From a bacterium (lineage in GTDB: Bacteria; SAR324; JACQKK01): DNA of 64,000 nt. Of the stretch, positions 1 to 64,000 are shown in pieces. The position numbers were made by a program, and so were the translations under genes. The notes under the pieces are model-generated. The model was not told the origin of the DNA. It was given only the letters and a program-made list of their open reading frames with translations, and did no database searches. The stretch's first letter is position 1; the number at the start of each line of letters is the position of its first letter. The stretch spans positions 480,001 through 544,000 of the forward strand of contig OZ251219.1 in NCBI GenBank assembly GCA_965240465.1, in the 5' to 3' direction.

Positions 1-2
1 TT

Positions 3-188
3 GACCATAATGGACTTGCCAATATCTTAAACAAAAGAGACCGATGGATACTATCCTACAATGATTGTAGTACGATCAGGGATTTGTATAAAGATTTCAA
101 ATTTATCCAATTAGATTGGACCTATGGAATGAATAATAGCAAAAAATCTAATGAGGTATTAATCCTCAGCAAGGACTTAGCTATATGA
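3..188 (+). CDS. C-terminal part of a Dam/D12-class DNA adenine methyltransferase (5' end outside window)
   Basis: Frame 3 reads DHNGLANILNKRDRWILSYNDCSTIRDLY...WTYGMNNSKKSNEVLIL*, matching the WxLSYND...IxxLY...EVLI tail of Dam-family MTases. Stop overlaps the next ATG (ATGA). Confidence 0.75.
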   Translation, partial: DHNGLANILNKRDRWILSYNDCSTIRDLYKDFKFIQLDWTYGMNNSKKSNEVLILSKDLAI

Positions 189-1090
189 GTCAGGTAAAAT
201 CAGGCAAGGCTTTTGAATATGGAATGATATGGCAACTGGAAAATATTATTAAATGTAACATAGAAGAAAATAAATCGTTAAATGTTGCCAGATCTTGTTA
301 TTTAGATTGCACAGAAGAAGAACAAAATAATATACTAAAAGCCTCGGACGAAATTCTAATGTTTTTACTTGCACACGATAGTAGGCTAAGTGGTGGAAGA
401 TATAAGGCTTTATTGCAATCTGATATGAAAGGTAAATATGGGGATGTTCGGGATGTCATAATATATGATACCCAGAGAGGACATGAAATAGGATTATCTT
501 TGAAAAATAGGCATACAGCGGTGAAACACTCAAGGTTATCTGAAAATATAGACTTTGGTAAAAAATGGTTGAATATTCCAAATACACAGGAATATAAAAA
601 TAAAATTTCTCCTATCTTTAGAGATCTAAGGATAAGAAAAGATAAAAAGGAATTCTGGAGAAATATAAACGACAAGGAAGAACTGTTTTATCTACCTATA
701 CTTTATGAATTTGTGGATGAAGTAAAAAGGCTTTACCAAATAAATAATAAGGCGGTATCTGAGGATTTGTTGAGATACTTACTTGGAAAATATGATTTCT
801 ACAAGATAGTAAAAGAAAATGGATGTGTGTCTATACAGTCATTTAGCATTTTTGGATCATTAAAATGGGGTAAGAAAATCCCCCTACCAGAAAAGATAAT
901 AGAAATTGCCTTAAAGGAAAAATCTCGCACTACTGTTGTTATAGTATTTGACAAAGGTTGGCAAATATCTTTTAGAATACATAATGCAAAAAGTAGGGTA
1001 GAACCTTCATTAAAATTTGATATACAGATAGTAGGATCTCCTTCTATTTCCAGACATGAAATAGAATATAAAATGGCTAAAACCGTGTAA
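185..1090 (+). CDS. HaeIII-family type II restriction endonuclease
   Basis: GKAFEY, GDVRD...IGLSLKNRHTAVKHSRLS and FRIHNA...PSLKFDIQ motifs; AT-rich; coupled to the upstream MTase. Confidence 0.8.
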   Translation: MSQVKSGKAFEYGMIWQLENIIKCNIEENKSLNVARSCYLDCTEEEQNNILKASDEILMFLLAHDSRLSGGRYKALLQSDMKGKYGDVRDVIIYDTQRGHEIGLSLKNRHTAVKHSRLSENIDFGKKWLNIPNTQEYKNKISPIFRDLRIRKDKKEFWRNINDKEELFYLPILYEFVDEVKRLYQINNKAVSEDLLRYLLGKYDFYKIVKENGCVSIQSFSIFGSLKWGKKIPLPEKIIEIALKEKSRTTVVIVFDKGWQISFRIHNAKSRVEPSLKFDIQIVGSPSISRHEIEYKMAKTV

Positions 1091-1109
1091 TTCCCTATTC
1101 ATTGCCTAT

Positions 1110-2852
1110 TCATTGCCTTACAGAAGGAGGCGAAACTCCCAAAATAGGTAGAGATTCTATGGCAATACGTTGGAAGACGGGAGCGGCCACGGTACCGCCA
1201 TATCTGCCCTTTAGGGGTTGTTCAATAATAACCACGATGGTGAGTTGTGGCTGGTTAGCTGGTAGGAATCCTGCGAAGCTGGCGAGATGTAAGGTCTTGG
1301 AGTAGCCTTGGGCTTGGATGTCATAGATTTCGGTGGTTCCTGTTTTGCCTGCTACTCGGATATATGGTATCGCCGCCCGGTTGCCGGTGCCATTGGGTTC
1401 TGTTACTGCCTCCATCCAGCTGCGTACTTGGGAGGTAGTAGCTGGGGAGAACACTTGTCGGACATTTTGTGGTCGTGAGAGGTTGAGAGGTTTTCCTTTT
1501 GGATTGAGTAGGTCTTCTATGATGTAGGGTTGAATGTAGACTCCGTCATTGGCAAAGATATTGATGGCAGCTGCCAGTTGCAGTGGCGAGACCAGCAAGC
1601 CGTGTCCAAATGAGAGAGCGGCGTGATCAACGGCGGTCCATTGTTGATGATTAGGCAGACGTCCAGTAGCTTCGCTGGCTAGTCGTTTGCCATTGCGGTC
1701 GGTGAATATGCCGAGGTTGCTACCGAATCCCAAGCGTTTCATATAGCTGTGAAAAATTGCAGGCGAGATTCGTAGTCCGATTTTAGCAGCACAGATATTG
1801 GAAGAAAATTGAATTACTTGTCGTGGACTCAGATATTCATGGGGGCGAGAATCGTGGATAACACTGTCGTGATGTTGCCAGCTGCCTTGTTCGCAAAAAA
1901 TTTCTTCCCGAGGATTGAGCTGTTGTTCTTCCATAGCAGCCGCTACGGTGAAGGTTTTCATGATAGAACCGGGCTCATAACCACTGGTAATGGCATGATT
2001 GGTAAAGCGTTGACTAGAGTAGGTTTGATAGGCATTAGGATTAAATTGCGGATATTGAGCCAGAGCCATGATGGCTCCCGTAGGACTATGCAGGACTACC
2101 GCTATTCCCAGTTGAGCTTGGCTTTCAACGACCGCTTGGGCAAGAGCCCGTTCGGTAACAAATTGAATTGCCGAATCAAGGCTTAAACGCAGATTGCCTC
2201 CCGCTTGGGGAAAGGTAGAATTTTCATCGGACCGCTGACGTCCTAGGGCATCCAGCTTGAGCACCCGAAAATGTTCCTCCCCCCGCAGATGAGAATTATA
2301 AGCGTATTCTAATCCTGCTAGTCCTTGACTATCCACACCCGCAAAACCCAGCATGGTAGAGGCTAACTCCCGAGCAGGATAAACACGCTTGTACTCTGGC
2401 ACAAAACCCACTCCCTCAACCGATAACTGACGAACCTCGGCTGCCATTGTGGGACTAAGCTGCCGCATCAACCACACAAATGGAGCCGATGATTGCAATC
2501 TCTCCCGCAACAAAGGCAATGGCTGCTTGATGACCGAAGCTAGCTCGGGCAACAATGGCTCATCATTTTTCACTAAGCTAGGATGAGCATAAACTGACTC
2601 GGTCTTTAAAGAAAAAGCCAGCAGCTCCCCATGGCGATCTAAGATGCTCCCTCGCCGTCCCTGCACCTTAAGCACTCGTTCCCCTTGCCTGCGGGCTAAC
2701 CCAGAAAATCTTTCATGACGAACTACCTGCAACTGCCAAGCTCGCAGTGCTACCACCACTCCCCCCAATGCAAACAAAAACATCACCAACCGTACCCGAG
2801 CCTTAAACGCACGCATCGCTCTCTCCCCAGTACCCGAAAAACTACCTATCAT
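1110..2852 (-). CDS. ftsI: Cell division transpeptidase PBP3 (start taken at MIGSF; ORF extends to 2915)
   Basis: N-terminal TM, RGSILDRHG, EPGSIMK (SxxK), SSN (SxN), KTGT; follows rsmH-ftsL. Confidence 0.9.
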   Translation of the reverse strand: MIGSFSGTGERAMRAFKARVRLVMFLFALGGVVVALRAWQLQVVRHERFSGLARRQGERVLKVQGRRGSILDRHGELLAFSLKTESVYAHPSLVKNDEPLLPELASVIKQPLPLLRERLQSSAPFVWLMRQLSPTMAAEVRQLSVEGVGFVPEYKRVYPARELASTMLGFAGVDSQGLAGLEYAYNSHLRGEEHFRVLKLDALGRQRSDENSTFPQAGGNLRLSLDSAIQFVTERALAQAVVESQAQLGIAVVLHSPTGAIMALAQYPQFNPNAYQTYSSQRFTNHAITSGYEPGSIMKTFTVAAAMEEQQLNPREEIFCEQGSWQHHDSVIHDSRPHEYLSPRQVIQFSSNICAAKIGLRISPAIFHSYMKRLGFGSNLGIFTDRNGKRLASEATGRLPNHQQWTAVDHAALSFGHGLLVSPLQLAAAINIFANDGVYIQPYIIEDLLNPKGKPLNLSRPQNVRQVFSPATTSQVRSWMEAVTEPNGTGNRAAIPYIRVAGKTGTTEIYDIQAQGYSKTLHLASFAGFLPANQPQLTIVVIIEQPLKGRYGGTVAAPVFQRIAIESLPILGVSPPSVRQ

Positions 2853-3210
2853 GGAAATCCCCTGTCTTCTCCTTCTCAATCCTATCCTTCTCAATCTTGT
2901 CCCCAATAAATTCATATTGAGATACCAGCGGTAGTTTTAAGCCCATTTTCTTAGCCAGATCCGCTACTCGTTGTGGACGAGATAGATAACCAACTTCGGC
3001 ATCCAAGGGGTGTAATTCCTCCTCCAGCTGGGCTTGAATAGTTCTCAGCTGCTCCAGCCGAAAAGCCAATTGCGTCCACTGCTGACGCTGCCATAAATAC
3101 AACAAAGCTCCCGCCGTCAAGCAAAAGGCAAACAACAACAACACAAAGGCATATCCCAGCCAAGGTACCGAGCGATCTACAGAAATCCTTTTAGATCCAA
3201 ACACCGCCAT
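2842..3210 (-). CDS. ftsL: Cell division protein FtsL-like
   Basis: Single TM plus coiled coil, LSRPQRV...A...MGL motif; located between rsmH and ftsI. Confidence 0.75.
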   Translation of the reverse strand: MAVFGSKRISVDRSVPWLGYAFVLLLFAFCLTAGALLYLWQRQQWTQLAFRLEQLRTIQAQLEEELHPLDAEVGYLSRPQRVADLAKKMGLKLPLVSQYEFIGDKIEKDRIEKEKTGDFHDR

Positions 3211-3248
3211 CCTAGCTGAATAATTAACGACATTACTGATTAGCTAAC

Positions 3249-4235
3249 TTAGTCTACCTCAAAAACACGCAATCTTGCACTGCGAGAACGCGGATTTTTA
3301 CCGACCTCCTCAGTAGTAGCAAAAACAGCCCGCTTAGTCAGTATCTTACCCCGTGACTGCCGATCGCAAACGCAGACCGGCAAATAAGATGGGCAAGTAC
3401 AAGGATGTGCCCATTGCTGCATCGCCTGCTTTACCTGACGATCCTCCAGCGAATGAAAGGATATCACCGCCAACCGACCCCGAACCGCCAACAACCCTAG
3501 GGCTTGTTTTAGCAAGCATTTCAACTCATCCATTTCTTGGTTGACGTAAATCCTTAAAGCTTGAAATACCCGTGTCCCCACATGACGACTAGGATGATGA
3601 GTCCGTTTAGGAACAACTTGCTCTATCAAACGTACCAATTGCCCAGTAGTGAGCAGAGGAGATTTTTGTCGCTGTTGCCAGACGGCACTAGCTAAGCGTT
3701 TAGAAAATCGTTCTTCCCCAAATTCAGAAAATACCCGCCGCAATTCATTCTCAGACGCAGTAGCTAAAAAATCAGCCGCCCGCAGGCTCTGCTCTTGGTC
3801 CATACGCATATCCAAGGGACCCTCACGCTGAAAAGAAAATCCCCTCTCCCCAGCTGCCAACTGAGCCGAAGATACCCCTAAATCCGCCACTAAATAAGCT
3901 ACCGAACCAGCTACCAAATATCGGGACAACTTAGAAAATCGCAACTTTTTTAATTGAATTCGCTCCCTGAAATCACCCAAAACCTTTGCCGATGCCTCCA
4001 GAGCCTGAGCATCACAATCACAGCCCCATAATTTAGCGTGAGGGAATTTTTGTAGCAGTGCCTTAGCATGACCCCCTCCCCCCAAGGTGGCATCTACCAT
4101 AAATCTTGGGTTATCAGGGGCGTAGGCACAAACCTGCTCTAGCAATACTGGCTGATGCTGATAATCCCCACCATCCTTATAATCACTCTTGCTCTTCATA
4201 GCTGATATACACATGGTAAGAGAGTATTTTTCCAT
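3249..4235 (-). CDS. rsmH: 16S rRNA m4C1402 methyltransferase
   Basis: HQPVLL, DATLGGGGH, DLGVSS, GPLDMRMD, FQALRIYVNQE, NPRSRSARLR. Confidence 0.97.
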   Translation of the reverse strand: MEKYSLTMCISAMKSKSDYKDGGDYQHQPVLLEQVCAYAPDNPRFMVDATLGGGGHAKALLQKFPHAKLWGCDCDAQALEASAKVLGDFRERIQLKKLRFSKLSRYLVAGSVAYLVADLGVSSAQLAAGERGFSFQREGPLDMRMDQEQSLRAADFLATASENELRRVFSEFGEERFSKRLASAVWQQRQKSPLLTTGQLVRLIEQVVPKRTHHPSRHVGTRVFQALRIYVNQEMDELKCLLKQALGLLAVRGRLAVISFHSLEDRQVKQAMQQWAHPCTCPSYLPVCVCDRQSRGKILTKRAVFATTEEVGKNPRSRSARLRVFEVD

Positions 4236-4287
4236 TGTTTTTTTGTGAACTAAACAATTTTTTTATTCTGCTAATTATAAGCATGCC

Positions 4288-5811
4288 ATGTCTTCTGCCA
4301 GAGTAACACCTAGGGTAGCAGTAGCATCCTTAGGATGCCGTTTGAATCATGCCGAAGCTGATCTAATGCGTCAGCAGTTACATCAGGCTGGCTTAAAAGT
4401 GGTTGATTGGGACACCAAAGCTGATATCAGAGTACTGAATTCGTGCTGTATTACGGCTCAGGCAGAGGCTAAAACTCGTAAAAAGCTACGCCAAGCTCGT
4501 CATCAGCCAGCTGGGGGGGCCTCGCAGACCCAGCCAGACAAAAGGGCTATGGTGGTGGTCACTGGTTGTCATGCTCAGCTTAAGGGGGTTTCTTTGTGGC
4601 AGGATGGTTTGGCAGATTTAGTGGTAGGGAATGGGGATAAATCTCTCTTAGCCCAAAAATTAACCGAGTGGCTGGCAGCTGGAAAACCAAATTCTCAGCC
4701 CCAAAAAGCACCACCCATCAAGAGGCAGGCTTTCTCGGTGGGAGGTTTTGATCCCAGTACCCTTAATATCAGCGATGAACTCACTCGGGCACATCTTAAG
4801 ATTCAGGATGGTTGCCATTTTGGTTGTTCTTTCTGCATTATCCCCCAAACCCGCGGCGGAGGCAGACCACGCCAATGGCCCGACATCCTCCAAGAAGCCG
4901 AGTTAAGAGCTACTAGCGGTACTCAAGAATTGGTGCTGAGTGGGGTTAATTTGGGTTCTTATCAGTGCGGCCCCAAGGGCTTGGTACAGCTGGTAGATGC
5001 CCTAGATAAATTGTCTGGCATTACGCGAATCCGTATCAGCTCCATTGAGCCGACTACCGTTAACTGGGGCTTGCTGGAACGCATGGCTGACCCTCAGCAT
5101 AAACTAACTCCCTTTTTGCACTTGCCCTTGCAATCGGGCAGTGGACGTATTCTAAAGCTAATGCGTAGACGCTACACTCCCCTAGCTTATTATCGTTTTG
5201 CCGACCGAGCTTGCCAATATGTTCCCGACTTGTGCTTAGGCACCGATGTGATGGTCGGCTTTCCCTCTGAAAGCTCCTTAGACTTTCAAGAGACGATTTC
5301 CTTTATACATTCCCTGCCCTTTGCCTATTTGCATATTTTCCCATTTTCGCCTCGTCCTCGCACCTTAGCAGCTCGTATGTCGCCAGTACCAGCTGCTGAA
5401 AAGCGTCATCGGGTTTCCCTGATGCATCAGCTAGGACTAGCCTGTCAGCAGAAATTTTTGCAGCAACACCAAGGACGAACCATGAAAGTACTCTTTGAAC
5501 GCCCCTCCAAACCACAACAAATCCAAGGCTATACTGCCAATTATGTACGAGTAGCTATCTCGCACCCAGAACCTCAGCAACTGCATAACTGCACCAGACC
5601 AGTTAAGCTACTTACTCTCACCCGACATCACCTCATCGGACAACTCATAAAACAGCAAAATTCAACGGAGGGCTCCCCCTCCCTCCCGCCAGCACATTCC
5701 GAACTTATCCACCCCCACCCTTTAAGACCAACCCCGCCCTTTAAGGTACCCACCCCTCGCCTAAGGTACAAGGCACTAAAAAACCCTGCCCTTCATCCTA
5801 CCGTCCCCTAG
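4288..5811 (+). CDS. mtaB: tRNA t6A37 methylthiotransferase MtaB (radical SAM)
   Basis: LGCRLN, KIQDGCHFGCSFC (CxxxCxxC), RIRISSIEP, HLPLQSGS. Confidence 0.9.
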   Translation: MSSARVTPRVAVASLGCRLNHAEADLMRQQLHQAGLKVVDWDTKADIRVLNSCCITAQAEAKTRKKLRQARHQPAGGASQTQPDKRAMVVVTGCHAQLKGVSLWQDGLADLVVGNGDKSLLAQKLTEWLAAGKPNSQPQKAPPIKRQAFSVGGFDPSTLNISDELTRAHLKIQDGCHFGCSFCIIPQTRGGGRPRQWPDILQEAELRATSGTQELVLSGVNLGSYQCGPKGLVQLVDALDKLSGITRIRISSIEPTTVNWGLLERMADPQHKLTPFLHLPLQSGSGRILKLMRRRYTPLAYYRFADRACQYVPDLCLGTDVMVGFPSESSLDFQETISFIHSLPFAYLHIFPFSPRPRTLAARMSPVPAAEKRHRVSLMHQLGLACQQKFLQQHQGRTMKVLFERPSKPQQIQGYTANYVRVAISHPEPQQLHNCTRPVKLLTLTRHHLIGQLIKQQNSTEGSPSLPPAHSELIHPHPLRPTPPFKVPTPRLRYKALKNPALHPTVP

Positions 5812-7013
5812 CTAGCTTTCAGGGTTGCCTTCTTAAGTTGAGCAAATCCTTTTTCCAGATCGGCAATTAAATCATCTGGATCTTCCAGACCTACATGATA
5901 GCGTACCAGTAGAGAGCCTTTTTTGCTTTTGACAGCTACGTAATCTTCTCGACAGTAGGCAGGATAAGACAAGCTTTCAAAGCCTCCCCAGCTCATTCCA
6001 ATCTTAAATAGTTCATAGCCTTGCAGCATTTTGTCCACTGCCTTGGAGTCCTCGGTATCCAGCCAGACCCCAAACAAGCTACTTGCTCCCAGAAAATCAC
6101 GTTTCCAAATCTCATATCCTGGATCATCTGGCAGGGCAGGATAAAGCACTTGTTGAACTTCTGAACGCTGTTGCATCCATTTGGCTACCTTCAGGGCAGA
6201 TTTTTCTTGATGACGCAAACGTAATTCCAGGGTACGAATTCCTCGCAGGGTTAAGTAGCAGTCATCGGCTCCAGGGACATCGCCAAACTCCGTGGTACAT
6301 TTTTTCAGCTGACGAAACAGCTCGGCTGAATTCACTGTCACGCTTCCCATGACCAAATCTGAATGCCCAGCTATATATTTCGTCAATGCCATAATGGAAA
6401 CATCTACTCCATGCTCAAAGGGCGGAAAAAACAAGGGCGTAGCCCAGGTGTTGTCCAACATGGCTATGGCTCCATGTTCATGAGCTACTTTGGAAATCGC
6501 TGGTACGTCTTGAATCTCAAAGGTCAGTGAAGAAGGCGACTCCATGAACACAATCCGCGTATTAGGACGCATAAATTTGGCAATCCCGCTCCCAATCAAG
6601 GGGTCATAAGTACTCACCTCCACTCCAAATCGCTTCAAGACCGAAAAGCAAAAATTATGACTAGGACCATATATCCCCTCAGTCAGTAGCACATGATCAC
6701 CTGCTTTTAACCAGGTCATTAGTGCCAAGGTAACCGCTGCCAAACCAGTAGAAAAAAGCACCGTCCCATAGCCACCCTCTAAGGCTGCAATAGCATCACT
6801 AAGAGGCACCGTGGAGCCACCTCCATAAGCACCATAATAAATCTGATTCTGCTCATATTGAAGCTCCTGCATGCGTAAAAGCGTCGGTACATCAGGCACG
6901 ATAATGGTGGAAGCCCTATATACCGGGGCATTAACCGCCCCCAGCTGCTTCTCAGGATGACTACCTAGGTGACACAATAATGTTGAAAGATTACGCCCCT
7001 GTTTCTTAGACAT
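5808..7013 (-). CDS. metC: Cystathionine beta-lyase (PLP-dependent)
   Basis: VNAPVYRAST, DNTWATP, ALTKYIAGHSD, IGMSWGGFES, HVGLEDPDDLIADL. Confidence 0.9.
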   Translation of the reverse strand: MSKKQGRNLSTLLCHLGSHPEKQLGAVNAPVYRASTIIVPDVPTLLRMQELQYEQNQIYYGAYGGGSTVPLSDAIAALEGGYGTVLFSTGLAAVTLALMTWLKAGDHVLLTEGIYGPSHNFCFSVLKRFGVEVSTYDPLIGSGIAKFMRPNTRIVFMESPSSLTFEIQDVPAISKVAHEHGAIAMLDNTWATPLFFPPFEHGVDVSIMALTKYIAGHSDLVMGSVTVNSAELFRQLKKCTTEFGDVPGADDCYLTLRGIRTLELRLRHQEKSALKVAKWMQQRSEVQQVLYPALPDDPGYEIWKRDFLGASSLFGVWLDTEDSKAVDKMLQGYELFKIGMSWGGFESLSYPAYCREDYVAVKSKKGSLLVRYHVGLEDPDDLIADLEKGFAQLKKATLKAS

Positions 7014-7437
7014 CTATACTACTCCTTTATTGACAATAACGTTAATCACTAACTCTTCACCGATAATGCACCCCCTCCCACCTACCACGCCCTTCCCCCC
7101 TTATTAAACTCCGTCTCCCTCAGCCCTAACACCCCTTAGCCCCAACACCCCCTAGATCTCTTAGCATCCTTTTAGACTCCGTTTTTAGTCTAATGTTGTT
7201 TATATCACATCCACTGAGAATATGTAATAGCTATCCATGTTAATCCTGCAATGTTAATCCTGCAATGTTAACCCGCAATGCTGATCGTGGATGCTAATAC
7301 ATACCAAAAACTAGTTGGCTAGATAAAATCATTGCTGAGTTGATTATTTCGGGTTTTCAGAGTATCTGAGTACCTAGGCCTTTTTTCCTTCAATTCCCTT
7401 GCCCCTTAGCCCCTCAGCCCTTCAACCACGACATCAT

Positions 7438-8073
7438 ATGAGCATCCAAATAGGAGATATTGCCCCAAATTTTACTCAAGCTTCCAATCAGGGATCCCTC
7501 AATTTTCATCAAGCAATTGAGGGTCAGTGGGCGATTTTATTATCTCACCCCAGGGCTTTTACGCCCGTTTGCACCACCGAATTAGGTAGGCTCGCCCAGC
7601 TAAAGCCCGAATTTGACCGCCGCGGCGTCAAGATTTTTGCCCTCAGCACCGATACCGTCGCGGATCATAAAAAATGGGAGCTGGACATCCTAGAAACCCA
7701 AGGTACCGAACCCAATTATCCCTTCATTGCCGATACAGACCGAAAAGTCTCCCTTCTTTACGGCATGATACACCCCAACGCCAGCGACACCTACACGGTG
7801 CGTTCAGTGTATATCATTGACGAACAGAAAAAAGTGCGTCTCATCCTGACTTATCCTGCCAGCACTGGGCGTAATTTTGACGAAATCCTGCGGGTAATTG
7901 ATTCCATACAGCTATCCGATAATCACCAAGTGTCCACTCCCGTAGATTGGAAAGACGGCGAGGATGTCATCATAGCACCTAGCCTACAGGATAGACGTAT
8001 TATGAAAAAACTATTTCCCAAGGGTTGGTCTACCCAAAAACCCTATCTAAGAACGACCCCATCACCCAAGTAG
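7438..8073 (+). CDS. 1-Cys peroxiredoxin (Prx6 class)
   Basis: FTPVCTTE active-site motif; YPASTGRNFDE. Start taken at ATG 7438. Confidence 0.93.
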   Translation: MSIQIGDIAPNFTQASNQGSLNFHQAIEGQWAILLSHPRAFTPVCTTELGRLAQLKPEFDRRGVKIFALSTDTVADHKKWELDILETQGTEPNYPFIADTDRKVSLLYGMIHPNASDTYTVRSVYIIDEQKKVRLILTYPASTGRNFDEILRVIDSIQLSDNHQVSTPVDWKDGEDVIIAPSLQDRRIMKKLFPKGWSTQKPYLRTTPSPK

Positions 8074-8080
8074 TGTTGGA

Positions 8081-8638
8081 GTGAAAAATCTTGGAACACT
8101 AAGAACAGCTAAAGACATCAACCCCATGGATTGGTCTTACCAAGAACACCGCCAAGCAGCCCCCCAGAGCATCTGTTGTGCTGTGTTGACCATCAGCGAT
8201 ACTCGTCGCAAACCCGCCGATGACCAAAGTGGTCAATTGCTAAAAACCCTGCTAAAACAGAACGCTCATCACACCCAAAGCTACGCCATTGTAGCCGATG
8301 ATGCCCAAGACATCCGCCACCAGCTGAAAGACATGCTCAGAGAACCCAAGGTACAAGCAGTGCTTATCAATGGTGGTACTGGAATTGCCGAACGTGATGT
8401 TACCATTCAAGTTGTTTCCAGTCTGATCACCAAATCGTTGCCTGGCTTTGGTGAAATTTTTCGTATGCTGAGCTATCAACAAGTGGGAGCAGCTGCCATG
8501 CTAAGCCGAGCCATAGCAGGAGCAGTTGATGAGAAACTGCTTTTTGCCCTGCCCGGCTCATCAGCCGCGGTGCGTCTGGCTATGGAAAAACTAATCCTAC
8601 CCGAACTCGCTCACGCAGTGTACGAACTAGGCAAATAA
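8081..8638 (+). CDS. moaB: Molybdenum cofactor biosynthesis protein MoaB/MogA family
   Basis: LTISDTR, GGTGIAERDVT, PGFGEIFR, LPGS. Confidence 0.85.
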   Translation: MKNLGTLRTAKDINPMDWSYQEHRQAAPQSICCAVLTISDTRRKPADDQSGQLLKTLLKQNAHHTQSYAIVADDAQDIRHQLKDMLREPKVQAVLINGGTGIAERDVTIQVVSSLITKSLPGFGEIFRMLSYQQVGAAAMLSRAIAGAVDEKLLFALPGSSAAVRLAMEKLILPELAHAVYELGK

Positions 8639-8661
8639 TCCCCCCCAACCCTGATAAATCC

Positions 8662-9543
8662 ATGAGCACCAAAACCCCCTCCCGCTCCCGAATAAACACC
8701 TCTCGGGAAACTCAGACAACTCGGACAACTCCGCCTACTCCGCCTATAAAAAATCCTTCCAAAAAAAGCGGGGAAGGATTGATGCTAAAAGACGAAGCCG
8801 ATACCATAATTGACAACCTCAAACGCCAGCTGGACGCCCTACAGCATCAGCTAACCACCCGATCACAAACAGACAGCACGACTACCAGCACTCAACAACA
8901 ACAATGGCGTCAGGAATTAACCCCTCAGGTAGCTGGCAGACTAGGTGAAAATGCTGCCGTTTTGGCTTCCCGACTAGCTTCAGTCGCTAAAAATCTGAAC
9001 CCCGCCCTCCGTGAAGAAATAGTCAGCTGCCAAACTCAAGCCGTCCAATTGCAGCAATCCCTCAGTGGTATAGCCTCCCGACACCAAGTACTCACTGATA
9101 ACCTCAGCAGCAAAGAAAGCCTAGTTTCCGTCTCTGCCATCACCGAAAAATTGTCCGTAGTCGTTAAAGCTAGTTGTTCTCGTAGCATCCCCGTGCGTAC
9201 CGCTAATCTCCCCGATGTCCTCCGCATTTCACCCGCCTGCCTGCTTACCATCACCTCAGCCCTGTCCGTCTTTGCATCCCAAATCTTTACCGAACTCACT
9301 GAAATCCTCCTTCAACCAGCCGCCTCCAATAAACCACCCGCCCTGGAAATTATCCTCCAAGGACTAAAAACTACCCCCCAAAAAAATACCTCCGATGTCG
9401 TCTCTGCTGCCCTTGACCAATCACCACCATCCACCAACCTGCTGGATATACTCTATGTGGACAAAATCCTCGCCATGCGCGGCGGTAGCATGGGCTTTGC
9501 TTCCCCTGCCAATAAAATCTGGGCGAAATTGCCGCTGGCTTAA
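8662..9543 (+). CDS. Hypothetical protein: coiled coil plus degenerate HATPase-like C-terminus
   Basis: Long ORF co-oriented with prx/moaB; the C-terminal YVDKILAMRGGSMGF...AKLPL resembles a histidine-kinase ATPase tail. Confidence 0.55.
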   Translation: MSTKTPSRSRINTSRETQTTRTTPPTPPIKNPSKKSGEGLMLKDEADTIIDNLKRQLDALQHQLTTRSQTDSTTTSTQQQQWRQELTPQVAGRLGENAAVLASRLASVAKNLNPALREEIVSCQTQAVQLQQSLSGIASRHQVLTDNLSSKESLVSVSAITEKLSVVVKASCSRSIPVRTANLPDVLRISPACLLTITSALSVFASQIFTELTEILLQPAASNKPPALEIILQGLKTTPQKNTSDVVSAALDQSPPSTNLLDILYVDKILAMRGGSMGFASPANKIWAKLPLA

Positions 9544-9563
9544 TATAGGCATCATACACCCTG

Positions 9564-10487
9564 TTAATTTACTGCCAGCCTATCATAAGTAGGAGTCATT
9601 AAATTATTTATAAGGTTATGTTTCCTTTGTTTTGGTGAATTTTCAATCCTGTTCTTTGATAACTCTAAGTATTCTAATTCTGTATCATAACCTATACACT
9701 TTCGGTTATTTTGCACCGATACCAAAGCAGTCTGCCCACTACCTAAAAATGGATCCAGTATGGTATCTCCTTCTTGTGAGTATAACAATAATACCCGACG
9801 TACCAGTTCTTCTGGATATGGGCAAGGATGATTAATTGTTCGCGGCGGTACAGGAGCGATATGCCATATATTATTGGCAATATCTTTGGTGAATAATTCA
9901 TCAACTGCTATGGCTTCTTTTTTGCCTCTACGCATGGCTCCTTCTTTTCTAAATAGTAAAATGTACTCGGTCATTATGTTGGGATAGTAATACCCCATCC
10001 GTGGATTTTGTATGTAGCTGCCCGCTCTACGCACCCCGCCTGTCACCTTATTCCAGATGATATCTTGATGAAATTTCCAACCCGTCTTTACCATACGTTC
10101 TGTGATTGCCATAGGCGTTGCATAGTGTTTGCCTTTATAAAGTATGGTACCGACTACAATGGCACAAAATCCGCCTTCCATTGTCGTCCGTAGTACTTCT
10201 TGGAATGCTTTTTCAATCTTATCAAGATATTCCTCATAGCTATTTCCAAAGGAAGAGTATTTTCTTTCTCTATGCCATGCTTTGGTATCCTTGGCATGAA
10301 TGTCATAATCAATGGAATTCCAGTATGGCGGTGAGGTAATAGTTAGGGCTATTGACTGATCATGGCATTGATTCATTTCCAAACAAGACTGATTAAAAAA
10401 GGAATAGTTATCTCCTTTTACGCTGTTATTGTTTGCACTGTGGTTTGCACTGTTGTTTATACTGTTGTTTATACTGTTGTTGCTCAT
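9564..10487 (-). CDS. Orphan site-specific DNA methyltransferase (beta class, N4-C/N6-A)
   Basis: ITSPPYW precedes HPCPYP and LDPFLGSGQT; AT-rich; no adjacent nuclease. Confidence 0.9.
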   Translation of the reverse strand: MSNNSINNSINNSANHSANNNSVKGDNYSFFNQSCLEMNQCHDQSIALTITSPPYWNSIDYDIHAKDTKAWHRERKYSSFGNSYEEYLDKIEKAFQEVLRTTMEGGFCAIVVGTILYKGKHYATPMAITERMVKTGWKFHQDIIWNKVTGGVRRAGSYIQNPRMGYYYPNIMTEYILLFRKEGAMRRGKKEAIAVDELFTKDIANNIWHIAPVPPRTINHPCPYPEELVRRVLLLYSQEGDTILDPFLGSGQTALVSVQNNRKCIGYDTELEYLELSKNRIENSPKQRKHNLINNLMTPTYDRLAVN

Positions 10488-10599
10488 ATTTTGCCTGCTT
10501 ACAGGTTAATGGCTTGCAGATAGCTTTTAAGCAAGCTGATTGGGTGGTGAGTTTGATGGCGGTTGGGTATTTTTGCAGTAGATTATAACCGAGCTCAGA

Positions 10600-12492
10600 C
10601 TAGCCATCTTTCAGGTGTATTTCTGGTGGGTTGGAGGCGGGAAACATTTTGGTCATCAGCCATTGTCCCCAGTTATTGGCAGATTGGGGGAGTATTTTTT
10701 TGTTTTGGAATTGAGTTTGGTGTAAGCGGCTGAGGAGTCCTCCTTGGTTGATCAATTCCTGATATTTACCGGATTCCATCACGGTTCCATTGTTGATAAC
10801 GTAGATTTGGTCGACTTGTTGGATGGTGGAGAGGCGGTGAGCGATGACGATGGTGGTGCGATTTTTGATGAGGTTACTGATGGCGAGTTGTATTTCTTGT
10901 TCGGATTCTGTATCTAGGGCGGAGGTAGCTTCATCTAGGATAAGGATGGGGGCATCTTTAACTAGGGCTCGGGCGATGCATAGGCGTTGTCTTTGTCCTC
11001 CTGAGAGTTGCATGCCGCTTTCTCCGATGCTGGTTTCATAGCCTTGTGGGAGTGCGGTGATGAAGTCGTGAGCGTAGGCGGCTTTAGCAGCTGTGATGAT
11101 TGATTTTTGGGTGCAGTTAATTTTGCCGTAGGCGATGTTGTTGCCGACGGTGTCATTAAAGAGGAAGATTTCCTGATTGACCATGGCGATTTGGTTACGC
11201 AAGGAATCGTATGAGCATTTTCGGACATCAATATCATCAATAGTGATGGCTCCTTCTTGGGGTTCAAAGAAGCGTGGGATCATATTGGCTATGGTAGTTT
11301 TGCCAGCTCCGCTGGGTCCTACCAGAGCGATTACCTTACCGCGTGGGATTTTAATATTGATATTGTATAGTTGAATTTTTTTACTGTTATTGTGTTGGAA
11401 TTTTTTAATTTTAAGTTGGATTCCTTTTTTAATGGGGGGCAAAGTTTTAGCGTTGGGATGGTCTTGTTCGCATTCTGCATTAGAAAGGGTAGCAAATACA
11501 TTCTGGCAGGCAGCTAATCCCTCTTGGATGTTAATGTTAAAGCCGCTAAGTCGCTTAAGAGGACTATTCATCATAAATATGGCTAGTACAAACGAAACAA
11601 AATCACCTGGGGTAATCGCCTGCTGGATGATTAAGTGTCCCCCCACTATGATAACCACCGAGCATACTAAGCATCCGATCACCTCTATTATAGGAGTAGA
11701 ATAAGCATTAACCTTAACCGTACACATTTCTTTTTTGGTTATCTCATTGTTAATGACTCTAAAACGTTTGCGTTCATAATCTTGCATGCCGAAAGCTCTC
11801 ACTACCCGAACTCCCCCCATTGTTTCTGATAATAAGGAGCTCATTTTGCCTAGTTTATCCAGTTTTTGTCCGGTCGCTAATTTATTAGCTTGACCAAATA
11901 CATAGATAAACACCATGGCTATCGGAATCGCCAAGATGAAAACTAACAATAGCTGCCAACTACGATATCCCAAGATTCCCAGTAGGATAACAATCATCGG
12001 TAAGTCCCTGAACGGTCCTACTAAGCTGACACGTAGGGCCTGCTGCAGAGTTATTATATCGGAAGTAAAGTGAGATATTAAAGTTCCCACCCGAGTTTTC
12101 ACAAAAAAACCAAAGTTCATCTCCAGCAAGTGATCATAGAGTTGCTGACGCAGTCTGTAGACGGTCTTCTGACCAATCAAGCCCAGTAGATAGTTATGAA
12201 TAAAAAAGAAAAACCCCTTGGCAGAAAAAACAATAACAACTGCCAACCCCATAAAAATAAAACGATCTAAATCCGGAATATCCCCCTTACTCAAATGATC
12301 AACCACATCCTTGGCATACCAAGCAGGCAAAGCATTAAAAAAATTGTAACAAACCATCCCCAGCAAAGCCCCAATGAATAACTTCCTATGCTGAAATACC
12401 AATCCCAGCAAACTCCTCAAGCTAACGTAGTCATTCTTATTCGTCCCCACTTGCACCAATGCAAACCCAATTTTGGAAAAGATGTTTTTCAA
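10600..12492 (-). CDS. MsbA-like ABC exporter (TMD plus NBD)
   Basis: Multi-TM N-terminus, GPSGAGKT, LSGGQRQR, ILDEATSALD. Confidence 0.9.
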   Translation of the reverse strand: MKNIFSKIGFALVQVGTNKNDYVSLRSLLGLVFQHRKLFIGALLGMVCYNFFNALPAWYAKDVVDHLSKGDIPDLDRFIFMGLAVVIVFSAKGFFFFIHNYLLGLIGQKTVYRLRQQLYDHLLEMNFGFFVKTRVGTLISHFTSDIITLQQALRVSLVGPFRDLPMIVILLGILGYRSWQLLLVFILAIPIAMVFIYVFGQANKLATGQKLDKLGKMSSLLSETMGGVRVVRAFGMQDYERKRFRVINNEITKKEMCTVKVNAYSTPIIEVIGCLVCSVVIIVGGHLIIQQAITPGDFVSFVLAIFMMNSPLKRLSGFNINIQEGLAACQNVFATLSNAECEQDHPNAKTLPPIKKGIQLKIKKFQHNNSKKIQLYNINIKIPRGKVIALVGPSGAGKTTIANMIPRFFEPQEGAITIDDIDVRKCSYDSLRNQIAMVNQEIFLFNDTVGNNIAYGKINCTQKSIITAAKAAYAHDFITALPQGYETSIGESGMQLSGGQRQRLCIARALVKDAPILILDEATSALDTESEQEIQLAISNLIKNRTTIVIAHRLSTIQQVDQIYVINNGTVMESGKYQELINQGGLLSRLHQTQFQNKKILPQSANNWGQWLMTKMFPASNPPEIHLKDG

Positions 12493-12790
12493 AAAAATTA
12501 CTCCTAAGTAAATATAATCCCCCTTCCAAACCCCCCAGTCACCAGCACTCCAAAATACGCCGACCGAAAATACTCACCCCGCTATTCTCTCAAAGAAGTA
12601 CCAAAAAATCAAATGCAACCCCCTCTGTAATCAATTAATAGGAGCTGGACCTGCCCACCATCCATCACCATCAGTAATAATAAAATAATCCTTGAAATAA
12701 TAAAAAAATAAGGAATTCGTGCTAAAATGCTAAAGTCAACTGACTACTCGCATCGTACCTCACCCCTTTCTCTTACCCAAATACCCCAAC

Positions 12791-13444
12791 TTGCCAATCC
12801 CACCCACCCAATCGCGACACCTACTCTTCGCCAGACACGGAGAAAGTGAACATAACCTGAATAAAAAGGTGTTCATGGGGCGTTCCCCTAATTCAGCCCT
12901 GACACCCACCGGAACCCAACAAGTAAAATCCCTAGCCCAACACCTCGCCGATGAAAAAATCGCAAATATCCGCCCTGATGCCATAATAAGCTCTTCCCTA
13001 CTGCGATGTAAGCAAACCGCAACCCTTATCGCTACCAAACTTGAAATCCCCCTCCACCTAGAAGATGCCTTCTGGGAACTCAGCAAGGGGCAGTGGGAAG
13101 GTACTATGCCCCGAATACCACTACCCGAACCATGGCTCTCTCAACTAAACCAAGATCCATTCCATTTCCGCTACCCCAAAGGAGAATCCCATCACGACCT
13201 CCAAAAGCGTATCGCCCCCGCTTTCCAAAACTGGATTAAAAAATTCCCCACCGAAAACCTCCTCTTCGTCCTCCACGGCGATGTCCTTCTTAATCTCCTC
13301 CAACAATTAATAGAATTCCCACCCCGACGCATCAATGACTTTAACCTCCAACTCTGCTCCCTGACCCACTTCGTCCAAACACCAACCAATTGGATACTCA
13401 ATTTCTTCAACCATTCTTCCTTCCTACCACCGCAATCCCGCTAG
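12791..13444 (+). CDS. Histidine phosphatase (phosphoglycerate mutase-like) family protein
   Basis: RHGES, E...GQWEG, GES, LHG motifs. Confidence 0.88.
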   Translation: MPIPPTQSRHLLFARHGESEHNLNKKVFMGRSPNSALTPTGTQQVKSLAQHLADEKIANIRPDAIISSSLLRCKQTATLIATKLEIPLHLEDAFWELSKGQWEGTMPRIPLPEPWLSQLNQDPFHFRYPKGESHHDLQKRIAPAFQNWIKKFPTENLLFVLHGDVLLNLLQQLIEFPPRRINDFNLQLCSLTHFVQTPTNWILNFFNHSSFLPPQSR

Positions 13445-13543
13445 ATATCCCCCCCAACAGCTAAGACTTATCCTAACCATCGGATCATAATCACAGCTAT
13501 CAAGGTCTTAGCGGGGATGAAGTATTTCCGTGGCGATTTTTTA

Positions 13544-14257
13544 TTAAGAGCTGGGCTTCCAGCGTAATCCTAGGGAGTAGAAATTCAGTTTTTTGCTTTG
13601 GAACATTAATTGGAATTCGGTGGGGGTTGGGCTAGCGGGAAAGCCATCGCGGGAGACATTATTGCTAAAGAAGTCCAGTTGCCAGTTTTGCCAATCTTGG
13701 GTGCGTTGCAGAGCGTGAAGGAAGCAGCTGGAGCTATCGGTTCTAAGTGCCAGCAGGGCATTGGGTTTACAAACCCATTCTAGGGATTTTTGTAGTTGTT
13801 GATTATCCAGCAGTCGTCGCGGGCGATGTTTGGCTTTAGGCCAGGGGTCGGGGAATTGTATAAGTACTAGGTCTACACTGCGAGGAGGAAGAAATTCTGC
13901 CAAGCGTAAGCCATCTGCATATAGCACCTGAACATTTTGCAGTTGGACACGGTGAAATTTGGTTTGGCTACGCAATAATCGCTTGAGACGCACTTCAAAA
14001 CCAACCAAGAGATCGTTTTGGTGAGCAGATGCTTCTGCTAACAAAAAACCTCCCGAGCCACTACCCAAGTCCACCACCAGACGCCCACACTCCTCCTGAT
14101 GTGCTACCTTCTTCGCTAGCTTTTCGCTCGCTAGCTTTTCGCTCGCTAGCTTTTCGCTCGCTAGCTTTTCGCTCGCTAGCCACTGACGAAACAGGGCTGG
14201 CGAGAAACGCAAATTTGCTACCTCAGCTAGCTTAAGGTTATTTTTACCATTTTTCAT
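13544..14257 (-). CDS. trmB: tRNA (guanine-N7)-methyltransferase
   Basis: DLGSGSGGFL, FPDPWPKAKHRPRRL, RTD, TEF. Confidence 0.9.
   Translation of the reverse strand: MKNGKNNLKLAEVANLRFSPALFRQWLASEKLASEKLASEKLASEKLAKKVAHQEECGRLVVDLGSGSGGFLLAEASAHQNDLLVGFEVRLKRLLRSQTKFHRVQLQNVQVLYADGLRLAEFLPPRSVDLVLIQFPDPWPKAKHRPRRLLDNQQLQKSLEWVCKPNALLALRTDSSSCFLHALQRTQDWQNWQLDFFSNNVSRDGFPASPTPTEFQLMFQSKKLNFYSLGLRWKPSS
14115..14180. repeat. 15-bp tandem repeat x4 inside trmB (encodes LASEK x4)
   Basis: gctagcttttcgctc repeated exactly. Confidence 0.95.
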
Positions 14258-14319
14258 GCCAGTGCTGGGAGATTTTGCAGGGGGGCGGAGGGCGGAGGGG
14301 GTTAGCTGGATATTCGCCC

Positions 14320-15345
14320 TTAACCCAGCTTCTTTTTAGAACGCTTACTAGGCTTAGATTTAGTCAAAGCTTTAGCAATGGAGTCTACCATCGGTCGCTT
14401 AAACAAGGCGGGTTTCTTGCGATAGCCTTCATTTTCCCAAGTGACCGAGGGACTAACATGCCCTCCTACCGCTTCACTCATAACATAGACAGCCAAGAAC
14501 GCCTGCGGGTCGCATTCAAACAGTAGTTCTTTAATTTGTCCCAGCTGATGTAGATGAATAATGCAGTAAATCACCTTTAACTTTTTGTTTGAGAAAGCTC
14601 CTACTGCATCAAAGAAGGTAACTCCACGATGCATGTGCCTCATAATGGCTTGGGCTACCTCTTCGGGCTGATCAGTGATGATCTGTACTGCTCGCTTTTG
14701 TGAAAAACTAGTCAGCAATTTTTCAAACACGATCCCAAATACCCACATGTACAAGGCAGAGTACAGCAATATATCTAAATTGGCATAAAACAGGGCCCCC
14801 AATAGATTGAGCCCATTAACCACATTAAAAGTGGTGCTGGTAGGCATCGCAAATTTTTTCTTCATGTACATGGCCAGTATTCTTTGCCCCCCGCCTGAGC
14901 CTCCTGCTCGCACTACCACCCCGATTCCCACTCCTAAAATCACCCCTGCCATAATGCATTTGAGTACGTCATTTTCTGGCAATTCCAACGATATCCCCTT
15001 GGTAGCTTCTAGTAAGAAGCTCAGCATCAACATACCAATGAACGAAATAACTGTGTGACGCAGGTGATGCTCACGCCAACCCAATATAAAAACGGGAATG
15101 TTTATCACAAGATAAATCACCCCCAAGGGTACCCGATGATCAAAAACGTAATAAAGCAGAATGCTAGTCCCTGCTAATCCCGAAGGAACTAACCCAAACA
15201 CCAGCACCACTGCATTTACTCCGATGCTCATCAAGCTAAGCCCTATGAGGGTTATAAGCAACAGAATGTAAAAACGCTTAGTGCATAAATAAACCCGTAC
15301 TTCACTTAGCTCAAGGCGTATGCGTCCAACGAATTCGCTATTCAC
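14320..15345 (-). CDS. YitT family membrane protein (DUF161/DUF2179)
   Basis: GLAGTS, NIPVFILGW, GGSGGG, IITDQPEEV, RGVT, DPQAF. Confidence 0.85.
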   Translation of the reverse strand: MNSEFVGRIRLELSEVRVYLCTKRFYILLLITLIGLSLMSIGVNAVVLVFGLVPSGLAGTSILLYYVFDHRVPLGVIYLVINIPVFILGWREHHLRHTVISFIGMLMLSFLLEATKGISLELPENDVLKCIMAGVILGVGIGVVVRAGGSGGGQRILAMYMKKKFAMPTSTTFNVVNGLNLLGALFYANLDILLYSALYMWVFGIVFEKLLTSFSQKRAVQIITDQPEEVAQAIMRHMHRGVTFFDAVGAFSNKKLKVIYCIIHLHQLGQIKELLFECDPQAFLAVYVMSEAVGGHVSPSVTWENEGYRKKPALFKRPMVDSIAKALTKSKPSKRSKKKLG

Positions 15346-15650
15346 AATGTCTTCTCACGATGCCTTTTCACGATGCCCTCTCACAATGCCTTTTCACGAT
15401 GCCTTCTCACAATGCCTTTTCACGATGCCCTCTCACAATGCCCTTTCACAATGCCTTCTTACAATGCCTTTTCACGATGCCTTCTCACAATGCCTTTTCA
15501 CGATGCCTTCTCACAATGCCCTTTCACAATGCCTTTTCACGATGCCTTTTCACGATGCCTTTTCACGATGCCCTTTCACAATGCCTTTTCACGATGCCCT
15601 TTCACAATGCCTATTCACAATGCCCTCTCACAATGCCTTTTCACGATGCT
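15341..15650. repeat. Degenerate 14-15-bp tandem repeat (about 20 copies)
   Basis: Units of (c)ac[ag]atgcc[ct]t[ct]t directly upstream of the yitT-like start. Confidence 0.95.
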
Positions 15651-15786
15651 TTTTCTTAATGTCCCGCTATGGAAATTAATTTAGAACGAGGTGTGATCCT
15701 ATTCACAACATTACTAACTTTCTTGCTAAAAAATGGCATAATAAAAGTCATTGGTGAATACAATCTTTTGGTGGTTATAACTTGCA

Positions 15787-16719
15787 ATGAGATTATCCAA
15801 GCGTCTTAGTTACTACAACATTTTGCAGGTATCTTCTACTGCCTCGCAAGAGGTAATCAGGGGAGCCCATCGGGCTTTGCTCAAGGATGGTGCCAAGCAC
15901 CCCGATCTGGGCGGCGATGACCTGGATGCCAGCTTGATCAATGAAGCCTACCAAGTACTCAGTGATCCTAAAGCTCGCCAAGAGTACGACTATCTATTAT
16001 TTTCCCGCTCGCAACAGGATGCCCCTAGGAAATCAATTGTCTTGCTGATCTGCACGAATTGCCGTACTCCCAATAGGCTATCCGATGATAACCCTCTCCA
16101 ACAGGCACGCTGTGAGAAGTGCGGTCGCAATTTGCTATCCCCCGAGGGCCATAAACCACATGAAAGTGTTTCCAAGAAGGCTTATCGCTTGGGTATTTTT
16201 CTATTTGAAAAAGGACTATTCATTCGTGCTCAACACGAATTTGAAACCACCCTTAAGTATGAACCAAATAAACCGCAACTCCACTACTGGATCGGAAGAT
16301 GCCAATATCAGCGAAGACTTTTCACCCAATCCAGACGCAGCTTTCAAATTGCTATCTCGCACGATGAAAATCAATTCCACTACCACTTCTGGGACGGACA
16401 AAGCCTATATGCCCTGAAATCGCACCACGAAGCCGCCCAATCTTTTATAAATGCTCTCCAACTCAGACCCCGACACTGGCCAACCATGATGCGTTTGGCT
16501 TCATCTCAGGTTCGCAGCGGAGATGCCAACCTAGCCCTGGAAACCCTAGAGAAAGTCATTGACACTGAACCTACTAGGAGCGAATTTTACACCTTAAAGG
16601 GAATGGTTTATTTGTCCTTAGAGCATAAAAAATTGGCCCTCAAAGCGTTTCGGCAAGCTCAAAATCTCAGCCCTGATGACCGTCTTACTGATAAATACAT
16701 CCAGATTCTTTCCCGTTAG
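15787..16719 (+). CDS. J-domain, Zn-ribbon and TPR co-chaperone
   Basis: YYNILQV...HPD...INEAYQVLSDP...YD; CTNC...CEKC; multiple TPR-like repeats. Confidence 0.85.
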   Translation: MRLSKRLSYYNILQVSSTASQEVIRGAHRALLKDGAKHPDLGGDDLDASLINEAYQVLSDPKARQEYDYLLFSRSQQDAPRKSIVLLICTNCRTPNRLSDDNPLQQARCEKCGRNLLSPEGHKPHESVSKKAYRLGIFLFEKGLFIRAQHEFETTLKYEPNKPQLHYWIGRCQYQRRLFTQSRRSFQIAISHDENQFHYHFWDGQSLYALKSHHEAAQSFINALQLRPRHWPTMMRLASSQVRSGDANLALETLEKVIDTEPTRSEFYTLKGMVYLSLEHKKLALKAFRQAQNLSPDDRLTDKYIQILSR

Positions 16720-16978
16720 TTTTCTCATAAAAAGAAGCGTTGCAGATCGTCCATAATTAACCTATGCTGAGCGGGTGGGTAATAGAGGGCAGCTGGGGGA
16801 GTGGTTGCGAGGGGCAGTCGGGGGGGGGGGTAGTTTTGGGGGAGTAGTTTTGGGGGGAGGCGTTATTTTGGGGAGTTATTTAGGGAAGGCATTCTTTTAT
16901 GGAGATTGAATGGCAAGAACTAAAAGGAATAGCTTAAACAGGCAAATTACAACGAATAGATTGGAGGACCGAAATTGA

Positions 16979-17818
16979 ATGGCAAAATCATTAGATAGCA
17001 AGGGTACAGAGCAGTTATTAGCCTTAGCAAAGCTCAGCGAACATGATGGGCATGTATTTCACTTAATGGAGCAGTTGTCGCGTTTGAATATGGAGTTGGA
17101 TTCCAAACGCCGTCCCTTAGATGAAGCTACTCGTTTGTTGGAAGAAGTGGAACTTCCATACCAAGAAATGGAAAAGGAAATAAATAGTTGTCAGCAGACA
17201 GCTAAGGTAGCACAAGAGACCTCAGCTCGTTTTGAATCTCATTTGAATCGCCTAAAAGAAGAAGAAGAACGCAATCAAGCTAAAAAGCAGATCACCGAAG
17301 CCAAGCGGGCTTACGATTTACTGCAAGAGCAAATTCGTCAGCGACACCAAAAACAATTGGAAATCCGCGGCGAACTGGAAGTACTGCGGCAACAATATCA
17401 AGAAGCTAACCAAAATTTTGAACGCCACACCCAAGGACTAGAAACCACCCGCTTAGAACTTAAAAAATCTATCGGCAGTGCCGAAAAAGTCCTAAAAACC
17501 GAGATCGTAAAACTAGACCACGACCTACGTTCCTGCTATGAAAAACTGGTGAAAACAGGTAAACGCCCCGCTACCGCGGCGGTTATCAAAAATTGCTGTG
17601 GCGGTTGCCACATGGAACTACCTCCCCGAGAATATAATCTTCTCTTGGCCAGCAATGGAAAACTAAATCAGTGTAGCCATTGCTATCGTATTACCTTTAT
17701 TCCAGCCGCATATCTAAACGAAGAACCTCCCGCAGAAGAAACTCCCACCAAAAAAACTCCCACCAAAAAAACTACTGGAAAATCTACCCCGAAAACTACC
17801 GAAAAAACAAAGATTTAG
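16979..17818 (+). CDS. Coiled-coil protein with C4-type zinc ribbon (DUF164-like)
   Basis: Long coiled coil, then CGGCHMELP...CSHCYRI. Confidence 0.85.
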   Translation: MAKSLDSKGTEQLLALAKLSEHDGHVFHLMEQLSRLNMELDSKRRPLDEATRLLEEVELPYQEMEKEINSCQQTAKVAQETSARFESHLNRLKEEEERNQAKKQITEAKRAYDLLQEQIRQRHQKQLEIRGELEVLRQQYQEANQNFERHTQGLETTRLELKKSIGSAEKVLKTEIVKLDHDLRSCYEKLVKTGKRPATAAVIKNCCGGCHMELPPREYNLLLASNGKLNQCSHCYRITFIPAAYLNEEPPAEETPTKKTPTKKTTGKSTPKTTEKTKI

Positions 17819-17819
17819 A

Positions 17820-18296
17820 CTATCCTTTGAAAAAATCATCAACAAACTCTCTGTCCTTGCATTTCTCCAACAATATCCAATTGTTTTTTGCTTTTGGTAT
17901 TTTATTCACCGATAGACTTCCCTGTCCTAGTTGCACAATATAGAGGGTGGGAATGAAATAAAAATTGATCCTTCTTTCCCCATTGTCACGTTCCGACTGC
18001 ACCCCGACAACTACGTCCGAAGTTTCAGTAGTTTGAGTATATTCCTTTACCCCAGATTTATACTCCCGATCTACACCGCCCCTCACCCCGCCCACAAACG
18101 ACACCGAACTGCCACTGACGGTTTTTACCTGAACTCTGATGATACAAGAATCTAATTCCACCACGATGTCATAAGTTGAATGAGGTAAATCAACCCGAGA
18201 AGCATTATAACCTCTTTCCAGTAGAGCAGCTAGCATTCTGCTTTCATTGGCGAATCCTTTTGCTGATGCTAGTTTGCCCTTATTTGTCTCTACCAT
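17820..18296 (-). CDS. Small PD-(D/E)XK endonuclease, probable restriction enzyme
   Basis: E...YDIVV...RVQVKT core; overlaps the stop of the upstream MTase. Confidence 0.75.
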   Translation of the reverse strand: MVETNKGKLASAKGFANESRMLAALLERGYNASRVDLPHSTYDIVVELDSCIIRVQVKTVSGSSVSFVGGVRGGVDREYKSGVKEYTQTTETSDVVVGVQSERDNGERRINFYFIPTLYIVQLGQGSLSVNKIPKAKNNWILLEKCKDREFVDDFFKG

Positions 18297-19579
18297 TTTT
18301 TAAGTACCAGTACATGATCTTCTTCTATGCGTTCCCTACGGGGAATTTTAATAAAGTGATTGATGATGCCCGACTCAAAACGGCACTCCACTTGATAACC
18401 AAGCTGAGGAGCAACATCTTTAAGATATCGCCAAGTTTCAAAAGGATGTCCCCTGATAATGTTACTGCCGATCACCATTACGTACCTTCCTCCTTTTTTT
18501 AAGACCCGATACACTTCCTGCATATTCAGCACCATGTCTTGAATAAATTTATAGGCAATATATCCTCGGCGAGGATCTGTTTGATAAATTGATTTAATAA
18601 CCGCATCGGCTGTTTTTATTCCAGTCTGGTGTAGGTGAACATAATCTTGGGCACTTACAATTTCTGTACCCACATGATTTACTTTTAAGTCCCTCAAAGA
18701 CCCATTAGCAAAACCCAGCCAATACATTTCAAGCTGGTGCGTTCTGGGATAATCAACTGCGTTCATGTAGGGCGGCGAAGTTAAGGCTAGTTCAAATGTT
18801 TCGTTTCCATAGATGTGCAGATCCGTGGCACTAGCATTGTTTGGTATTTCAACTGCGGCTAGTTTTGCGTTGCTAAATTCAAGCATGCCTTGAGTACTAC
18901 TTTTCAAACGCTTTTGGAAAAGGCTGATGGCATATCCAGCTTTAATCACTTTATTAAGCTTTTTGCGTACCACCGTGCGCGTACAGTTGTTATCGGCCTG
19001 AGAAGTTTGGCGGATAATGGAAGAAAAACAAATAAACAAAAAATTTCGCAGGGATGACGAACATTTCAATTTCACAATACCAGCCTTAATAAAGGCTAGT
19101 TCCCTTAAAACATGTGGCTTGAACCATCCATCCCGGTAAGGAAAATATGGCACCCCATTAATCAAACAGGATGAAGAAAAAGTATCCAAATAGGACCTTA
19201 TCCGTTCATTTGCCCTAAGGAGTTCATCCATATTTAGGGGGGTAGTTTTAACTAGGGACAGAAAGCGGGAAAACGGGTCTATATCCACTCCCACACTCCG
19301 ACGCCCCAACAGCATGGCTTCAAGGTTGGCGGTACCGCTCCCCATAAAGGGATCCAGCACTAAATCACCAGCCTTACTGTATCGCCTGATAATCCAACGC
19401 GGCAATTCAGGAAAAAATTTGGCGGGATATTTGTGAATCCCATGGGTATAAGCCCTTTGGTCATTGCTGATGAATAAAAATCGCTGCCCATCTCCAATGT
19501 TAAGGTCAATCGGGATATCCCCCTTAATACAGATTGGCACTGCCTTGCTGGTTTGAATGTGGTGAGATCTTGCTAACAT
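18290..19579 (-). CDS. DNA methyltransferase (alpha-order, probable N4-cytosine)
   Basis: THGIHKYPAKF and LDPFMGSGT precede TSPPY. Confidence 0.9.
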   Translation of the reverse strand: MLARSHHIQTSKAVPICIKGDIPIDLNIGDGQRFLFISNDQRAYTHGIHKYPAKFFPELPRWIIRRYSKAGDLVLDPFMGSGTANLEAMLLGRRSVGVDIDPFSRFLSLVKTTPLNMDELLRANERIRSYLDTFSSSCLINGVPYFPYRDGWFKPHVLRELAFIKAGIVKLKCSSSLRNFLFICFSSIIRQTSQADNNCTRTVVRKKLNKVIKAGYAISLFQKRLKSSTQGMLEFSNAKLAAVEIPNNASATDLHIYGNETFELALTSPPYMNAVDYPRTHQLEMYWLGFANGSLRDLKVNHVGTEIVSAQDYVHLHQTGIKTADAVIKSIYQTDPRRGYIAYKFIQDMVLNMQEVYRVLKKGGRYVMVIGSNIIRGHPFETWRYLKDVAPQLGYQVECRFESGIINHFIKIPRRERIEEDHVLVLKKW

Positions 19580-19781
19580 TTACAATGTACTTTTATCATC
19601 CAATGGTAAGAATGTACCTAATTTTGGGTAAGTTTGCCATATGAATGCGTTGTTATAGGATAGCTAATAATAATCTTGTGTGTAGCTAGAAAGATCAGCC
19701 AGAGGAGGTAATATTGTGTCAAGGTTTAGGTTGCGGAGTTAGTGTGGAGGTGAAGTATTAGTATTTTGCGTGTGATTTATT

Positions 19782-20753
19782 GTGAGTATTGGTCGTAGGG
19801 AGTTATTGCGTTTATTGGGGGCGGGGGTTTCTGGAGCGGCTCTGTGGGGTGTGAATGCGAGGTTGGTAGAGGCGGTGATTGGTGGTGTTCGGCAGCCGAA
19901 GTTGGTGTGGTTGAGGGGTTTGGGTACGGATATATCGTTATTGAGTCAGTTGGGGATGCAGCATCCTAATTTTTTGGATTTGGTACGTTTGGAATGGGTT
20001 TTGGATGGAGGTGATGTTTTTTCGGGGGTTTCGGGGTCTTGGAGTTTTGATCGTCTTGGTGAGAGATTAATTTTGGTATTGGAGGGGGTTCCGAGTGAGT
20101 TGGATTTCAGGAGTGAGTTATGGAGCAATTTACTGTCGCGAGGTCAAGCGGCGATATTGTTAGGGACGGATGTTTGCTATGGTGGGGTTGGGGAGTCTTT
20201 AGGTAGTTTGCGTCTTTTGGAGAAGCAATTGGGGGATGCGGGGGTAGCGGTAGTGAAGTTACCTGGGGTACCTCCTCCGCCGCAGCATTTAACGGGTATT
20301 TTGGCATATATGCAGGAGGTTGGTTTTCCTCGTTTGGATGGTCATCAGCGTCCTTTGCTGTATTATGGTCGGACGGTGTGTGAGGATTGCGAACGCCAGG
20401 GGGATTTACAGCGGGGGCGATTTGCGAGTTATGGGGGAGATGAAGGTTGTTTATTGCGTTTGGGTTGTAAGGGTTTGGTTACTCATAATAGTTGTGCTCG
20501 TCAGCGTTGGAATGGTGGGGAGCAGTGGTGTGTGGGGGTTGGAGGAGCTTGTACGGGTTGTTCTGAGCCGAGTTTTCCTAATCATGGAGGTTTGGGTTTA
20601 AGCGGTGCGATTACTGCGGGTTTGGGAGGATCTCGGTGGTGGCGTAGTTTGGGTTGGAGTGGTTGGGGGTTGACGGGTTTGGCAGGTTTGGCTTGGGGGT
20701 TAGAGGGATTGCGGGGCTGGTTATTTTCCACCAAGGAAAAGGGATTGGATTAA
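19782..20753 (+). CDS. [NiFe]-hydrogenase small-subunit homologue lacking proximal-cluster cysteines
   Basis: Tat-like GRRELLRLL; intact C-terminal cluster motifs (CEDC, GCLLRLGCKG, NSC...WNGG..WC...CTGC.EP.FP); C-terminal hydrophobic anchor. Confidence 0.85.
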   Translation: MSIGRRELLRLLGAGVSGAALWGVNARLVEAVIGGVRQPKLVWLRGLGTDISLLSQLGMQHPNFLDLVRLEWVLDGGDVFSGVSGSWSFDRLGERLILVLEGVPSELDFRSELWSNLLSRGQAAILLGTDVCYGGVGESLGSLRLLEKQLGDAGVAVVKLPGVPPPPQHLTGILAYMQEVGFPRLDGHQRPLLYYGRTVCEDCERQGDLQRGRFASYGGDEGCLLRLGCKGLVTHNSCARQRWNGGEQWCVGVGGACTGCSEPSFPNHGGLGLSGAITAGLGGSRWWRSLGWSGWGLTGLAGLAWGLEGLRGWLFSTKEKGLD

Positions 20754-20763
20754 GGTTGGGCTG

Positions 20764-22224
20764 ATGGGATTTTCGGTAAAAAGTTGGTCTGAGAGAGTAC
20801 GAGTAGAGGGGGGGCTGAGCCTTCTTGAAGATGAGCGAGGGCTAATACGCTTAGGGGGGGGACGCTGGCGGAAGATAGAGCACCTATTACGCGGTCGTCC
20901 CCCATTGGAGGCCGTGCAGCTAACTCAGCAAATCAGCGGTGATAGCGGAGTATCCCATGCTTTGGCAGCCCTGCGTGCCTGCGAACAGGCAATGGAGATC
21001 AAGCCCTTAGAGCAAGGCTTGCTACTACGCGAGCTACTTTATGGATTGTCTCAGTTACATGGTCATGTGCGTCATTTTTACTTTCAGGTGTTGCCAGATT
21101 ACTTGCCTGCCCGAGCCCTAAAAAGCTACCGCGGCAAAAACATCGCCCTGCTTAAGGCAGCTAAACTATATACTTCGGCTGCGGGGCAAGATAAAAAATT
21201 CACCTCTGGTTTTAGCTACCTAGAACATCAAAAATTATTAGAGCATCAGTACGATTCTCTCAACGGACTTGCCAATCTGCAACGCATGCTAGCCGTGCTA
21301 GGAGGCAAATTCCCCATGGTGATGTCCCTAGCCCCAGGCGGTCTTACTACTAAAATTGATGACCATAGCTTGTTAAGAATCAAGCGGCTGTTCAACAACC
21401 TCCCCCCGCTGGTGGAAACTCAACTGACCCCAGATATTGCCCTCTTGCTAAATAAACATCCCCTCTTAAAAATCCAAGGACAAAGCCCAATCGCATTTCT
21501 TAGCCTCGGATCCGAAAACGCCACCGTAGAACTCAATGCCGATCCATTTGCAGCCGGGATCCTCACTAATTCCAAGCTCCAACCCCTACCACTAAACTTT
21601 ATAGAAGATATCTCCCACAGCTTCTATCGCCTCTCCCGACCAAAACATATCCTGAAACCCGATCCCCAAAAAACTACCGCCTATAGCTGGATCAAAGCAC
21701 CCCGAAATCAAAATCAACCCCTCCAAGTAGGACCCCTTGCCAGACTAGCCGTCTCTAATCTCACCAGCCACAACCTCCCGAGAGGTACTCTGCTTAACGA
21801 ATTTCAAACCCTCTTTCAAAAACCACCTCACCAAATCAATAATGTCGCCGCTAGGCTGCTCGCTTGCTCCATTGAATCCCGTATACTCCTTCAGCATATC
21901 CAAAATCTGATACTCCAAATTAAACCCAACCAAAAAACCTCCGTCTCCTATCTCCCCTCGCTTAAACATCAACAAGCCTGGGGACATGCCGAAGCCCCCG
22001 CAGGTAGCATCAGCCACCACCTAGTACTTAAAAATGGACGCATCCATCACTACAACATCATCGCCCCAAGCACTTGGAACGGCTCCCCCCTTGACGATAA
22101 AAAACTCGCTGGACCCCTAGAATCAGCCCTCAATCACCGCAATACCAGACCTGACCTCACTCCCCTCACCGCCAACCGCATTATCAATAGCTTCGGCTTC
22201 AGCTCCAGCGATGCCATCCACTAA
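20764..22224 (+). CDS. [NiFe]-hydrogenase large-subunit homologue lacking Ni/Fe-binding cysteines
   Basis: RVEG, IEHLLRGRPP, YSWIKAPR, VGPLAR, EAP.G...HH, IIAPSTWN, GPLESAL; L1 reads QISGDSGVSH and L2 reads SFGFSSSDAIH*. Confidence 0.85.
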   Translation: MGFSVKSWSERVRVEGGLSLLEDERGLIRLGGGRWRKIEHLLRGRPPLEAVQLTQQISGDSGVSHALAALRACEQAMEIKPLEQGLLLRELLYGLSQLHGHVRHFYFQVLPDYLPARALKSYRGKNIALLKAAKLYTSAAGQDKKFTSGFSYLEHQKLLEHQYDSLNGLANLQRMLAVLGGKFPMVMSLAPGGLTTKIDDHSLLRIKRLFNNLPPLVETQLTPDIALLLNKHPLLKIQGQSPIAFLSLGSENATVELNADPFAAGILTNSKLQPLPLNFIEDISHSFYRLSRPKHILKPDPQKTTAYSWIKAPRNQNQPLQVGPLARLAVSNLTSHNLPRGTLLNEFQTLFQKPPHQINNVAARLLACSIESRILLQHIQNLILQIKPNQKTSVSYLPSLKHQQAWGHAEAPAGSISHHLVLKNGRIHHYNIIAPSTWNGSPLDDKKLAGPLESALNHRNTRPDLTPLTANRIINSFGFSSSDAIH

Positions 22225-22248
22225 CACCACTGCTACCCAAACCCGCTG

Positions 22249-22731
22249 ATGAACCTCATCAACCGACAACTGCTCCTCCAAATAGCTCCCCTGCGTTGGA
22301 TACTAGGACGCAAAAATACCCTCGCCCGACCATATCCCCTATACCTAGCCCTAACTGCCACCATATTCTCAGCCGAAATCATCCGTCTGGCTCGCCATAC
22401 CCTAAACTACCATACGTACCAACTCACCCTCGCCTTCCACATCCTCAGCGGTTCTCTGTTGACCATCTTCTTCATCAAGCGTATGATCCAAACGGCATAT
22501 TCCATGTCTCACCAACTCCAAAAACCAAAACCCCTCCCCCTGACCTTTAACTTAGTACTCACTCTCCTGATCCTCACTGGACTCCTGCGTACCTTCCAAC
22601 TACGAACCAACCTCAGCTTACCCAGCTGGGTCGCTCCGCTCCACGGAGCTCTAGCACCTTATATCTGGCTTCTGGTGCTTCTATTATTCAAGCAATTTTG
22701 GAGCAAATCTAAGAAATCCCATCTAAAGTGA
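22249..22731 (+). CDS. Small polytopic membrane protein, possibly cytochrome b-like partner
   Basis: About 4 hydrophobic segments with His in AFHIL and PLHGAL; 24 bp downstream of the large subunit. Confidence 0.5.
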   Translation: MNLINRQLLLQIAPLRWILGRKNTLARPYPLYLALTATIFSAEIIRLARHTLNYHTYQLTLAFHILSGSLLTIFFIKRMIQTAYSMSHQLQKPKPLPLTFNLVLTLLILTGLLRTFQLRTNLSLPSWVAPLHGALAPYIWLLVLLLFKQFWSKSKKSHLK

Positions 22732-22822
22732 ATTACCGTTTCCTTTAGAAGATAAGCTTGTTAGAGAGAGGTTTTTACTACATAGGGTAAGAGAAGGTTG
22801 TAAGCAAAGGGCATCCCTACTA

Positions 22823-22976
22823 TTCAGTACAAAGCACTTACAACTTCACGTGAATGAGTTTGCTTTTAGGCTTAATGATGGCAATGTGAAAAGACACACA
22901 ATGGAGCTGGATCAACAGCTTACTTGACGATGTTCCAGGTAGACAGTTAACCTATGAACAACTTGTGCGAGGGTAG
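22823..22976 (+). pseudogene. IS1595-family transposase C-terminal remnant (frameshifted)
   Basis: Reads FSTKHLQLHVNEFAFRLNDGNVKRHTME, then after a +1 shift INSLLDDVPGRQLTYEQLVRG*, matching the KHL..Y..EF.FR.N...GKRLTY.EL tail of IS1595 transposases. Confidence 0.75.
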
Positions 22977-23023
22977 TTCTTGCATTAAATATTAAATTAA
23001 CATAAGAAACAGGAATTTAATTA

Positions 23024-24826
23024 ATGGCTAATGAACGCAAGACTGAAAATATAGTTAGAAAACATTTCTATCAATTTTCAGATTCCATATCAATAGAAGA
23101 ACAAAGTTCTGATAACCCTAAAATTGATAAATTGCTTAGAAATGCGTCTAAAAAGGGGTTGGGTAAAGGTTATCCTGAATTTATTATTACTCATAATACT
23201 AATTCTGATTTACTAATTGTTATTGAATGTAAGGCAAATATTTTAAAGCATGAAAGTAATGATAAAGATAAATATTCTGAGTTTGCAGTTGATGGAGTTT
23301 TACTTTACGCTTCTTATTTGTCAAAAAGCTATGATGTGTTAGCTGTTGCAGTAAGTGGAGAAGAAGAATCATCATTAAGGATTTCTCATTTCCTACATCT
23401 AAAAAATGATAAAAAATCCACTAAAATTTTTGGAGGCAAACTGCTATCTGTTGATAATTATTTAAATGGATATTTGGAAAAACCAGAAAAAATAAATCAA
23501 GATTATAATACGCTTTTATACTTTACAAAAAAATTAAACAAAAAGTTACATGGTTATAAAATTCCTGAAGACAAAAGAAGCTTATTAATTAGTTCAATTT
23601 TAATCGCACTAGAAGCCAATAGTTTTAAAGAATCTTATTCTTCAGATAAGAGACCTAAAGATTTAGCTGGTAGACTTGTTCAAACTGCTACTAATGAATT
23701 AGAAAATGCTAATATCACAGGGAGGAAACTTCAATACATAAATACTGCATTTGGTTTTATAAAAGAAGATACTTCTTTATCTGAAACAGAAAATGTCTTA
23801 AAAGAAATTATTTATGACATTGATGAAAATATAAATAATTTTACCAAAAATAACAAATATACTGATGTTTTAGGACAATTCTATATTGAATTTTTAAGAT
23901 ACTCAAACAGTGATAAGGGTCTCGGGATCGTTTTAACCCCTCCACATATTACAGAATTTTTTGCAGATTTAGCACAAGTCGATAAAGATTCAATTGCTTA
24001 TGATAACTGTACAGGAACAGGCGGATTTTTAATTAGTGCTATGAAAAAAATGATTGAAGATGCAAAAGATGATGAAGAAAAAATCAAAGAAATAAAATTA
24101 AAACAACTTATTGGAACAGAATATCAACCACATATTTTTGCTTTGGCAGTTTCAAATATGTGTATCCACCAAGACGGAAAAACAAATATTACAAAGGGTA
24201 GTTGTTTTGATAAAAAAGTTATTGATGCAATAAAAAGTGAAAAGCCCACAGTCGGATTTTTAAATCCTCCTTATAAATCAAATAAAAAAGACGATACAGA
24301 CGAATTAAAATTTATTTTAAATAATTTAGATTGTTTAGTTCATGATGGAACCTGTGTTGCTATTGTGCCAATGCAAAGTGCCTTAGCGACCAGCGGTAAA
24401 GTTTTAGGATTTAAAAAGATGCTTCTTGAAAAACACACATTAGAAGCGGTTTTATCGATGCCTAATGAATTGTTTCATAATTCAAAGGTAAACGTTGTTT
24501 CTTGTGTTATGGTTTTTAGGGCCCATAAACCACATTTAGAAAACAAAAAAACATTTTTTGGTTATTTTAAAGATGATGGATTTGTTAAAACAAAAAATAG
24601 AGGTAGAGTAGATGCTGACAATAAATGGAAAGTAATAAGAGACAGATGGTTATCTGCTTACAGCAATAAAGAAAACATTACAGGTTTTAGCGTTATGCAA
24701 AAAGTAACATCACATGATGAATGGTGTGCTGAGGCTTATATGGAAACTGATTATTCAAATTTAACAGAAAAAGATTTCATTAATACAGTTAAAGAATATA
24801 TTGCTTTTAGGGTAAAGTATGGATAA
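23024..24826 (+). CDS. BcgI-like (type IIB/IIG) fused restriction endonuclease/N6-adenine methyltransferase
   Basis: ASKKGLGKGYPEF...IECK nuclease; LGIVLTPPH, YDNCTGTGGFL, LNPPY. Confidence 0.88.
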   Translation: MANERKTENIVRKHFYQFSDSISIEEQSSDNPKIDKLLRNASKKGLGKGYPEFIITHNTNSDLLIVIECKANILKHESNDKDKYSEFAVDGVLLYASYLSKSYDVLAVAVSGEEESSLRISHFLHLKNDKKSTKIFGGKLLSVDNYLNGYLEKPEKINQDYNTLLYFTKKLNKKLHGYKIPEDKRSLLISSILIALEANSFKESYSSDKRPKDLAGRLVQTATNELENANITGRKLQYINTAFGFIKEDTSLSETENVLKEIIYDIDENINNFTKNNKYTDVLGQFYIEFLRYSNSDKGLGIVLTPPHITEFFADLAQVDKDSIAYDNCTGTGGFLISAMKKMIEDAKDDEEKIKEIKLKQLIGTEYQPHIFALAVSNMCIHQDGKTNITKGSCFDKKVIDAIKSEKPTVGFLNPPYKSNKKDDTDELKFILNNLDCLVHDGTCVAIVPMQSALATSGKVLGFKKMLLEKHTLEAVLSMPNELFHNSKVNVVSCVMVFRAHKPHLENKKTFFGYFKDDGFVKTKNRGRVDADNKWKVIRDRWLSAYSNKENITGFSVMQKVTSHDEWCAEAYMETDYSNLTEKDFINTVKEYIAFRVKYG

Positions 24827-25799
24827 AAACATACCTATTAGAGAAATTTTTAGTATTCAATATGGTAATCAATTAGATTTAAACAAGCAAGTTGAGTGTA
24901 AATCTGGAATTAATTTTGTCAATCGTTCTAATAAAAATTTAGGCATATCTACCAAGATTAAAAAGATTGAGGGTATTGAGCCTTTTGAAAAAGGCTTGAT
25001 TACTGTTGCACTAGGTGGGAGCATATTGTCTGCTTTTGTGCAACCATGTCAGTTTTATACAGGACAAAATGTAAAAATTTTAAAACCAAGAGAACCAATA
25101 GATGAAAGTATTAAAATATTTTACTGTATGTGTATATCTCAAAATGCCTATAGATATAGTGCTTTCGGCAGAGAAGCAAATAAAACATTTGATAATTTAT
25201 TAGTCCCACATTCTGATGAATGTAAAAAAATAATTGCTAATTATTCAACACCTAAACAACCATCAGAAAAACCATGTTTAGAAAATAAAGGTCTTAGTCT
25301 ATGGGATAGAGAATGGAGATATTTTAATTTATGTGAATTATTTAATATAAGTGGGTCAAGGAGTTTTACAAAAAAAGAAATTCAAGAATATGGAATAGGG
25401 AATTACCCTTATGTAGTCACTTCGTCAGAAAATAATGGGACAGAAGGCTTTTATAATAAATGTACTGAAAAAGGGAATGTTCTTACTATAGATAGTGCTA
25501 CTGTAGGTAGTTGTTTTTACCAACCTATAGATTTCTCAGCTTCAGATCATGTAGAAAAATTGATACCTAAATTTAGTATGAATGTATTTATTGCACTATT
25601 TTTGCGAACGACTATAAATCTAGAAAGAATCAGATATGGATATGGGAGGAAATTTGCACAAATGAGGATAAAAAATACAAGGATCAAACTTCCAGTCAAA
25701 GAAAGAAAAAAAGAAGCTTACGACCCCGATTGGCAATTTATGGAAGATTATATAAAAGCATTACCTTACAGTAGCAATCTGCAAATTGATGAGTTTTGA
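24819..25799 (+). CDS. R-M specificity (S) subunit with two TRDs
   Basis: Two repeated TRD halves (RYSAFGRE / RYGYGRK), PDWQFMEDYIK; overlaps the RM gene. Confidence 0.85.
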   Translation: MDKNIPIREIFSIQYGNQLDLNKQVECKSGINFVNRSNKNLGISTKIKKIEGIEPFEKGLITVALGGSILSAFVQPCQFYTGQNVKILKPREPIDESIKIFYCMCISQNAYRYSAFGREANKTFDNLLVPHSDECKKIIANYSTPKQPSEKPCLENKGLSLWDREWRYFNLCELFNISGSRSFTKKEIQEYGIGNYPYVVTSSENNGTEGFYNKCTEKGNVLTIDSATVGSCFYQPIDFSASDHVEKLIPKFSMNVFIALFLRTTINLERIRYGYGRKFAQMRIKNTRIKLPVKERKKEAYDPDWQFMEDYIKALPYSSNLQIDEF

Positions 25800-25903
25800 G
25801 GCGTTAGTTCAAGAAAATATTTTTGGAATAAGCGACTGATATCTATGATATTTGTCTTTGTTTTGTATATTTATTTTGGTGTCAAGTATATAGTTCCCTT
25901 TTT

Positions 25904-26788
25904 TTATTGTTGCCAGATTCGTTTCCAGAAGGCGGAGATGGCTGGGCGGTGTTGTGTGGCTTGTTTGGGGTATTGCTGGTGGATATTATGGGCGATTTGT
26001 TGAATATGCAGGCTAGCGGCTGAATGAGGGAATAGTTTAAGTAGGGGTTGTCTATTACGTACTGCGGTAGGGATGGCGGTATCTTGGGGGATATGCCCTA
26101 GCAGGGGGAGAGGTATGTTGAGGAATTGGAAGCAGGCTTGTTGCATTTTTTGGTGTACGTGTTTAGTTTCTTGAGGAGAGCGGGATTGGTTGATGATGAG
26201 TGAGAATTGGGTTTTGTGATGTTGGAGTCGGAGGAGTTTAATAAGGGCATAGGCATCTGTAAAAGAAGTTGGTTCTGGTGTAGTCACCACGATGATTTGG
26301 TCGGCGGCGGCGTTGAATTGGAGTACCTGAGGAGAGATACCGGCGGCGGTATCTAGTATCCAGTCATCGGTGTTCCAGGGTATTTGGGCGAGGTTTTGGA
26401 GCAAGCGAGTTTGTCCTTCAGTTTCTAGTTGTACGAGTTGATTAATTCCTGAGGCTGAGGGCAGGATTTTAATACCACTGGGTCCATTGAGGGCAATATC
26501 TGCGAGGGACAATTTACCATTGAAGGTATCTTCTAGGGTATATTTTGGTTGTATTCCGAGCAGGATGGGTATATTGGCGAGTCCGATATCAAGATCTATC
26601 AGGGTGATTTGTCTTTTAAGTTTAGCTAGTGCGATTGCTAGATTAAGGGCGAGGTTGCTTTTACCGACTCCTCCTTTGCCGCTGGCGATGGAAATAACTC
26701 TTCCTTTTATGGCTGGGCTGGGTGCTAGCGATGCGTGAATACGCCTAAGACTGGTGGCTTGGTCTGCAGACATCAGGGATTGGTGCAT
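25904..26788 (-). CDS. flhG: Flagellar number regulator, MinD-like ATPase FlhG/FleN
   Basis: DQATSLR, SGKGGVGKS, TPEPTSFTDAYALIK. Confidence 0.92.
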   Translation of the reverse strand: MHQSLMSADQATSLRRIHASLAPSPAIKGRVISIASGKGGVGKSNLALNLAIALAKLKRQITLIDLDIGLANIPILLGIQPKYTLEDTFNGKLSLADIALNGPSGIKILPSASGINQLVQLETEGQTRLLQNLAQIPWNTDDWILDTAAGISPQVLQFNAAADQIIVVTTPEPTSFTDAYALIKLLRLQHHKTQFSLIINQSRSPQETKHVHQKMQQACFQFLNIPLPLLGHIPQDTAIPTAVRNRQPLLKLFPHSAASLHIQQIAHNIHQQYPKQATQHRPAISAFWKRIWQQ

Positions 26789-26861
26789 TTGATCAGAGGT
26801 GACGACAAGTTTTATGGATGATATTTATGCTTAGCATCCTCTAGTCCGCGTGGGGGTATTT

Positions 26862-27123
26862 TAGCGGTGTTTTTTGGCAGTGTCCTCTTGGCAGCGTTCT
26901 TTTGATGGTGTTCTCTCGGCAGTGTTCCCTCGGCAGTGTCCTCTTGGCAGTGTTTTTTTGATGGTGTTCTCTCAGCAGTGTTCTTTTGGCAGTGTTCTTT
27001 TGGCAGTGTTCTTTTGGCAGTGTCCTCTTGACAGCGTTATCTCGGCAGCGTTCTCTCAGCAGTGTCCTCTCGGCAGCGTTCTCTTGACAGCGTTCGCAGT
27101 GTCCTCTTGGCAGCGTTTTCTCG
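26862..27123. repeat. Degenerate ~15-16-bp tandem repeat between flhF and flhG
   Basis: Units of (g)gcagtgt[tc]ct[ct]tt / cagcgttctctc. Confidence 0.9.
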
Positions 27124-27166
27124 GATAGGGCGTGGTCGGAAACTCAGAGTAGTAGCTTTATCAATT

Positions 27167-28660
27167 TCAAGCTTCGCTGGAGATTTGAAGTAGTAAGTCA
27201 ATCAATCTTTCTGGGGTAGCTATTTCCATATCTTCGGGTACTCGCTGACCGGTGGTCAGGTAGTTAATGGGCAGTTTGAAACGAATAAAGTGATTAAACA
27301 GTGAGCCGCAATGCATACATTCATCCAATTTGGTGAACAAGACCGATTTTAGAGGCAGGCAACCAAATTTGCGGGTAGTATCAATGAGTTCGGCATCTTT
27401 GGTGGTAGCACTGAGTACCAGACAGATGTCCAGCTGGGGATTATTTTGGAACATTCCCTTTAGTTCTTTCATCTGGGGGAGATCACTTTGCGAGCGACCT
27501 GCGGTATCAACCAGTACCACATCGTAGCTTTGGAACTCTTCCAGAGCTCGGTGTAAATCAGTGCGATCTCTCACCACCGATAATGGCAGATTCATTATCT
27601 TGGCATAGGCTTTTAACTGCTCTAAGGCTCCTATCCTGAAGGTGTCCACCGTTATCAAAGCCGTCTTACGCTTATAGCGTAGCACTTGCTCGCTCGCTAG
27701 CTTAGCCACCGTGGTCGTTTTTCCCACCCCCGTACAACCCACCAACACCAACACCTTCTCACCCGATAAACCACCAGTGGTCTTCACTAAACTAGTTAAC
27801 ATCCGTGCCAAAAAAATCTTTACATAAGTGAAATCTTCTCGCTTTTCAGGCGGTAATCGTTTGGCAGCCTGCTCTACCAAACGCTTAGCAAATTTCTCCT
27901 CCAAACCATGAACCACCAAATGCTGCTGCAAACCCATTAAGGTCTCTGGTAAATCCAAACCCACCTTCAAACCCCCTCCCTGCAACGCTTGCACTGCCTG
28001 CCGCATATCTGTTAACTCATGGTGCAACTGACGCATTGCATGACCTCCCAGTCCCTCCTCCTCCTTCACCACTTTTAGCAACTGCTTCAACTGATGAACT
28101 TCACTACATAAACCTCGCAAAACCGAATCCCGCTCCGCCATGCCTGACCGAACAACTTGATCACTAACTTCTACCACCCTCGCTGACCCCCCTCCATCTC
28201 CCCTTCCTCCAAACGAAGTACCCCCACTTGACCCCTCCTGACCTGCCCCCTCCTGACCTGCCCCCTCCTGACCTGCCCCCTCCTGACCTGCCCCCTCCTG
28301 ACCTGACCCCTCGCCAGACGCTCCCCCACCTGCTCTCCCATTTGCTCCCTCGCCAGATGCTCCCCCACCTGCTCTCCCATTTGCCCCCTCAACCACTCCC
28401 TCCTTTTCCTTCGCCGCACTCCCCTCTGCCAATCCTACTGCCTCCCTCTCCATATCAAAACGACCAACCCCCCTCGACTCACCAACACCCCCTTCTTCAG
28501 GCCTCACCGCAGCTACCTCCCATAACTGACGCCTCAAAAACGGAATCCCCACTCTCCGCAACTGACGAGTAGATAAAATCAGGGCATCCCCACCCAAATC
28601 CTGACGGGTTTTTTGCAGGGCTTCCCGCATGTCAGCCCCTCGATAGTGCTTCACACCCAT
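27167..28660 (-). CDS. flhF: SRP-type GTPase FlhF
   Basis: LGGDALILS N-terminus, GCTGVGKTTT, DTFRIGA, DTAGRS, TKLDE, GQRVPED. Confidence 0.93.
   Translation of the reverse strand: MGVKHYRGADMREALQKTRQDLGGDALILSTRQLRRVGIPFLRRQLWEVAAVRPEEGGVGESRGVGRFDMEREAVGLAEGSAAKEKEGVVEGANGRAGGGASGEGANGRAGGGASGEGSGQEGAGQEGAGQEGAGQEGAGQEGSSGGTSFGGRGDGGGSARVVEVSDQVVRSGMAERDSVLRGLCSEVHQLKQLLKVVKEEEGLGGHAMRQLHHELTDMRQAVQALQGGGLKVGLDLPETLMGLQQHLVVHGLEEKFAKRLVEQAAKRLPPEKREDFTYVKIFLARMLTSLVKTTGGLSGEKVLVLVGCTGVGKTTTVAKLASEQVLRYKRKTALITVDTFRIGALEQLKAYAKIMNLPLSVVRDRTDLHRALEEFQSYDVVLVDTAGRSQSDLPQMKELKGMFQNNPQLDICLVLSATTKDAELIDTTRKFGCLPLKSVLFTKLDECMHCGSLFNHFIRFKLPINYLTTGQRVPEDMEIATPERLIDLLLQISSEA
28230..28389. repeat. 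In-frame repeats in the flhF linker (15 bp x5, 39 bp x2)
   Basis: Encodes GQEGA x5 and EGANGRAGGGASG x2. Confidence 0.9.
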
Positions 28661-28790
28661 ATCTCATACCTTCCTTAGCATTGACACATCCACACACCTA
28701 GTAATGACTACCAATGCCTCCTTGACATTGTCTGGATACCAGATCGTCATCGTATAACATAAGTGCCTGCTATCACAAATTAATCCTTCC

Positions 28791-29639
28791 TTAATTCCAT
28801 CGGGAAAAGATCGGTGGCTGGTCGTTGGATATCTTGCCGATTTGTTGTTCTTCCAGCCAAGGGGGAGCTAAATGGAGGGTGCTATGCTGGTGGTGGAAGG
28901 TCTTCGCCCGATGGAAGTGTCCGATGACGAAATGGGAGATATGAGCAGGTATCCACTCGGTGAAGGTTTGGATTTCTGACTGGGGAAAATTAGACTCGGA
29001 GGAAAAATTAGGGGAAACAATATATTTTTTCATTCTGTCGGTGATTGCCTTGGCCATCCATGCTGGAGTGCGATTAAAAATTGCTTGGACTAAGCGGGAA
29101 TTGCTCAGGTAACGGGTGATGAGATGAGGATGATCATGGTGCCTGATGAGGTCTCCATGGGTAAATCCGTAGGTAGTATTCTGCCAGCGGATGATCATCA
29201 TGCCAGTGGTGAGGGCTTCAAAGGGAAGCCAGAGAGTAGGCTGATTAGGCATGAGGTGGTCTCTATTACCACTTACACACCAGATTCGGACTCCCTGCCT
29301 TTTAAGTTGCCAAAGAGCCTTGATTACTTGGTGATTTTCTGGAGTCCAAAAGCGTGGATTGGCGATCCAAAGATGGAATAGATCTCCCAGTAGTAAAAGG
29401 GCATCGGGTTGTTTAAGTTGAGAGAGCATGCGGATGAAGGGCTGGATTGGTGCTTTGGGGCAGCCTAAGTGAGAGTCGGTGACTAAATATAAATTGCCCC
29501 GACCTTCTAGGAACAAGGCTTTATTGAGCATTTCTTGCCAGTTAGGTTGCCAAGGTAACCAGTTTGATAAAGGTCTGATGTTTATCAAGGGTGTTTTATC
29601 AGGAATGAATGGGAGATTAGGGTTGATATTGGTTATCAC
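28791..29639 (-). CDS. lpxH: UDP-2,3-diacylglucosamine hydrolase-like metallophosphoesterase
   Basis: DSHLG, LLGDLFHLW, GNRD, HGD, GHFH. Confidence 0.72.
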   Translation of the reverse strand: MITNINPNLPFIPDKTPLINIRPLSNWLPWQPNWQEMLNKALFLEGRGNLYLVTDSHLGCPKAPIQPFIRMLSQLKQPDALLLLGDLFHLWIANPRFWTPENHQVIKALWQLKRQGVRIWCVSGNRDHLMPNQPTLWLPFEALTTGMMIIRWQNTTYGFTHGDLIRHHDHPHLITRYLSNSRLVQAIFNRTPAWMAKAITDRMKKYIVSPNFSSESNFPQSEIQTFTEWIPAHISHFVIGHFHRAKTFHHQHSTLHLAPPWLEEQQIGKISNDQPPIFSRWN

Positions 29640-29665
29640 AAATTAATGATAGACAGAAAGATTAT

Positions 29666-29896
29666 AAATGGCATTGCTTACGACACTGCTTATGCGACAA
29701 ATGGCATTGCTTACGACACTGCTTATGCGACAAATGACATTGCTTACGACACTGCTTATGCGACAAATGGCACTGCTTACGACACTGCCTATGCGACAAA
29801 TGACATTGCTTACGACACTGCCTATGCGACAAATGACATTGCTTACGACACTGCCTATGCGACAAATGGCATTGCTTACGACACTGCCTATGCGAT
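29666..29896. repeat. 33-bp tandem repeat x7
   Basis: aaatg[ga]ca[tc]tgcttacgacactgc[tc]tatgcgac, contiguous with no spacers. Confidence 0.95.
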
Positions 29897-29907
29897 GACA
29901 TTGCTTA

Positions 29908-29923
29908 TGGCACTGCTTATGCA
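29908..29923 (+). promoter_or_regulatory. Putative sigma54 -24/-12 promoter
   Basis: TGGCACTGCTTATGCA has exact GG-N10-GC spacing and lies about 130 nt upstream of ORF 30056. Confidence 0.5.
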
Positions 29924-30055
29924 TAAAAGATTGACAGAGTTTCTCATAACGTCCTTAGTTTTGGATTGATTAGATGCTCTTCTTTTATCAGCGGGAGGTT
30001 GTTTGTCTTCCGTCGCATGCAGCGAACATGTGGCACGAAGCCATAAGGAGATAAC

Positions 30056-30286
30056 ATGATTGAAGCAACGGTTCGAAAGATATGTCATCAGTTAGAACAG
30101 CAGGTCGGTCAAAACATGACTTTTGCCCAGGTATTTAGCTCTTTGGAGAAGCAAGTTGTATCTCCGAGGGAAATGGTGGTGTTGGAGGTCGTGCGGGAAG
30201 CCTGTAAGGAACTCGCAGAGGAACGAGCACAGAATGAATTGTCCCTCCAGCGGCAGACTACCCCTCTCACTGCGGTGGGCATGTAA
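30056..30286 (+). CDS. Small hypothetical protein (76 aa)
   Basis: Strong RBS TAAGGAG before ATG; helical, protein-like composition. Confidence 0.65.
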   Translation: MIEATVRKICHQLEQQVGQNMTFAQVFSSLEKQVVSPREMVVLEVVREACKELAEERAQNELSLQRQTTPLTAVGM

Positions 30287-30324
30287 TTCTGCGGGCATGT
30301 TCCGGGTACTTAACGATGGGCTGC

Positions 30325-31431
30325 TCAAGAATAACTTCGCTGGAGGACTTGCTTTTGTTGATGATGTTCCTTGGCTAGCTGAATGAGGATATGGAGGATT
30401 TTTGAGTACGAGATTCCTCCTGCTTGGAGCAATTTGGGATACATGCTGATGGGAGTAAAGCCGGGGATGGTATTAACTTCATTGATCAACCATTGATTGC
30501 TGGGGGTAAGAAAGAAATCAACCCGAGCCATGGCCCGAATGTCCAGGGTTTGACAAACTTGCAGGGCCAATTCTTGGGCTTGTTTTTGTAGTGTAGCTGG
30601 TAGTTGAACAGGGATTTCCAATATAGCTGCTTTGGGGTTTATGTATTTGGCATGGTAGGAATAAAAATCTTGTTGAGGTTTAATTTCTCCTAGCACCGAA
30701 GCCATGGGTTTTTGTATGGAACTGCCTGGGCTACCGAGTACGGAGCATTCTAGTTCTCGTGCGGGGATGGTTTTTTCAATGAGAATTTTGTGGTCGTATT
30801 TAAGGGCGTCTTGGAGGGCTTGTTGATAGTCTTGGTTGTTTTGGGTTCTTTGTACTGCCACTGATGAGCCTAATCGGGCTGGTTTGATGAACACATCTGC
30901 CCCTAGTTGCCGTGAAACGACATCCCAGCTGGGTGGTGGCTGGGGATGCTCAAAGACCATCCAAGGAGCACAGGGCAAGTTTGCTTGAGTAAGGAGCTTT
31001 TTGGTAAGATCCTTATCTATGCAGATAGCTGATGAGGCAACTTCTGTCCCTACAAAGGGGACATTAGCCATATTGAGCCAGCCTTGCAATGTGCCGTCCT
31101 CGCCATCTGTGCCGTGGATAAGGGGGAAGAAGGTGGTAATATCGGCTAGGGGGGCGAGACTTTGAGGATCTACCCAGCGGATGCAATTTGTCTGGTTCAC
31201 TGGAATACAGGGCTTGGCTCGGGGCGAAATGTGAATGGTTTTGGTTTCTTGTACTTCGCTGAGGAGAGCCAAGGAATTTCCCAGTTGCCATTGTCCTTGT
31301 TGATTGATAGCTAGTAGCAATGGTTCATAAAGTTGAGGATCCAGAGCCTGACTGACTACCAGGGCCGACATGAGGGAAACCCTATGTTCACCACTACGTC
31401 CTCCACAGATGATGCCTATTTTTTCGGTCAT
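30325..31431 (-). CDS. ddl: D-alanine--D-alanine ligase
   Basis: GGRSGEHRVS, HGTDGEDG, GSSV, EVNTIPGFT.ISMYP. Confidence 0.95.
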   Translation of the reverse strand: MTEKIGIICGGRSGEHRVSLMSALVVSQALDPQLYEPLLLAINQQGQWQLGNSLALLSEVQETKTIHISPRAKPCIPVNQTNCIRWVDPQSLAPLADITTFFPLIHGTDGEDGTLQGWLNMANVPFVGTEVASSAICIDKDLTKKLLTQANLPCAPWMVFEHPQPPPSWDVVSRQLGADVFIKPARLGSSVAVQRTQNNQDYQQALQDALKYDHKILIEKTIPARELECSVLGSPGSSIQKPMASVLGEIKPQQDFYSYHAKYINPKAAILEIPVQLPATLQKQAQELALQVCQTLDIRAMARVDFFLTPSNQWLINEVNTIPGFTPISMYPKLLQAGGISYSKILHILIQLAKEHHQQKQVLQRSYS

Positions 31432-31460
31432 GCTTAGCTACTTAAAGGTGGAAAACGCAC

Positions 31461-31569
31461 GGGGGGCTAAAAAGCAGGTGACCAAAAGTCAGGGGCTAAA
31501 AAGCGGGTGACCAAAAAGCAGGTGACCAAAAAGCAGGGGACTAAAAAGCAGGGGGCTAAAAAGCAGGTC
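31461..31569. repeat. Degenerate ~16-17-bp tandem repeat
   Basis: aaaaagcagg[tg]g[ag]c[ct] units right after the PBP1A stop. Confidence 0.85.
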
Positions 31570-33678
31570 TTACTTGGATAAAGAATCTGGCAGTGGGTCT
31601 GAAGGTCTAAAGTAGTAGACATTGCTAGCGGGGCAATTGGAATAGATTTTTTTGGTATCTAGGTCGCAGAGTATTTTGGAGTGAAAGGCTTGGTTAGGGG
31701 ATGAGAAGGCTTTTGGTGGTTCTCTGTTAACGACTGCTTGCATGAATTCCTTCCAGATGATGGCTGGATCTTGGCCGCCGGATTTGTATATTAAGGGGTA
31801 GTTGTTATCATTACCCATCCAGATGCCGGCGGCTATTTGGGAAGTGAAGCCGATGAACCATACATCTCGGGCGTTGTCGCTGGTGCCAGTTTTGCCGGCG
31901 GCGGGGGTGCCTTTGAGACGAGCTCTCCAGCCGGTGCCGTGGGTAAGAACTCCTTGGAGGATGTGCCTAATTTGAAAGGCAGTCCAAGTGGAGATTACTC
32001 TTTTGGGTGCTTTGGGGGTGTATTTATAGAGTTCATCGCCCTGATTGTTGACAATTCGCTGGATATAGCGAGTGGGCTGGTAGCGTCCTTGATTAGCAAA
32101 TACGGCAAAAGCTGGGATGATATTTTCCAGAGTAGTTTCACTGCAGCCCAGTGCTACACATAGTCCTTTGCCGTGCCGTAGTTCCATGCCAAAGCGGCGG
32201 GACATTCTTTCCAGCGGTCTATTGCCGATCTGGCTGAGTAATTGTACTGCGATCACATTGCTGGAAATCTGCAATGCCCGTGAGAGTGTCATGTTCAGGT
32301 TAAGTTTTTTTTCCTTTTTCTTTTCTTTTTCTGAAAATCGTAGCAACCCATAACGATGTTGATTATTACGCGGGGTGTATGCCCGAAGATTTTCTTTTTG
32401 GTCTTTAGGATCAGGATAATCTTCAGAAGGCTCATAAGGATTGATGGAAACGGGCTGTTTGATTCTGGCTTTAACATTTTTATTCCAGTAATACGCGAAT
32501 GGACGGTCTTCAAACAGCGAGTGAGGATAGAGTCCTTCTGTGAATGCGGTAGCATATAAGAAGGGTTTGAATACCGAACCTGTTTGGCGTCTGGCTTGGG
32601 TAGTTCGGTTGAACTGAGATTTGGCATAATCGCGCCCGCCGATCATGGCTCTAACAAATCCACTTTGAACATCCATGGCTAAGAGTCCTAGTTGAATTTG
32701 ATTGGGATTCTTGACCGCCCAGTTTTCCACTGCTCGTTCAGCTGCATATTGCATTCTCAGATCCAGCCCAGTGTAGATTTTCCAGCCCCGACCCGAAATA
32801 CGCTGCTCTTTCAGCAAGCGGCGAGCTTCTTTTTTAATCTCATCCACAAAGTAAGAAGCTTGGGAACTCTTGGTGTACGGACGATAAACTTGGGGAGTAT
32901 TATTAAATGCCTCCTCATAAGAAGCCTCATCTATCCAATTCAAATCAAACATCGCCTGTAAGGTGTTTTGATAACGCTTCTTTAGATCTGTTAGCTGCTC
33001 AAAATCCAGCGTTGAGGCAGTATCATGTTGCAAAGAACGCAAATACCCCTCTGGCTTTTTTACCAAAGCTGCCAAAAATACCGCTTGCTGCAAATCCAGC
33101 TCCTCTGCCGTCCTGTGAAAATATACCCGAGACGCTTGCTCTATACCATACAACCCATTCCCAAAATACACCCGATTAAGATAAAAACCCAATAACTCAG
33201 TCTTGGAATAAGTCCGCTCCACCGCCAAAGCCATCCATATCTCCTTCAACTTGCGTGATAACTTCCTCTCAGATGAAAGCAAGGTCAACTTCACCAACTG
33301 CTGAGTAATCGTACTAGCACCCTGACCATAACTAACCGTCCTTAAATTAGAAAATAAAGCCCCAAAAACCCGCCTCGGATCTATACCATAATGATAAAAA
33401 AATCGCTGGTCCTCAATCGCTACCACCGCTTTTTGAACCCAAGGACTTACCCGCGACAAGGGCACCCACTGCCGATCCTCCAAACCCTCCACCACCGCAA
33501 CCGAATTACCATGCACATCCAACACCACCGTGTTCCCCGCAGATTCATTCACCGCTAACTGAAATTGCCGCACCACCCTCGGCGAAAATAAAAAAAACGC
33601 CACCACAAATCCCAATACCCCCATCAACAACAGCCACAACAACTTCTTAAACTGCACTTTCCTTAACTTCCAACCCAT
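31570..33678 (-). CDS. Bifunctional transglycosylase/transpeptidase, PBP1A family
   Basis: EDQRF..H.GID, GASTITQQLVK, RKLKE, GSVFKP (SxxK), SSN, KTGT. Confidence 0.93.
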   Translation of the reverse strand: MGWKLRKVQFKKLLWLLLMGVLGFVVAFFLFSPRVVRQFQLAVNESAGNTVVLDVHGNSVAVVEGLEDRQWVPLSRVSPWVQKAVVAIEDQRFFYHYGIDPRRVFGALFSNLRTVSYGQGASTITQQLVKLTLLSSERKLSRKLKEIWMALAVERTYSKTELLGFYLNRVYFGNGLYGIEQASRVYFHRTAEELDLQQAVFLAALVKKPEGYLRSLQHDTASTLDFEQLTDLKKRYQNTLQAMFDLNWIDEASYEEAFNNTPQVYRPYTKSSQASYFVDEIKKEARRLLKEQRISGRGWKIYTGLDLRMQYAAERAVENWAVKNPNQIQLGLLAMDVQSGFVRAMIGGRDYAKSQFNRTTQARRQTGSVFKPFLYATAFTEGLYPHSLFEDRPFAYYWNKNVKARIKQPVSINPYEPSEDYPDPKDQKENLRAYTPRNNQHRYGLLRFSEKEKKKEKKLNLNMTLSRALQISSNVIAVQLLSQIGNRPLERMSRRFGMELRHGKGLCVALGCSETTLENIIPAFAVFANQGRYQPTRYIQRIVNNQGDELYKYTPKAPKRVISTWTAFQIRHILQGVLTHGTGWRARLKGTPAAGKTGTSDNARDVWFIGFTSQIAAGIWMGNDNNYPLIYKSGGQDPAIIWKEFMQAVVNREPPKAFSSPNQAFHSKILCDLDTKKIYSNCPASNVYYFRPSDPLPDSLSK

Positions 33679-33702
33679 CCGCTCTCCCTATCTCCAACCC
33701 TA

Positions 33703-33820
33703 ATGCCTTCATAACTACCAATACCCTCATAACTACCAACGCCCTCATAACTACCAACGCCCTCATAACTACCAACGCCCTCATAACTACCAACGCCCTC
33801 ATAACTACCAACGCCCTCAT
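33703..33820. repeat. 18-bp tandem repeat x6
   Basis: acgccctcataactacca units upstream of PBP1A. Confidence 0.95.
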
Positions 33821-33912
33821 CAATTAATGCCTTCACCAGTCTCACCTTTAATGGTAAAACAGTATTAGCTATATTACCATTTCTAATGTGTCTTTACCCT
33901 AGCCAAATTCAC

Positions 33913-33960
33913 CCCCTCACCCCTCACCCCCTCACCCCTCACCCCCTCACCCCTCACCCC
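33913..33960. repeat. 7-bp tandem repeat (cctcacc) x6-7
   Basis: Directly visible. Confidence 0.9.
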
Positions 33961-34201
33961 CCGCCCCCCCCCATAAAATCATCGCCTCACAAACCTCTTG
34001 CCTTAAACAAAAGCTATAATGCTATGCTGTACCAACTCGCAAATGAAACTTCCACCAACTCGCAAATGAAACCTAGCTCCCCCACTTTTGAAAACAGCTA
34101 GGCAAACATCACTGAGAACACCGCTGAGAATGCTGCTGAGAACACCGCTGAGAACACGAGAACATCACCGAGAACATCACCCAACCCTCCACCCGAATAG
34201 C

Positions 34202-35026
34202 ATGAAACACTCATCCCTTTCAAACCGATCGCCACACCAGCTCCGTTCTGAAAACCAGCTGCTGATATTTGAACGACCAAAGCTGAGGAATCCGATCCTC
34301 ATCATGATCTCAGAAGGCTGGAACGATGGCGGATTTGCGGCTTCAGCTGCCGCGATCTGGTTGCAGGAACTCTGGGATGCCCAGCGACTGGCTAGCATAG
34401 AAGCCGAGGAATTCTATGTACTAACCGATACCCGCCCTAACATAATAGAATCCAAGGCCAGGGCTCCTAAGATAATTTGGCCTCACAACGAATTCTGGTA
34501 CATTTGTCTTCCTCAGCTTGAGCATGACATCGTGCTATTTTTGGGGGTAGAACCCAATTTACGCTGGAAAGATTATGCTCAACTGATTGTAAAAACTGCC
34601 CGCTCTTTGGGAATAGAAATGGTTTTCACCTTGGGGAGCTATTTTGCGGATGTACTTCACAATACCCCAGTCAAGATAAGTGGCTACAGCAATGACATCA
34701 ACCTGTCTGCCGACTACGGAATAAAACGTGCCGAATACGAAGGCCCTACTGGGATATTGAGTGTTTGTGCCGAAAGGTTTAGAAAAGAGCATCATACTAC
34801 GGTCAATCTTTGGGCTGCGGTACCACATTACATATCCATGCCGAATCCCAAGGGGTCATATTCTTTGTTGCAGGCTTTGTCTCGGATTCTCAACTTGGAG
34901 CTTGATCTGAGTGAGTGGAAACAACAAATTGATGAATTTGATAGCGAAATAGAAAAAATTATTGCCAAAAATCCCAATGTGAATGATTTCGTCCGTGAAA
35001 TGCGTAAACGAGCCCTGTTGAGTTAA
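34202..35026 (+). CDS. PAC2 (proteasome assembly chaperone) family protein
   Basis: EGWNDGG.AAS.A, G.EPNLRW, YEGPTGI, WAAVPHY...PNPK. Start taken at ATG 34202. Confidence 0.85.
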   Translation: MKHSSLSNRSPHQLRSENQLLIFERPKLRNPILIMISEGWNDGGFAASAAAIWLQELWDAQRLASIEAEEFYVLTDTRPNIIESKARAPKIIWPHNEFWYICLPQLEHDIVLFLGVEPNLRWKDYAQLIVKTARSLGIEMVFTLGSYFADVLHNTPVKISGYSNDINLSADYGIKRAEYEGPTGILSVCAERFRKEHHTTVNLWAAVPHYISMPNPKGSYSLLQALSRILNLELDLSEWKQQIDEFDSEIEKIIAKNPNVNDFVREMRKRALLS

Positions 35027-35037
35027 GCGGGATAGCC

Positions 35038-35241
35038 ATGCTACGCTTTCTGTTGTTTGTTGCTCTAGTAGCAATTGTGATCGGTCAAATACAGCACTGG
35101 CTAAGGAAAAAATCCTCCCGCACCGAACGAACCTTGGTTTCTTGCTCACGCTGCCAGCTTTTTATTCCTCCTCATCGGGCGGTATCCAAGAAAAAAGGTG
35201 GCAAAACAATTTATTTCTGTAGCCAAGATTGTGCCAAATAG
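35038..35241 (+). CDS. Small membrane-anchored TRASH/YHS-like metal-binding protein
   Basis: TM, then CSRC...P...A...YFCSQDC. Confidence 0.7.
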   Translation: MLRFLLFVALVAIVIGQIQHWLRKKSSRTERTLVSCSRCQLFIPPHRAVSKKKGGKTIYFCSQDCAK

Positions 35242-35274
35242 CTGGGTATTCGGATTCCTACCCATTCACTTACC

Positions 35275-35358
35275 AATTCATCCTCTCAGTTCATTCTCGC
35301 AATTCATCCTCTCAGTTCATCCTCTCAGTTCATCCTATCAATTCATTCTCGCAATTCA
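35275..35358. repeat. ~14-bp degenerate tandem repeat upstream of rodA
   Basis: ttcatcctctcag / ttcattctcgcaa units. Confidence 0.85.
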
Positions 35359-35397
35359 CTAAGCAGACAAATTCATTAAAGCGGAATTCGGAGTACC

Positions 35398-36699
35398 ATG
35401 GGTAGACGCATTTGGGGATATTTGGACTGGAGGTTATTGGGGTTGACCTTATTTATCAGTTTTGCGGGGATTATCGCTATTCATTCGGCATCTCGGGGGT
35501 ATCCTGGGGGTGATGATTTTTGGATACGTCAGACGTATTGGATGTTGAATGGATTGTTGGTAGCGGGATTGATGTTATTTTTTTCACCTCGCTTGATAGG
35601 TCGTTTTTCTTATTTAATACATTTGGTGGGAGTGATGATTTTAGCTGGTTTATTGCTGAAAACGGGCAGTGTTAATCGTTGGTACAATTTTGGGGGGATT
35701 TCCATTCAGCCTTCTGAGTTTGTAAAGCTGACGATGGTATTGGCATTAGCGTATCATTTTCGGGATGGGGATCGCCGTGGTTTGGGGTGGTTGATCATAC
35801 CCTTGCTGATATTTTTTCCTCCCTTTTTGTTGGTGTTGCAGCAACCAGATTTAGGAACCGCCTTGGTGTTGCTGATGATATTCTTGTTAATTTTGGTAGC
35901 CGCAGGATTAACGGGTAATTGGATGCTTACCTTAGCTGGGGTTGGGATAGTGGGTTTGATAGTTTTGGTGATGTCTTTTTACTGGGGTGATTATCGGGTT
36001 AGGGAAGGGGCGGGGAAGAATTGGAAGGATGCTGGTGCTAATCAGGAATTAGTTCAGCGATTAGAGCAATTGGAAGGGCAGCGTTTTTATTTTGGAGCTT
36101 CACTGCGCGATAAGTTGGGATCTTCTGATTTGGATAATGAGGAGCCCGAGTTATGGGAAATATTGAAGCAGGATTCTTATCGTACTTATATTTCTTATGC
36201 CCTGTTGCCTTATCAGCAGCGAAGACTGGCTGCTTTTGCCCACCCTGAGTCGGATCCGCTTGGGGCTGGCTATCACGTGAGGCAATCTAAGGTAGCCGTA
36301 GGTAGCGGCGGTTTTTTCGGCAAGGGACTAGGAAATAGCACCCAGGGTTCCCTGAATTTTCTCCCTGCCCGCCATACCGACTTCATCTTCGCCATTTTTG
36401 CCGAAGAATGGGGGTTCATGGGAGCAATGATATTCTTGATCGCCTATATGATGGTGTTAACACGAGGCTTTAACATTGCTCTTCAAGTGCCAGACCGCTT
36501 TGGGGCTTTCACCGTGCTGGGAATAATGGGGATGATCACCTTGCAGATGTTCATAAACACTGGAATGTCCATGGGCTTGGTACCTGTGGTAGGTATCCCC
36601 CTTCCCTTGGTGAGCTATGGAGGCTCTTCCATGCTTACCTCCTTAGCAGGATTAGGGCTGGTACTTAACATCGGAAAACACCGATTCGCTTGGAATTAA
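35398..36699 (+). CDS. rodA: Rod shape-determining SEDS glycosyltransferase RodA
   Basis: IQPSEFVK, QPDLGT, DPLGAGYH..QS..AVGSGG, FLPARHTDFIF, SYGGSS. Confidence 0.92.
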   Translation: MGRRIWGYLDWRLLGLTLFISFAGIIAIHSASRGYPGGDDFWIRQTYWMLNGLLVAGLMLFFSPRLIGRFSYLIHLVGVMILAGLLLKTGSVNRWYNFGGISIQPSEFVKLTMVLALAYHFRDGDRRGLGWLIIPLLIFFPPFLLVLQQPDLGTALVLLMIFLLILVAAGLTGNWMLTLAGVGIVGLIVLVMSFYWGDYRVREGAGKNWKDAGANQELVQRLEQLEGQRFYFGASLRDKLGSSDLDNEEPELWEILKQDSYRTYISYALLPYQQRRLAAFAHPESDPLGAGYHVRQSKVAVGSGGFFGKGLGNSTQGSLNFLPARHTDFIFAIFAEEWGFMGAMIFLIAYMMVLTRGFNIALQVPDRFGAFTVLGIMGMITLQMFINTGMSMGLVPVVGIPLPLVSYGGSSMLTSLAGLGLVLNIGKHRFAWN

Positions 36700-36915
36700 A
36701 ACTGAGGTTAAAGGGCTCAGTTTGACAAAATATCATGTAAATGCTGGCATGATAATGTGTATAATAATTTGAGTGATAGACATTGTCGCAAGGTATGTTG
36801 ATGAATGTTATTTTATATTGAATGACCGTAATTATTAGATAAATACTTAATATAGATTAGATAGTCTGTTTAACAAAAGATCAGCTAAGATTATTACTCA
36901 TAAAAAGTTGATATA

Positions 36916-37896
36916 ATGAAACTGAAGACCAACACTATTATTTGTGGAGATTGTTTGATTGTATTGCAAAAATTTCCCAGTAACAGTATAGATTGTGTAA
37001 TAACTTCCCCTCCTTATTACCAACAAAGAGGATATAACGGAATAGGTATAGGCAGAGAAAATGGATTAAATAATTACATTGAATCTCTACACGAAACATT
37101 TGATGAAGTGATAAGAGTTACAAAGAAAACAGGAAATATATTCTACAATATAGGAGATAAAATAAACAAGACTAAAGGTGCATTACTTATACCCTATAGG
37201 TTTGCTTTGCAAATGTTAGATCAATATAGGGAATTACAACTAATTAATAATATTACTTGGACAAAAAAAAACCCCACCCCACGACAGTATAATAGACGAT
37301 TAGTAAGTGCAACAGAACCGTTTTTTCATTTTGTAAAAAGTGGTGAATACTATTATGCAATAGATGAATATCTTGCCAGTAAATCCACAAAGAATCATAA
37401 ACATACTCCTAAATTGGGATTGAGGTATCTTGAATTAATCAAGAAATCTAACCTAAGTGAGCAAGAAAAAGAAAAAGCCAATATAGCTGTTAAAGAAGTT
37501 ATTGATGAAGTTAAAGCAGGAGAAATACATGGTTTTAGAGTAAAGATAAAGGGTATTCATGCTCCAGCATTTGGCGGTCAGGAAGGGGGAAGACAAACTC
37601 AAATAAAAAAGCAAGGATTTACTATTATTAAGTTAAAAGGAAACCAATTAAAGAAAGATTATGTTGAAACGGCTGTAGAAAGTCCCCGTCACAAAATTAA
37701 ACACCCAGCAGTATACCCTCTAAAACTTATAGAAGAGCTAATAAAACTTGGTTGCCCTCCCAATGGTATTGTACTTGATCATTATTGTGGAAGTGGCACA
37801 ACATTGGTAGCAGCTAAAAATCAAAATAGAAATTACATAGGGATTGAAATAAGCCCTGAATACTGCCAGTTATCACAACAGAGAATAGAGCAATGA
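36916..37896 (+). CDS. DNA methyltransferase (beta class)
   Basis: ITSPPYY, then HPAVYP and LDHYCGSGTT; AT-rich. Confidence 0.9.
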   Translation: MKLKTNTIICGDCLIVLQKFPSNSIDCVITSPPYYQQRGYNGIGIGRENGLNNYIESLHETFDEVIRVTKKTGNIFYNIGDKINKTKGALLIPYRFALQMLDQYRELQLINNITWTKKNPTPRQYNRRLVSATEPFFHFVKSGEYYYAIDEYLASKSTKNHKHTPKLGLRYLELIKKSNLSEQEKEKANIAVKEVIDEVKAGEIHGFRVKIKGIHAPAFGGQEGGRQTQIKKQGFTIIKLKGNQLKKDYVETAVESPRHKIKHPAVYPLKLIEELIKLGCPPNGIVLDHYCGSGTTLVAAKNQNRNYIGIEISPEYCQLSQQRIEQ

Positions 37897-38963
37897 CACC
37901 AAATGATATACTAAAATCACTGCTTTTAAGGAAAGTCACAGTAGAAATTAACCAAGAATTAATTGACTATCTAGATATGATAATAAAGGAAAGAGAAAAC
38001 AGAATAGCAGTTATGACGATGACTATATGTCTTTTGCTGAAGAAGCATACTGATCCCTCGCAGAACATTACCCTACATCAGGCAAAAATGACAGGTGGGT
38101 TTAGTGCAAGGGGTTTTGATGAGAGATTTGTTACTCCTTTTTTGAAAGACAACAAATTCCCATACATGAAAAGCGGTAGTGGCGCTCTAACACGATCATT
38201 GGAGCATTCTATACCTTTCAATTTAGGTTATACTGGAGGAATAACACCAAAAGAATTAAAAAAGGCATTCCTAGAAATAGTGGATAGTGTACAAAATCGT
38301 GGAGCAATCTCTGAAGAGCTACTAATATATATCCTGAATAAATTAGTTATCTACAGAGACAGAGATACTAGTATTAAGTTGATAATACCTTCTAATCTAT
38401 CAATTAAAGATATGGTAGCAAAATTACATCAACATTTTAATGCATGCAAACACGGAGCAAGACTACCACAATTAGCAATTTATGCAGTTTATACAATACT
38501 TACCAAAGAAATGGATAGATACAAACAACATACTTTATGTAAATTACAATCACATCAATCAGCAGACAGAAAGACACATTTTTTGGGCGACATACAAGTC
38601 AATGATGAAAACGGAATACCTTTTGAAGTAGTAGAGATAAAACATAAAATACAACTAACTGCCAATTTAGTAGAAGAGTGTTATGATAAATTCAAAACCT
38701 CAAAGATAAACACATTTTATCTGCTAAGCACTAATGAAGAGTTGAAAGAACCAGAAGAGATAAGCAATAAAATTATGTACATATATAAAACACACGGTTG
38801 CCAAATGATTGTGAATGGCGTATTCATTACATTAAAATACTATCTTAGATTACTTAGTGACCCCTATCTATTTCTTAACAAATATCTTGAATTAGTGGAA
38901 CAAGATAGTAAGTATGAGGTAAAAGTTAATTGGCAAAATATGTGGGATTCTGTTAACGAATAA
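37893..38963 (+). CDS. Probable type II restriction endonuclease
   Basis: ATGA-coupled to the MTase; PD-(D/E)XK-like GDIQV...EIKH; AT-rich. Confidence 0.7.
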   Translation: MTPNDILKSLLLRKVTVEINQELIDYLDMIIKERENRIAVMTMTICLLLKKHTDPSQNITLHQAKMTGGFSARGFDERFVTPFLKDNKFPYMKSGSGALTRSLEHSIPFNLGYTGGITPKELKKAFLEIVDSVQNRGAISEELLIYILNKLVIYRDRDTSIKLIIPSNLSIKDMVAKLHQHFNACKHGARLPQLAIYAVYTILTKEMDRYKQHTLCKLQSHQSADRKTHFLGDIQVNDENGIPFEVVEIKHKIQLTANLVEECYDKFKTSKINTFYLLSTNEELKEPEEISNKIMYIYKTHGCQMIVNGVFITLKYYLRLLSDPYLFLNKYLELVEQDSKYEVKVNWQNMWDSVNE

Positions 38964-39049
38964 GAAAGCAGAGCGACTTGTGAAAATATCAACTTGAAAC
39001 TAACTAGGCTTAGAGACAGCAGTGATAGAACTACTGCTACATGTGGAAT

Positions 39050-40636
39050 TTATGTCCGAGCCAGCAAGCGGGCCGCTTCCACCAGCAGACGAACCCCCTG
39101 GGCGGAACCGCCCGAGGGATAAAGGGGGTTTTTGCCATCGCTCCAAGCAAAGCAGTCAAAATGAGCCCAGTAGGTACTACCGATGAAGTGCTGTAAAAAG
39201 AGGGCCGCACTGATTGCTCCTCCAAAGCCTTGGGAAGAATCACTAGCAATATCCGCACATGAGCTATCCAACATTTGGCGATATGGCGAGTAAAGAGGCA
39301 ATTGCCAGCAATGCTCACCACTGAGAACAGCCGCTTTTTTAAGTGCCTCGGCTAAGGGCTCGTGATTGCAAAACAACCCCATGACTTCTTTGCCCAGTGC
39401 TACCCTGCAAGCACCCGTTAGGGTAGCAAAATCTACCAAATAGTCTGGCTGACTTTCCAATGCCAAGCTGAAGGCATCAGCCAACACTAGCCTACCTTCG
39501 GCATCGGTATCTTCCACTTCCACACTGGTACCAGACTTGGTCTCTAAAATGTCCCCAGGGCGATAAGACAAAGGCCCAATGGCATTCTCTGCCAAACCCA
39601 CCACCACGCTCACTCGCAAAGGAAGATCAAGACCCGCCAAAACCCAAAAGGCTCCCAACACAATTGATGCCCCTCCTACATCTTTCTTCATCAACCGCAT
39701 ACCCTGACGAGGTTTAATATCCAACCCACCGCTGTCAAAGCAAATCCCCTTCCCTACCAAACATAACTCAGGTGCTTCTGCAGGCCCTATCTCCATATGA
39801 ATCAACCAAGGAGGATGCTCTGCTCCACGCCCTACCGCATAAATAGCCCCATAACCCGCTCTTTTCAAGGCCTCACCTGTTATACTCCTTATCCGTGCCT
39901 TACATGCCTTACCCAAGGCCATCACCTGAGCCGCAACTGCCTCAGGATGTGCATGTGAAGCTGGATGATTAATCAAATCACGAGAAAAAAATACTCCCTC
40001 TGCCAAGCGTACCCCCTGACGACAACCCGACTCACTAGCCTCCCTGACAGAAGAATATTCCCCCGCTACCGCATCAGCTGGAAGAAACAACCGAAGTTGT
40101 TTCAATTTCTTTTTTCGCTCTGTTAAATACTCCTCAAACCGATAGCCCGCTAGCAATACCGCTTCTGTAACCAAGCGTACCAATACCTCCACCGATAATC
40201 CCGAACCCCGAGGCAACACCACCGATAACGAACTCAAATCCTCTTCTTGCTGCAGTGCTTTTACTCCAGCTGCCAAGTGGTTAACCAAGGAGGCCAGTCC
40301 CTCTTCTTGGGCTCCCCGAGCTTGGTTATTCAAAACCGAACCATCGCTATTATTCACGAATCTCTTCCGCTCCCCTAATCCGCAACATGACAATCTTAAC
40401 CCTCCCCCAGACAACAATAGCCGCCTACCAGCCTGACCCTGAAAATCCCGCTTTCTTATGCTCTCTGCCATCCAAGCTTGAACTTGTGAGCTCCATAATC
40501 CCAGCGGAAGTTCGGTCTCTCCCTCCCACATGAGAAGTAAAAACTCACCCTCTAAAACCTCAGCGGTAGCTTGATCTTCGGCTGTTAAAATATGTACTTG
40601 CGGCAGTCTATTGTTTAGTGAATCAAGGATTTTCAT
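39050..40636 (-). CDS. M17 leucyl aminopeptidase
   Basis: VGKGICFDSGGLDIK, MKKDVGG, DTDAEGRLVLAD, ATLTGA. Confidence 0.92.
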   Translation of the reverse strand: MKILDSLNNRLPQVHILTAEDQATAEVLEGEFLLLMWEGETELPLGLWSSQVQAWMAESIRKRDFQGQAGRRLLLSGGGLRLSCCGLGERKRFVNNSDGSVLNNQARGAQEEGLASLVNHLAAGVKALQQEEDLSSLSVVLPRGSGLSVEVLVRLVTEAVLLAGYRFEEYLTERKKKLKQLRLFLPADAVAGEYSSVREASESGCRQGVRLAEGVFFSRDLINHPASHAHPEAVAAQVMALGKACKARIRSITGEALKRAGYGAIYAVGRGAEHPPWLIHMEIGPAEAPELCLVGKGICFDSGGLDIKPRQGMRLMKKDVGGASIVLGAFWVLAGLDLPLRVSVVVGLAENAIGPLSYRPGDILETKSGTSVEVEDTDAEGRLVLADAFSLALESQPDYLVDFATLTGACRVALGKEVMGLFCNHEPLAEALKKAAVLSGEHCWQLPLYSPYRQMLDSSCADIASDSSQGFGGAISAALFLQHFIGSTYWAHFDCFAWSDGKNPLYPSGGSAQGVRLLVEAARLLART

Positions 40637-40731
40637 TGCTTATCAGTATTATGAGGCTTAGTGAGGGTTGATAAGGGTTAATCGCCAGAATTAGTCGCCA
40701 AGGATTAGTCATGCTTTAACGAGGTTGATTG

Positions 40732-42252
40732 TCAGCTGGGTGGTTCTTCCACTATTGCCTCTGCGGAGCTGATGGAACGAGTAAAGAGGGGAGAAATTAG
40801 ATAAATAAAGCCATAAGCCATCAAGATGAAGCCGAAATAGGGGGTCCACATCCCTATTACAATTCCAAGTCCTGATATCCAACTTAGGGAGGTTTTTCGT
40901 CCTAGTAGTCGTCCGATATGAAGGTATCGTACTCGGCAGGCACTCATCATCACTGCCCCGACCAAAAGCGACCCTATACAGACCAGCACCCAGTTTTGGG
41001 TTCCAAAGCTCCAGCGACCAGAGACCATATACTCTAAGACCACTAAGGGAGCTACCACCATACCTGCTCCGCCTGGGGTTGGCATACCTCTGAAGAATCC
41101 CGGTTCAGCCGATGGACCTATGGCAAACATTATCAATCGCCAGACTCCTGCCAAGGCGTATAACGCGGCTAACATGGGTATCCAGATTCCTAGTGCTTGC
41201 CCTTCAGGAATGGCAGACAGGGTGATATAAAATATCAAGGCGGGAGCAATACAAAAGCTGATGGTATCGGAGAGAATATCCAGCCACACGCCTAATTGTC
41301 GGGGGCCGGAATCATTTGTCAAACCCAAACGGCGAGCAACAAAGCCATCTAGTCTATCAAACATCCCCGCCCCCAGTAATAATAGCATGGCCTCCCGTAG
41401 CAACCCAAAATTAGCAAATACCACCGCCAAGATTCCCAAGACCGCGTTCAATAAGGTAAAGCTATTGGGCACCACCGACAAAATCCGTAGCCGCAGATCC
41501 TCATCATCTCCAGTGATACGCTCCAGAGCGTTGGCGGTGTACTTGCGTAAATGGAGGGTAACTGAGGCTACACACAGGATTAAGAAGCTAATTTCCAAGA
41601 AAAACCAAAATCGTACTGGGATTTTTCCCACCCAAGTCCACCAGCTCAAGCTTGTTTCCCACACCGGCGACCAAAATGCATTAGCATAAATCAAGACCGC
41701 AATTGGATAAAATGCCAACATCCGCCAACGACCAACAGCCCTAAGCTCGCCTTCTTCCTGAGCCTGCTGAGACATCTTAAGCAAAAATAAAACCAGCTGA
41801 TCCCTAACCAAAACCAGCACGCTCAAACCCAACACAAAAACCATATGCAAACGCTCTATGGCACTAGCCTGACCCAGACGCTCCAATAACGCATATCGCC
41901 AGACCATCCCAGCTCCTAGTAATGGAAAAACAATGGAGATCACCAGCCTGTCCATCATGCGATTCACCACTGGCACTAACTTAGAATCTGGAATGTACTT
42001 GTTAGACAATATCCAGTGGAGCCAATCAAAAACCATGGCTCCCATGAGTGTTCCTAGTCCTAGTACATATCCCCACCACAGTCCCGATATCATAACCCAC
42101 AAGGTTCCCCCAAAGGTCGCCAACACCAACAAAGGACGACCAAAGCACAGCAATAGGGTGAAATTCACCCACAACGCATTCAATACTGCCATACTCCTGC
42201 TTTCCTCATAATACAAACTCACTCCCAAATGCGATGCTACCAAAAAACTCAC
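40732..42252 (-). CDS. Two-domain CDP-alcohol phosphatidyltransferase (C-terminal PssA-like domain)
   Basis: C-half has PNSFTLLN, DRLDGFVARR...G..LD.LSD, FRGMPTP; N-half is a degenerate copy of the fold. Confidence 0.8.
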   Translation of the reverse strand: MSFLVASHLGVSLYYEESRSMAVLNALWVNFTLLLCFGRPLLVLATFGGTLWVMISGLWWGYVLGLGTLMGAMVFDWLHWILSNKYIPDSKLVPVVNRMMDRLVISIVFPLLGAGMVWRYALLERLGQASAIERLHMVFVLGLSVLVLVRDQLVLFLLKMSQQAQEEGELRAVGRWRMLAFYPIAVLIYANAFWSPVWETSLSWWTWVGKIPVRFWFFLEISFLILCVASVTLHLRKYTANALERITGDDEDLRLRILSVVPNSFTLLNAVLGILAVVFANFGLLREAMLLLLGAGMFDRLDGFVARRLGLTNDSGPRQLGVWLDILSDTISFCIAPALIFYITLSAIPEGQALGIWIPMLAALYALAGVWRLIMFAIGPSAEPGFFRGMPTPGGAGMVVAPLVVLEYMVSGRWSFGTQNWVLVCIGSLLVGAVMMSACRVRYLHIGRLLGRKTSLSWISGLGIVIGMWTPYFGFILMAYGFIYLISPLFTRSISSAEAIVEEPPS

Positions 42253-42361
42253 CCTTTTTCATGCTCTTGTCAAAAAGCCGAAGCTCATTAACTACACCCC
42301 CCTCCCACCCTGAGTAAAAAGCCAAATCCTTTGACTTACTTTGCTACTAAAAAATTATGGA

Positions 42362-42401
42362 AGAAAAAAATCAGCTACCTCCCCCGAAAGGGAAGTAGCC
42401 G
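42362..42401 (-). terminator. Intrinsic terminator
   Basis: Minus strand CGGCTACTTCCCT-TTCG-GGGGAGGTAGCTG followed by ATTTTTTT: 13-bp stem with G-U pairs, UUCG loop and U-tract. Confidence 0.85.
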
Positions 42402-42498
42402 AATACATAAGTATCTGAAACGCATGGCGATGGACAAATACTTACATCGCCTAGTTGAATTTTTCTGGCAACTAGTCAGATGACTACCAGTCAGATGA

Positions 42499-42678
42499 TT
42501 ACGCCAAGGAGGAAAAGGCGTGGAGAGGCTCATAGTGATTGTGGCGTTCTTCACCTACCATGTGCCTGGCACGATACTTCTGGGCTGGCAACTGACTAAT
42601 AATCCCACCATGGTTCTCAAAAAAATCCAGTGCCTGAGCAACGGTTTGACGATCTATTTTTTTGGCTCTTTTTTTCAT
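42499..42678 (-). CDS. Small 59-aa protein not in the ORF track (SutA-like motif)
   Basis: MKKRAKKIDRQTVAQALDFFENHGGIISQLPAQKYRARHMVGEERHNHYEPLHAFSSLA*; RBS AAGGTGA upstream and terminator downstream. Confidence 0.75.
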   Translation of the reverse strand: MKKRAKKIDRQTVAQALDFFENHGGIISQLPAQKYRARHMVGEERHNHYEPLHAFSSLA

Positions 42679-43002
42679 TATTCACCTTTACAAAAAATTA
42701 ATCCTCATAAACTTATTGCCACTCTCTCACCTATCTTTTAATCACTTCTTAAAACGGCTCTCTAACGCAATCATATAGTGCAATCATCTAACGCAAACTT
42801 GCATCCCATTAAGGAAAGCCTGTTCTACAAACCAATACCTCTCTTCATTTTACGTGCCAAGTTAAAATTAACTTGACTAAGTTATTGATATATCAAAGTA
42901 AAATGACTATTTTTTAGACCGCCATGACCCCCCCCAAGCAGGATAGCACTGAGGAAAAATAACCCCACTTTTGCACCTTAACTGTGGCAATTTTACCTCA
43001 TA

Positions 43003-43599
43003 TTAAAGAGTAGCATCCCTCGGGCGAGCGATTTCTTGCATCAGGTTTTTGATTTGCAGATCACTCAGGTCATTCAATCCCGATAACATGGCAATCAGTT
43101 CCACCCCGCTATCGGCTACTGGAATAACATTTTCGGGCTGGATTCCCCCGATGGCTACCACTGGGCAGGATGCTAACTTGAGAAATTTTCTCAGACCAGC
43201 TATGCCACACAGAGCATAAGGTACACGCTTGCTAAGCGAATGAAATATTGGTCCAAAGCCTACCAAAGCGGGCTTGAACCTCTGAGCTTGTTTCCATTCT
43301 GATGCATTGTGTACCGAGATTCCCAACCGCAACTTCACCGAACACAGCTCTTGAGATTGATATCGTTGCAGATCTGCCTGCCCCAAGTGTACTCCCCAAG
43401 CTTCAACGGCCATACCTTGGGCAATGCTATCGTTTATCACCAACCGCACTCCCTTTTTAGCAGCCTCCCAGCCGTGTATCCGTTGAATATCGGCTCCTCT
43501 CAAGCCCGATTTTATGCGTAGCTGGACGTAGGGTACTCCCAAATTAACCAATCGTTCTCCCTTGGATACCGAACTTGCTATACCGTATAATAACGCCAT
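43003..43599 (-). CDS. thiE: Thiamine-phosphate synthase family protein
   Basis: VQLRIK, VIND, GVHLGQAD, GISVH, GPIF, VAIGGI. Confidence 0.85.
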   Translation of the reverse strand: MALLYGIASSVSKGERLVNLGVPYVQLRIKSGLRGADIQRIHGWEAAKKGVRLVINDSIAQGMAVEAWGVHLGQADLQRYQSQELCSVKLRLGISVHNASEWKQAQRFKPALVGFGPIFHSLSKRVPYALCGIAGLRKFLKLASCPVVAIGGIQPENVIPVADSGVELIAMLSGLNDLSDLQIKNLMQEIARPRDATL

Positions 43600-44020
43600 C
43601 TTTGCTTAGGGTTTCTGAGTCATTAAAAAACTCCTTAAATCATAAACATTAAGATGATCAAGGCTACTAACTTGGGTCACTGCATCACGGATGATCTCTA
43701 AATGGTAGCTACCGATAAATCTAAGCTTCTAGCAGTCCCGCGTACAAGTATCCTCAGAAAGATTTGCACAAAAGATTTGCACAAAAGATTTGCACAGCTG
43801 AATTAATTCTTGTATAATTTGGAGCTAAGGTTTTTTACAGGTTCTTAATCAATTTGCCCACTTCTTGCTTATTCTTGCTTATTCTTGCTTAGGTATTAAA
43901 CGAGAATATTTGACGATTATTTGGGTATGCAGACTTGTTGATGTGTTCTAAAGCTAGCTGGTATTGCGGGGGGGTTAATTTTCAGGGTGGGGGGAGCATA
44001 TGATAGGTAGGCGTATGGCG

Positions 44021-44095
44021 AGGGAGGAATTGCGGCATATGGCAGGGGAGGCATTGCGGCATATGACAGGGGAGGCATTGCGGCATATGACAGGG
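44021..44095. repeat. 24-bp tandem repeat x3 upstream of rpoD
   Basis: ggggaggcattgcggcatatgaca-like units. Confidence 0.85.
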
Positions 44096-44222
44096 AAGCT
44101 TATGGCAAGGAAGCTTGTAGCAAGGGGAAGAGTGAGAAAGCGAATTGGGGGAATGGTCGGGGGAGAAGATTTTTTTAGCGATGGCGATGGTGCCGTTTTT
44201 TCTTGTAGGAGATAATTTAGCT

Positions 44223-46073
44223 ATGGTTGGAAAAGTACCTGTTGATAGGCATGAGCCCAAGTTTTCACGTGAGCGAGTGGGTAGTTTGAATGAGGGGGAG
44301 AGGGAGGAAGCCATTTCAGAGTTGATGGGAGCTGAGACGGAATCCCATGGGGATGTCGTGCGTCAGATGGTAGCAGAGGGGAAGCAGCGGGGTTCTATCA
44401 CTTTGGAAGAAATAAATGAGTGTCTGACTTATGAAAAAGATACTGATAAGAAGGCCTCTGCAGAGCTATTGGAAGATTTATTGGTATTTTTTCAAGATAT
44501 GAAGATAGAGGTGCTAGATAATGGTAAAGCCTTGGACTTAGCACAGCATCGCGGAGAACAATCATCCAAAAATAGCTACAATATGGAGCCCTCGGTTGAT
44601 ATTCGTACTGATGACCCCGTACGCATGTATTTGCGTGAGATGGGACACATCAAGTTATTATCTCGTGCCGAGGAGGTGGAGATATCCAAACGGATAGAAG
44701 ATGGGCAACGCAAGATGATAGAGGTTTTGGCTCGTTCTCCCTTAGTGGCAGAGCATTTATTGGAATTGCGTGAAAAACTTTATGATAAGCGGATCAAATC
44801 TCAAGAGCTTATTTCTGGGATGGATGAAGATGATAATGTGATTGAAGAAGATGGGATCTTCGCCGAAAAACTGCTGATAGTCCTAGATTCCATATATAAA
44901 AAACGCCGAGAGATCGCCAAGCTTCTGGCTAAAGATTTAACCAAGAATACCGAATCCAAGATCATCAAGACTCGTCAGACTTTGTCTTTTATCATAGAAG
45001 GCATTAATTTCAACTCTCGGCAGGTGGGTACCATGTGCGAAGTGATGCTCCAACATCGCAATAAAATATACCGAGCCTCTAGCCAACTTGAATCTCTCCA
45101 GCAAAATCTGGGCAAACTAACAGATAAACAAAAAAACCTCCTTAATAAATGGCAGAGTGATTCTCTTAAATACGCCAAACTAGAAACAGAAATTGAAAAA
45201 CTCTGTGGCAAAAGCCCACGAATCATCAGACGACTGATGGAAAAAATGTTCATCACCGATACCAGAATCAAACGCCTTATAACTCAAGCCGAAGCCACTA
45301 GAGAAGAATTCCAAACGGAAATCGGACTCCTAGTAGCATCTGAACGCAAGGTTAAAAAAGCCAAAACTCAACTCACTCAAGCCAACCTCAGATTGGTTAT
45401 CAGCATTGCCAAAAAATACGCCAACCGAGGACTACAATTCCTAGACCTAATCCAAGAAGGTAATATCGGGCTCATGAAAGCCGTAGATAAATTTGAATAC
45501 CGACGCGGCTATAAATTCTCTACCTATGCTACTTGGTGGATCCGACAAGCAATCACTCGGGCCATCGCCGACCAAGGACGAACCATTCGGGTGCCAGTCC
45601 ACATGATCGAAACCATGAATAAATTATTACGCACTTCACGACAACTAGTACAAGAACTCGGCAGAGAACCCTACCCTGAGGAAATCGCTAAAGAAGTGAA
45701 CCTGCCCTTGGAAAAAGTACGCAAAGTATTCCAAATCGCCAAAGAACCAACCTCGCTGGAAACACCCATCGGCGAAGAAGAAGACTCCCACTTAGGCGAC
45801 TTCATCCCCGATCCCAACGCTCAAATGCCCGAAGACCTCGCCCTTACCCAAAACCTCCGTGAAAATACACGCGAAGCACTGGATAAACTAACCGAACGAG
45901 AAGGTAAAGTCCTCGCAATGCGTTTCGGAATCGGAAAACAACGCGATCACACCCTAGAAGAAATCGGACAAGATTTTGACGTCACCAGAGAGCGTATCCG
46001 ACAAATTGAAGCCAAAGCACTACGCAAACTGCGTCATCCCGTACGCTCTAAGCACTTGCGTACCTTCTTTTAG
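44223..46073 (+). CDS. rpoD: Primary RNA polymerase sigma factor sigma70
   Basis: [69 protein letters not shown] before ATG 44223. Confidence 0.97.
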
Positions 46074-46327
46074 CTCGCTCAATCGGATCACTCATAGCTC
46101 GCTCAATCGGATCACTCAATTAGCTCGCTCAATTAGCTCGCTCAATCGGATCACTCATAGCTCGCTCAATCGGATCACTCAATTAGCTCGCTCAATTAGC
46201 TCGCTCAATCGGATCACTCATAGCTCGCTCAATCGGATCACTCAATTAGCTCGCTCAATTAGCTCGCTCAATTAGCTCGCTCAATTAGCTCGCTCAATTA
46301 GCTCGCTCAATCGGATCACTCAATTAG
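46071..46327. repeat. Composite tandem repeat starting at the rpoD stop codon
   Basis: tagctcgctcaat (13 bp) and tagctcgctcaatcggatcactca (24 bp) units with a higher-order ~63-bp period. Confidence 0.95.
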
Positions 46328-46423
46328 ATAACTTCCTCCACATAACTCCTTAGAGATAGCTCCATAGCTTCCTTTTTTATAAATTCTGGTTGATGATGCC
46401 TAAGCTATCTTTCCTATTTAGCC

Positions 46424-47146
46424 ATGCAAGTGACCGTACATCTCTTCGGCTTGTTAAGGGAATCCTTGGGTGAGGTTATTATCCTCAGCTTAGCTGCTCC
46501 CTACACAGCCGAGCAATTACTTACGGCTTTTATAACCGAGCATCCCAAGTTTCGGGCATTGCGGGAATCTTTGCTGGTGGCTGCCGATGAGCAATATGTC
46601 AAACCGCGACAATCTCTAAAAAACGCAAAAAAATTGGCTTTATTTCCTCCTTTGGGCGGGGGTTCGGATGTTCCTGAGGCAGAGCAAGATTTTAGCCCGT
46701 CTTTTTATCTTAGCGAAGAACCTCTGGAGCTTGGGCGATTATTGGCTGAATTACAATCTCTGCCAGCTAGTCGGTGTTCCCAAGACAAGCCTTATTCGGT
46801 GGGAGGATTAAGTATATTTTTGGGAGTGGTGCGTGAGTTCAATCAGGGGAAGAAGGTGCGTTATTTGGAGTATCAGGCGGAGCGGGCGATGGTTTTGATT
46901 CAATTGCGAGAATTGGCGACTCAGTTACGTCAACGCTGGGGGGTGGAAAGATTGATGATTGCACATCGTTTGGGGAGGGTAAAAGTAGGTGAAACGAGCT
47001 TGGCAGTGCTAGTGGGTACCGAGCATCGTCAAGAAGCTATGTCTGCCTGCCAATACGCGGTGGAATGGATAAAAACTCGGCTTCCGATCTGGAAAAAGGA
47101 GATAAGCACCTCGGGACAACAATGGATTGCTAATTCTAGCACTTAG
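46424..47146 (+). CDS. Fused molybdopterin synthase MoaD-MoaE (MoaX-type)
   Basis: N-terminal ubiquitin-like domain ending FPPLGGG, then F.GVVRE, HRLG, PIWKKE. Confidence 0.88.
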   Translation: MQVTVHLFGLLRESLGEVIILSLAAPYTAEQLLTAFITEHPKFRALRESLLVAADEQYVKPRQSLKNAKKLALFPPLGGGSDVPEAEQDFSPSFYLSEEPLELGRLLAELQSLPASRCSQDKPYSVGGLSIFLGVVREFNQGKKVRYLEYQAERAMVLIQLRELATQLRQRWGVERLMIAHRLGRVKVGETSLAVLVGTEHRQEAMSACQYAVEWIKTRLPIWKKEISTSGQQWIANSST

Positions 47147-47296
47147 GCATTGCTTATCCTTAGCTTATCCTTGCTTATCCTTGCTTATCCTTAGTTAGCA
47201 TTGGATTTTTATCTATCTATTGGGGTATCATGCTCTGAGGGTTGTGATTTGGTAGGGGGGCGGGGGGTGGTTTAAGGCAGTAGAAGGACTATTTTA

Positions 47297-48589
47297 GTGA
47301 GTATCCTAGGAATCTCCAAAGCATCTAGTTTATTGGTAATTATTTCAGCGATGATGATTATCTCACCAGCAGAGGCAGAGGCAGTACCAAAGGCAGTGCC
47401 GAAGGCAGAAGTGCTTCACTGGTGGACTTCAGGGGAAGCAGGAAAGTCCATTCAGTTACTCAAGGATAGTTTTATCAAGCATGGTGGTAAGTGGATAGAT
47501 TCTGATATTAGGGGTCCCGATGCTATTTCTGGGTTGCAGCCGTTGAAGGCGAGGGTATTATCGGGGAGTGCTCCCACGGCAGTGCAGTTGAAGGGGCCTT
47601 TTATTCAGGGATGGCATAAGAGTGGAGCTTTGGCATTCATAGATGAGGTAGCTACTAAGGGAGGATGGAATAGATTATTATTACCTCAGGTGCGTCAACA
47701 GGTGCTTTGTGATGGTCGTTATTGTGCGGTGCCTGTTAACATTCATCGCGTTGACTGGATCTGGGGTAGTGCCAGGGTATTGAAAGCTGCTGGGGTTCGT
47801 AGGATGCCTCGTAGCTGGAAGGAGTTCAATAGTGCTGCCCGCAAGGTCCAAGCGATTAAGAAAATAGCTCTAGCTCATAGCGGACAAGCTTGGCAAAACG
47901 CCACCTTGTTTGAAACCGTTGTCTTAGGAGTAGGGGGCAATCAATTCTACCAGCGTGCCTTAATAGACCTAGAACCAGCCGCATTAAACAGCGACACTAT
48001 GGTTAAGGTCTTTGACCAAATGCGTATCCTAAGCGGCTTTGTAGATAAAGACTTCTCAGGACGTGATTGGAATTTAGCTACTTCACTCATCATTAACGAT
48101 AAAGCAGCTTTTCAAATCACTGGGGACTGGGCAAAAGTGAAATTCCTCACCGCTGGCAAAAAACCAGGTAAGGATTTCTATTGCTCGCCCACCCCCAGCA
48201 AAGGATACCTCTACAGTATAGACAACTTTGCTATGTTCAAGGTCAAAGGACCAGAAAAAAAACAAGGACAACTCCTACTAGCTAAACTCATCATGGATAA
48301 AAAATTCCAAAAAGAATTTAACCTGAAAAAAGGCTCCATCCCCGCACGCTTAGATGTCTCCCTCATACAATTTGACCAATGTGCCAAAAAATCTAGCAAA
48401 GATATCCTATCAAAATCCAAAAAAGGGGCGGTACTACCCAGCCTACTCCATAGGACAATCAACCTCGGACCCGCTAAGGGAAAAATCCTAAACACCGTCG
48501 CCCAACACTTTAACTCCAATCTATCCTCAAAAAAAGCAACTCAAAAATTGGCTGAATCCCTCGCTCTCCCAATCCCTCACCAACAATAA
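47297..48589 (+). CDS. Sugar (glucose/mannose-type) ABC transporter substrate-binding protein
   Basis: Signal peptide, EVLHWWTSG, VPVNIHR, GDWAK, FNLKKGSIPARLD. Confidence 0.88.
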   Translation: MSILGISKASSLLVIISAMMIISPAEAEAVPKAVPKAEVLHWWTSGEAGKSIQLLKDSFIKHGGKWIDSDIRGPDAISGLQPLKARVLSGSAPTAVQLKGPFIQGWHKSGALAFIDEVATKGGWNRLLLPQVRQQVLCDGRYCAVPVNIHRVDWIWGSARVLKAAGVRRMPRSWKEFNSAARKVQAIKKIALAHSGQAWQNATLFETVVLGVGGNQFYQRALIDLEPAALNSDTMVKVFDQMRILSGFVDKDFSGRDWNLATSLIINDKAAFQITGDWAKVKFLTAGKKPGKDFYCSPTPSKGYLYSIDNFAMFKVKGPEKKQGQLLLAKLIMDKKFQKEFNLKKGSIPARLDVSLIQFDQCAKKSSKDILSKSKKGAVLPSLLHRTINLGPAKGKILNTVAQHFNSNLSSKKATQKLAESLALPIPHQQ

Positions 48590-48642
48590 ATCACTGACGC
48601 TTAACCCCTCTGGGATTAACATTACTCAATCTGGAGATACCC

Positions 48643-50586
48643 ATGAAATCATCACTGCAGAAATCACTGCAGAAATCACTGCAAAAGTCACTGCAAAAAT
48701 CATCACTGCAAAAATTATCGCTCCTCTCAGCTTGCATCTTCGCTCTTTTCTTAGCCAGCTGTGGCGGGAACGGTGGAGGTGGTGGCGGGAACGGTGGAGG
48801 TGGTGGCGGGAACGGTGGTGGCGGGAACGGCGGAGGAGGCGGAGGTGTCAAACCTCTCGATACCGATTCTGATGGCATCCCTGACGATGTAGACCCCGAT
48901 GACGACAATGACGGTAAAAACGACCCTGATGATCTCTGTGCCAAAGGCGACCTAAACTGGCTCAGCTCCCCCTCCACCGATTACGATGACGACGGCTGCC
49001 AAGATTCAAGCGAAGACCCCGATGACGACAATGACAACAAAATCGACCCTTATGATCAATGTGCCAAAGGCGAGAAAGGCTGGCTCAGCTCCGTCAACAC
49101 CGATGAGGATGGAGACGGCTGCCAAGATTCAGGCGAAGATGTTGATGATGATAACGACGGTCTAATAGAAATTGCCAATGCTGACCAACTAAACAACATC
49201 CGCCATGAGCTGGACGGCTCCCGCTATGATGATGAAATGGCTGACACCGATACTGGTGATAGAGGCTCCTACATAGGCTGTTTTGGTGACATCACCACCA
49301 TAGGCTGCAGTGGCTATGAACTGGTTAATGACATTGTATTAAACGACCCAGACCCTGCTGACACTGGTAACTTTCAACCCATTACAGGAGATTTTACCGC
49401 TATCTTAGATGGTAATAACTTTGCCATCCATAACTTAATCATTATCACCGACGCTAGCACCAAACACACAGCCTTCTTTACATCCTTAGCCGCTGGTAGC
49501 CAAGTCAAAAACTTGTCCTTTACCAAAAGTGCAACCGACACAGGCTCAGTTACCAATAACTTCACTGGCACTAAGAGCAATGTAGGGATTCTAGCAGGCT
49601 CTAATAGTGGAACAATATCCAATGTTTCTGTGGATCTATTATCGGTTTCTTCTACTGCTGCTAATTCTAGGGTCGGTGGCTTGGTAGGTCTTAATGCTAG
49701 TGGGGGGATTATCCAAAATAGCTCTGCCACTGGCAATGTTGCTGTCAGTGTTACTGCCATTGCTGGTACTAATAGAAATTTGGGTGGCTTGGTAGGTCTT
49801 AATGCTCAGGCGATTATCCAAAATAGCTCTGCCACTGGTGATGTTGACGGCGGGACTAGAGCTGACTTTATAGGTGGCTTGGTAGGTCGGAATTATGGGA
49901 CGGTCCGAAATAGCTATGCCACTGGTGATGTTGACGGCGGGACTGGTGGTGACATTGTGGGCGGCTTGGTAGGTCGGAATCGTGGGGTGGTCCAAAATAG
50001 CTATGCCACTGGTAATGTTGAAGACAGGGCTGGTACTAACCATATGGGCGGCTTGGTAGGTCAGAATTATGAGATGATCCAAAATAGCTATTCCTTAGGC
50101 AATGTTACGGGGCATGTAACAAGCAGTAATTTTGGTGGCTGGTACACAAGTAGTATTGGCCACTTGGTTGGGTACAGAACTACCGGAACACCCTTGTTTA
50201 GGTCCAAAACTAGCGAAACAATTACCAGCAGCTATTATAATAATGAGAGTACTGCTACTAATGGTATTCTATTAGATGTTGGAATAGGCTTAAGCAAATC
50301 CCAGCTGCAAGCTATCAACCATACTCTCCCCACTCTGGAGAGTGATTGCTCTATGGCTGGGGGAACTTGGGCTCCCCCTGGCGATGCCAACGGTACATGC
50401 ACTGGCGGATATTTAGCTGGTTGGAATCCCCTTAACTGGCAGTTCACCGCTGGTTTCTACCCCACTCTCAAATCCTATAAAGAAGGCACTGATACTAGCG
50501 GCAACCTAATCCAAATTGAAGACGATCTGCTCTGTGGGCAACTCAGCCAATTTCAACAAGCAGACGCTTTCGTTCAGTGTCCGTAG
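48643..50586 (+). CDS. Surface lipoprotein with Gly linker, TSP3-like Ca-binding repeats and GLUG repeats
   Basis: Lipobox LASC, Gly/Asn linker, DxDxDG...D repeats, several GGLVGxN...NSxATG repeats. Confidence 0.8.
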   Translation: MKSSLQKSLQKSLQKSLQKSSLQKLSLLSACIFALFLASCGGNGGGGGGNGGGGGGNGGGGNGGGGGGVKPLDTDSDGIPDDVDPDDDNDGKNDPDDLCAKGDLNWLSSPSTDYDDDGCQDSSEDPDDDNDNKIDPYDQCAKGEKGWLSSVNTDEDGDGCQDSGEDVDDDNDGLIEIANADQLNNIRHELDGSRYDDEMADTDTGDRGSYIGCFGDITTIGCSGYELVNDIVLNDPDPADTGNFQPITGDFTAILDGNNFAIHNLIIITDASTKHTAFFTSLAAGSQVKNLSFTKSATDTGSVTNNFTGTKSNVGILAGSNSGTISNVSVDLLSVSSTAANSRVGGLVGLNASGGIIQNSSATGNVAVSVTAIAGTNRNLGGLVGLNAQAIIQNSSATGDVDGGTRADFIGGLVGRNYGTVRNSYATGDVDGGTGGDIVGGLVGRNRGVVQNSYATGNVEDRAGTNHMGGLVGQNYEMIQNSYSLGNVTGHVTSSNFGGWYTSSIGHLVGYRTTGTPLFRSKTSETITSSYYNNESTATNGILLDVGIGLSKSQLQAINHTLPTLESDCSMAGGTWAPPGDANGTCTGGYLAGWNPLNWQFTAGFYPTLKSYKEGTDTSGNLIQIEDDLLCGQLSQFQQADAFVQCP

Positions 50587-50655
50587 GCAGCGTAGACAGC
50601 TATAAAAAGGGGAGTGATTTCTTCCTTTTTGATGCATGAGTAGATGCATGAGTAC

Positions 50656-50684
50656 TTGACAAACTGATCGCCACTCCCTATACT
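50656..50684 (+). promoter_or_regulatory. Near-consensus sigma70 promoter
   Basis: TTGACA-17 nt-TATACT; predicted TSS near 50691. Confidence 0.8.
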
Positions 50685-50690
50685 CAACTC

Positions 50691-51357
50691 ATCGTAACAT
50701 TTTTAGTGGTTGAATAAACTGCAGCTATGCTGAATCTAGGTCAGCAGATAATAATTTCATAAACTAAAGTGTTAGATGATGAAGGGGGATCGGTGGAAAG
50801 TGACCGCCTGAGGTTCCGTCATACCGCAAGGTGGATCATGTGTGTCCTTTGTTTGCCTTTTGGCATATGCTTGCCTTTATGTTTTGACACCCGCAAATGA
50901 CGAGGAAGATGAGGAGGTGGACTGCACCGTAATCTCTTTTCCCTCTCCGCGAGATGAGCGTAGCTTAGTTTTAGGCTTTGCGATTAAGGGATTAAAACGC
51001 GGATCAAGCAGTCGGCAGAAACAAAGGGCGGGAGTCTAGCAGCTCTGAAGGTCGTGAAACGCCGTTTCTGTTTTTTGATAAGTATTTTTCTGGTAAGTAT
51101 TTATCTTAGTATATTTTTCACGCTTAGAGATCAAGTCGGGACTGAGTTTTTCAGCTCAAAGAGCCAGTTCGCATTTCCAGAGCGAAAGCAAATGCTCGCG
51201 TAAGTCTTGGTCGGTAGTGGCGATTTTTGGTAGCCGCTAGCGAAGCGGAGGTTGTCGTTGCACCGTAGAGCTTCGCGGGAAGGGAGTGCCATCATCTTTG
51301 TGAGCAGAGAATAATGGAGCAAGCAATGACATTCATTCTTCACCGAGCCCCTTTCAT
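50691..51357 (+). ncRNA. Candidate large structured non-coding RNA (family unassigned)
   Basis: Strong promoter, no credible ORF, 25-bp helix pairing 50779-50803 with 51333-51357, and many nested helices with G-U pairs and GNRA loops on the + strand. Confidence 0.65.
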
Positions 51358-51462
51358 TTTAAGTTATCATTCCAAGTTATCATCTTAAGTTATCATCTTA
51401 AGTTATTATTAAGTTCACTGGAGAAGTTAATGCTAGCCTTTTTTGCCATTCATTTTTGTAAT

Positions 51463-52083
51463 TTATTCTTTGCAATTTTTCAAGTAAATGAGGATTGCCC
51501 CACTACCTCCCATATTAGGAGGAGCTGAGGAGAATCTTTTGATCAGAGTTTTAGCAGTGGTGGTTTGTAGCCATTGAGAGACGGTTTGAAAGAGTATTGG
51601 TCCTTGGCAGCCAGAATGCAGTCCCTTTCCAGTGATAACTAGGATTTTTTGATATTTTTTATGGGAGCTATCATAGAGGAATGATTGGAGTTTGCTAAGA
51701 GCTTCTATTTGAGTGCATCCGTGGAGGTCAAGGGTAGGGTGGGTTTGGTGGGATGGGGAGTGGGGAGAGTAGGGGGTGTAGGGAGTTTTTGGGATAGATT
51801 GAAAGATTTTCTTTTTTTTATTTAGGTTATCAGGTTGGATTTGTTCATCGGTATTGGGTGGGGGGGTTTGAGTTTTAATGGCTAATTTTAGTAGTAGTTG
51901 GTCGTCATCTTGTTCTATGAATGAGATAGGTTTGGCGAGTTTTAGGATATCATTGGCAGGGTTTTCATCAGGTTTGGTTGGTTGGGTGGTATTGGGAAGA
52001 GTTAGAGTAGTTATGGGGGTATTTTTGTTGGTAGAGGAAGGGAAGAGATGGTGGCGGGATTTTTTCATTTTACTTCCTCCCAA
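51463..52083 (-). CDS. Smr/MutS2 domain protein
   Basis: LDLHG, VITGKGLHS, GGSGA. Confidence 0.88.
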   Translation of the reverse strand: MGGSKMKKSRHHLFPSSTNKNTPITTLTLPNTTQPTKPDENPANDILKLAKPISFIEQDDDQLLLKLAIKTQTPPPNTDEQIQPDNLNKKKKIFQSIPKTPYTPYSPHSPSHQTHPTLDLHGCTQIEALSKLQSFLYDSSHKKYQKILVITGKGLHSGCQGPILFQTVSQWLQTTTAKTLIKRFSSAPPNMGGSGAILIYLKNCKE

Positions 52084-52982
52084 TCGGCGGCGATATCCAC
52101 GGACGGAGCGGATTGAGTGAGTGCTCCTACTGACACGGCATTTACTCCACTGGCGGCGATATCGGGGAGGTTATGGAGTCGGATATTACCAGAGGCTTCG
52201 GTGAAGATTTTTTTATTGATGATTTGGAGGGCTATTTTGAGATTATTGATGGTCATATTATCTAGTAGGAGGGCATCGGCACCTGATTTCAGGGCTATTT
52301 TGAGGTTTTGCAGGGTATCCACTTCTACTTGGATAAGCAATCCGTGTGGGATACGCTGTTTTAGTTTAGGGATTGCTTTTGCGAGGGGGATGCCTTGGTT
52401 TTCCAGTATTGCGAGGTGGTTATCTTTGACGAGGATGCCATCTGCGAGGGAGAAGCGGTTGTTATGTCCGCCGCCGGTGGAGACTGCATATTTTGCGAGG
52501 GTTCTGAGTCCTGGGATGGTTTTGCGGGTATCGCAGACTCGGAGGTGGGGATTTATTTGGTGGGCGATTTGGACGTATTTTTGGGTAAGGGTAGCGATTC
52601 CGCTCAAGTGTTGCAGGAAGTTAAGAGCTACTCGTTCGGCTGCGAGCAGTGCTAGTGCTGGTCCTGTGATTATGGCGAGGGTATCATTGGTTGCGAATGT
52701 TTGTCCATCGGAGTGATGTGTTTGCCATTGGATATTGGGATCGCACTGGAGGAAGGTTTCTCTGGCTAGTTCCAGCCCGCAGGCGATCCCAGCTTCGCGA
52801 GAGCGTAGTGCTAAGCGAGCTGGTTGGTTTTGCTCTAAGAGGGCTTGACTAGTCATGTCTCCCCAGCCCAGGTCTTCTTTCAGAGCGACATTCACCGAGC
52901 TTATCACCTGTTGAGCCTGCAATTTATTCATGTTCCGTTTATAAAAAGCAGCTTTATTATCGTGCCTAACAGAGCTAATCAC
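52065..52982 (-). CDS. nadC: Nicotinate-nucleotide pyrophosphorylase (carboxylating)
   Basis: ERVALNFLQ.LSGIAT, DTRKT.PG, KDNH, EVDT, LLDNM, EASG. Confidence 0.95.
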   Translation of the reverse strand: MISSVRHDNKAAFYKRNMNKLQAQQVISSVNVALKEDLGWGDMTSQALLEQNQPARLALRSREAGIACGLELARETFLQCDPNIQWQTHHSDGQTFATNDTLAIITGPALALLAAERVALNFLQHLSGIATLTQKYVQIAHQINPHLRVCDTRKTIPGLRTLAKYAVSTGGGHNNRFSLADGILVKDNHLAILENQGIPLAKAIPKLKQRIPHGLLIQVEVDTLQNLKIALKSGADALLLDNMTINNLKIALQIINKKIFTEASGNIRLHNLPDIAASGVNAVSVGALTQSAPSVDIAADWEEVK

Positions 52983-53976
52983 GGGGTATTGCGAGCATTC
53001 TCTTTAGGGCTTGGCGAGCTCCGTGCAGGACATCGGGAGGTACATTCACTTCAAACACGTGTTCGGTGAGGGCTCTTTTTACATCTTTGAGGCCGACCAT
53101 TTTCATGTAGGGGCAGTGCAGTCGGCACCCGAGGCAGCCATCGGCGAGGATGAATTCTTTATCGGGATAGGCTTTTTTCAGTTGATGTAGCATGCCATTT
53201 TCGGTAGCGATCAAGAAGGTTTTCGCATGAGGATACCAACCTACTCGTTCAATCATAGCGGTGGTAGAGCAGACTTCATCAGCCATTTCAATAACATCTT
53301 GGCGGCATTCAGGGTGAGCGATTACTATTGCCTGTGGTCTTTCATCTTTTACCTTAGTAACGCTTGACCCCCTAAGTACATCGTGAGTAGGACAGCAGCC
53401 ATCATAGATGGCCATATCCACATCTGGCAGTTGAGCACTCACCCAATTGCCCAGGTTGCGATCTGGAGTAAACAGCACCTTTTTGCTTTTCAGGCTACGC
53501 ACTACGGATACCGCATTGGCAGAAGTGCAACAAATATCGCTGAGAGCCTTCACTTCTGCACTGGAATTGATGTAGGTCACCACCACATGTTGCGGGTACC
53601 TATCTTTCCAGTCTTGCAGGCTTTCCGGCGAAATGCTATCCGCCAACGAACAACCCGCTGCAACATGAGGTAAGAGTACGGTCTTTTCCTCATTGAGTAC
53701 CTTGGCTGATTCTGCCATAAAGTGTACCCCGCAAAACACTACATAATGAGCATTCGTTTGCTGTGCCTGCAGAGCCAGCCCTAGCGAATCGCCGACAAAA
53801 TCAGCTATATCTTGCACCGCGGTAGCCTGATAATTATGAGCCAAGATCAACGCTTGTTGCTCTTTAGCCAAAGTCCGAATTTCGGTCTGCAATAAAGCCG
53901 TCTCTTCCACAGACAGCCTGCCGTTCACATATTGAGCCGCAGTAGGAAAGGAAACATTTGCAGTGACTTCTGTCAT
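52975..53976 (-). CDS. nadA: Quinolinate synthase
   Basis: LAHNYQ, GDSLGL, CGVHFMAE, AGCSLAD, CTSANA, HPEC, CPYMK. Confidence 0.95.
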   Translation of the reverse strand: MTEVTANVSFPTAAQYVNGRLSVEETALLQTEIRTLAKEQQALILAHNYQATAVQDIADFVGDSLGLALQAQQTNAHYVVFCGVHFMAESAKVLNEEKTVLLPHVAAGCSLADSISPESLQDWKDRYPQHVVVTYINSSAEVKALSDICCTSANAVSVVRSLKSKKVLFTPDRNLGNWVSAQLPDVDMAIYDGCCPTHDVLRGSSVTKVKDERPQAIVIAHPECRQDVIEMADEVCSTTAMIERVGWYPHAKTFLIATENGMLHQLKKAYPDKEFILADGCLGCRLHCPYMKMVGLKDVKRALTEHVFEVNVPPDVLHGARQALKRMLAIPRD

Positions 53977-54209
53977 TTGCGATATTCCCGTCTGGCGACA
54001 AAAGCCTGCCCATCGGCAGGAATGCTACCCGTCCCCGAAGGAAATACCCGCCAAAACTCCTTTTTTACCAAACTGGTCAGTACCGCACTCTTGGAGAAAC
54101 AATGATAAGTCGCCAAAGCATCCAACATCTGCTGTTCTAGATCACTAGCAGAAAAAGAACGTACCTTCTTTCTGAGGGATAAAGATTTTAAGTTTTCCTT
54201 AGTCTTCAT
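53973..54209 (-). CDS. Small ribbon-helix-helix-like protein coupled to nadA
   Basis: Strand-helix-helix pattern VRSFSAS-DLEQQMLDALA-SKSAVLTSLVK; stop overlaps the nadA ATG. Confidence 0.55.
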   Translation of the reverse strand: MKTKENLKSLSLRKKVRSFSASDLEQQMLDALATYHCFSKSAVLTSLVKKEFWRVFPSGTGSIPADGQAFVARREYRK

Positions 54210-54459
54210 AAATGGGTTCCTCAAATATTCCCTAAGATAGATTACAGCCTTAAGCTTAATTTATCTAAAACTTACCTAAAGAACATTCTAACCTTATATA
54301 AAGCTTATGTAAACATGAATTATCAATAGCCAAAATACCGAGTACATCGGCACAGGAGGAACTTTATTGCCGACCTTGATTTTAACTAATGATTTTATCT
54401 CAGCGATGAAAAATGTTACCATGTTCGGTGAGGGCTGATATTATTAGTACTGTTCTGCG

Positions 54460-56484
54460 ATGACCTTTCTTCCTACTTCTCTTAATGTTTCTGCATCTCA
54501 GTTACGCAAGGCGGCGAATGCCTTGCGTTTTTTGGCTATGGATGCGGTACAAAAGGCTAATTCGGGTCATCCTGGGATGCCGATGGGCATGGCAGATATT
54601 GCCACCGTCTTATGGGGTGGATTTTTGCGACACAATCCTACTAATCCAGCTTGGTTTGATCGGGATCGTTTTGTCCTATCCAATGGGCATGGTTGTATGC
54701 TGCTTTATGGGCTTTTGCATTTGAGTGGTTATGATCTACCATTGGAGGCCCTACAGCAATTTCGTCAATGGGGCAGTCAAACGCCCGGTCACCCTGAATA
54801 CGGGCATACTCCGGGGGTGGAAGTGACTACCGGTCCCCTAGGGCAAGGGATTGCCAATGCAGTGGGTTTTGCGTTGGCAGAGCGATGGCTAGCACAACGT
54901 TTTAATCGTGATGCTCATGAGATAATAAACCACCGTACCTATGTGTTTTTGGGGGATGGCTGCCTGATGGAAGGTCTTAGTCATGAGGCTTGCAGTCTGG
55001 CAGGTCACCTAAAACTAGGACGTCTAATCGCCCTTTATGATGATAATCACATCAGCATTGATGGTCCCACTGAGCTATCCTTTAGCGAGAACGTTCCTCA
55101 GCGATTTAGCAGCTATGGCTGGAAAACCCAACAATTAGATGGTCATGACCCAGTTGCCATAAAAGCTGCTCTGGAGAATGCTCAGCGAGATCAATCTGCT
55201 CCTCATTTGCTGTGCTGCAAAACCACCATCGGCTGGGGAGCACCGAGCAAAGCTGGGCAAGCTTCCACCCATGGTTCACCGCTGGGTGATGAAGAAATTG
55301 CGGCTACCCGCCAAAAGCTGAATTGGCATCACCCCCCATTTGAACTGCCCCCTGAGGTAAAGGAATTCTGGCAGGTTTCCCTGAAAAAAGGTCAACAACT
55401 AGAAGCTGACTGGAACCAACAATTGAGTGCTTATCAACAACAATTTCCCTCAGAAGCAACCGAACTCAAACGTATTATTAAAGGGAAACCCTCTCAACAA
55501 TGGCAACAACCCCTAGAAAACCTACTGCTGCAATGGAAAACTCAACCCCCAGCAGAAAATGCCACCCGAGCTCATTCAGGAGCAGTACTAAACACCATCG
55601 TCCCTTGCCATACCGACCTACTAGGAGGTTCTGCCGACCTCACTCCCTCCAATAACACCCGCACCAACCACCACACCGACATCTCCCCACTACAATGGCA
55701 GGGAAATTATATCCGCTATGGCGTAAGAGAACACGCCATGGGTGCCATAATGAACGGATTGGCTCGCCATGGAGGTTGTCTGCCCTATGGGGCTACCTTC
55801 CTTACCTTCTCCGACTACATGCGTCCCGCCATTAGAATGGCAGCTATAATGAAAATCCAAGTAATCTATGTCTTCACTCATGACAGCATCGGACTAGGAG
55901 AAGACGGACCCACCCACCAACCTATAGAACATCTAGCCAGCTTGAGAGCTATCCCCAACCTTAGAGTACTCAGACCCGCAGATGCCCGCGAAACCGCCCA
56001 ATGTTGGCAATTAGCCCTCCAATACCAAGGACCCTCACTACTGGCTCTCAGCAGACAAAAAATCCCTCACCTGCCCGGCTCCCAACAATATCTCTGTCAT
56101 CAGGGTGCTTATATCATCTCCTCTAGCAAACAAACACCCAAAGCAATACTGATGGCTAGTGGAACAGAGGTGCAAATCGCCATCCAAGCCCAAACCCTCC
56201 TGGAACAACAAAACATCCCTACCAGAGTGATCAGCATGCCCTGCTGGGAACTCCTTACCACTCAGCATCATTCTTTGCTATCACTTCCCGAGCCAGTCGT
56301 TAAACTAGCCATAGAAGCCGCCAGCCCATTTGGTTGGCATCAGTGGCTCGGAGAACAGGGCATCGCCCTGGGGATGCAATCCTTTGGAGCTTCCGCCCCA
56401 GCCGATAAACTATATACCCAGTTTAATCTCACCCCCCAGGCAATCGTAAAAGAAGTCCAAACTCGCTGCAAACTAAACACTTAA
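54460..56484 (+). CDS. tkt: Transketolase
   Basis: SGHPGMPMG, RDRFVLSNGH, TTGPLGQG, GDGCLMEG, YGVREH, THDSIGLGEDGPTHQP. Confidence 0.97.
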   Translation: MTFLPTSLNVSASQLRKAANALRFLAMDAVQKANSGHPGMPMGMADIATVLWGGFLRHNPTNPAWFDRDRFVLSNGHGCMLLYGLLHLSGYDLPLEALQQFRQWGSQTPGHPEYGHTPGVEVTTGPLGQGIANAVGFALAERWLAQRFNRDAHEIINHRTYVFLGDGCLMEGLSHEACSLAGHLKLGRLIALYDDNHISIDGPTELSFSENVPQRFSSYGWKTQQLDGHDPVAIKAALENAQRDQSAPHLLCCKTTIGWGAPSKAGQASTHGSPLGDEEIAATRQKLNWHHPPFELPPEVKEFWQVSLKKGQQLEADWNQQLSAYQQQFPSEATELKRIIKGKPSQQWQQPLENLLLQWKTQPPAENATRAHSGAVLNTIVPCHTDLLGGSADLTPSNNTRTNHHTDISPLQWQGNYIRYGVREHAMGAIMNGLARHGGCLPYGATFLTFSDYMRPAIRMAAIMKIQVIYVFTHDSIGLGEDGPTHQPIEHLASLRAIPNLRVLRPADARETAQCWQLALQYQGPSLLALSRQKIPHLPGSQQYLCHQGAYIISSSKQTPKAILMASGTEVQIAIQAQTLLEQQNIPTRVISMPCWELLTTQHHSLLSLPEPVVKLAIEAASPFGWHQWLGEQGIALGMQSFGASAPADKLYTQFNLTPQAIVKEVQTRCKLNT

Positions 56485-57157
56485 TGGCTAAATCTATCAT
56501 GACTGTTATCATCGCCCCCTCCATTCTATCTGCCGATTTTGGTCGCCTCAATGAAGAGCTGGCTGCCCTGCAATCCTTTGGAGCTTCCGCCCCAGCCGAT
56601 AAACTATATACCCAGTTTAATCTCACCCCCCAGGCAATCGTAAAAGAAGTCCAAACTCGCTGCAAACTAAACACTTAATGGCTAAATCTATCATGACTGT
56701 TATCATCGCCCCCTCCATTCTATCTGCCGATTTTGGTCGCCTCAATGAAGAGCTGGCTGCCCTGCAATCCTTTGGAGCTTCCGCCCCAGCCGATAAACTA
56801 TATACCCAGTTTAATCTCACCCCCCAGGCAATCGTAAAAGAAGTCCAAACTCGCTGCAAACTAAACACTTAATGGCTAAATCTATCATGACTGTTATCAT
56901 CGCCCCCTCCATTCTATCTGCCGATTTTGGTCGCCTCAATGAAGAGCTGGCTGCCCTGCAATCCTTTGGAGCTTCCGCCCCAGCCGATAAACTATATACC
57001 CAGTTTAATCTCACCCCCCAGGCAATCGTAAAAGAAGTCCAAACTCGCTGCAAACTAAACACTTAATGGCTAAATCTATCATGACTGTTATCATCGCCCC
57101 CTCCATTCTATCTGCCGATTTTGGTCGCCTCAATGAAGAGCTGGCTGCCCTGCAATC
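56375..57157. repeat. Exact 194-bp tandem amplification (4 units) of the tkt-3'/rpe-5' junction
   Basis: Units start at 56375, 56569, 56763 and 56957, and TGCAATC recurs at 57151. Produces three identical 64-aa chimeric ORFs. Confidence 0.95.
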
Positions 57158-57758
57158 GGCTGGGGCAGATTGGCTACACTTGGATGTCATGGACGGGCAT
57201 TTCGTCCCCAACCTAACCTTCGGACCTCCGCTGGTGCAAAAACTAAAAAAACCACCCCAGTCCTTCTTTGACGTCCACTTGATGGTCGCTGAACCCCAAC
57301 TCTGGGTTGAAGCTTTCGCCCAAGCAGGAGCAGACCGCCTTACCATTCATGCCGAGGCTTCCGTTCATCTAGAAAAACACCTGTCTTTGATCAATGAATA
57401 TGGCATCTCCGCAGGCATTGCCCTCAACCCAGCCACTCCCATAGAAGTACTTAAGCACATCCTGCCAACAGTAGATCTGATTCTTTTAATGACCGTTAAC
57501 CCAGGCTTTGCAGGACAAAAATATCTGCCCTCAGTAACTCCAAAAATCAAGTCCTGTGCTGATTGGCTAACCCAAATAAACCAAAAAAAATATCTTCAGG
57601 TGGATGGAGGAATCACCCCTGAAACCATCATCGCAGCCGCCCAAGCGGGTGCCAATTCCTTTGTAGCAGGAAGTGCCATCTTGGGAAACCAGAATTATCA
57701 GGAACAAATATCGGCTCTGAGAACACAAGCTCAAAAGGCAACCCTGCCTTCTTCTTAA
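57066..57758 (+). CDS. rpe: Ribulose-phosphate 3-epimerase
   Basis: IAPSILSADF, HLDVMDGHFVPNLTFG, DVHLM, MTVNPGF, VDGGI. Confidence 0.97.
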   Translation: MAKSIMTVIIAPSILSADFGRLNEELAALQSAGADWLHLDVMDGHFVPNLTFGPPLVQKLKKPPQSFFDVHLMVAEPQLWVEAFAQAGADRLTIHAEASVHLEKHLSLINEYGISAGIALNPATPIEVLKHILPTVDLILLMTVNPGFAGQKYLPSVTPKIKSCADWLTQINQKKYLQVDGGITPETIIAAAQAGANSFVAGSAILGNQNYQEQISALRTQAQKATLPSS

Positions 57759-57773
57759 GAATTATCCTATGAG

Positions 57774-58619
57774 TTACATCCGAAATTTTTCTCCCAGATA
57801 GATGTCTCTCACGTTGTCATTTTTCATCAATTCGCTGGGATTACCCTCAGCTAGCAGGCAACCATTATTGATGATGTAGGCTCTATCAATGATGCTCAGG
57901 GTCTCCCGTACATTATGGTCGGTAATCAGAACGCCGATCCCTTTGGCACGAATGTTTTCAATAATTTCTTGGGTACCCATAACCGCAATCGGGTCTACCC
58001 CAGCAAATGGTTCATCCAGCAAGACATACTTGGGTTCAAGCACCAGCAACCGAGCTACCTCCACCCGCCGACTTTCTCCGCCTGATAGCTGATAACCCAA
58101 CGATTCCCTAATGGCTTCCAGATTCATGCTCTGGATGACTTCCTCCATCCGTTCTTCTTGCACCGACTTGGAAAGATCAGTATATTCCAGCACGGCACGC
58201 ATGTTTTCTTCCACGGTCATGTTCCGAAATACAGAACACTCTTGAGGCAGATATCCCAATCCCATACGAGCCCGCTTATGAATGGGTAATTGGGTGATGT
58301 CCTTTCCATCAAGTTGAACATTTCCTTCATCACAACTGATCAGCCCAGCGATCATGAAGAAAGTGGTAGTTTTTCCAGCTCCATTGGGTCCCAGCAGTCC
58401 CACTATTTGGCCCTGTTTAACCATCACCGAGATGCCGTTCACCACCTTGTTCCGCCGATAGCTTTTCACCAGCCCTTCGGCACGCAGTCCAGCATCCGTT
58501 TTAGCGGGATGACCTTTGGGAGTGGCTGATTTTTTTTTGGTGATACTCACTAGAATTCTTTTAGAACATAAGGGGACTTTGTTTATAAGATACCAGTACC
58601 TTATGCGATTTAAGTCCAC
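57774..58619 (-). CDS. lptB: LPS export ABC transporter ATP-binding protein (true start probably GTG near 58550)
   Basis: GPNGAGKTT, GYLPQE, LSGGE.RRVE, DEPFAGVDP, ITDHNVRETL, YLGEKF. Confidence 0.95.
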   Translation of the reverse strand: MDLNRIRYWYLINKVPLCSKRILVSITKKKSATPKGHPAKTDAGLRAEGLVKSYRRNKVVNGISVMVKQGQIVGLLGPNGAGKTTTFFMIAGLISCDEGNVQLDGKDITQLPIHKRARMGLGYLPQECSVFRNMTVEENMRAVLEYTDLSKSVQEERMEEVIQSMNLEAIRESLGYQLSGGESRRVEVARLLVLEPKYVLLDEPFAGVDPIAVMGTQEIIENIRAKGIGVLITDHNVRETLSIIDRAYIINNGCLLAEGNPSELMKNDNVRDIYLGEKFRM

Positions 58620-58632
58620 AAAGAATGTTAGT

Positions 58633-59484
58633 TTATGAAGGTTTTCTGGCAGCTTGGGCTAAATAATCCATATATTGCAAGGCTTCATGGGGGGTGAGCA
58701 ATTCTCTGGCAGCCTCGCTGAAGCTTTGCAGATTGGGATAGAGTATTCCTATCAGTGGCGATAGTTTAACTATCACTCTCAGGGGGAGTTTAGCAGGTAC
58801 TAAGTTTCGTAGTATTTCGCTGGAAAGAAGATACTGCGATGAAGCAGCTCCCAGATGGATGCGAGCTGGGGTATCTGGCTGGTGGACACTGATTATGCCT
58901 TGTTTGCTAGTGTTGACCTCCAAGTGTTCTCCTTGCATAAGGATGTTACCCCCTGAGTACGTACGCACATTGCCCTGCAAGATGAAAACATTAAACTGTG
59001 GATCTGTAGTCCAAAGTTGGTCGGCATGCAAGGTTTTCCCTGGATGGTTGAGGACTACTCCGCCCTCAGCCAGAAGGCTTGCCAGATTGCCATTCTGTAG
59101 CTTAATTGTCAGCCATTGGGATTGTAGGTCAATCAGGGGGGTTTGGCGAGTTAGCTGAGCTTGTTCAAATCGCAGCCGTAATCCCTTTTCTTTGTCTGTC
59201 TCTGGAGGACGAAATTCCAAACTGTCTGCTTTAATGCTTATTTGAGATTCTCTCAGCCAGCCTTGAACTTCACCCTGAAACAACACCCCTATCTCTCCCC
59301 AGCCCAAGCTACTGGACTTGAGAGCCTTGATGCACACCTTACTCCGAGGCGGACAATCCCACCTCCCTGCTACCAAAGCCCCACCCCACAGTAGCACCAT
59401 CACCAACGCTACCCCACCGCCAATCTTCTTAACCTTATTCAAACCAGGGAACCTGCTATTTCTTACTTCCCCTACCCCCCTCAC
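58633..59484 (-). CDS. LptA/OstA-like beta-jellyroll periplasmic protein
   Basis: Signal/TM, IKADSL, AEGGVVL, LQGNV repeats; directly upstream of lptB. Confidence 0.55.
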   Translation of the reverse strand: MRGVGEVRNSRFPGLNKVKKIGGGVALVMVLLWGGALVAGRWDCPPRSKVCIKALKSSSLGWGEIGVLFQGEVQGWLRESQISIKADSLEFRPPETDKEKGLRLRFEQAQLTRQTPLIDLQSQWLTIKLQNGNLASLLAEGGVVLNHPGKTLHADQLWTTDPQFNVFILQGNVRTYSGGNILMQGEHLEVNTSKQGIISVHQPDTPARIHLGAASSQYLLSSEILRNLVPAKLPLRVIVKLSPLIGILYPNLQSFSEAARELLTPHEALQYMDYLAQAARKPS

Positions 59485-59496
59485 AGATTAACCGAG

Positions 59497-61470
<1,974 letters not shown>

Positions 61471-61699
61471 TTATCACCGCCGCTTGTCAATTCTTATAAA
61501 ACGAAGCTACTGCAAAGAATCTTTCCATCAAACCCTCTCCATAATTTTTATTAGGGGATACATGGTAATATTTGACAATCTAAGTAAAATGTTCTCCAAT
61601 GGCAGTTCATTATTACGCTTGGTTATTTAGTGTACTTGGTTATTTAGTGTACTCGGTTGTTTTTGTGATTAGTGTTTTCCATTTTTATGGGTAGTTGAA

Positions 61700-62050
61700 A
61701 TGTCAATGGTTGAAAGTCAGACTGATAAGGATTCTTATGCGGTGGTAGAGACTGGTGGTCGCCAATATGTGGTACGTCCTCAGGCGGTGATTGAAGTTAA
61801 TCGCTTAGATCTGCAGGTGGGAGAACCTTTTGAGACCGAGAAAGTGTTGCTCACCCACGGAGTAGGCGGGGGCCCTAAGGTGGGAGATCCTTATGTTTCG
61901 GGAGCCAAAGTAAGGGGGGTGATATTGGAGCATGTGAGGGGGAATAAGATCTTGGTGTTCAAAAAGAAGCGTCGTAAGGGATATGCTCGTACTCGGGGTC
62001 ATCGGCAGGAGTTGACAAGGGTTAAGATTGAGTCTCTTGAGGGAGCTTGA
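61700..62050 (+). CDS. rplU: 50S ribosomal protein L21
   Basis: YAVVETGGRQY, FKKKRRKGY...GHRQ. Confidence 0.96.
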   Translation: MSMVESQTDKDSYAVVETGGRQYVVRPQAVIEVNRLDLQVGEPFETEKVLLTHGVGGGPKVGDPYVSGAKVRGVILEHVRGNKILVFKKKRRKGYARTRGHRQELTRVKIESLEGA

Positions 62051-62117
62051 TAGGCGTTTTTATTAAAATATACATTTTTATTGAATGTAGGCATTTTTAT
62101 TAAGGTAGGAGTCCATA

Positions 62118-62402
62118 ATGGCACATAAGAAGGCGGGCGGTAGTTCTCGGAATGGCAGGGATTCTGCGGGCAAGCATTTAGGGGTCAAACGTTTTGAGGG
62201 GCAGCATGTTTTAGCAGGGAATATTTTGGTTCGGCAACGCGGGAGTACCTATCATGCTGCTAAGCATGTGGGCGTAGGCAGGGACTACACCTTGTTTGCA
62301 CTTAAAAGTGGGGTGGTGTTTTTTGAGCACAAGCGGGGTAATCGCCGTTATATTGGGATCAACCCCTCCCCTCTCCCCCCTCTCCCTTCTGCAGAGGCGT
62401 AG
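62118..62402 (+). CDS. rpmA: 50S ribosomal protein L27
   Basis: [34 protein letters not shown]. Confidence 0.97.
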
Positions 62403-62695
62403 AAGAGAGGGTGTGAGGGGAGGTAGGGTAGAGGTGTGAAAGGGGTAGGGTAGGAGGTGATGTAAGGGTGGAGGTGTGAATAGGGGCAGGGACACGGGGT
62501 AGATGTCAGAAGGGCGAAGAGGTTGTGTCGGTGATTAAGGGCAGAGTATGAAAGGGTGGGTAGGAGGTGTGAAAGGGTGGGTAGGAGGTGATGCTAAGGG
62601 CAGGGGAGTGTTTAAGTTTTTGTGCCATGCGAGCTTGAGGTGGTGAAAGAATCAGTAGGGAGGCGGTAGAGGCAAGGTATAGGGTCTAAGAAACG

Positions 62696-63256
62696 ATGTT
62701 GCGAATATCCTCTGGACAATGGAAAGGGCGTTCCTTGCGTGCCACTGCCGATGGGGTTCGTCCCACCAGTGCCCGAGTCCGAGCTGCCATATTTGATTCT
62801 CTTAGCACCCGTACCTGCCTTACTGGAGCAAGAGTGCTGGATTTGTTCGCTGGGAGCGGAGCCTTGGGTTTAGAAGCCTACAGCCAAGGAGCTGCTTGGG
62901 TGGTCTTTGTAGAACCACACCGCCGCGTGATTGAAACCCTGAAGAAAAATATCGCTCAACTGAAACTGACCTCTTATCAAGTGATACATGCCAAAGCAGA
63001 AGATTGGCTTAAAAACCCGCCCCCGACCCAGCCATTTGATATCGCCCTTTTGGATGCTCCCTATCATTTCCCAGTTTTGCAAACCACCCTTGAATTGCTC
63101 GCCCAGCCCGGCTGGCTTAAAACAAAAGCCCTCATCGCTGCCGAAACTCACCACCATCACCAACTCAATTGCCCCCCCAGCTGGACACTCCAAAAAAACA
63201 TCCGCCACGGAGATACCCTGCTACGGTTCTATCAAGTACAAGCACCCCCAAATTAA
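62696..63256 (+). CDS. rsmD: 16S rRNA m2G966 methyltransferase
   Basis: MLRISSG.WKGR, RPT..RVR, LDLFAGSGALGLEA, DAPY. Confidence 0.92.
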   Translation: MLRISSGQWKGRSLRATADGVRPTSARVRAAIFDSLSTRTCLTGARVLDLFAGSGALGLEAYSQGAAWVVFVEPHRRVIETLKKNIAQLKLTSYQVIHAKAEDWLKNPPPTQPFDIALLDAPYHFPVLQTTLELLAQPGWLKTKALIAAETHHHHQLNCPPSWTLQKNIRHGDTLLRFYQVQAPPN

Positions 63257-63303
63257 TAGAGCACTGACTAATAGAGCACTGACTAATAGAGCACTGACTA
63301 ATA
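63254..63303. repeat. 15-bp tandem repeat x3 starting at the rsmD stop
   Basis: taatagagcactgac x3. Confidence 0.9.
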
Positions 63304-63320
63304 AAATCCTGAGATCCCCC

Positions 63321-64000
63321 ATGAAACCCTATTCACCCTACTTTTGGCTGCTAGCCTTAGTGATTTACTCCTTTGGCAATATCCACCTAAGTGCGGCTCA
63401 AACTACCCACAAACCCTCACCGCTAGGCGTTATGTGGCTCACCAAAACCACCACCGCCTACACAGAAGGACCTACGGTTGGGCGTTCCTATCGCTTGTTG
63501 CGTAATCAATCGTATCCAGTCATCAATCTTACCATTGATGAACTAGGGCAAGCTTGGCGAAAATTAAAACTACCTCAGTACTCCCAAACCAAGAGCGGAA
63601 TAGGCTGGTCGCCACTGGAAGCCCATCAATTATCAGAAGGATATGAAACAGTGATCATCTACACCCAGCTACCTGAGGATGTCCGTAGCCCCCTTAATTC
63701 TTTGCACCTGCTGGCGGATGATGTATTTTTGCTCAATGCCGAGCAGACCGTTCGTGGTTTTCCCCTCATTGTCTGGAATAAGGCTCGTTATCGCACCAAG
63801 GTGGTAGCCGAAGCTTGGGTTTTGGCTGAACATGGGATTTTTCGCGTAGGCATTACCGAAAAACACATGTTAGAAGCCTATGAAGACATGGTGAGTCGTC
63901 AAATTTCCTTGCTCAAAAGAACTAGGTTGCTGAATGGAGTCGTACTACCCGGTGACAGTCAACAAGAAGTTCGTTGGGCCCTGGGCGAACCCTTACTAGT
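63321..64000 (+). CDS. Hypothetical exported protein, truncated by the window end
   Basis: Open frame MKPYSPYFWLLALVIYSFG... with a signal-peptide-like N-terminus, running to ...EVRWALGEP at the edge. Confidence 0.65.
   Translation, partial: MKPYSPYFWLLALVIYSFGNIHLSAAQTTHKPSPLGVMWLTKTTTAYTEGPTVGRSYRLLRNQSYPVINLTIDELGQAWRKLKLPQYSQTKSGIGWSPLEAHQLSEGYETVIIYTQLPEDVRSPLNSLHLLADDVFLLNAEQTVRGFPLIVWNKARYRTKVVAEAWVLAEHGIFRVGITEKHMLEAYEDMVSRQISLLKRTRLLNGVVLPGDSQQEVRWALGEPLL

Follow-up and report, generated by a model that had tools for sequence, protein, structure and literature searches.

Transcription-linked strand bias has a classic literature on bacteria and mammals, to which the 2008 work of Polak and Arndt reportedly belongs. 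A review of this subject gives deamination of the single-stranded non-template strand as the standard explanation. The skew that we describe here, in a window of 64,000 nucleotides (the whole stretch of DNA analysed) and in the 1.6-Mb genome around it, resembles such bias in several respects: the sign in the 5' half agrees (G/T-rich and C-poor coding strand), silent sites and transcribed non-coding flanks are affected, and the net change is mainly C to T on the coding strand. It differs in that the sign reverses within the unit, the template strand being C-depleted in the 3' half, in a GC3 skew amplitude of up to +1.0 and -0.8, and in that the genes presumed to be most expressed show the least skew. 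Fungal genes provide the closest published analogue found, a two-ended skew described with a C-biased 5' end, a G-biased 3' end and an intermediate middle, where a nearly uniform AT skew alongside a changing GC skew was taken as an argument against simple C-to-T deamination. In both cases the skew is two-ended, amino-acid use is altered, four-fold sites and flanks are affected, and AT skew is near-uniform while GC skew changes. However, the fungal polarity is opposite, and fungi are eukaryotes with RNA polymerase II, whereas the present pattern belongs to one bacterial genus, is partly operon-level and is far larger.

Two replication-linked systems also invite comparison. Touchon et al. are said to have described saw-tooth skew 'N-domains' between mammalian replication origins; these reportedly have small skews and a scale of ~1 Mb. 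They share with our pattern abrupt upward jumps, roughly linear declines and the same jump polarity, but our teeth measure 1-5 kb, have a much larger amplitude and jump at gene or operon ends, alongside an ordinary single bacterial origin/terminus skew. In vertebrate mitochondrial DNA, strand bias is graded by the time spent single-stranded, following replication from one origin. That system and ours have in common a positional gradient, an almost complete loss of C from one strand at silent sites, and both C-to-T and A-to-G changes at two-fold sites; here, by contrast, the gradient is two-sided and reset at every transcription unit, and the four-fold exchange is mainly G for C. A two-way bias strong enough to alter protein make-up was not previously known in bacteria.

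An earlier note, made by eye, had claimed a kilobase-scale saw-tooth in strand composition, the + strand starting G/T-rich, drifting to C/A-rich and flipping abruptly. Computed sliding skew confirmed this asymmetry as very strong and genome-wide. In the window, sliding 1-kb GC skew runs from a maximum of +0.49 at 19.5-20.5 kb to a minimum of -0.55 at 33-34 kb, with AT skew running opposite to it. The standard deviation of 1-kb GC skew is 0.218 in the window and 0.178 across the whole genome, where chance would give ~0.047 by our own arithmetic. The saw-tooth shape is itself significant: the skewness of 0.4-kb increments is 0.24, against 0.003 ± 0.053 (maximum 0.14) in 500 block-reversal controls. 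When the example domains were re-measured in a 400-bp table of (G+T)-(C+A) on the + strand, every one was reproduced as a fall:

10.4-13.6 kb: +0.33 to -0.33
19.6-22.8 kb: +0.46 to -0.33
25.6-28.8 kb: +0.33 to -0.31
31.6-34.0 kb: +0.21 to -0.44
44.0-46.4 kb: +0.24 to -0.28
46.8-49.2 kb: +0.21 to -0.21
51.6-56.4 kb: +0.42 to -0.23, with a slight rise at 54.4 kb
61.6-63.6 kb: +0.27 to -0.19

The asymmetry is thus local, recurrent and strand-biased, and it exists alongside, and is separate from, an ordinary origin/terminus skew (minimum near 608 kb, maximum near 1562 kb; ±0.11 in GC3). The within-gene gradient does not differ between leading genes (+0.21 to -0.02) and lagging ones (-0.02 to -0.21), and the local pattern is additive with normal replication skew. 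The periodic flips, 3-8 kb apart, that had been proposed were not found by autocorrelation, which has a length of ~1 kb and merely a faint echo near 3 kb.

The units and flips of the window discussed below are as follows:

1110..4235, - strand: mraW to PBP2/FtsI-like unit (Pfam Methyltransf_5, Transpeptidase/PBP_dimer)
10600..12492, - strand: MsbA-like ABC exporter, one-gene tooth (Pfam ABC_membrane + ABC_tran)
13444..13544, no strand: abrupt C/A-to-G/T flip, detected at 13503, in a gap between convergent genes; jump 0.54
19703..22731, + strand: NiFe-hydrogenase operon of small subunit, large subunit and 160-aa ORF (Pfam NiFe_hyd_SSU_C, NiFeSe_Hases)
23024..25799, + strand: type I restriction-modification island of low GC, ~29% (Pfam N6_Mtase, Methylase_S, RE_HaeIII, N6_N4_Mtase)
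25904..28660, - strand: flhF-flhG unit (Pfam SRP54, ParA/MinD-type)
28791..33678, - strand: PBP1A - Ddl - metallophosphoesterase run (Pfam Transgly/Transpeptidase, Dala_Dala_lig, Metallophos)
44145..46073, + strand: rpoD, one-gene tooth (Sigma70 regions 1.1-4)
47297..48589, + strand: solute-binding protein gene, one-gene tooth (SBP_bac_1); gradient 0.49, GC3 gradient 1.28
51463..53976, - strand: nadA-nadC-smr operon (Pfam NadA, QRPTase, Smr)
54460..56484, + strand: transketolase, separate tooth (transketolase domains)
61392..61700, no strand: abrupt flip, detected at 61541, in the divergent gap after pyrG; jump 0.47
185-1090 and 36916-38963: further low-GC islands of similar kind

The most extreme tooth is the hydrogenase operon, preceded by a flip at 19703 in a divergent gap; by gene thirds, its GC3 skew reads +1.00/+0.81/+0.82, +0.14/-0.53/-0.80 and -0.64/-0.54/-0.26. 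The flhF-flhG unit forms one tooth (+0.33 to -0.31 on the + strand) across two genes and a 380-bp repeat-filled gap, with a tandem repeat at 26867-27117, and is bounded by flips at 25839 and 28783 (jumps 0.46 and 0.48). In the PBP1A run, the coding strand drops steeply inside PBP1A (GC3 skew by thirds +0.87/-0.01/-0.61) and then holds a C-rich plateau (ddl, -0.33/-0.43/-0.37). The coding strand of the mraW-ftsI unit goes from G/T-rich in mraW and the ftsI 5' end to C/A-rich at the ftsI 3' end, + strand (G+T)-(C+A) being +0.25 at 1.2 kb, -0.24 at 2.4 kb and -0.17 to -0.20 until 4.0 kb; its PBP2 gene has a gradient of 0.42 and a GC3 gradient of 1.21. For rpoD the + strand values go from +0.24 to -0.28 (GC3 gradient 1.08), while the MsbA-like gene reads +0.33/-0.27/-0.74 in coding-strand GC3 skew by thirds. 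An exception is the + gene at 12791-13444, which is C/A-rich from its first codon on.

The 51.45-56.4 kb stretch, which the earlier note had given as one domain, does fall overall, but transketolase is divergent from nadA, so that it comprises two units. The nadA-nadC-smr coding strand goes from ~0 to strongly C/A-rich (+ strand +0.42 at 51.6 kb, -0.06 at 53.6 kb); the + strand then steps from -0.12 at 54.0 kb to +0.16 at 54.4 kb in front of transketolase, along which it declines to -0.23.

Across the genome, 79 abrupt C/A-to-G/T flips were detected, 81% of them within 100 bp of a gene boundary as against 24% of random points, while the 45 opposite transitions were no closer to boundaries than random points (24%). 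Indeed, 68 of the 78 classified flips lie at gene boundaries, spread over all four boundary types, and of the 44 downward transitions classified, 31 are intragenic. In the window, six of seven flips fall in, or at the edge of, an intergenic gap, among them those at 13503, between gene ends at 13444 (+) and 13544 (-), and at 61541, between gene edges at 61392 and 61700. Hence, the teeth are genes and operons, the anchors are their ends, and the flips are junctions of neighbouring units. The asymmetry had been described as independent of gene orientation and anchored at fixed sites, and neither description held. A G/T-to-C/A ramp is invariant to reverse-complementing, so equal + strand polarity on + and - genes is precisely what a gene-anchored 5'-to-3' gradient on the coding strand would give. 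Position within transcription units accounts for polarity and flip positions but not for amplitude, as a uniform model of position captures only 9-17% of the variance at 300 bp. The amplitude is gene-specific; its correlation with protein conservation is rho -0.03.

We therefore regard the saw-tooth as a property of transcription units rather than of fixed DNA sites, its cause being, on balance, probably a long-acting strand-specific mutation pressure. It is distinctly less probable, and in our judgement improbable, that DNA synthesis or unwinding restarts at fixed sites, whether at numerous origin-like sites, by replication primed from R-loops or by strand displacement primed at nicks. On that view each flip would mark an origin-type switch, and each ramp a stretch where meeting is random, as in mammalian N-domains. 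The abrupt C-rich to G-rich flips do have origin-type polarity, and the ramps are roughly linear. Composition is also mirror-symmetric around the flips: at 36 tandem flips the 3' end has A.320, C.273, G.178 and T.229, and the reverse complement of the 5' end A.336, C.306, G.152 and T.207, so that the two compositions are mirror images. Furthermore, convergent gene ends, where no promoter is expected, are over-represented, with 21 of the 68 flips at boundaries but 199 of the 1229 pairs of adjacent genes, and tandem duplications, which make up 14% of non-coding bases, crowd the gaps between genes. However, no motif common to the 79 flips was found (best k-mer p ~2e-4 among ~1000 tests), there is no regular spacing, and a tandem repeat in the gap has no consistent effect on jump size. 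The local pattern is superimposed on an ordinary single origin/terminus skew, and the anchoring at unit ends, with none at tight operon junctions, follows gene structure. The strand polarity itself is predicted equally by divergent transcription.

The gradient along genes and operons is seen genome-wide. GC3 skew declines from +0.105 in the first gene decile to -0.17 to -0.18 in the last two, and from start-anchored bins we estimate a slope of about -0.25 per kb. In 73% of 664 genes, G/T-richness is higher in the first third than in the last. In operons of at least three genes, first-third GC3 skew falls with rank (0.217, 0.156, 0.059, 0.043). The 3' C-richness is confined to unit ends, with values of -0.147 next to a convergent neighbour and, before a tandem neighbour, -0.15 to -0.18 at gaps of at least 40 bp as against -0.026 at gaps below 40 bp. 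The 5' effect reaches +0.186 where the preceding neighbour is divergent and +0.133 within tight operons; it is near zero (+0.005) after a tandem neighbour at a gap of at least 150 bp, which counts against the mechanism proposed below.

The pattern was compared with that of a second species of the genus (G001, a single contig) and of 24 family or order relatives. The GC3 gradient is +0.26 in G001 and -0.05 to 0.00 in four of the relatives (G004, G008, G009, G019). The standard deviation of 1-kb skew is 0.02-0.09 across the 24, and in the 20 beyond those four it is 0.02-0.08, against a median of 0.147 for 20-kb pieces of the genome studied (G000). Between G000 and G001, 208 orthologue pairs (median identity 63%) correlate in both GC3 skew (r=0.65) and gradient (r=0.58); the MsbA-like orthologue of G001, for example, reads -0.19/-0.12/-0.50. 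The coding-strand pattern is kept even where the orientation differs, as in the hydrogenase operon and PBP1A-ddl, each of which is found on the other strand in G001. The pattern is thus conserved in two species of the genus and absent from 24 relatives, and no genus-specific loss was found among the 14 repair or transcription families searched.

These comparisons bear on two further explanations. An artefact, be it a chimeric contig or a strand-specific base-calling error, has next to no chance of being the cause, and no positive sign of one was found. Contigs built separately from two runs of a single sample, possibly the source sample and so not fully independent, bridge the flips at 13.5, 19.7, 20.8, 22.8 and 25.8 kb with 0-1 differences from the assembly in 20 kb, at 64-192x. 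Together with G001, which has the same pattern gene by gene, they speak against assembly chimerism, and the strong Pfam matches of the genes also argue against an artefact. A patchwork of many small inversions or imports in a genome with strong replication skew is very improbable too. Replication skew does exist (±0.11 in GC3), some units are inverted between G000 and G001, and foreign low-GC islands are present. A patchwork predicts abrupt boundary steps both ways, yet abruptness and boundary position are confined to the upward flips, the downward changes being gradual and inside intact genes with strong Pfam matches. GC3 skews of up to +1.0 and -0.8 are far above the replication term, and the intragenic gradient is common to orthologues of the two species. 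The restriction-modification island itself has no gradient (GC 0.26-0.30, (G+T)-(C+A) near 0), and the 16 genes below 36% GC genome-wide have a mean GC3 gradient of -0.05 against +0.22 in 672 others; we take such low-GC genes without gradient to be recently acquired.

The pattern reaches into silent sites, non-coding flanks and amino-acid use, which fits mutation pressure. Skew is seen over the 200 bp before the longest-ORF start (+0.06 to +0.11) and continues for 50-100 bp beyond the stop codon (-0.09 in the first 50 bp), and the skew of flanks and four-fold sites counts against protein-level selection. Along genes, four-fold sites go from G 0.222 and C 0.230 to G 0.149 and C 0.316; G and C alone exchange and A and T stay flat, which simple C-to-T deamination does not predict. 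At two-fold sites, C/(C+T) ranges over 0.21-0.51 and G/(A+G) over 0.23-0.64. In 75 genes compared at codon positions 1 and 2 with relatives without the trait, the net changes in G-rich stretches are C>T 409, C>G 196 and C>A 175, with a mirror image in C-rich stretches (G>A 453, G>C 226).

A gene or operon of this genus begins with a G(+T)-rich, C-poor coding strand, which drifts over ~1-3 kb to C(+A)-rich and G-poor. The direction of change suggests that cytosine is lost, to T most and then to G and A, from the strand running 5' to 3' away from the nearer unit boundary, which would be the coding strand near the unit start and the template strand near its end. More speculatively, this strand may be left single-stranded by machines moving inward from the unit boundaries: at the 5' end sense transcription, through the bubble or an R-loop, and at the 3' end antisense or divergent transcription started in the downstream gap. 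Poorly translated RNA might be the most damaging, and, since G-rich RNA favours R-loops, the bias may be self-reinforcing. That R-loops and divergent or antisense transcription are the cause is a guess; promoter-like sites that might support antisense transcription occur at chance level (38 found, 38.6 expected). Genes for ribosomal proteins, EF-Tu and EF-G, presumed to be the most transcribed, are nearly skew-free (GC3 skew -0.17 to +0.30, one at -0.50; 0.0 to +0.19 in the str and S10 gene runs). Damage thus does not scale with transcription, and the model needs an added assumption, either protection by tight translation coupling or selection.

Selection might instead hold RNA G-rich and C-poor at its start and C-rich and G-poor at its end, keeping Rho off young transcripts and loading it at unit ends, controlling R-loops or leaving messages unfolded; we consider this unlikely. 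Rho prefers C-rich, G-poor RNA. It is present in the genome, and hairpin-plus-T terminators are few (12 of 194 unit-like 3' ends; in the window their number is at chance level). The four-fold G/C exchange with A and T flat is what selection on C-minus-G content would produce, and the 3' C-richness occurs only at unit ends, regardless of neighbour orientation. Nevertheless, the relatives lack the gradient although Rho occurs in them too and their intrinsic terminators are just as few (0-4% of 3' ends). A kilobase-long bias that rewrites codon positions 1 and 2 and amino-acid use far exceeds a loading site of ~80 nt, and weak selection in a reduced genome is unlikely to hold it. The mirror-image 5' and 3' compositions fit one strand-symmetric process more simply than two selective targets.

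Skewed amino-acid use, with Gly, Val and Trp named for N-termini and Pro, Thr, Gln and His for C-termini, was upheld only in part genome-wide. In N-terminal thirds, D, C, W and V are over-represented (ratios 1.41, 1.36, 1.16, 1.10), though G is not (1.01); C-terminal thirds are enriched in Q, Y, N, I, T and P (ratios 0.80-0.92), with H at 0.93.

Sliding profiles of the window revealed that the 1-kb GC skew on the + strand spans +0.49 to -0.55, with the AT skew running in the opposite direction. The eight example domains described by eye in the earlier note are all borne out by a 400-bp base table: in each of them, (G+T)-(C+A) drops by 0.4-0.8 and then abruptly returns. Direct reading of the sequence finds C nearly absent and A scarce at 19.7-20.8 kb, while G is nearly absent and T scarce at 21.4-22.7 kb. 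The standard deviation (sd) of the 1-kb GC skew is 0.218 in the window and 0.178 in the whole genome, against ~0.047 expected by chance according to our own arithmetic. The saw-tooth shape is itself significant, the skewness of the 0.4-kb increments being 0.24, compared to 0.003 ± 0.053 in 500 block-reversal controls. Silent sites approach fixation, with zero C at ~108 third positions in one gene, and the four-fold skew, taken in 600-nt chunks, is widely spread (sd 0.38 vs ~0.15 expected). Two stable skew states were considered and rejected, as this four-fold distribution is flat-topped (excess kurtosis -0.46) and not clearly bimodal. The saw-tooth observation is confirmed and is remarkable; periodicity is absent, and beyond a correlation length of ~1 kb there is no more than a weak recurrence near 3 kb.

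The window (bases 480001-544000) lies within one contig of 1.599 Mb. Pfam matches were obtained for 43 of its 49 ORFs of at least 150 aa, the strong ones including transketolase, CTP synthase, NadA, PBPs, sigma-70 and NiFe hydrogenase. The flips (abrupt switches from C/A- to G/T-rich on the + strand) at 13.5, 19.7, 20.8, 22.8 and 25.8 kb are bridged by independently built contigs from two runs of one sample, with 0-1 differences from the window at 64-192x. The sole difference in 20 kb is at position 16781, where the window has A and the contig of one run has G at a depth of 192. Since these contigs span the flips, assembly chimerism is excluded as an explanation; the bridging sample may be the source sample, and so it is not an independent one.

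The earlier note judged the pattern to be independent of gene orientation, the same polarity being seen across + and - genes. However, a ramp is unchanged by reverse-complementing, and equal polarity is therefore no proof of gene independence: if every gene is G/T-rich at its 5' end and C/A-rich at its 3' end on the coding strand, both orientations produce the same + strand polarity. The claim is thus unsupported, as a coding-strand 5'-to-3' gradient suffices. Such a gradient was indeed observed among 1230 genes called by a greedy longest-ORF rule, which is crude, but gives exact 3' ends and agrees with Pfam in the window. For the 664 genes of at least 900 bp, GC3 skew (GC skew at third codon positions, read on the coding strand) falls from +0.105 in the first decile to between -0.17 and -0.18 in the last two, and codon positions 1 and 2 move in the same direction. 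The first third is G/T-richer than the last in 73% of these genes; the difference between the two exceeds 0.2 in 22% and lies below -0.2 in 2.3%.

It is the positions of the flips that distinguish gene anchoring from arbitrary DNA domains. Defined as a jump of more than 0.4 between 400-bp arms, 79 C/A-to-G/T flips occur genome-wide, and 81% of them have a gene boundary within 100 bp, compared to 24% of random points. The 45 strongest opposite transitions are near gene boundaries in 24% of cases, the same as random points. By boundary type, 22 flips are '--', 21 convergent, 14 '++', 11 divergent and 10 intragenic, while downward transitions are intragenic in 31 of the 44 classified. Six of the window's flips (13503, 19703, 25839, 28783, 35398 and 61541) sit within or at the edge of intergenic gaps; the one at 34257 lies 169 bp within a longest-ORF call, upstream of the first Pfam-matched residue of that ORF. 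It follows that gene and operon ends are the anchors, and the fixed sites every 3-8 kb proposed in the earlier note are unsupported. The abrupt switches run from C/A to G/T, and the G/T-to-C/A changes are gradual and intragenic. Mirror skew of the break-resection type, which needs an abrupt switch from G/T (left) to C/A (right) that weakens with distance from the site, is rejected on this polarity.

At the 79 flips, no k-mer exceeded the frequency expected from composition. This genome is unusually rich in tandem repeats, which crowd intergenic gaps and gene ends; genome-wide, 1226 TRF rows cover 6.9% of all bases and 14% of non-coding bases. Examples in the window are:
15341-15655, tandem repeat
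26867-27117, tandem repeat
29666-29922, tandem repeat
46070-46327, tandem repeat
56375-57157, tandem repeat
A perfect tandem array of four 194-bp copies spans the tkt/rpe junction. The repeats share the local skew of their surroundings, and the size of the jump shows no consistent dependence on a repeat in the gap, which argues against repeats as flip anchors.

Bacterial strand asymmetry is conventionally presented as a product of replication, switching sign at the origin and terminus, together with a small constant transcription term, and the replication start is located at the single global minimum of the cumulative skew. An ordinary replication skew is present here, its single global minimum lying near 608 kb and its single maximum near 1562 kb, separate from the local flips. 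The local gradient adds to it and is alike in both replichore classes, GC3 skew by gene thirds being +0.21/+0.09/-0.02 for leading and -0.02/-0.14/-0.21 for lagging genes. The single global minimum elsewhere and the equal gradient in the two classes argue against the flips being oriC-like or multi-origin switches, and a recurring sequence element at origin-type switches is likewise rejected, given the k-mer and tandem-repeat results. The skew-defined replichores are unequal (~954 kb and ~645 kb), and leading-strand gene preference is absent, with 347 leading and 341 lagging genes of at least 900 bp.

The asymmetry tracks the coding strand and the limits of transcription units (deduced here from ORFs and gaps, not from transcripts), as seen in the flips at boundaries, an effect of operon rank and a 3' effect at unit ends. 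In extreme cases, a single tooth (the G/T-to-C/A ramp between flips) covers a whole operon:
hydrogenase small subunit, large subunit and next ORF
flhF-flhG
mraW-ftsI
nadA-nadC-smr
Along the hydrogenase operon, GC3 skew runs from +1.0 to -0.8. In operons of at least three genes, the first-third GC3 skew declines with rank (0.217, 0.156, 0.059 and 0.043). The 5' skew is +0.186 with a divergent upstream neighbour and +0.133 inside tight operons, but drops to +0.005 where a tandem neighbour lies at least 150 bp upstream. C-richness at the 3' end is confined to unit ends: the 3' skew is -0.147 with a convergent downstream neighbour and -0.15 to -0.18 with a tandem one at a gap of at least 40 bp, but only -0.026 where the tandem gap is below 40 bp. 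The skew extends into the flanks: it is +0.06 to +0.11 over the 200 bp that precede the longest possible start and -0.09 over the first 50 bp past the stop, the downstream effect being seen within 0 to +100.

A uniform positional model (gene or unit position plus replication) yields an R2 of 0.09-0.17 for the 300-bp variance and is rejected as a full account. Position within transcription units, which the earlier note had named as a possible complete explanation, therefore accounts for where the flips are anchored, but not for their amplitude. Amplitude is strongly gene-specific, and no link with protein conservation was found. The window gene at 12791-13444 (+) is C/A-rich from its very start. 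With expression level presumed from gene identity, the genes presumed to be most expressed (rpsL, rpsG, fusA, tuf, and the S10 and spc genes) show hardly any skew; it does not grow with expression, the ribosomal-protein and elongation-factor genes being near zero.

The closest named relatives by PyrG, MAGs labelled Deltaproteobacteria, Omnitrophota, Thermodesulfobacteriota and others, are only 49-59% identical. Our comparison set includes a single same-genus genome, G001 (1.72 Mb, one contig), and family or order relatives of 2.3-5.3 Mb. G001 displays the trait, with a 1-kb skew sd of 0.14-0.19 and a GC3 gradient of +0.26; 20-kb pieces of the genome holding the window (G000) have a median sd of 0.147. 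Four relatives (G004, G008, G009 and G019) are without it (sd 0.02-0.09, gradient -0.05 to 0.00), as are 20 more, each sampled over 4-20 kb (sd 0.02-0.08). Presence in both genus members and absence from the relatives imply that the trait arose in or before the genus ancestor, and it has since been maintained or inherited in this reduced-genome genus. Its emergence was a single event, in a lineage that underwent genome reduction from ~3-5 Mb to 1.6-1.7 Mb. Among 208 reciprocal-best orthologue pairs of G000 and G001, the correlation is r=0.65 for whole-gene GC3 skew and r=0.58 for the gradient; median identity is 63%, and silent sites are thus saturated. Although the strand carrying the hydrogenase operon and PBP1A-ddl differs between the two genomes, their coding-strand pattern is kept, hydA having GC3 skews by thirds of +1.00/+0.81/+0.82 in G000 and +0.86/+0.74/+0.75 in G001.

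Sixteen low-GC genes, which were probably acquired recently, show no gradient. Restriction-modification genes are dense in the window, the set comprising a HaeIII-type endonuclease, three N6/N4 methylases, type I hsdM/hsdS and a PD-(D/E)XK nuclease, at:
185-1090, low-GC block
9564-10487
17820-19579
23024-25799, low-GC block
36916-38963, low-GC block
The three low-GC blocks (~29-33% vs 45% for the genome) are islands without the saw-tooth.

The bias measurably alters amino-acid use at protein ends. In the hydrogenase small subunit (19782-20753), the Pfam match is limited to the C-terminal domain (residues 195-268) and the N-terminal two-thirds match no Pfam model, while a twin-arginine-like start and cysteine motifs are retained. 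The unmatched part illustrates the extent to which a conserved enzyme has been rewritten by the bias.

With chunks grouped by the composition of codon positions 1+2, C/(C+T) at two-fold sites falls from 0.51 in C/A-rich to 0.21 in G/T-rich chunks, while G/(A+G) rises from 0.23 to 0.64. Both extremes resemble C depletion confined to one strand, with the other staying near baseline. Along genes, the four-fold sites lose G (0.222 to 0.149) and gain C (0.230 to 0.316), while A (~0.24) and T (~0.30) are flat, which argues against simple deamination as a complete explanation. Codon positions 1+2 of 75 genes were also compared with trait-free relatives, a comparison of net change rather than a polarised phylogenetic inference: G-rich stretches show C>T 409, C>G 196 and C>A 175, and C-rich stretches mirror them (G>A 453, G>C 226). 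At tandem flips, the composition of the 3' end matches that of the reverse-complemented 5' end to within 0.03 per base, which fits a single strand-symmetric process. Cytosine would then be lost from the strand running 5' to 3' away from the nearer unit boundary, and the broader idea of the earlier note, a local and recurrent strand-biased mutation process, is the best reading.

Three kinds of machine leave unpaired the strand pointing away from the place where they begin: RNA polymerase exposes the non-template strand, a replication fork the lagging-strand template, and strand-displacement synthesis from a nick the displaced strand. These three are indistinguishable from sequence; we favour transcription since the anchors are inferred transcription-unit ends, the 3' effect is missing at tight operon junctions, and the genome has an ordinary single origin/terminus signal alongside the local pattern. 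On this view, the 5' half matches known transcription-associated asymmetry, and the 3' half would require antisense or divergent transcription from the downstream gap, or exposure of the template strand linked to termination. To accommodate the weak skew of highly expressed genes, one must assume either that translated RNA is harmless and naked RNA, forming R-loops, harmful, or that selection in these genes resists the pressure. More speculatively, G-rich RNA might form more stable R-loops in a self-reinforcing loop, giving both extreme values and heritability.

A bolder reading, which we regard as rather unlikely, would make every inter-unit gap in this genus a two-way unwinding site whose outgoing strand is often single-stranded and becomes nearly C-free, in a self-feeding, locked, heritable and protein-reshaping process. 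The candidate machines would be divergent, largely untranslated, R-loop-forming transcription, or DNA synthesis primed by R-loops or nicks, and each stretch would be locked as G-rich or C-rich and inherited across speciation. If true, this would constitute a self-reinforcing, unit-scale mutational landscape of mitochondrial strength on a free bacterial chromosome, for which there is no described precedent.

The saw-tooth resembles mammalian N-domains in shape, and the mitochondrial gradient of single-strand time resembles this bacterial skew in strength. With transcription-associated asymmetry, the pattern shares its reach into silent sites and presumably transcribed non-coding flanks; it differs in that the sign, rather than being single, reverses within the unit, and in not growing with presumed expression. 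We class it as a transcription-linked strand asymmetry that is two-ended, operon-scaled, mitochondrial in strength and genus-specific. The closest published analogue found comes from unicellular fungi, whose genes have a two-ended GC skew in which silent sites, flanks and amino acids are affected and AT is flat (PMC3315797). Both patterns show contrary skews at the two ends of genes, with effects on four-fold sites, flanks and amino-acid use, but in fungi the 5' ends are C-biased and the 3' ends G-biased, whereas here they are G-biased and C-biased, respectively. McLean and Tirosh likewise counted flat AT against deamination there (PMC3315797). A strand-asymmetry review, in the part available, lists replication- and transcription-linked skews and nothing like this for bacteria (PMC10030826). 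Our search of the full-text literature for two-ended gene or operon skew returned the fungal case only and no bacterial one, which is not proof that none has been published.

The unit-tied local term dominates here, with a 1-kb sd of 0.18 vs a replication term of ~±0.11 in GC3 skew, and such a bias would mislead skew-based origin finders, foreign-DNA detectors, gene finders and codon-usage measures. If it is mutational, the two species would offer a natural read-out of DNA strand exposure along a bacterial operon, and antisense transcription, R-loops and termination-linked damage would become directly testable. The trait has emerged once, in a lineage with a shrunken genome, and the lost or changed factor responsible could be sought by comparison.

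No genus-specific loss was found among the 14 repair and transcription families searched, and none of these families accounts for the trait. The genes mfd, UDG, rho, RNase HI, RNase HII, mutS, topA, xth and nth are present in G000, G001 and relatives. None of the 13 genomes searched (G000 and 12 relatives) yielded an Endonuclease V or a RecG above the family cut-off; the sole matches in the RecG search are mfd genes. MutY is absent from G000 at E<=1e-20 and present in 9 of 11 other relatives searched; its loss is rejected as the cause, since G001 has the trait and carries mutY (G001:C1:1615527-1616330) inside a stretch syntenic with the window. A Y-family polymerase is missing from G000, G001, G006, G019, G020 and G022, and this loss is rejected in turn, as the sampled parts of G019, G020 and G022 are unskewed (for G006, only 4.4 kb was seen). 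G000 has a single cytidine-deaminase-fold gene, and G001 has none. Promoter-like sites were counted at chance level. Hairpin-plus-T terminators mark 0-6% of unit-like 3' ends in five relatives of the order scanned, and this scarcity across the order is therefore not distinctive of the genus. Outside the window, a full RNase HI gene (G000:C1 255696-256100) is accompanied by four short matches to a 40-residue RNase H C-terminal segment (at 261288, 264802, 267855 and 271375, ~3.1-3.5 kb apart), each containing an internal stop; the region at ~255.7-271.5 kb looks like a large tandem repeat bearing the 3' end of the gene.

Follow-up and report, generated by a model that had tools for sequence, protein, structure and literature searches.

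Group-1 uptake hydrogenases of the HysAB, HynAB and HyaABC type consist of a small subunit with a Tat signal and a C-terminal anchor, a large subunit without signal, and a cytochrome b. Cys-less relatives derived from group 4, namely complex I NuoD/NuoB, Ehr and Mbx/MBS, provide the precedent for reuse of hydrogenase subunits in other redox machines; these modules face the cytoplasm and retain N2, the cluster closest to the former active site. HupK/HoxV is likewise related to the hydrogenase large subunit without being a hydrogenase. HupK is described as a carrier of the Fe(CN)2CO precursor with a mass of ~37 kDa; its gene separates hupF from hypC in the hup/hyp clusters that belong to O2-tolerant hydrogenases (PMC3534401).

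Here we analyse three adjacent genes (the trio; 19782-22731, + strand) within a 64,000-nucleotide stretch of DNA from a SAR324 bacterium (the window). Judged from its sequence, the trio descends from a membrane-bound [NiFe] hydrogenase of the periplasmic group-1 type and is itself no hydrogenase. A Cys-less group-1 trio is not described in the full-text literature that we searched, the coverage of which excludes supplements and most subscription journals.

Results

Architecture of the locus

The original prediction reported three intact, closely spaced open reading frames, and we likewise find whole frames with gaps of 10 nt between the small- and large-subunit genes and 24 nt between the large-subunit and membrane genes. 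All motifs that it quoted aligned where claimed, using HMMER alignments to solved [NiFeSe]/[NiFe] hydrogenases and 64 Cys-containing relatives (Table 1). In these alignments, the four Ni-Fe cysteines and the four proximal-cluster cysteines are all eight substituted in the window trio. The base composition of the operon is very unusual and its strand-composition pattern extreme; this pattern had been missed by the original prediction, as had the flagellar neighbourhood and the phylum-wide distribution. A scan for promoters and terminators (19500-23100) was uninformative, with 7 and 6 sites compared to 4.2 and 4.2 in shuffles.

Table 1. Coordinates of the trio, its motifs and the nearby flagellar genes in the window.
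Feature	Position	Strand	Remarks
Small-subunit-like gene	19782..20753	+	323 aa, GTG start, intact frame
Twin-arginine codons R5, R6 of Tat signal	19794..19799	+	invariant in 15/15 orthologues
WLRGLGTDIS, ex-CxxC of proximal cluster	19908..19937	+	residues 43-52; Cys to Thr49, Cys to Ser52
GTDVCYGG, ex-GTC proximal ligand	20163..20186	+	residues 128-135; Cys to Asp130
PGVPP, ex-PGCPP proximal ligand	20262..20276	+	residues 161-165; Cys to Val163
Distal ligands C200, C203, C223, C229 and medial ligands C238, C250, C257, C260	20379..20561	+	alignments
C-terminal hydrophobic helix, membrane anchor	20634..20723	+	residues 285-314, AF2 model
Large-subunit-like gene	20764..22224	+	486 aa, intact frame, without signal peptide
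Ex-L1 motif TQQISGDSGVSH	20923..20958	+	residues 54-65; relatives RxCGxCxxxH; Cys to Ser58, Cys to Ser61
EAPAG for EAPRG	21991..22005	+	residues 410-414; active-site Arg to Ala
Ex-L2 motif SFGFSSSDAIH + stop	22189..22224	+	residues 476-486; relatives SFDPCxxCxxH; Cys to Ser480, Cys to Asp483
Membrane-subunit gene	22249..22731	+	160 aa, intact frame, four long helices
Invariant His H64 of membrane subunit	22438-22440	+	alignment of 15
Invariant His H132 of membrane subunit	22642-22644	+	alignment of 15
FlhG/MinD-like ATPase	25904-26788	-	Pfam match; flagellar-cluster remnant
FlhF	27167-28660	-	TIGR03499 205 bits vs cut-off 174; flagellar-cluster remnant

The large subunit has the fold of a group-1 [NiFe] hydrogenase and retains many of its structural residues. 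It matches PF00374 with E 7.9e-61 (Pfam) and 68 solved hydrogenase chains at E<=0.001, the best of which is the [NiFeSe] enzyme of Dm. baculatum (4kl8_L, E 8.1e-39). Every score of the trio against the NCBIfam hydrogenase models lies under the curated cut-off (e.g. 227 bits for NF033181, with a cut-off of 600), and the protein-cluster search returned generic PF00374 clusters and nothing more specific. The predicted loss of the L1 and L2 cysteines is confirmed by the alignments, which place Ser58, Ser61, Ser480 and Asp483 at their positions, as is the change of EAPRG to EAPAG. Loss of the four cysteines is common to all 17 Cys-less rows of our tree and to 17 further clade-2 proteins. The absence of a C-terminal extension had been listed among the peculiarities of the protein; the protein does end at His, but so do most of its nearest Cys-containing relatives.

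The residues that replace the cysteines are not equally conserved. Ser58 is present in 15/17 Cys-less proteins (Cys in 64/64 relatives) and Asp483 in 17/17 (Cys in 63/64 relatives), and clade 2 keeps Ser at the first ex-Cys position and Asp/Glu at the last (17/17). The remaining two ex-Cys positions vary (S/A/G/K/H), and the Arg of EAPRG is replaced by A/S/G/T. Many residues that frame the pocket in Cys-less proteins and true hydrogenases alike are invariant (E15, E39, H99 and H418), and of the Mg-site region E39 and the C-terminal His/Gln are kept. With the Ser58/Asp483 pair in its former pocket, the large subunit may have a role beyond that of a scaffold.

The small subunit matches PF14720 (E 5e-21) and, under the Pfam cut-off, PF01058 (E 0.034). 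Its top solved match is the A. vinosum [NiFe] enzyme (3myr_A, E 1.8e-29), and Foldseek likewise ranks [NiFe] small subunits highest (E 5e-10). The proximal ligands had been described as gone, and alignment to Cys-containing small subunits indeed places Thr49, Ser52, Asp130 and Val163 at their positions; none of the 17 aligned Cys-less small subunits has Cys at any of the four. The twin arginines, the anchor and the medial and distal ligands are retained, as predicted: R5, R6 and the eight cysteines listed in Table 1 are invariant among 15 orthologues, and a similar C-terminal tail is found in all 17 aligned Cys-less small subunits. We refine this picture at two ligands. Distal position 200 is Cys in 17/17 Cys-less proteins and His in 58/58 Cys-containing relatives, and the medial cluster has a [NiFeSe]-like fourth Cys (C250). 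Since eight invariant cysteines suffice to ligate two [4Fe-4S] clusters, a distal one with Cys ligands throughout and a medial one with four Cys, we infer from ligand conservation that the C-terminal domain probably holds both. In the AF2 model, the N-terminal alpha/beta domain has a pLDDT of 70-93 and the cluster-binding C-terminal domain one of 28-47, i.e. low confidence.

The third gene, predicted to encode a membrane partner, probably encodes a shortened HyaC-type cytochrome b-like membrane protein (160 aa, compared to 178-210 aa in relatives). A gene of this kind follows the large subunit in 15/15 aligned loci. PF01292 is matched at E<=0.1 by 9/15 members (best 6.5e-9), all of these matches being weak and near or under the cut-off, and the window's own protein gives no match to this family. 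When its AF2 model (pLDDT 81.7) was compared with 48,161 chains, HyaC, the cytochrome b of E. coli Hyd-1, ranked first (4gd3_A, Z 12.2, rmsd 4.0 A, 137 residues aligned) and CybB second (5oc0_A, Z 11.0), but a Z of about 12 may, in helical bundles, stem from a widespread helix arrangement. Foldseek returned nothing for this model at E<=0.001, and a profile search against the sequences of solved structures nothing meaningful (best E 0.53). Complex prediction for the membrane protein and small-subunit residues 185-323 scored 0.01, which is no verdict either way. Because just two His are invariant (H64 and H132), one heme rather than two is suggested, which, going by the FdnI/HyaC literature, we take to lie on the periplasmic side.

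Distribution and selection

The Cys-less trio occurs in 36 of the 88 genomes of the window's phylum, comprising 19/19 genomes of its own family, at least 16/19 of a second family and 1/1 of a third. All 19 own-family genomes have a large subunit scoring >500 bits, and the fetched matches are Cys-less in family f7 (16/16) and family f6 (1/1). In family f2, by comparison, the three best matches retain Cys and none of the 45 genomes exceeds 280 bits. A search of 5.8 billion proteins yielded 35 clusters of Cys-less homologues. Among the best 80 genome loci, 16 are Cys-less, and in these the small-subunit gene comes first, followed by the large-subunit gene and then the membrane gene. A single split separates the 17 Cys-less from the 64 Cys-containing rows of the tree (SH-aLRT 100).

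Comparison of the window with locus L003 gave dN/dS ratios of 0.13 for the small subunit and 0.17 for the membrane gene, and three other pairs gave 0.19-0.25 (Nei-Gojobori). For the large subunit in the same comparison with L003, pN was 0.25 and pS 0.77, the latter being saturated. The Cys-less family is old and under purifying selection. The original prediction had argued against random decay, and named cysteines kept in close relatives and a dN/dS of about 1 as signs of it. Neither was found: close relatives share the substitutions, as does every own-family genome together with the sister clade, and the ratios of 0.13-0.25 are well apart from the value expected for decay. Because the stripped-down version is conserved across the phylum, it is a repurposed protein and no dying gene.

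Maturation genes and genomic neighbourhood

The prediction that the window contains no Hyp or maturation-protease genes held for all 44 ORFs scanned. It had also proposed a check of the whole genome, and a search for HypD and HycI found neither in the window's one-contig genome (completeness estimate 83.6%). HypD is present in just 5/19 own-family genomes; in four of them its contig also encodes a separate Cys-type large subunit (573 aa), and the fifth has a further weak match. As the trio occurs without HypD in the other 14/19, it is independent of the Hyp machinery. The window's genome encodes TatC, ferrochelatase and a heme-copper oxidase, and has retained the trio at a size of 1.6 Mb (one contig), compared to 2.3-5.2 Mb for its family relatives.

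In most relatives, flagellar genes adjoin the trio. Clade-2 trios follow FliF-FliH-FliI on the same strand with few-base gaps (3/3 scanned loci), and in the other genera of the own family 9/17 genomes have FlhA on the contig of the large subunit, at a distance of 4.3-5.2 kb. In the window and L003, where the region is locally inverted, FlhF and the FlhG-like gene have nevertheless stayed within about 4 kb. The window's genome and its sister (one contig each) contain no FlhA and no FliF above cut-off, and in genome G002 FlhA is 545 kb away. Since the window's 1.6 Mb genome still has the trio, the flagellar link is not obligatory, and we have downgraded an obligatory flagellar role. An electron-transfer or scaffold function, as considered below, leaves the conserved flagellar neighbourhood unexplained.

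Other neighbours recur at several loci: clade 1 has an acyl-CoA dehydrogenase, a LexA-like S24 peptidase and a zinc-ribbon protein, and clade 2 has a metallophosphoesterase and CoaE. No neighbour is common to both clades in the loci compared, so that no substrate can be inferred from gene context.

Discussion

On balance, we lean towards the trio being a periplasmic module without H2 activity that is linked to quinones and serves in electron transfer or as a scaffold. The large subunit would be exported via the Tat signal of the small subunit, giving a complex on the periplasmic face of the membrane that would be unable to activate H2. The medial cluster, the distal cluster and one heme b could then exchange electrons between the quinone pool and some periplasmic partner, while the metal-free large subunit would act as an electronically disconnected structural or docking subunit. 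Given the known cluster spacing in solved hydrogenases, the space left by the lost proximal cluster would be about 20 A or wider. This loss would also leave the medial cluster without an obvious donor or acceptor, so that the "wire" may lead nowhere. Of the original proposal of a repurposed periplasmic redox module, the repurposing stands, and a redox role is a reasonable reading of the Tat signal, the eight cysteines and the two His.

The old Ni-Fe pocket may alternatively have become a new ligand-binding or catalytic site, lined by Ser58, Asp483, Gln55 and Glu15, of a sensor or of an enzyme acting on another periplasmic substrate or metal. The near-constant Ser58 and Asp483 with their clade-2 counterparts, the invariant pocket frame, and purifying selection on the large subunit as strong as that on the small subunit all speak for such a site, but two ex-Cys positions and the former Arg are free to vary, the pocket has no redox path once the proximal cluster is lost, and no partner gene suggesting a substrate is conserved in both clades; we regard it as rather unlikely. 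More improbable still is a flagellar accessory, e.g. a component of the motor in the periplasm or membrane, or a module that provides it with redox input. The positions of FliF-FliH-FliI, FlhA, FlhF and the FlhG-like gene described above would fit, and the latter two have stayed near the trio through an inversion. However, related genomes are non-independent samples, and the tight packing may be mere synteny, because clade-2 operons also include the housekeeping genes CoaE and VanY. Moreover, the trio remains under purifying selection in the window's genome and its sister, which lack FlhA and FliF, whereas family f2 has FlhA in 40/45 genomes and no match above 280 bits in any, and the distance in G002 is large.

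That the trio is still a hydrogenase, with an unconventional metal site that does without Cys ligation, is very improbable: the fold and residues of the Mg-site region are preserved, but nothing is left of the four cysteines, the proximal cluster or the catalytic Arg, HypD and HycI are missing, and we know of no hydrogenase chemistry with Ser/Asp ligation. The loss of every catalytic residue and the unusual base composition might also be read as decaying pseudogenes or sequencing errors. We reject both on conservation and dN/dS, and give them practically no chance, as the frames are intact, the same substitutions recur in 36/88 phylum genomes within a single Cys-less clade, the ratios are low, and the cluster and heme ligands are invariant.

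Taking the module together with its distribution, it is possible, though we propose it tentatively, that the trio forms a phylum-wide, Hyp-independent, Tat-exported complex with a new and important periplasmic function, either as a quinone-linked electron hub (two outer clusters and heme b) or through a Ser/Asp-lined site. If true, this function was important enough to outlast both the shrinking of the genome to 1.6 Mb and the disappearance of the flagellum once encoded next to the trio, and the trio would be the second independent conversion of a hydrogenase into another respiratory or sensory machine, after complex I. For biochemistry, it would offer a natural apo-scaffold in which the part played by the large subunit in export via Tat, in assembly and in stability can be studied free of the Ni-Fe cofactor, and expression and spectroscopy offer a direct test of its function.

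There are consequences for annotation, too. Trio proteins pass PF00374, and pipelines name them "nickel-dependent hydrogenase" or HyaAB. A pangenome study of SAR324 includes "hydrogenase (HyaAB)" (PMC8364033), which may or may not refer to these genes. Scoring the trio as H2 oxidation capacity would be wrong for 36/88 genomes of the phylum, and in at least 14/19 genomes of the window's own family no HypD-dependent hydrogenase can be made.

Comparison with known systems

The trio has the same plan as the group-1 uptake hydrogenases, and group-1 [NiFe]/[NiFeSe] enzymes are its closest solved matches (E 8e-39 for the large and 2e-29 for the small subunit); its small subunit has four medial-cluster Cys, like that of [NiFeSe] enzymes. 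In contrast to group-1 hydrogenases, it has no Ni-Fe cysteines, catalytic Arg or proximal cluster, carries Cys for the distal His, has a shortened putative cytochrome b with two conserved His rather than four, and is found without HypD or HycI in the window's genome. The third subunit appears to share the four-helix membrane fold of the HyaC/FdnI/CybB cytochrome b561 family (PF01292), but is shorter and has two invariant His.

HupK/HoxV resemble the trio as large-subunit relatives. The window protein differs from them in that it has 486 aa, is encoded together with a Tat small subunit and a putative cytochrome b of its own, and occurs in genomes without HypD; the HupK model is absent among the NCBIfam matches of the trio. 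By size, flanking genes, lack of hyp genes in the window and lack of HypD in the genome, we reject a HupK/HoxV scaffold as defined in PMC3534401. A complex I/Ehr-type module was rejected as well: PF00346 (complex I 49 kDa family) is not among the Pfam matches of the trio, PF01058 reaches just E 0.034, the N2-equivalent ligands are lost, and the nearest relatives are group-1 periplasmic enzymes. Unlike the complex I/Ehr type, the trio is group-1-derived and bears a Tat signal. Its active site and the adjacent, innermost cluster were lost together while the two outer clusters, the export signal and the anchor were kept, which is the opposite of the complex I pattern.

The three genes and their hydrogenase relatives

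The three ORFs of the trio were present as originally described, with intergenic gaps of 10 and 24 nt. In Pfam, the second protein matched PF00374 (NiFeSe_Hases; E 7.9e-61) and the C-terminal half of the first matched PF14720 (NiFe_hyd_SSU_C; E 5e-21). In the first protein, the N-terminal half reached Oxidored_q6 at E 0.034, below cut-off, and the Pfam scan assigned no family to the window's copy of the third protein. NCBIfam hydrogenase models all scored far under their curated cut-offs. The best solved relatives of both subunits were periplasmic enzymes, namely the Dm. baculatum [NiFeSe] hydrogenase for the large subunit (4kl8_L/1cc1_L; E about 1e-38) and the A. vinosum and Desulfovibrio [NiFe] enzymes for the small subunit (E 2e-29 to 1e-24).

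Features of the window in and around the trio
Feature	Position	Strand
Small-subunit-like ORF	19782-20753	+
Large-subunit-like ORF	20764-22224	+
Membrane-protein ORF	22249-22731	+
Strand-composition flip	19600-22750	
FlhF and FlhG/MinD-like ATPase	25904-28660	-
Restriction-modification genes	185-1090, 9564-10487, 17820-19579, 23024-25799, 36916-38963	

Residue-by-residue HMMER alignments and alignments to 64 Cys-containing relatives bore out every substitution quoted in the original prediction. Aligned to solved enzymes and relatives, the large subunit reads QISGDS in place of RxCGxC (L1), EAPAG in place of EAPRG at the catalytic site, and GFSSSDAIH followed by a stop in place of DPCxxCxxH (L2), and the proximal-cluster Cys of the small subunit are replaced by Thr49, Ser52, Asp130 and Val163. 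A cleavable C-terminal extension is indeed lacking, but this is not special to the trio, as most of the nearest Cys-containing relatives likewise end at the final His. Two traits of the small subunit had been overlooked: a His to Cys change at the distal cluster (C200) and a fourth, [NiFeSe]-like Cys at the medial cluster (C250). Among 15 aligned orthologues, the RR pair and eight small-subunit Cys (C200, C203, C223, C229, C238, C250, C257, C260) were invariant, and several new family-specific conserved residues appeared, including H169, E204 and H268. An AF2 model of this subunit gave an N-terminal alpha/beta domain (pLDDT 70-93), a C-terminal helix (285-314) and a poorly modelled cluster domain; its closest structures were [NiFe] small subunits.

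At the old active site, Ser58 was found in 15/17 Cys-less large subunits and Asp483 in 17/17, the latter position being Asp or Glu in each of 17 additional proteins of clade 2 (see below); the two other former Cys positions were variable. The invariance of the Ser/Asp pair suggests that the old Ni-Fe pocket may still matter.

In each of the 15 aligned loci, the membrane gene came after the large subunit. Beyond the start Met, the only invariant residues of its product were H64, G111 and H132, and 9/15 members had weak matches to PF01292, the family of hydrogenase cytochromes b (best E 6.5e-9). For an AF2 model (pLDDT 81.7), the nearest fold among 48,161 chains was E. coli hydrogenase-1 cytochrome b (Z 12.2), followed by CybB (Z 11.0); Foldseek with the same model returned no significant match. 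Position, invariant residues, PF01292 matches and fold matches together make the third gene a likely HyaC-type anchor in shortened form, whose product probably binds a single heme.

At the level of sequence, the alignments show that the trio descends from a group-1 hydrogenase, that the Ni-Fe site and the proximal cluster are lost, and that the trio still has its Tat signal, its anchors and the ligand residues of two outer clusters and, probably, of one heme.

A conserved Cys-less family

A word-indexed search of 5.8 billion proteins gave 42 matches, 35 of which, at 36-61% identity, shared the Cys-less motifs (consensus LTQQxxADxxVSHALAA, EAPAG and C-terminal HSFxFSxxDAVH); the next matches were ordinary RxCGxC...DPCxxC proteins, 27-31% identical when aligned. 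Scanning one genome per species yielded 393 relatives. Among the best 80 loci, 16 were Cys-less, with record titles of SAR324 cluster, Lambdaproteobacteria or unclassified MAGs, and 64 carried the L1 Cys pair, together with the L2 pair in 63 (the end of L040 was not resolved). A maximum-likelihood analysis of 81 large subunits (LG+G4 by quick search, with the active-site columns kept in) gave one split, of SH-aLRT 100, between the 17 Cys-less rows and the 64 others. The Cys-less loci form clade 1 (window, L003-L014, L051) and clade 2 (L018, L035, L068).

Large-subunit scores exceeded 500 bits in all 19 genomes of the window's family, and the fetched matches of about 300 bits, 16/16 from family f7 and 1/1 from f6, were Cys-less clade-2 proteins; the Cys-less form thus occurs in at least 36 of the 88 species genomes of the phylum. 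In family f2 (45 genomes), the three best matches were true Cys-containing hydrogenases. Since a search of 1.84 billion cluster representatives yielded about 14 full-length clade-1 and about 6 clade-2-like proteins, the family is real but small. Full-text literature searches, which do not reach supplementary gene lists, found no description of it, and the accessible text of SAR324 papers lists only 'HyaAB' (PMC8364033) or HydDB group 1d hydrogenases.

Further large-subunit representatives with a degenerate L2 (P0060, P0080, P0066, P0067; e.g. SFDPNITAAVH, SFDIQGLEAIQ) may be additional or independent Cys-less lineages. The nearest Cys-containing relatives (64 loci, L015-L082), from Thermodesulfobacteriota, Planctomycetota, Verrucomicrobiota and others, mostly have the large subunit before the small one and mostly end exactly at the L2 His.

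Hydrogenase maturation and host capacity

The trio is INDEPENDENCE from hydrogenase maturation. It is the sole PF00374 match in the window's genome (one contig of 1,599,138 bp, completeness estimate 83.6%), in which neither HypD nor a HycI-type protease was found. HypD was present in 5/19 genomes of the family, so that 14 carry the trio without it; in G001, G003, G004 and G013 it lay on a contig with a separate 573-aa large-subunit frame, and G006 had a further weak match. Judged by HypD, the trio is independent of Hyp. With TatC, ferrochelatase and a heme-copper oxidase among its genes, the window's genome can provide for export, for heme and for a respiratory chain.

Gene neighbourhood and base composition

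The neighbourhood was the most unexpected result of the analysis. In the three clade-2 loci scanned, FliF-FliH-FliI and a metallophosphoesterase precede trio-type genes on the same strand with few-base gaps, and CoaE follows. In clade 1 the trio is divergent and adjoins FliR-FlhB-FlhA-FlhF; among 17 family genomes of other genera, FlhA lay 4.3-5.2 kb from the large subunit in nine; of the rest, one has it at a distance of 545 kb and seven have it on other contigs. Downstream of the trio in the window, at a distance of 3.2 kb, come an FlhG/MinD-like gene and FlhF (TIGR03499, above cut-off), with a low-GC type I restriction-modification pair inserted in between.

Kept in both one-contig genomes of the genus (G000, the window's own, and G005), FlhF and the FlhG-like ATPase appear to be flagellar placement proteins that persist where no flagellum is made. 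A local rearrangement at the trio sets the window apart from L003, the sister-genome locus: in L003 these two genes are upstream on the same strand, in the window they are downstream and on the other strand, and a zinc-ribbon gene also changes sides. In 4/5 clade-1 loci scanned with Pfam (L006, L009, L014, L051), an acyl-CoA dehydrogenase (612-634 aa, with PF12806) follows the membrane gene by about 100 nt on the same strand, and a molybdopterin oxidoreductase and an Fe-S/NrfD fusion are also nearby in L009 and L014; all three are absent beside the trio in the window and L003. Restriction-modification genes are unusually abundant in the window (HaeIII-like endonuclease, three N4/N6 DNA methylases, PD-(D/E)XK nuclease, type I M+S pair), several of them in low-GC islands (0.29-0.33 vs 0.45 for the genome), and two systems immediately flank the operon.

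An extreme strand-composition flip crosses the operon, and L003 (6900-9900) has the same pattern despite synonymous saturation between the two genomes; it was not seen at eight other family loci. On the + strand, GC skew ranges from +0.45 to +0.66 in the small-subunit gene and then turns negative, at -0.26 to -0.56, across the membrane gene and the 3' two-thirds of the large-subunit gene. The third-position skew of the small-subunit gene (+0.88) is the highest of 1069 genome ORFs (genome-wide sd of coding-strand GC3 skew, 0.315). Within genes, GC3 skew declines 5' to 3' (means of successive thirds +0.10, -0.02 and -0.12; n=686); a drop of more than 0.5 between first and last third occurs in 21% of genes, the opposite in 1%. 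The pattern could be due to transcription-linked deamination in a repair-poor reduced genome.

Decay, flagellar function or electron transfer

Loss of so many ligands might be read as decay of a hydrogenase operon. We reject this, as the Cys-less family is conserved. By the Nei-Gojobori method, dN/dS between window and L003 was 0.13 (small subunit) and 0.17 (membrane gene), with dS saturated for the large subunit (pN 0.25, pS 0.77); three other pairs gave 0.19-0.25, and values for FlhF and the FlhG-like gene nearby are comparable. The trio is under purifying selection. A flagellar function, to which the neighbourhood might point, is considered unlikely: the one-contig genomes of the window and its sister carry the trio without FlhA and without FliF above cut-off, and in f2 FlhA is present in 40/45 genomes, these without a Cys-less-profile match above 280 bits. 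The flagellar link is thus not obligatory; we take it for conserved synteny or, at best, for an accessory connection, and not for the function.

In the reading we prefer, the complex would face the periplasm and be unable to split H2, passing electrons between the quinone pool and some periplasmic partner, while the large subunit would serve in structure or docking. What chiefly weakens the idea of electron transfer is the medial cluster, which is left without an evident partner by the loss of the proximal one.

Comparison with known Cys-less relatives

Group 4 provides known Cys-less relatives of hydrogenases, in complex I, Ehr and Mbx. Another, HupK/HoxV, is presented in the accessible text of PMC3534401 as a 37 kDa cytoplasmic scaffold within hup/hyp clusters. 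Taking group 4 as generally described and HupK/HoxV by that description, the trio family differs from all of these: it is group-1-derived and predicted to be Tat-exported, its large subunit has its own small subunit and a probable cytochrome b, it has lost the inner cluster and kept the outer ones, and it is found in genomes without HypD.

Follow-up and report, generated by a model that had tools for sequence, protein, structure and literature searches.

Locus, promoter and coding potential

The window analysed here is a 64,000-nucleotide stretch of a SAR324 bacterial genome (GCA_965240465.1, contig OZ251219.1, positions 480,001 to 544,000, forward strand). Within it, a gene for a GLUG-motif (PF07581) protein (48643..50586, + strand; Pfam Glug, E 6.2e-19) lies directly upstream of a sigma-70 promoter, TTGACA-N17-TATACT, at 50656-50684 (+), which matches 11 of 12 consensus positions and confirms the promoter called in an earlier note on this DNA. 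Transcription is predicted to start near 50691, and ~780 nt without a credible open reading frame separate the promoter from a convergent Smr-domain gene (51463-52083, - strand). Among the sequencing runs listed as containing this stretch none is an RNA run; the two that do contain it come from one sample and probably correspond to the source assembly. The earlier note had placed a large structured RNA in this interval; the RNA considered below measures ~580 nt between its closing strands and ~670 nt from the predicted start. The upstream GLUG gene is part of its genomic context and possibly has a functional link to it.

The claim that the interval is non-coding holds in every comparison among the five long copies described below. 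No frame is open, as each frame of each long copy contains at least six stops. Substitutions between the long lineages are spread evenly over codon phases (56/51/58, 67/64/71 and 52/39/53), without codon-phase bias, and indels between them are mostly not multiples of three (multiples of three in 5/16, 4/27 and 4/23 cases). A small conserved peptide in the Pd region, the most conserved part of the RNA, was considered and rejected: the ATG frame stops after 7 or 11 codons, depending on the copy, and all codon positions appear equally conserved by eye.

Seven copies in one genome

The unit extending from promoter to closing helix is one of seven diverged copies, five long and two short, in a host genome that is a single contig of 1.6 Mb, with completeness put at 83.6% from marker genes. 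When the unit was compared with its own genome by BLAST, four further full-length copies emerged, at C1:347951-348627 (+; 74% identical to the window copy), C1:716071-716785 (+; 73%), C1:876868-877572 (-; 74%) and C1:1210645-1211327 (+; 69%), which we call the 348k, 716k, 877k and 1210k copies. A profile of the five long copies located the short ones, at about C1:1572427-1572043 (-; 1572k copy) and about C1:1328289-1328795 (+; 1328k copy). Because the 348k, 716k and 877k copies are closely alike, the long copies, each ~670 nt, represent three lineages, between which identity is 69-74% and divergence 26-31%. The short copies comprise a core of ~220-250 nt, each behind a TTGACA promoter of its own and closed by the same helix; the leader of the 1328k copy carries a 16-nt tandem repeat in place of the 5' hairpin.

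Homology between copies runs from the -35 box to a few bases past the closing helix, with sharp borders in the window and 1210k copies. The three close copies additionally have in common 230-900 nt of upstream gene sequence, which points to segmental duplication, not transposition, as their origin. Every copy has a near-consensus sigma-70 promoter, with the element ACTTGACAAAC kept in all seven, and among the 56 TTGACA-N16-18-TAnnnT sites genome-wide, eight carry TTGACAAAC, seven of which are the promoters of the RNA copies. An intrinsic terminator was sought after the window copy and not found. Downstream of the other six copies lies a C-rich, G-poor tract, whose C-minus-G excess ranks in the top 6% or better among random 80-nt windows.

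Fold and covariation

On the + strand, 50690-51360 folds to -218.7 kcal/mol (z -3.56; none of 20 shuffles equal), compared with -165.8 kcal/mol for the - strand (z -2.24; one of 20 shuffles equal). These shuffle z-scores, which the earlier note had proposed as a check, thus point to the + strand, and its observation that G-U pairs favour that strand was borne out together with the folding energies. The two short copies fold with z-scores of -6.91 and -6.42, values equalled by none of 200 shuffles. The minimum-energy fold of the window copy contains both the 5' hairpin and a helix joining 50777-50797 to 51339-51359.

Covariance model R1 was trained on nothing but the five long copies and spans 154 positions with 37 pairs in the 5' half of the core. 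It recovers the two short copies with E 1.8e-13 (58.8 bits) and E 2.2e-12 (54.8 bits), and the stems of the short copies consist of other sequences than those of the long copies with pairing retained. In the seven-copy alignment, 97.2% of cells form standard pairs, whereas sliding the partners by 1-3 columns lowers this to 36-54%; both sides have changed in 15 of 37 pairs, and none of 500 shuffles reaches any of five measures, although these pair counts lean towards structure because the alignment was fitted to the model. A MAFFT alignment of the five long copies, evaluated over 154 pairs, gives 96.1% of cells paired against 40-46% in slid controls, with two-sided changes in 16 pairs where 4.4 are expected; none of 500 shuffles reaches the observed value for four of the five measures, while for the remaining one, further pair types, 94 of 500 do. 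Many core pairs are invariant, so that helices 6, 7, 11-13, 16, 22 and 23 of the 154-pair model are uninformative.

Since the family was found in one genome, all of this covariation is between paralogues, namely three long lineages and two short copies. Run among these seven paralogues, the covariation check favours a structured RNA, and together with the absent coding signal it supports a predicted multi-domain non-coding RNA on the + strand.

Element-by-element structure

All elements are given on the + strand. The 5' leader hairpin domain (50689..50775), taken from the minimum-energy fold, is variable between copies. It forms in the window copy as first described, and elsewhere it is kept moderately, with 82-100% of cells paired in leader helices 1-4 of the five long copies and four pairs changed on both sides. 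The closing helix P1 pairs 50777..50797 with 51339..51359, where homology between copies stops; it has 20 pairs, with 99% of cells paired and three pairs changed on both sides in the five-long-copy alignment. The duplex forms in all seven copies (-23.7 to -34.5 kcal/mol), and its two strands in the 1210k copy have lost four and five bases at corresponding positions. The long closing helix proposed earlier is therefore upheld by its presence in every copy, by compensatory changes and by matched deletions on both strands.

Inside P1, hairpin Pa (50800..50839) presents the conserved loop UGAGGUUC(C)GUCAnAnCCG on a stem whose sequence is GACCGCC/GGUGGAUC in the long form, against AGCCUGA/UCAGGCU and AGUGCC/GGCACU in the two short copies; five of its ten pairs have changed on both sides in the seven-copy alignment. 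The variable hairpin Pb (50840..50892) has changed on both sides at all seven of its pairs among the seven copies. The long-range helix Pc joins its 5' strand GCAAAUGACGA (50893..50903) to 51252-51261, with ten pairs, 100% of cells paired and one-sided changes only among long copies. The partner of GCAAAUGACGA in long copies is UYGUCRUUGC, and in the short copies GCAAGUG pairs with CAUUUGC or CACUUUGC. Hairpin Pd (50904..50940) contains the most conserved stretch of the RNA, GAGGAGGU...UGCACCGnAAUCUCUU, and is near-invariant in all seven copies.

Two elements of this part occur in the long form only. The first, hairpin Pe (50942..50990), has a tip that corresponds to the AGCTTA/TAGGCT helix of the earlier note; the 877k group has CUAGG/CCUAG at this place, and the 1210k copy has lost the tip. 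After Pe, the joining strand AUUAAAACGCGGAUCAAGCAGUC (50991..51014) is near-invariant in the five long copies and unpaired in the consensus fold. The second, the Pf domain (51015..51071), consists of GCAGAAAC/GUUUCUGU, an inner hairpin and the stretch GAAGGUCGUGRAACGCC; it is conserved and uninformative for covariation, as its pairs are invariant in all five long copies.

The variable hairpin Pg (51076..51108) shows 93-100% of cells paired and two pairs changed on both sides. Next, 51129..51239 holds Ph (GAUCAAG/CUUGGUC) with a variable arm, whose length shifts by 13-nt tandem repeats among the three close copies, and then Pj (UAGUGGC/GCCGCUA). Ph reads ACCGAG/CUCGGU in other lineages and Pj reads UAGCAGUACC/GGGUAUUUGCUA in the 1210k copy; these pairs were read off the alignment with no formal count, because MAFFT misaligns the stretch. 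Pk (GCGAAGC/GCUUCGC; 51240..51276) has 96.7% of cells paired and one pair changed on both sides, and its loop harbours the 3' strand of Pc (51252-51261), from which we infer that Pc and Pk would form a pseudoknot if present together. Hairpin Pl, with the conserved 3' strand GGAGCAAGCRAUGACAUUC (51289..51338), has invariant pairs; the corresponding strand reads AGCAAUAGCAC and AGCAGUAGCAU in the short copies.

These elements define a shared core of ~220 nt, comprising P1, Pa, Pb, Pc, Pd and the conserved 3' strand AGCAAGCRAUGAC, into which the long copies place an extra ~350 nt inside Pc, made up of Pe, Pf, Pg, Ph with its variable arm, Pj and Pk.

About half of the inner helices proposed from the window sequence fail in the other copies. 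Four are supported, namely AGCTTA/TAGGCT (replaced by CTAGG/CCTAG in the 877k group and missing from the 1210k copy), GATCAAG/CTTGGTC (ACCGAG/CTCGGT in other lineages), TAGTGGC/GCCGCTA and GCGAAGC/GCTTCGC. Conversely, GTCCTTTGTTT/AAACAAAGGGC, TGCTTG/CAAGCA and GCATTT/AAATGC can form in the window copy only, and CGCAAA/TTTGCG is broken in the 877k group. Pb and Pc, which are covarying or conserved, are in competition with the first and last of these four. GTCAT/ATGAC and GTTTTGA/TTAAAAC are invariant or weakly kept among copies. The GCAA and GAAA tetraloops pointed out earlier are present in the window copy and are not conserved, GCAA being confined to it and GAAA reading AAGU in the 1210k copy.

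Known families and mobile elements

At gathering score, none of the 4227 models of Rfam 15, which cover OLE, ROOL, GOLLD, HEARO, raiA, RNase P, tmRNA, 6S and group I/II introns among others, matches the 64-kb window. With the threshold relaxed to E up to 10, a long copy draws 11 chance hits, the best at 21.9 bits against a threshold of 50, all to unrelated and mostly eukaryotic models (miRNA, snoRNA, lncRNA), and the short copies draw four and one chance hits. The novelty suggested earlier therefore withstands this check for long and short copies alike. Identity with RNase P RNA or tmRNA was rejected, as both are encoded elsewhere in the genome: the single RF00010 match (C1:225900-226344, 256.8 bits), for an RNA usually encoded once per genome, lies far from all seven copies, and tmRNA is at C1:1475817-1476194.

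A group II intron was likewise rejected, as group II models of Rfam are absent from the hits at E up to 10 and PF00078 has no match in the 83.6%-complete genome. A TnpB/IscB guide RNA (omega RNA) was rejected on a genome search that covered TnpB (PF07282) and gave no match. With RVT_1 and TnpB zinc-ribbon domains lacking from this genome, descent from a group II intron, a retron, a DGR or an omega RNA is disfavoured. A MITE was also considered, the earlier note having named many genomic copies with target-site duplications as the mark of one. Several genomic copies do exist; the borders, ACTTGACAAAC... and ...CUUUCAUUC, do not form inverted repeats, and by eye no direct repeats flank them, so that neither terminal inverted repeats nor target-site duplications accompany the copies. 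Differences between copies preserve pairing, unlike the random decay expected of MITE copies. The copies are old and diverged with promoter and base pairs kept, and their behaviour is not MITE-like.

Searches for homologues

The earlier note had proposed collecting homologues from related genomes, and none was found in the 87 other genomes of the phylum. BLAST detected no homologue in 40 relatives. Covariance models found none in 18 genomes of the family (R1), 63 of the order (R2) or 87 of the phylum (R2), and five chosen genomes gave noise only (E 0.69 or worse); in these searches 34-150 first-look candidates were scored per genome, and weak matches may be missed. The phylum is small and is represented here by 88 species genomes.

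Wider scans used the pattern GAGGAGGT-N3-8-TGCACCGNAATCTC, which is invariant in all seven copies, and demanded exact matches. They covered 185,579 species genomes, 241 million metagenome records and viral contigs, possibly without records of the host genome itself, and returned four matches among genome contigs, six among metagenome contigs and two among viral contigs. All are attributed to chance, since nhmmer or the covariance model aligned at most the pattern itself, and two more viral scans gave zero and nine matches, none confirmed by R2. The one other genome of the genus that was compared, the nearest relative, is without the RNA, and at its syntenic nadC-smr site another gene follows after 164 nt. 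This genome is distant, its Smr protein being 41% identical to that of the host.

Genomic neighbourhood

Four of the five long copies begin 70-145 nt past the stop of a same-strand GLUG-motif gene, and in the three close copies a clear hairpin with a T-run stands between the GLUG gene and the RNA promoter. The 1572k short copy lies 2.1 kb upstream of another GLUG array, and the 348k and 877k copies have a same-strand GLUG gene downstream. No GLUG gene neighbours the 1210k or the 1328k copy; the former is flanked by genes for a UvrD/GajB-like helicase and an OLD/AriA-like ATPase. A convergent gene follows four of the seven copies (window, 716k, 1210k and 1572k), which argues that the RNA is not a leader.

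GLUG-like genes are strongly expanded in this genome, numbering about 55 and occupying ~145 kb, or ~9% of the DNA. At least 150 GLUG motifs are present, compared with none in the same-genus genome, and only 2 of 87 other genomes of the phylum contain such motifs. The arrays are co-oriented, with RNA copies at or near their distal ends; two arrays, at 793-812 kb and 1342-1357 kb, are without an RNA copy. As three of the long copies are recent duplicates, the association between GLUG genes and the RNA reflects few independent events. Among 28 neighbouring ORFs scanned, 22 match Pfam (GLUG proteins, repair/helicase proteins and metabolic enzymes) and six match nothing; no transposase or nuclease family was matched. 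Compared with protein clusters, the neighbouring GLUG protein matched hypothetical or GLUG clusters only, which offered no functional lead, and no papers joining 'GLUG motif' and 'noncoding RNA' were found in the literature. The genome also encodes CsrA, and photosystem reaction-centre genes are absent from it.

Antisense targeting was considered by comparing five conserved unpaired segments with the start regions of 995 ORFs, and no specific target emerged. All five segments have a slight binding preference for the 56 GLUG-like genes (p <0.0001 to 0.03). As this bias is common to all of them and the genes are paralogues, it is best read as a composition effect.

Proposed function and alternative explanations

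We think it probable that the window unit is one of seven genes for a stable, highly structured non-coding RNA that acts in trans as a folded molecule. On the sequence evidence from this one genome, the predicted RNA represents a real structured family and apparently a new class; the original interpretation as a multi-domain non-coding RNA, possibly of a new class, gains support from covariation among seven paralogues and from the lack of an Rfam match.

Each copy would be made as an independent transcript that starts, in the window, near 50691. The 20-25-bp P1 stem may protect the RNA ends or direct their trimming, with the leader trimmed at P1, and Rho may terminate transcription within the C-rich, G-poor tract found after six of the seven copies. 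The RNA would then work in trans through its fold and not as an antisense regulator. Its invariant loops, UGAGGUUCCGUCA, GAGGAGGU...UGCACCGUAAUC and AGCAAGCRAUGAC, are candidate contact sites for a protein or another RNA, as invariant loops between freely varying stems are expected of the contact surfaces in a ribonucleoprotein or a self-assembling RNA. The RNA may accordingly scaffold a ribonucleoprotein or an assembly made of RNA only. The family would have spread through segmental duplications that also carried the 3' ends of GLUG-motif surface-protein genes.

As to its job, our leading guess, which we hold tentatively, is that the RNA is tied to the expression or export of the expanded GLUG family. 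Somewhat more speculatively, the ~220-nt core could work alone or with the 350-nt accessory domain as a ribozyme or RNA-protein machine for the GLUG family, in which case the seven genes might have been amplified to meet a high need or to provide several specialised versions.

An unlikely explanation is that the element acts in cis on the GLUG arrays, as a leader or a processive anti-termination RNA, with a promoter that drives downstream GLUG genes and a fold that controls read-through or translation. The same-strand GLUG genes after the 348k and 877k copies would fit such a role, as would the missing intrinsic terminator after the window copy and the co-orientation of all copies with nearby arrays. 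The four copies that face a convergent gene, however, have nothing downstream to control, the copies are placed at or near the distal ends of arrays and not at their heads, and the tracts after six of the copies could stop transcription.

We regard as quite unlikely a non-autonomous mobile or selfish repeat with no role in the cell, whether MITE-like or a remnant of a retroelement or RNA-guided transposon. Seven copies in a 1.6-Mb genome with none detected in relatives, the sharp borders of the window and 1210k copies, and the location of one copy between defence-like genes could all be accounted for in this way. Base pairs and promoter have nevertheless been kept through 26-31% divergence, and the three similar copies were duplicated with flanking gene sequence and not alone. 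The borders, inspected by eye, are without terminal inverted repeats or target-site duplications, RVT_1 and the TnpB zinc-ribbon domain are absent genome-wide, and even at E up to 10 no group II intron model of Rfam is hit.

Very unlikely is a strongly diverged member of a known family (RNase P, tmRNA, 6S, OLE, ROOL, GOLLD or HEARO) beyond the reach of the Rfam models: sampling of the lineage is poor, and a closing helix, a multi-way junction and conserved purine-rich strands are generic to such RNAs, but matches at gathering score are lacking, the hits at E up to 10 are those of chance, and the canonical RNase P RNA and tmRNA have their own genes. Decayed protein-coding paralogues, or duplicated intergenic DNA with structure by chance, are highly improbable, since despite a repeat- and duplication-rich genome and open stretches of up to 92 codons on the - strand, no frame or codon phase is kept, indels are mostly not multiples of three, 96-97% of cells are paired against 36-54% in slid controls, and a model of the long copies detects the short ones.

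To our knowledge, large intricate bacterial RNAs are rare, and each so far has led to unexpected biology, including ribozymes, membrane-bound ribonucleoproteins and RNA-only cages. The present candidate is unusual in having seven paralogues within a 1.6-Mb genome, with natural short and long versions that delimit a minimal core, and in its physical association with a massively expanded surface-protein family in a reduced-genome organism. Covariation between paralogues suffices for a testable secondary structure, so that the RNA is ready for in-vitro study before the organism is grown.

Comparison with known systems

ORF-less group II introns are likewise ~600-700 nt long, multi-domain and present in several copies per genome, whereas each copy of the present RNA has its own promoter and none lies inside a host gene. 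Stable RNAs of the RNase P type combine a strong promoter with a P1-like closing helix, a multi-helix junction and conserved purine-rich joining strands, as found here, and the long terminal stem may be a processing site. The present RNA differs from RNase P RNA in that the canonical gene is elsewhere and no Rfam similarity exists.

Sibling sRNAs of the Qrr and CsrB/RsmY type also occur as diverged paralogues with their own conserved promoters and a shared core. They are ~100-350 nt long and built of simple hairpins, and they act through short antisense seeds or repeated GGA loops. The present RNA, unlike them, has a large nested fold with long-range helices, and no specific target complementarity was found for it.

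Closest in kind among known systems are the large ornate bacterial RNAs OLE, ROOL and GOLLD, which are typically present once per genome and are encountered in Bacillota, phages or metagenomes. Their biochemical function is unknown or partly known. Like the present RNA, they are ~600-800 nt long, carry many hairpins on long-range helices and display strongly conserved unpaired strands between covarying stems. All three are reported to form homo-oligomeric RNA-only complexes (PMC12286853). The present RNA is set apart from them by matching no Rfam model, by its seven paralogues in two size classes, and by its place in one small genome of a different small phylum, beside GLUG-motif genes.

Repeat variation in and around the RNA copies

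Alignment of the RNA copies (alignment A2) places a 13-nt tandem repeat (GCCAGTTTGCATT-like) in one peripheral, variable arm of the RNA (columns 485-540), where its copy number differs among three closely related long copies, those at 877k, 348k and 716k (stretches L008-L010; copies are named by their genome position). This variation in repeat number, as read from the aligned sequences, indicates that the repeat instability of the genome operates within the RNA gene as well, and that it is tolerated there.

An imperfect tandem repeat with a 13-nt unit, AAGTTATCATCTT, is present in about four copies at positions 51357-51413 of the window, and its first base coincides exactly with the end of the window RNA copy. 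In the short copy at 1328k, the stretch that separates promoter from closing helix holds, instead of the 5′ leader, a 16-nt repeat, AGCATTAGAACATGCA, in about 11 copies (L013 6370-6545, genome coordinates about 1328370-1328545).

Directly 3′ of the RNA, the 877k, 348k, 716k and 1572k copies (L008-L010 and L012) carry runs of up to 10 C residues that alternate with A runs. The 80 nt that follow the RNA contain 43-45 C and 2 G in the 877k and 716k copies, with milder bias in the 348k (39 C, 9 G) and 1572k (31 C, 14 G) copies. These tracts could serve as Rho loading sites or could be slippage-prone.

Genomic surroundings of the RNA copies

Approximately 55 genes encoding GLUG motifs (PF07581) were counted genome-wide, covering about 145 kb, or 9% of the 1.6-Mb genome. 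They are arranged in co-oriented arrays, found at 310-351, 691-716, 793-812, 871-908, 1342-1357 and 1565-1570 kb, and one GLUG-motif gene lies inside the window (48643-50586). GLUG motifs are absent from the other genome of the same genus and present in just 2 of 87 other genomes of the phylum.

The long copy at 1210k sits where two genes converge, a UvrD/GajB-like helicase gene (L011 4197-6596, + strand) and an OLD/AriA/GajA-like ATPase gene (L011 7372-9261, − strand), a flanking pair that may represent a defence island.
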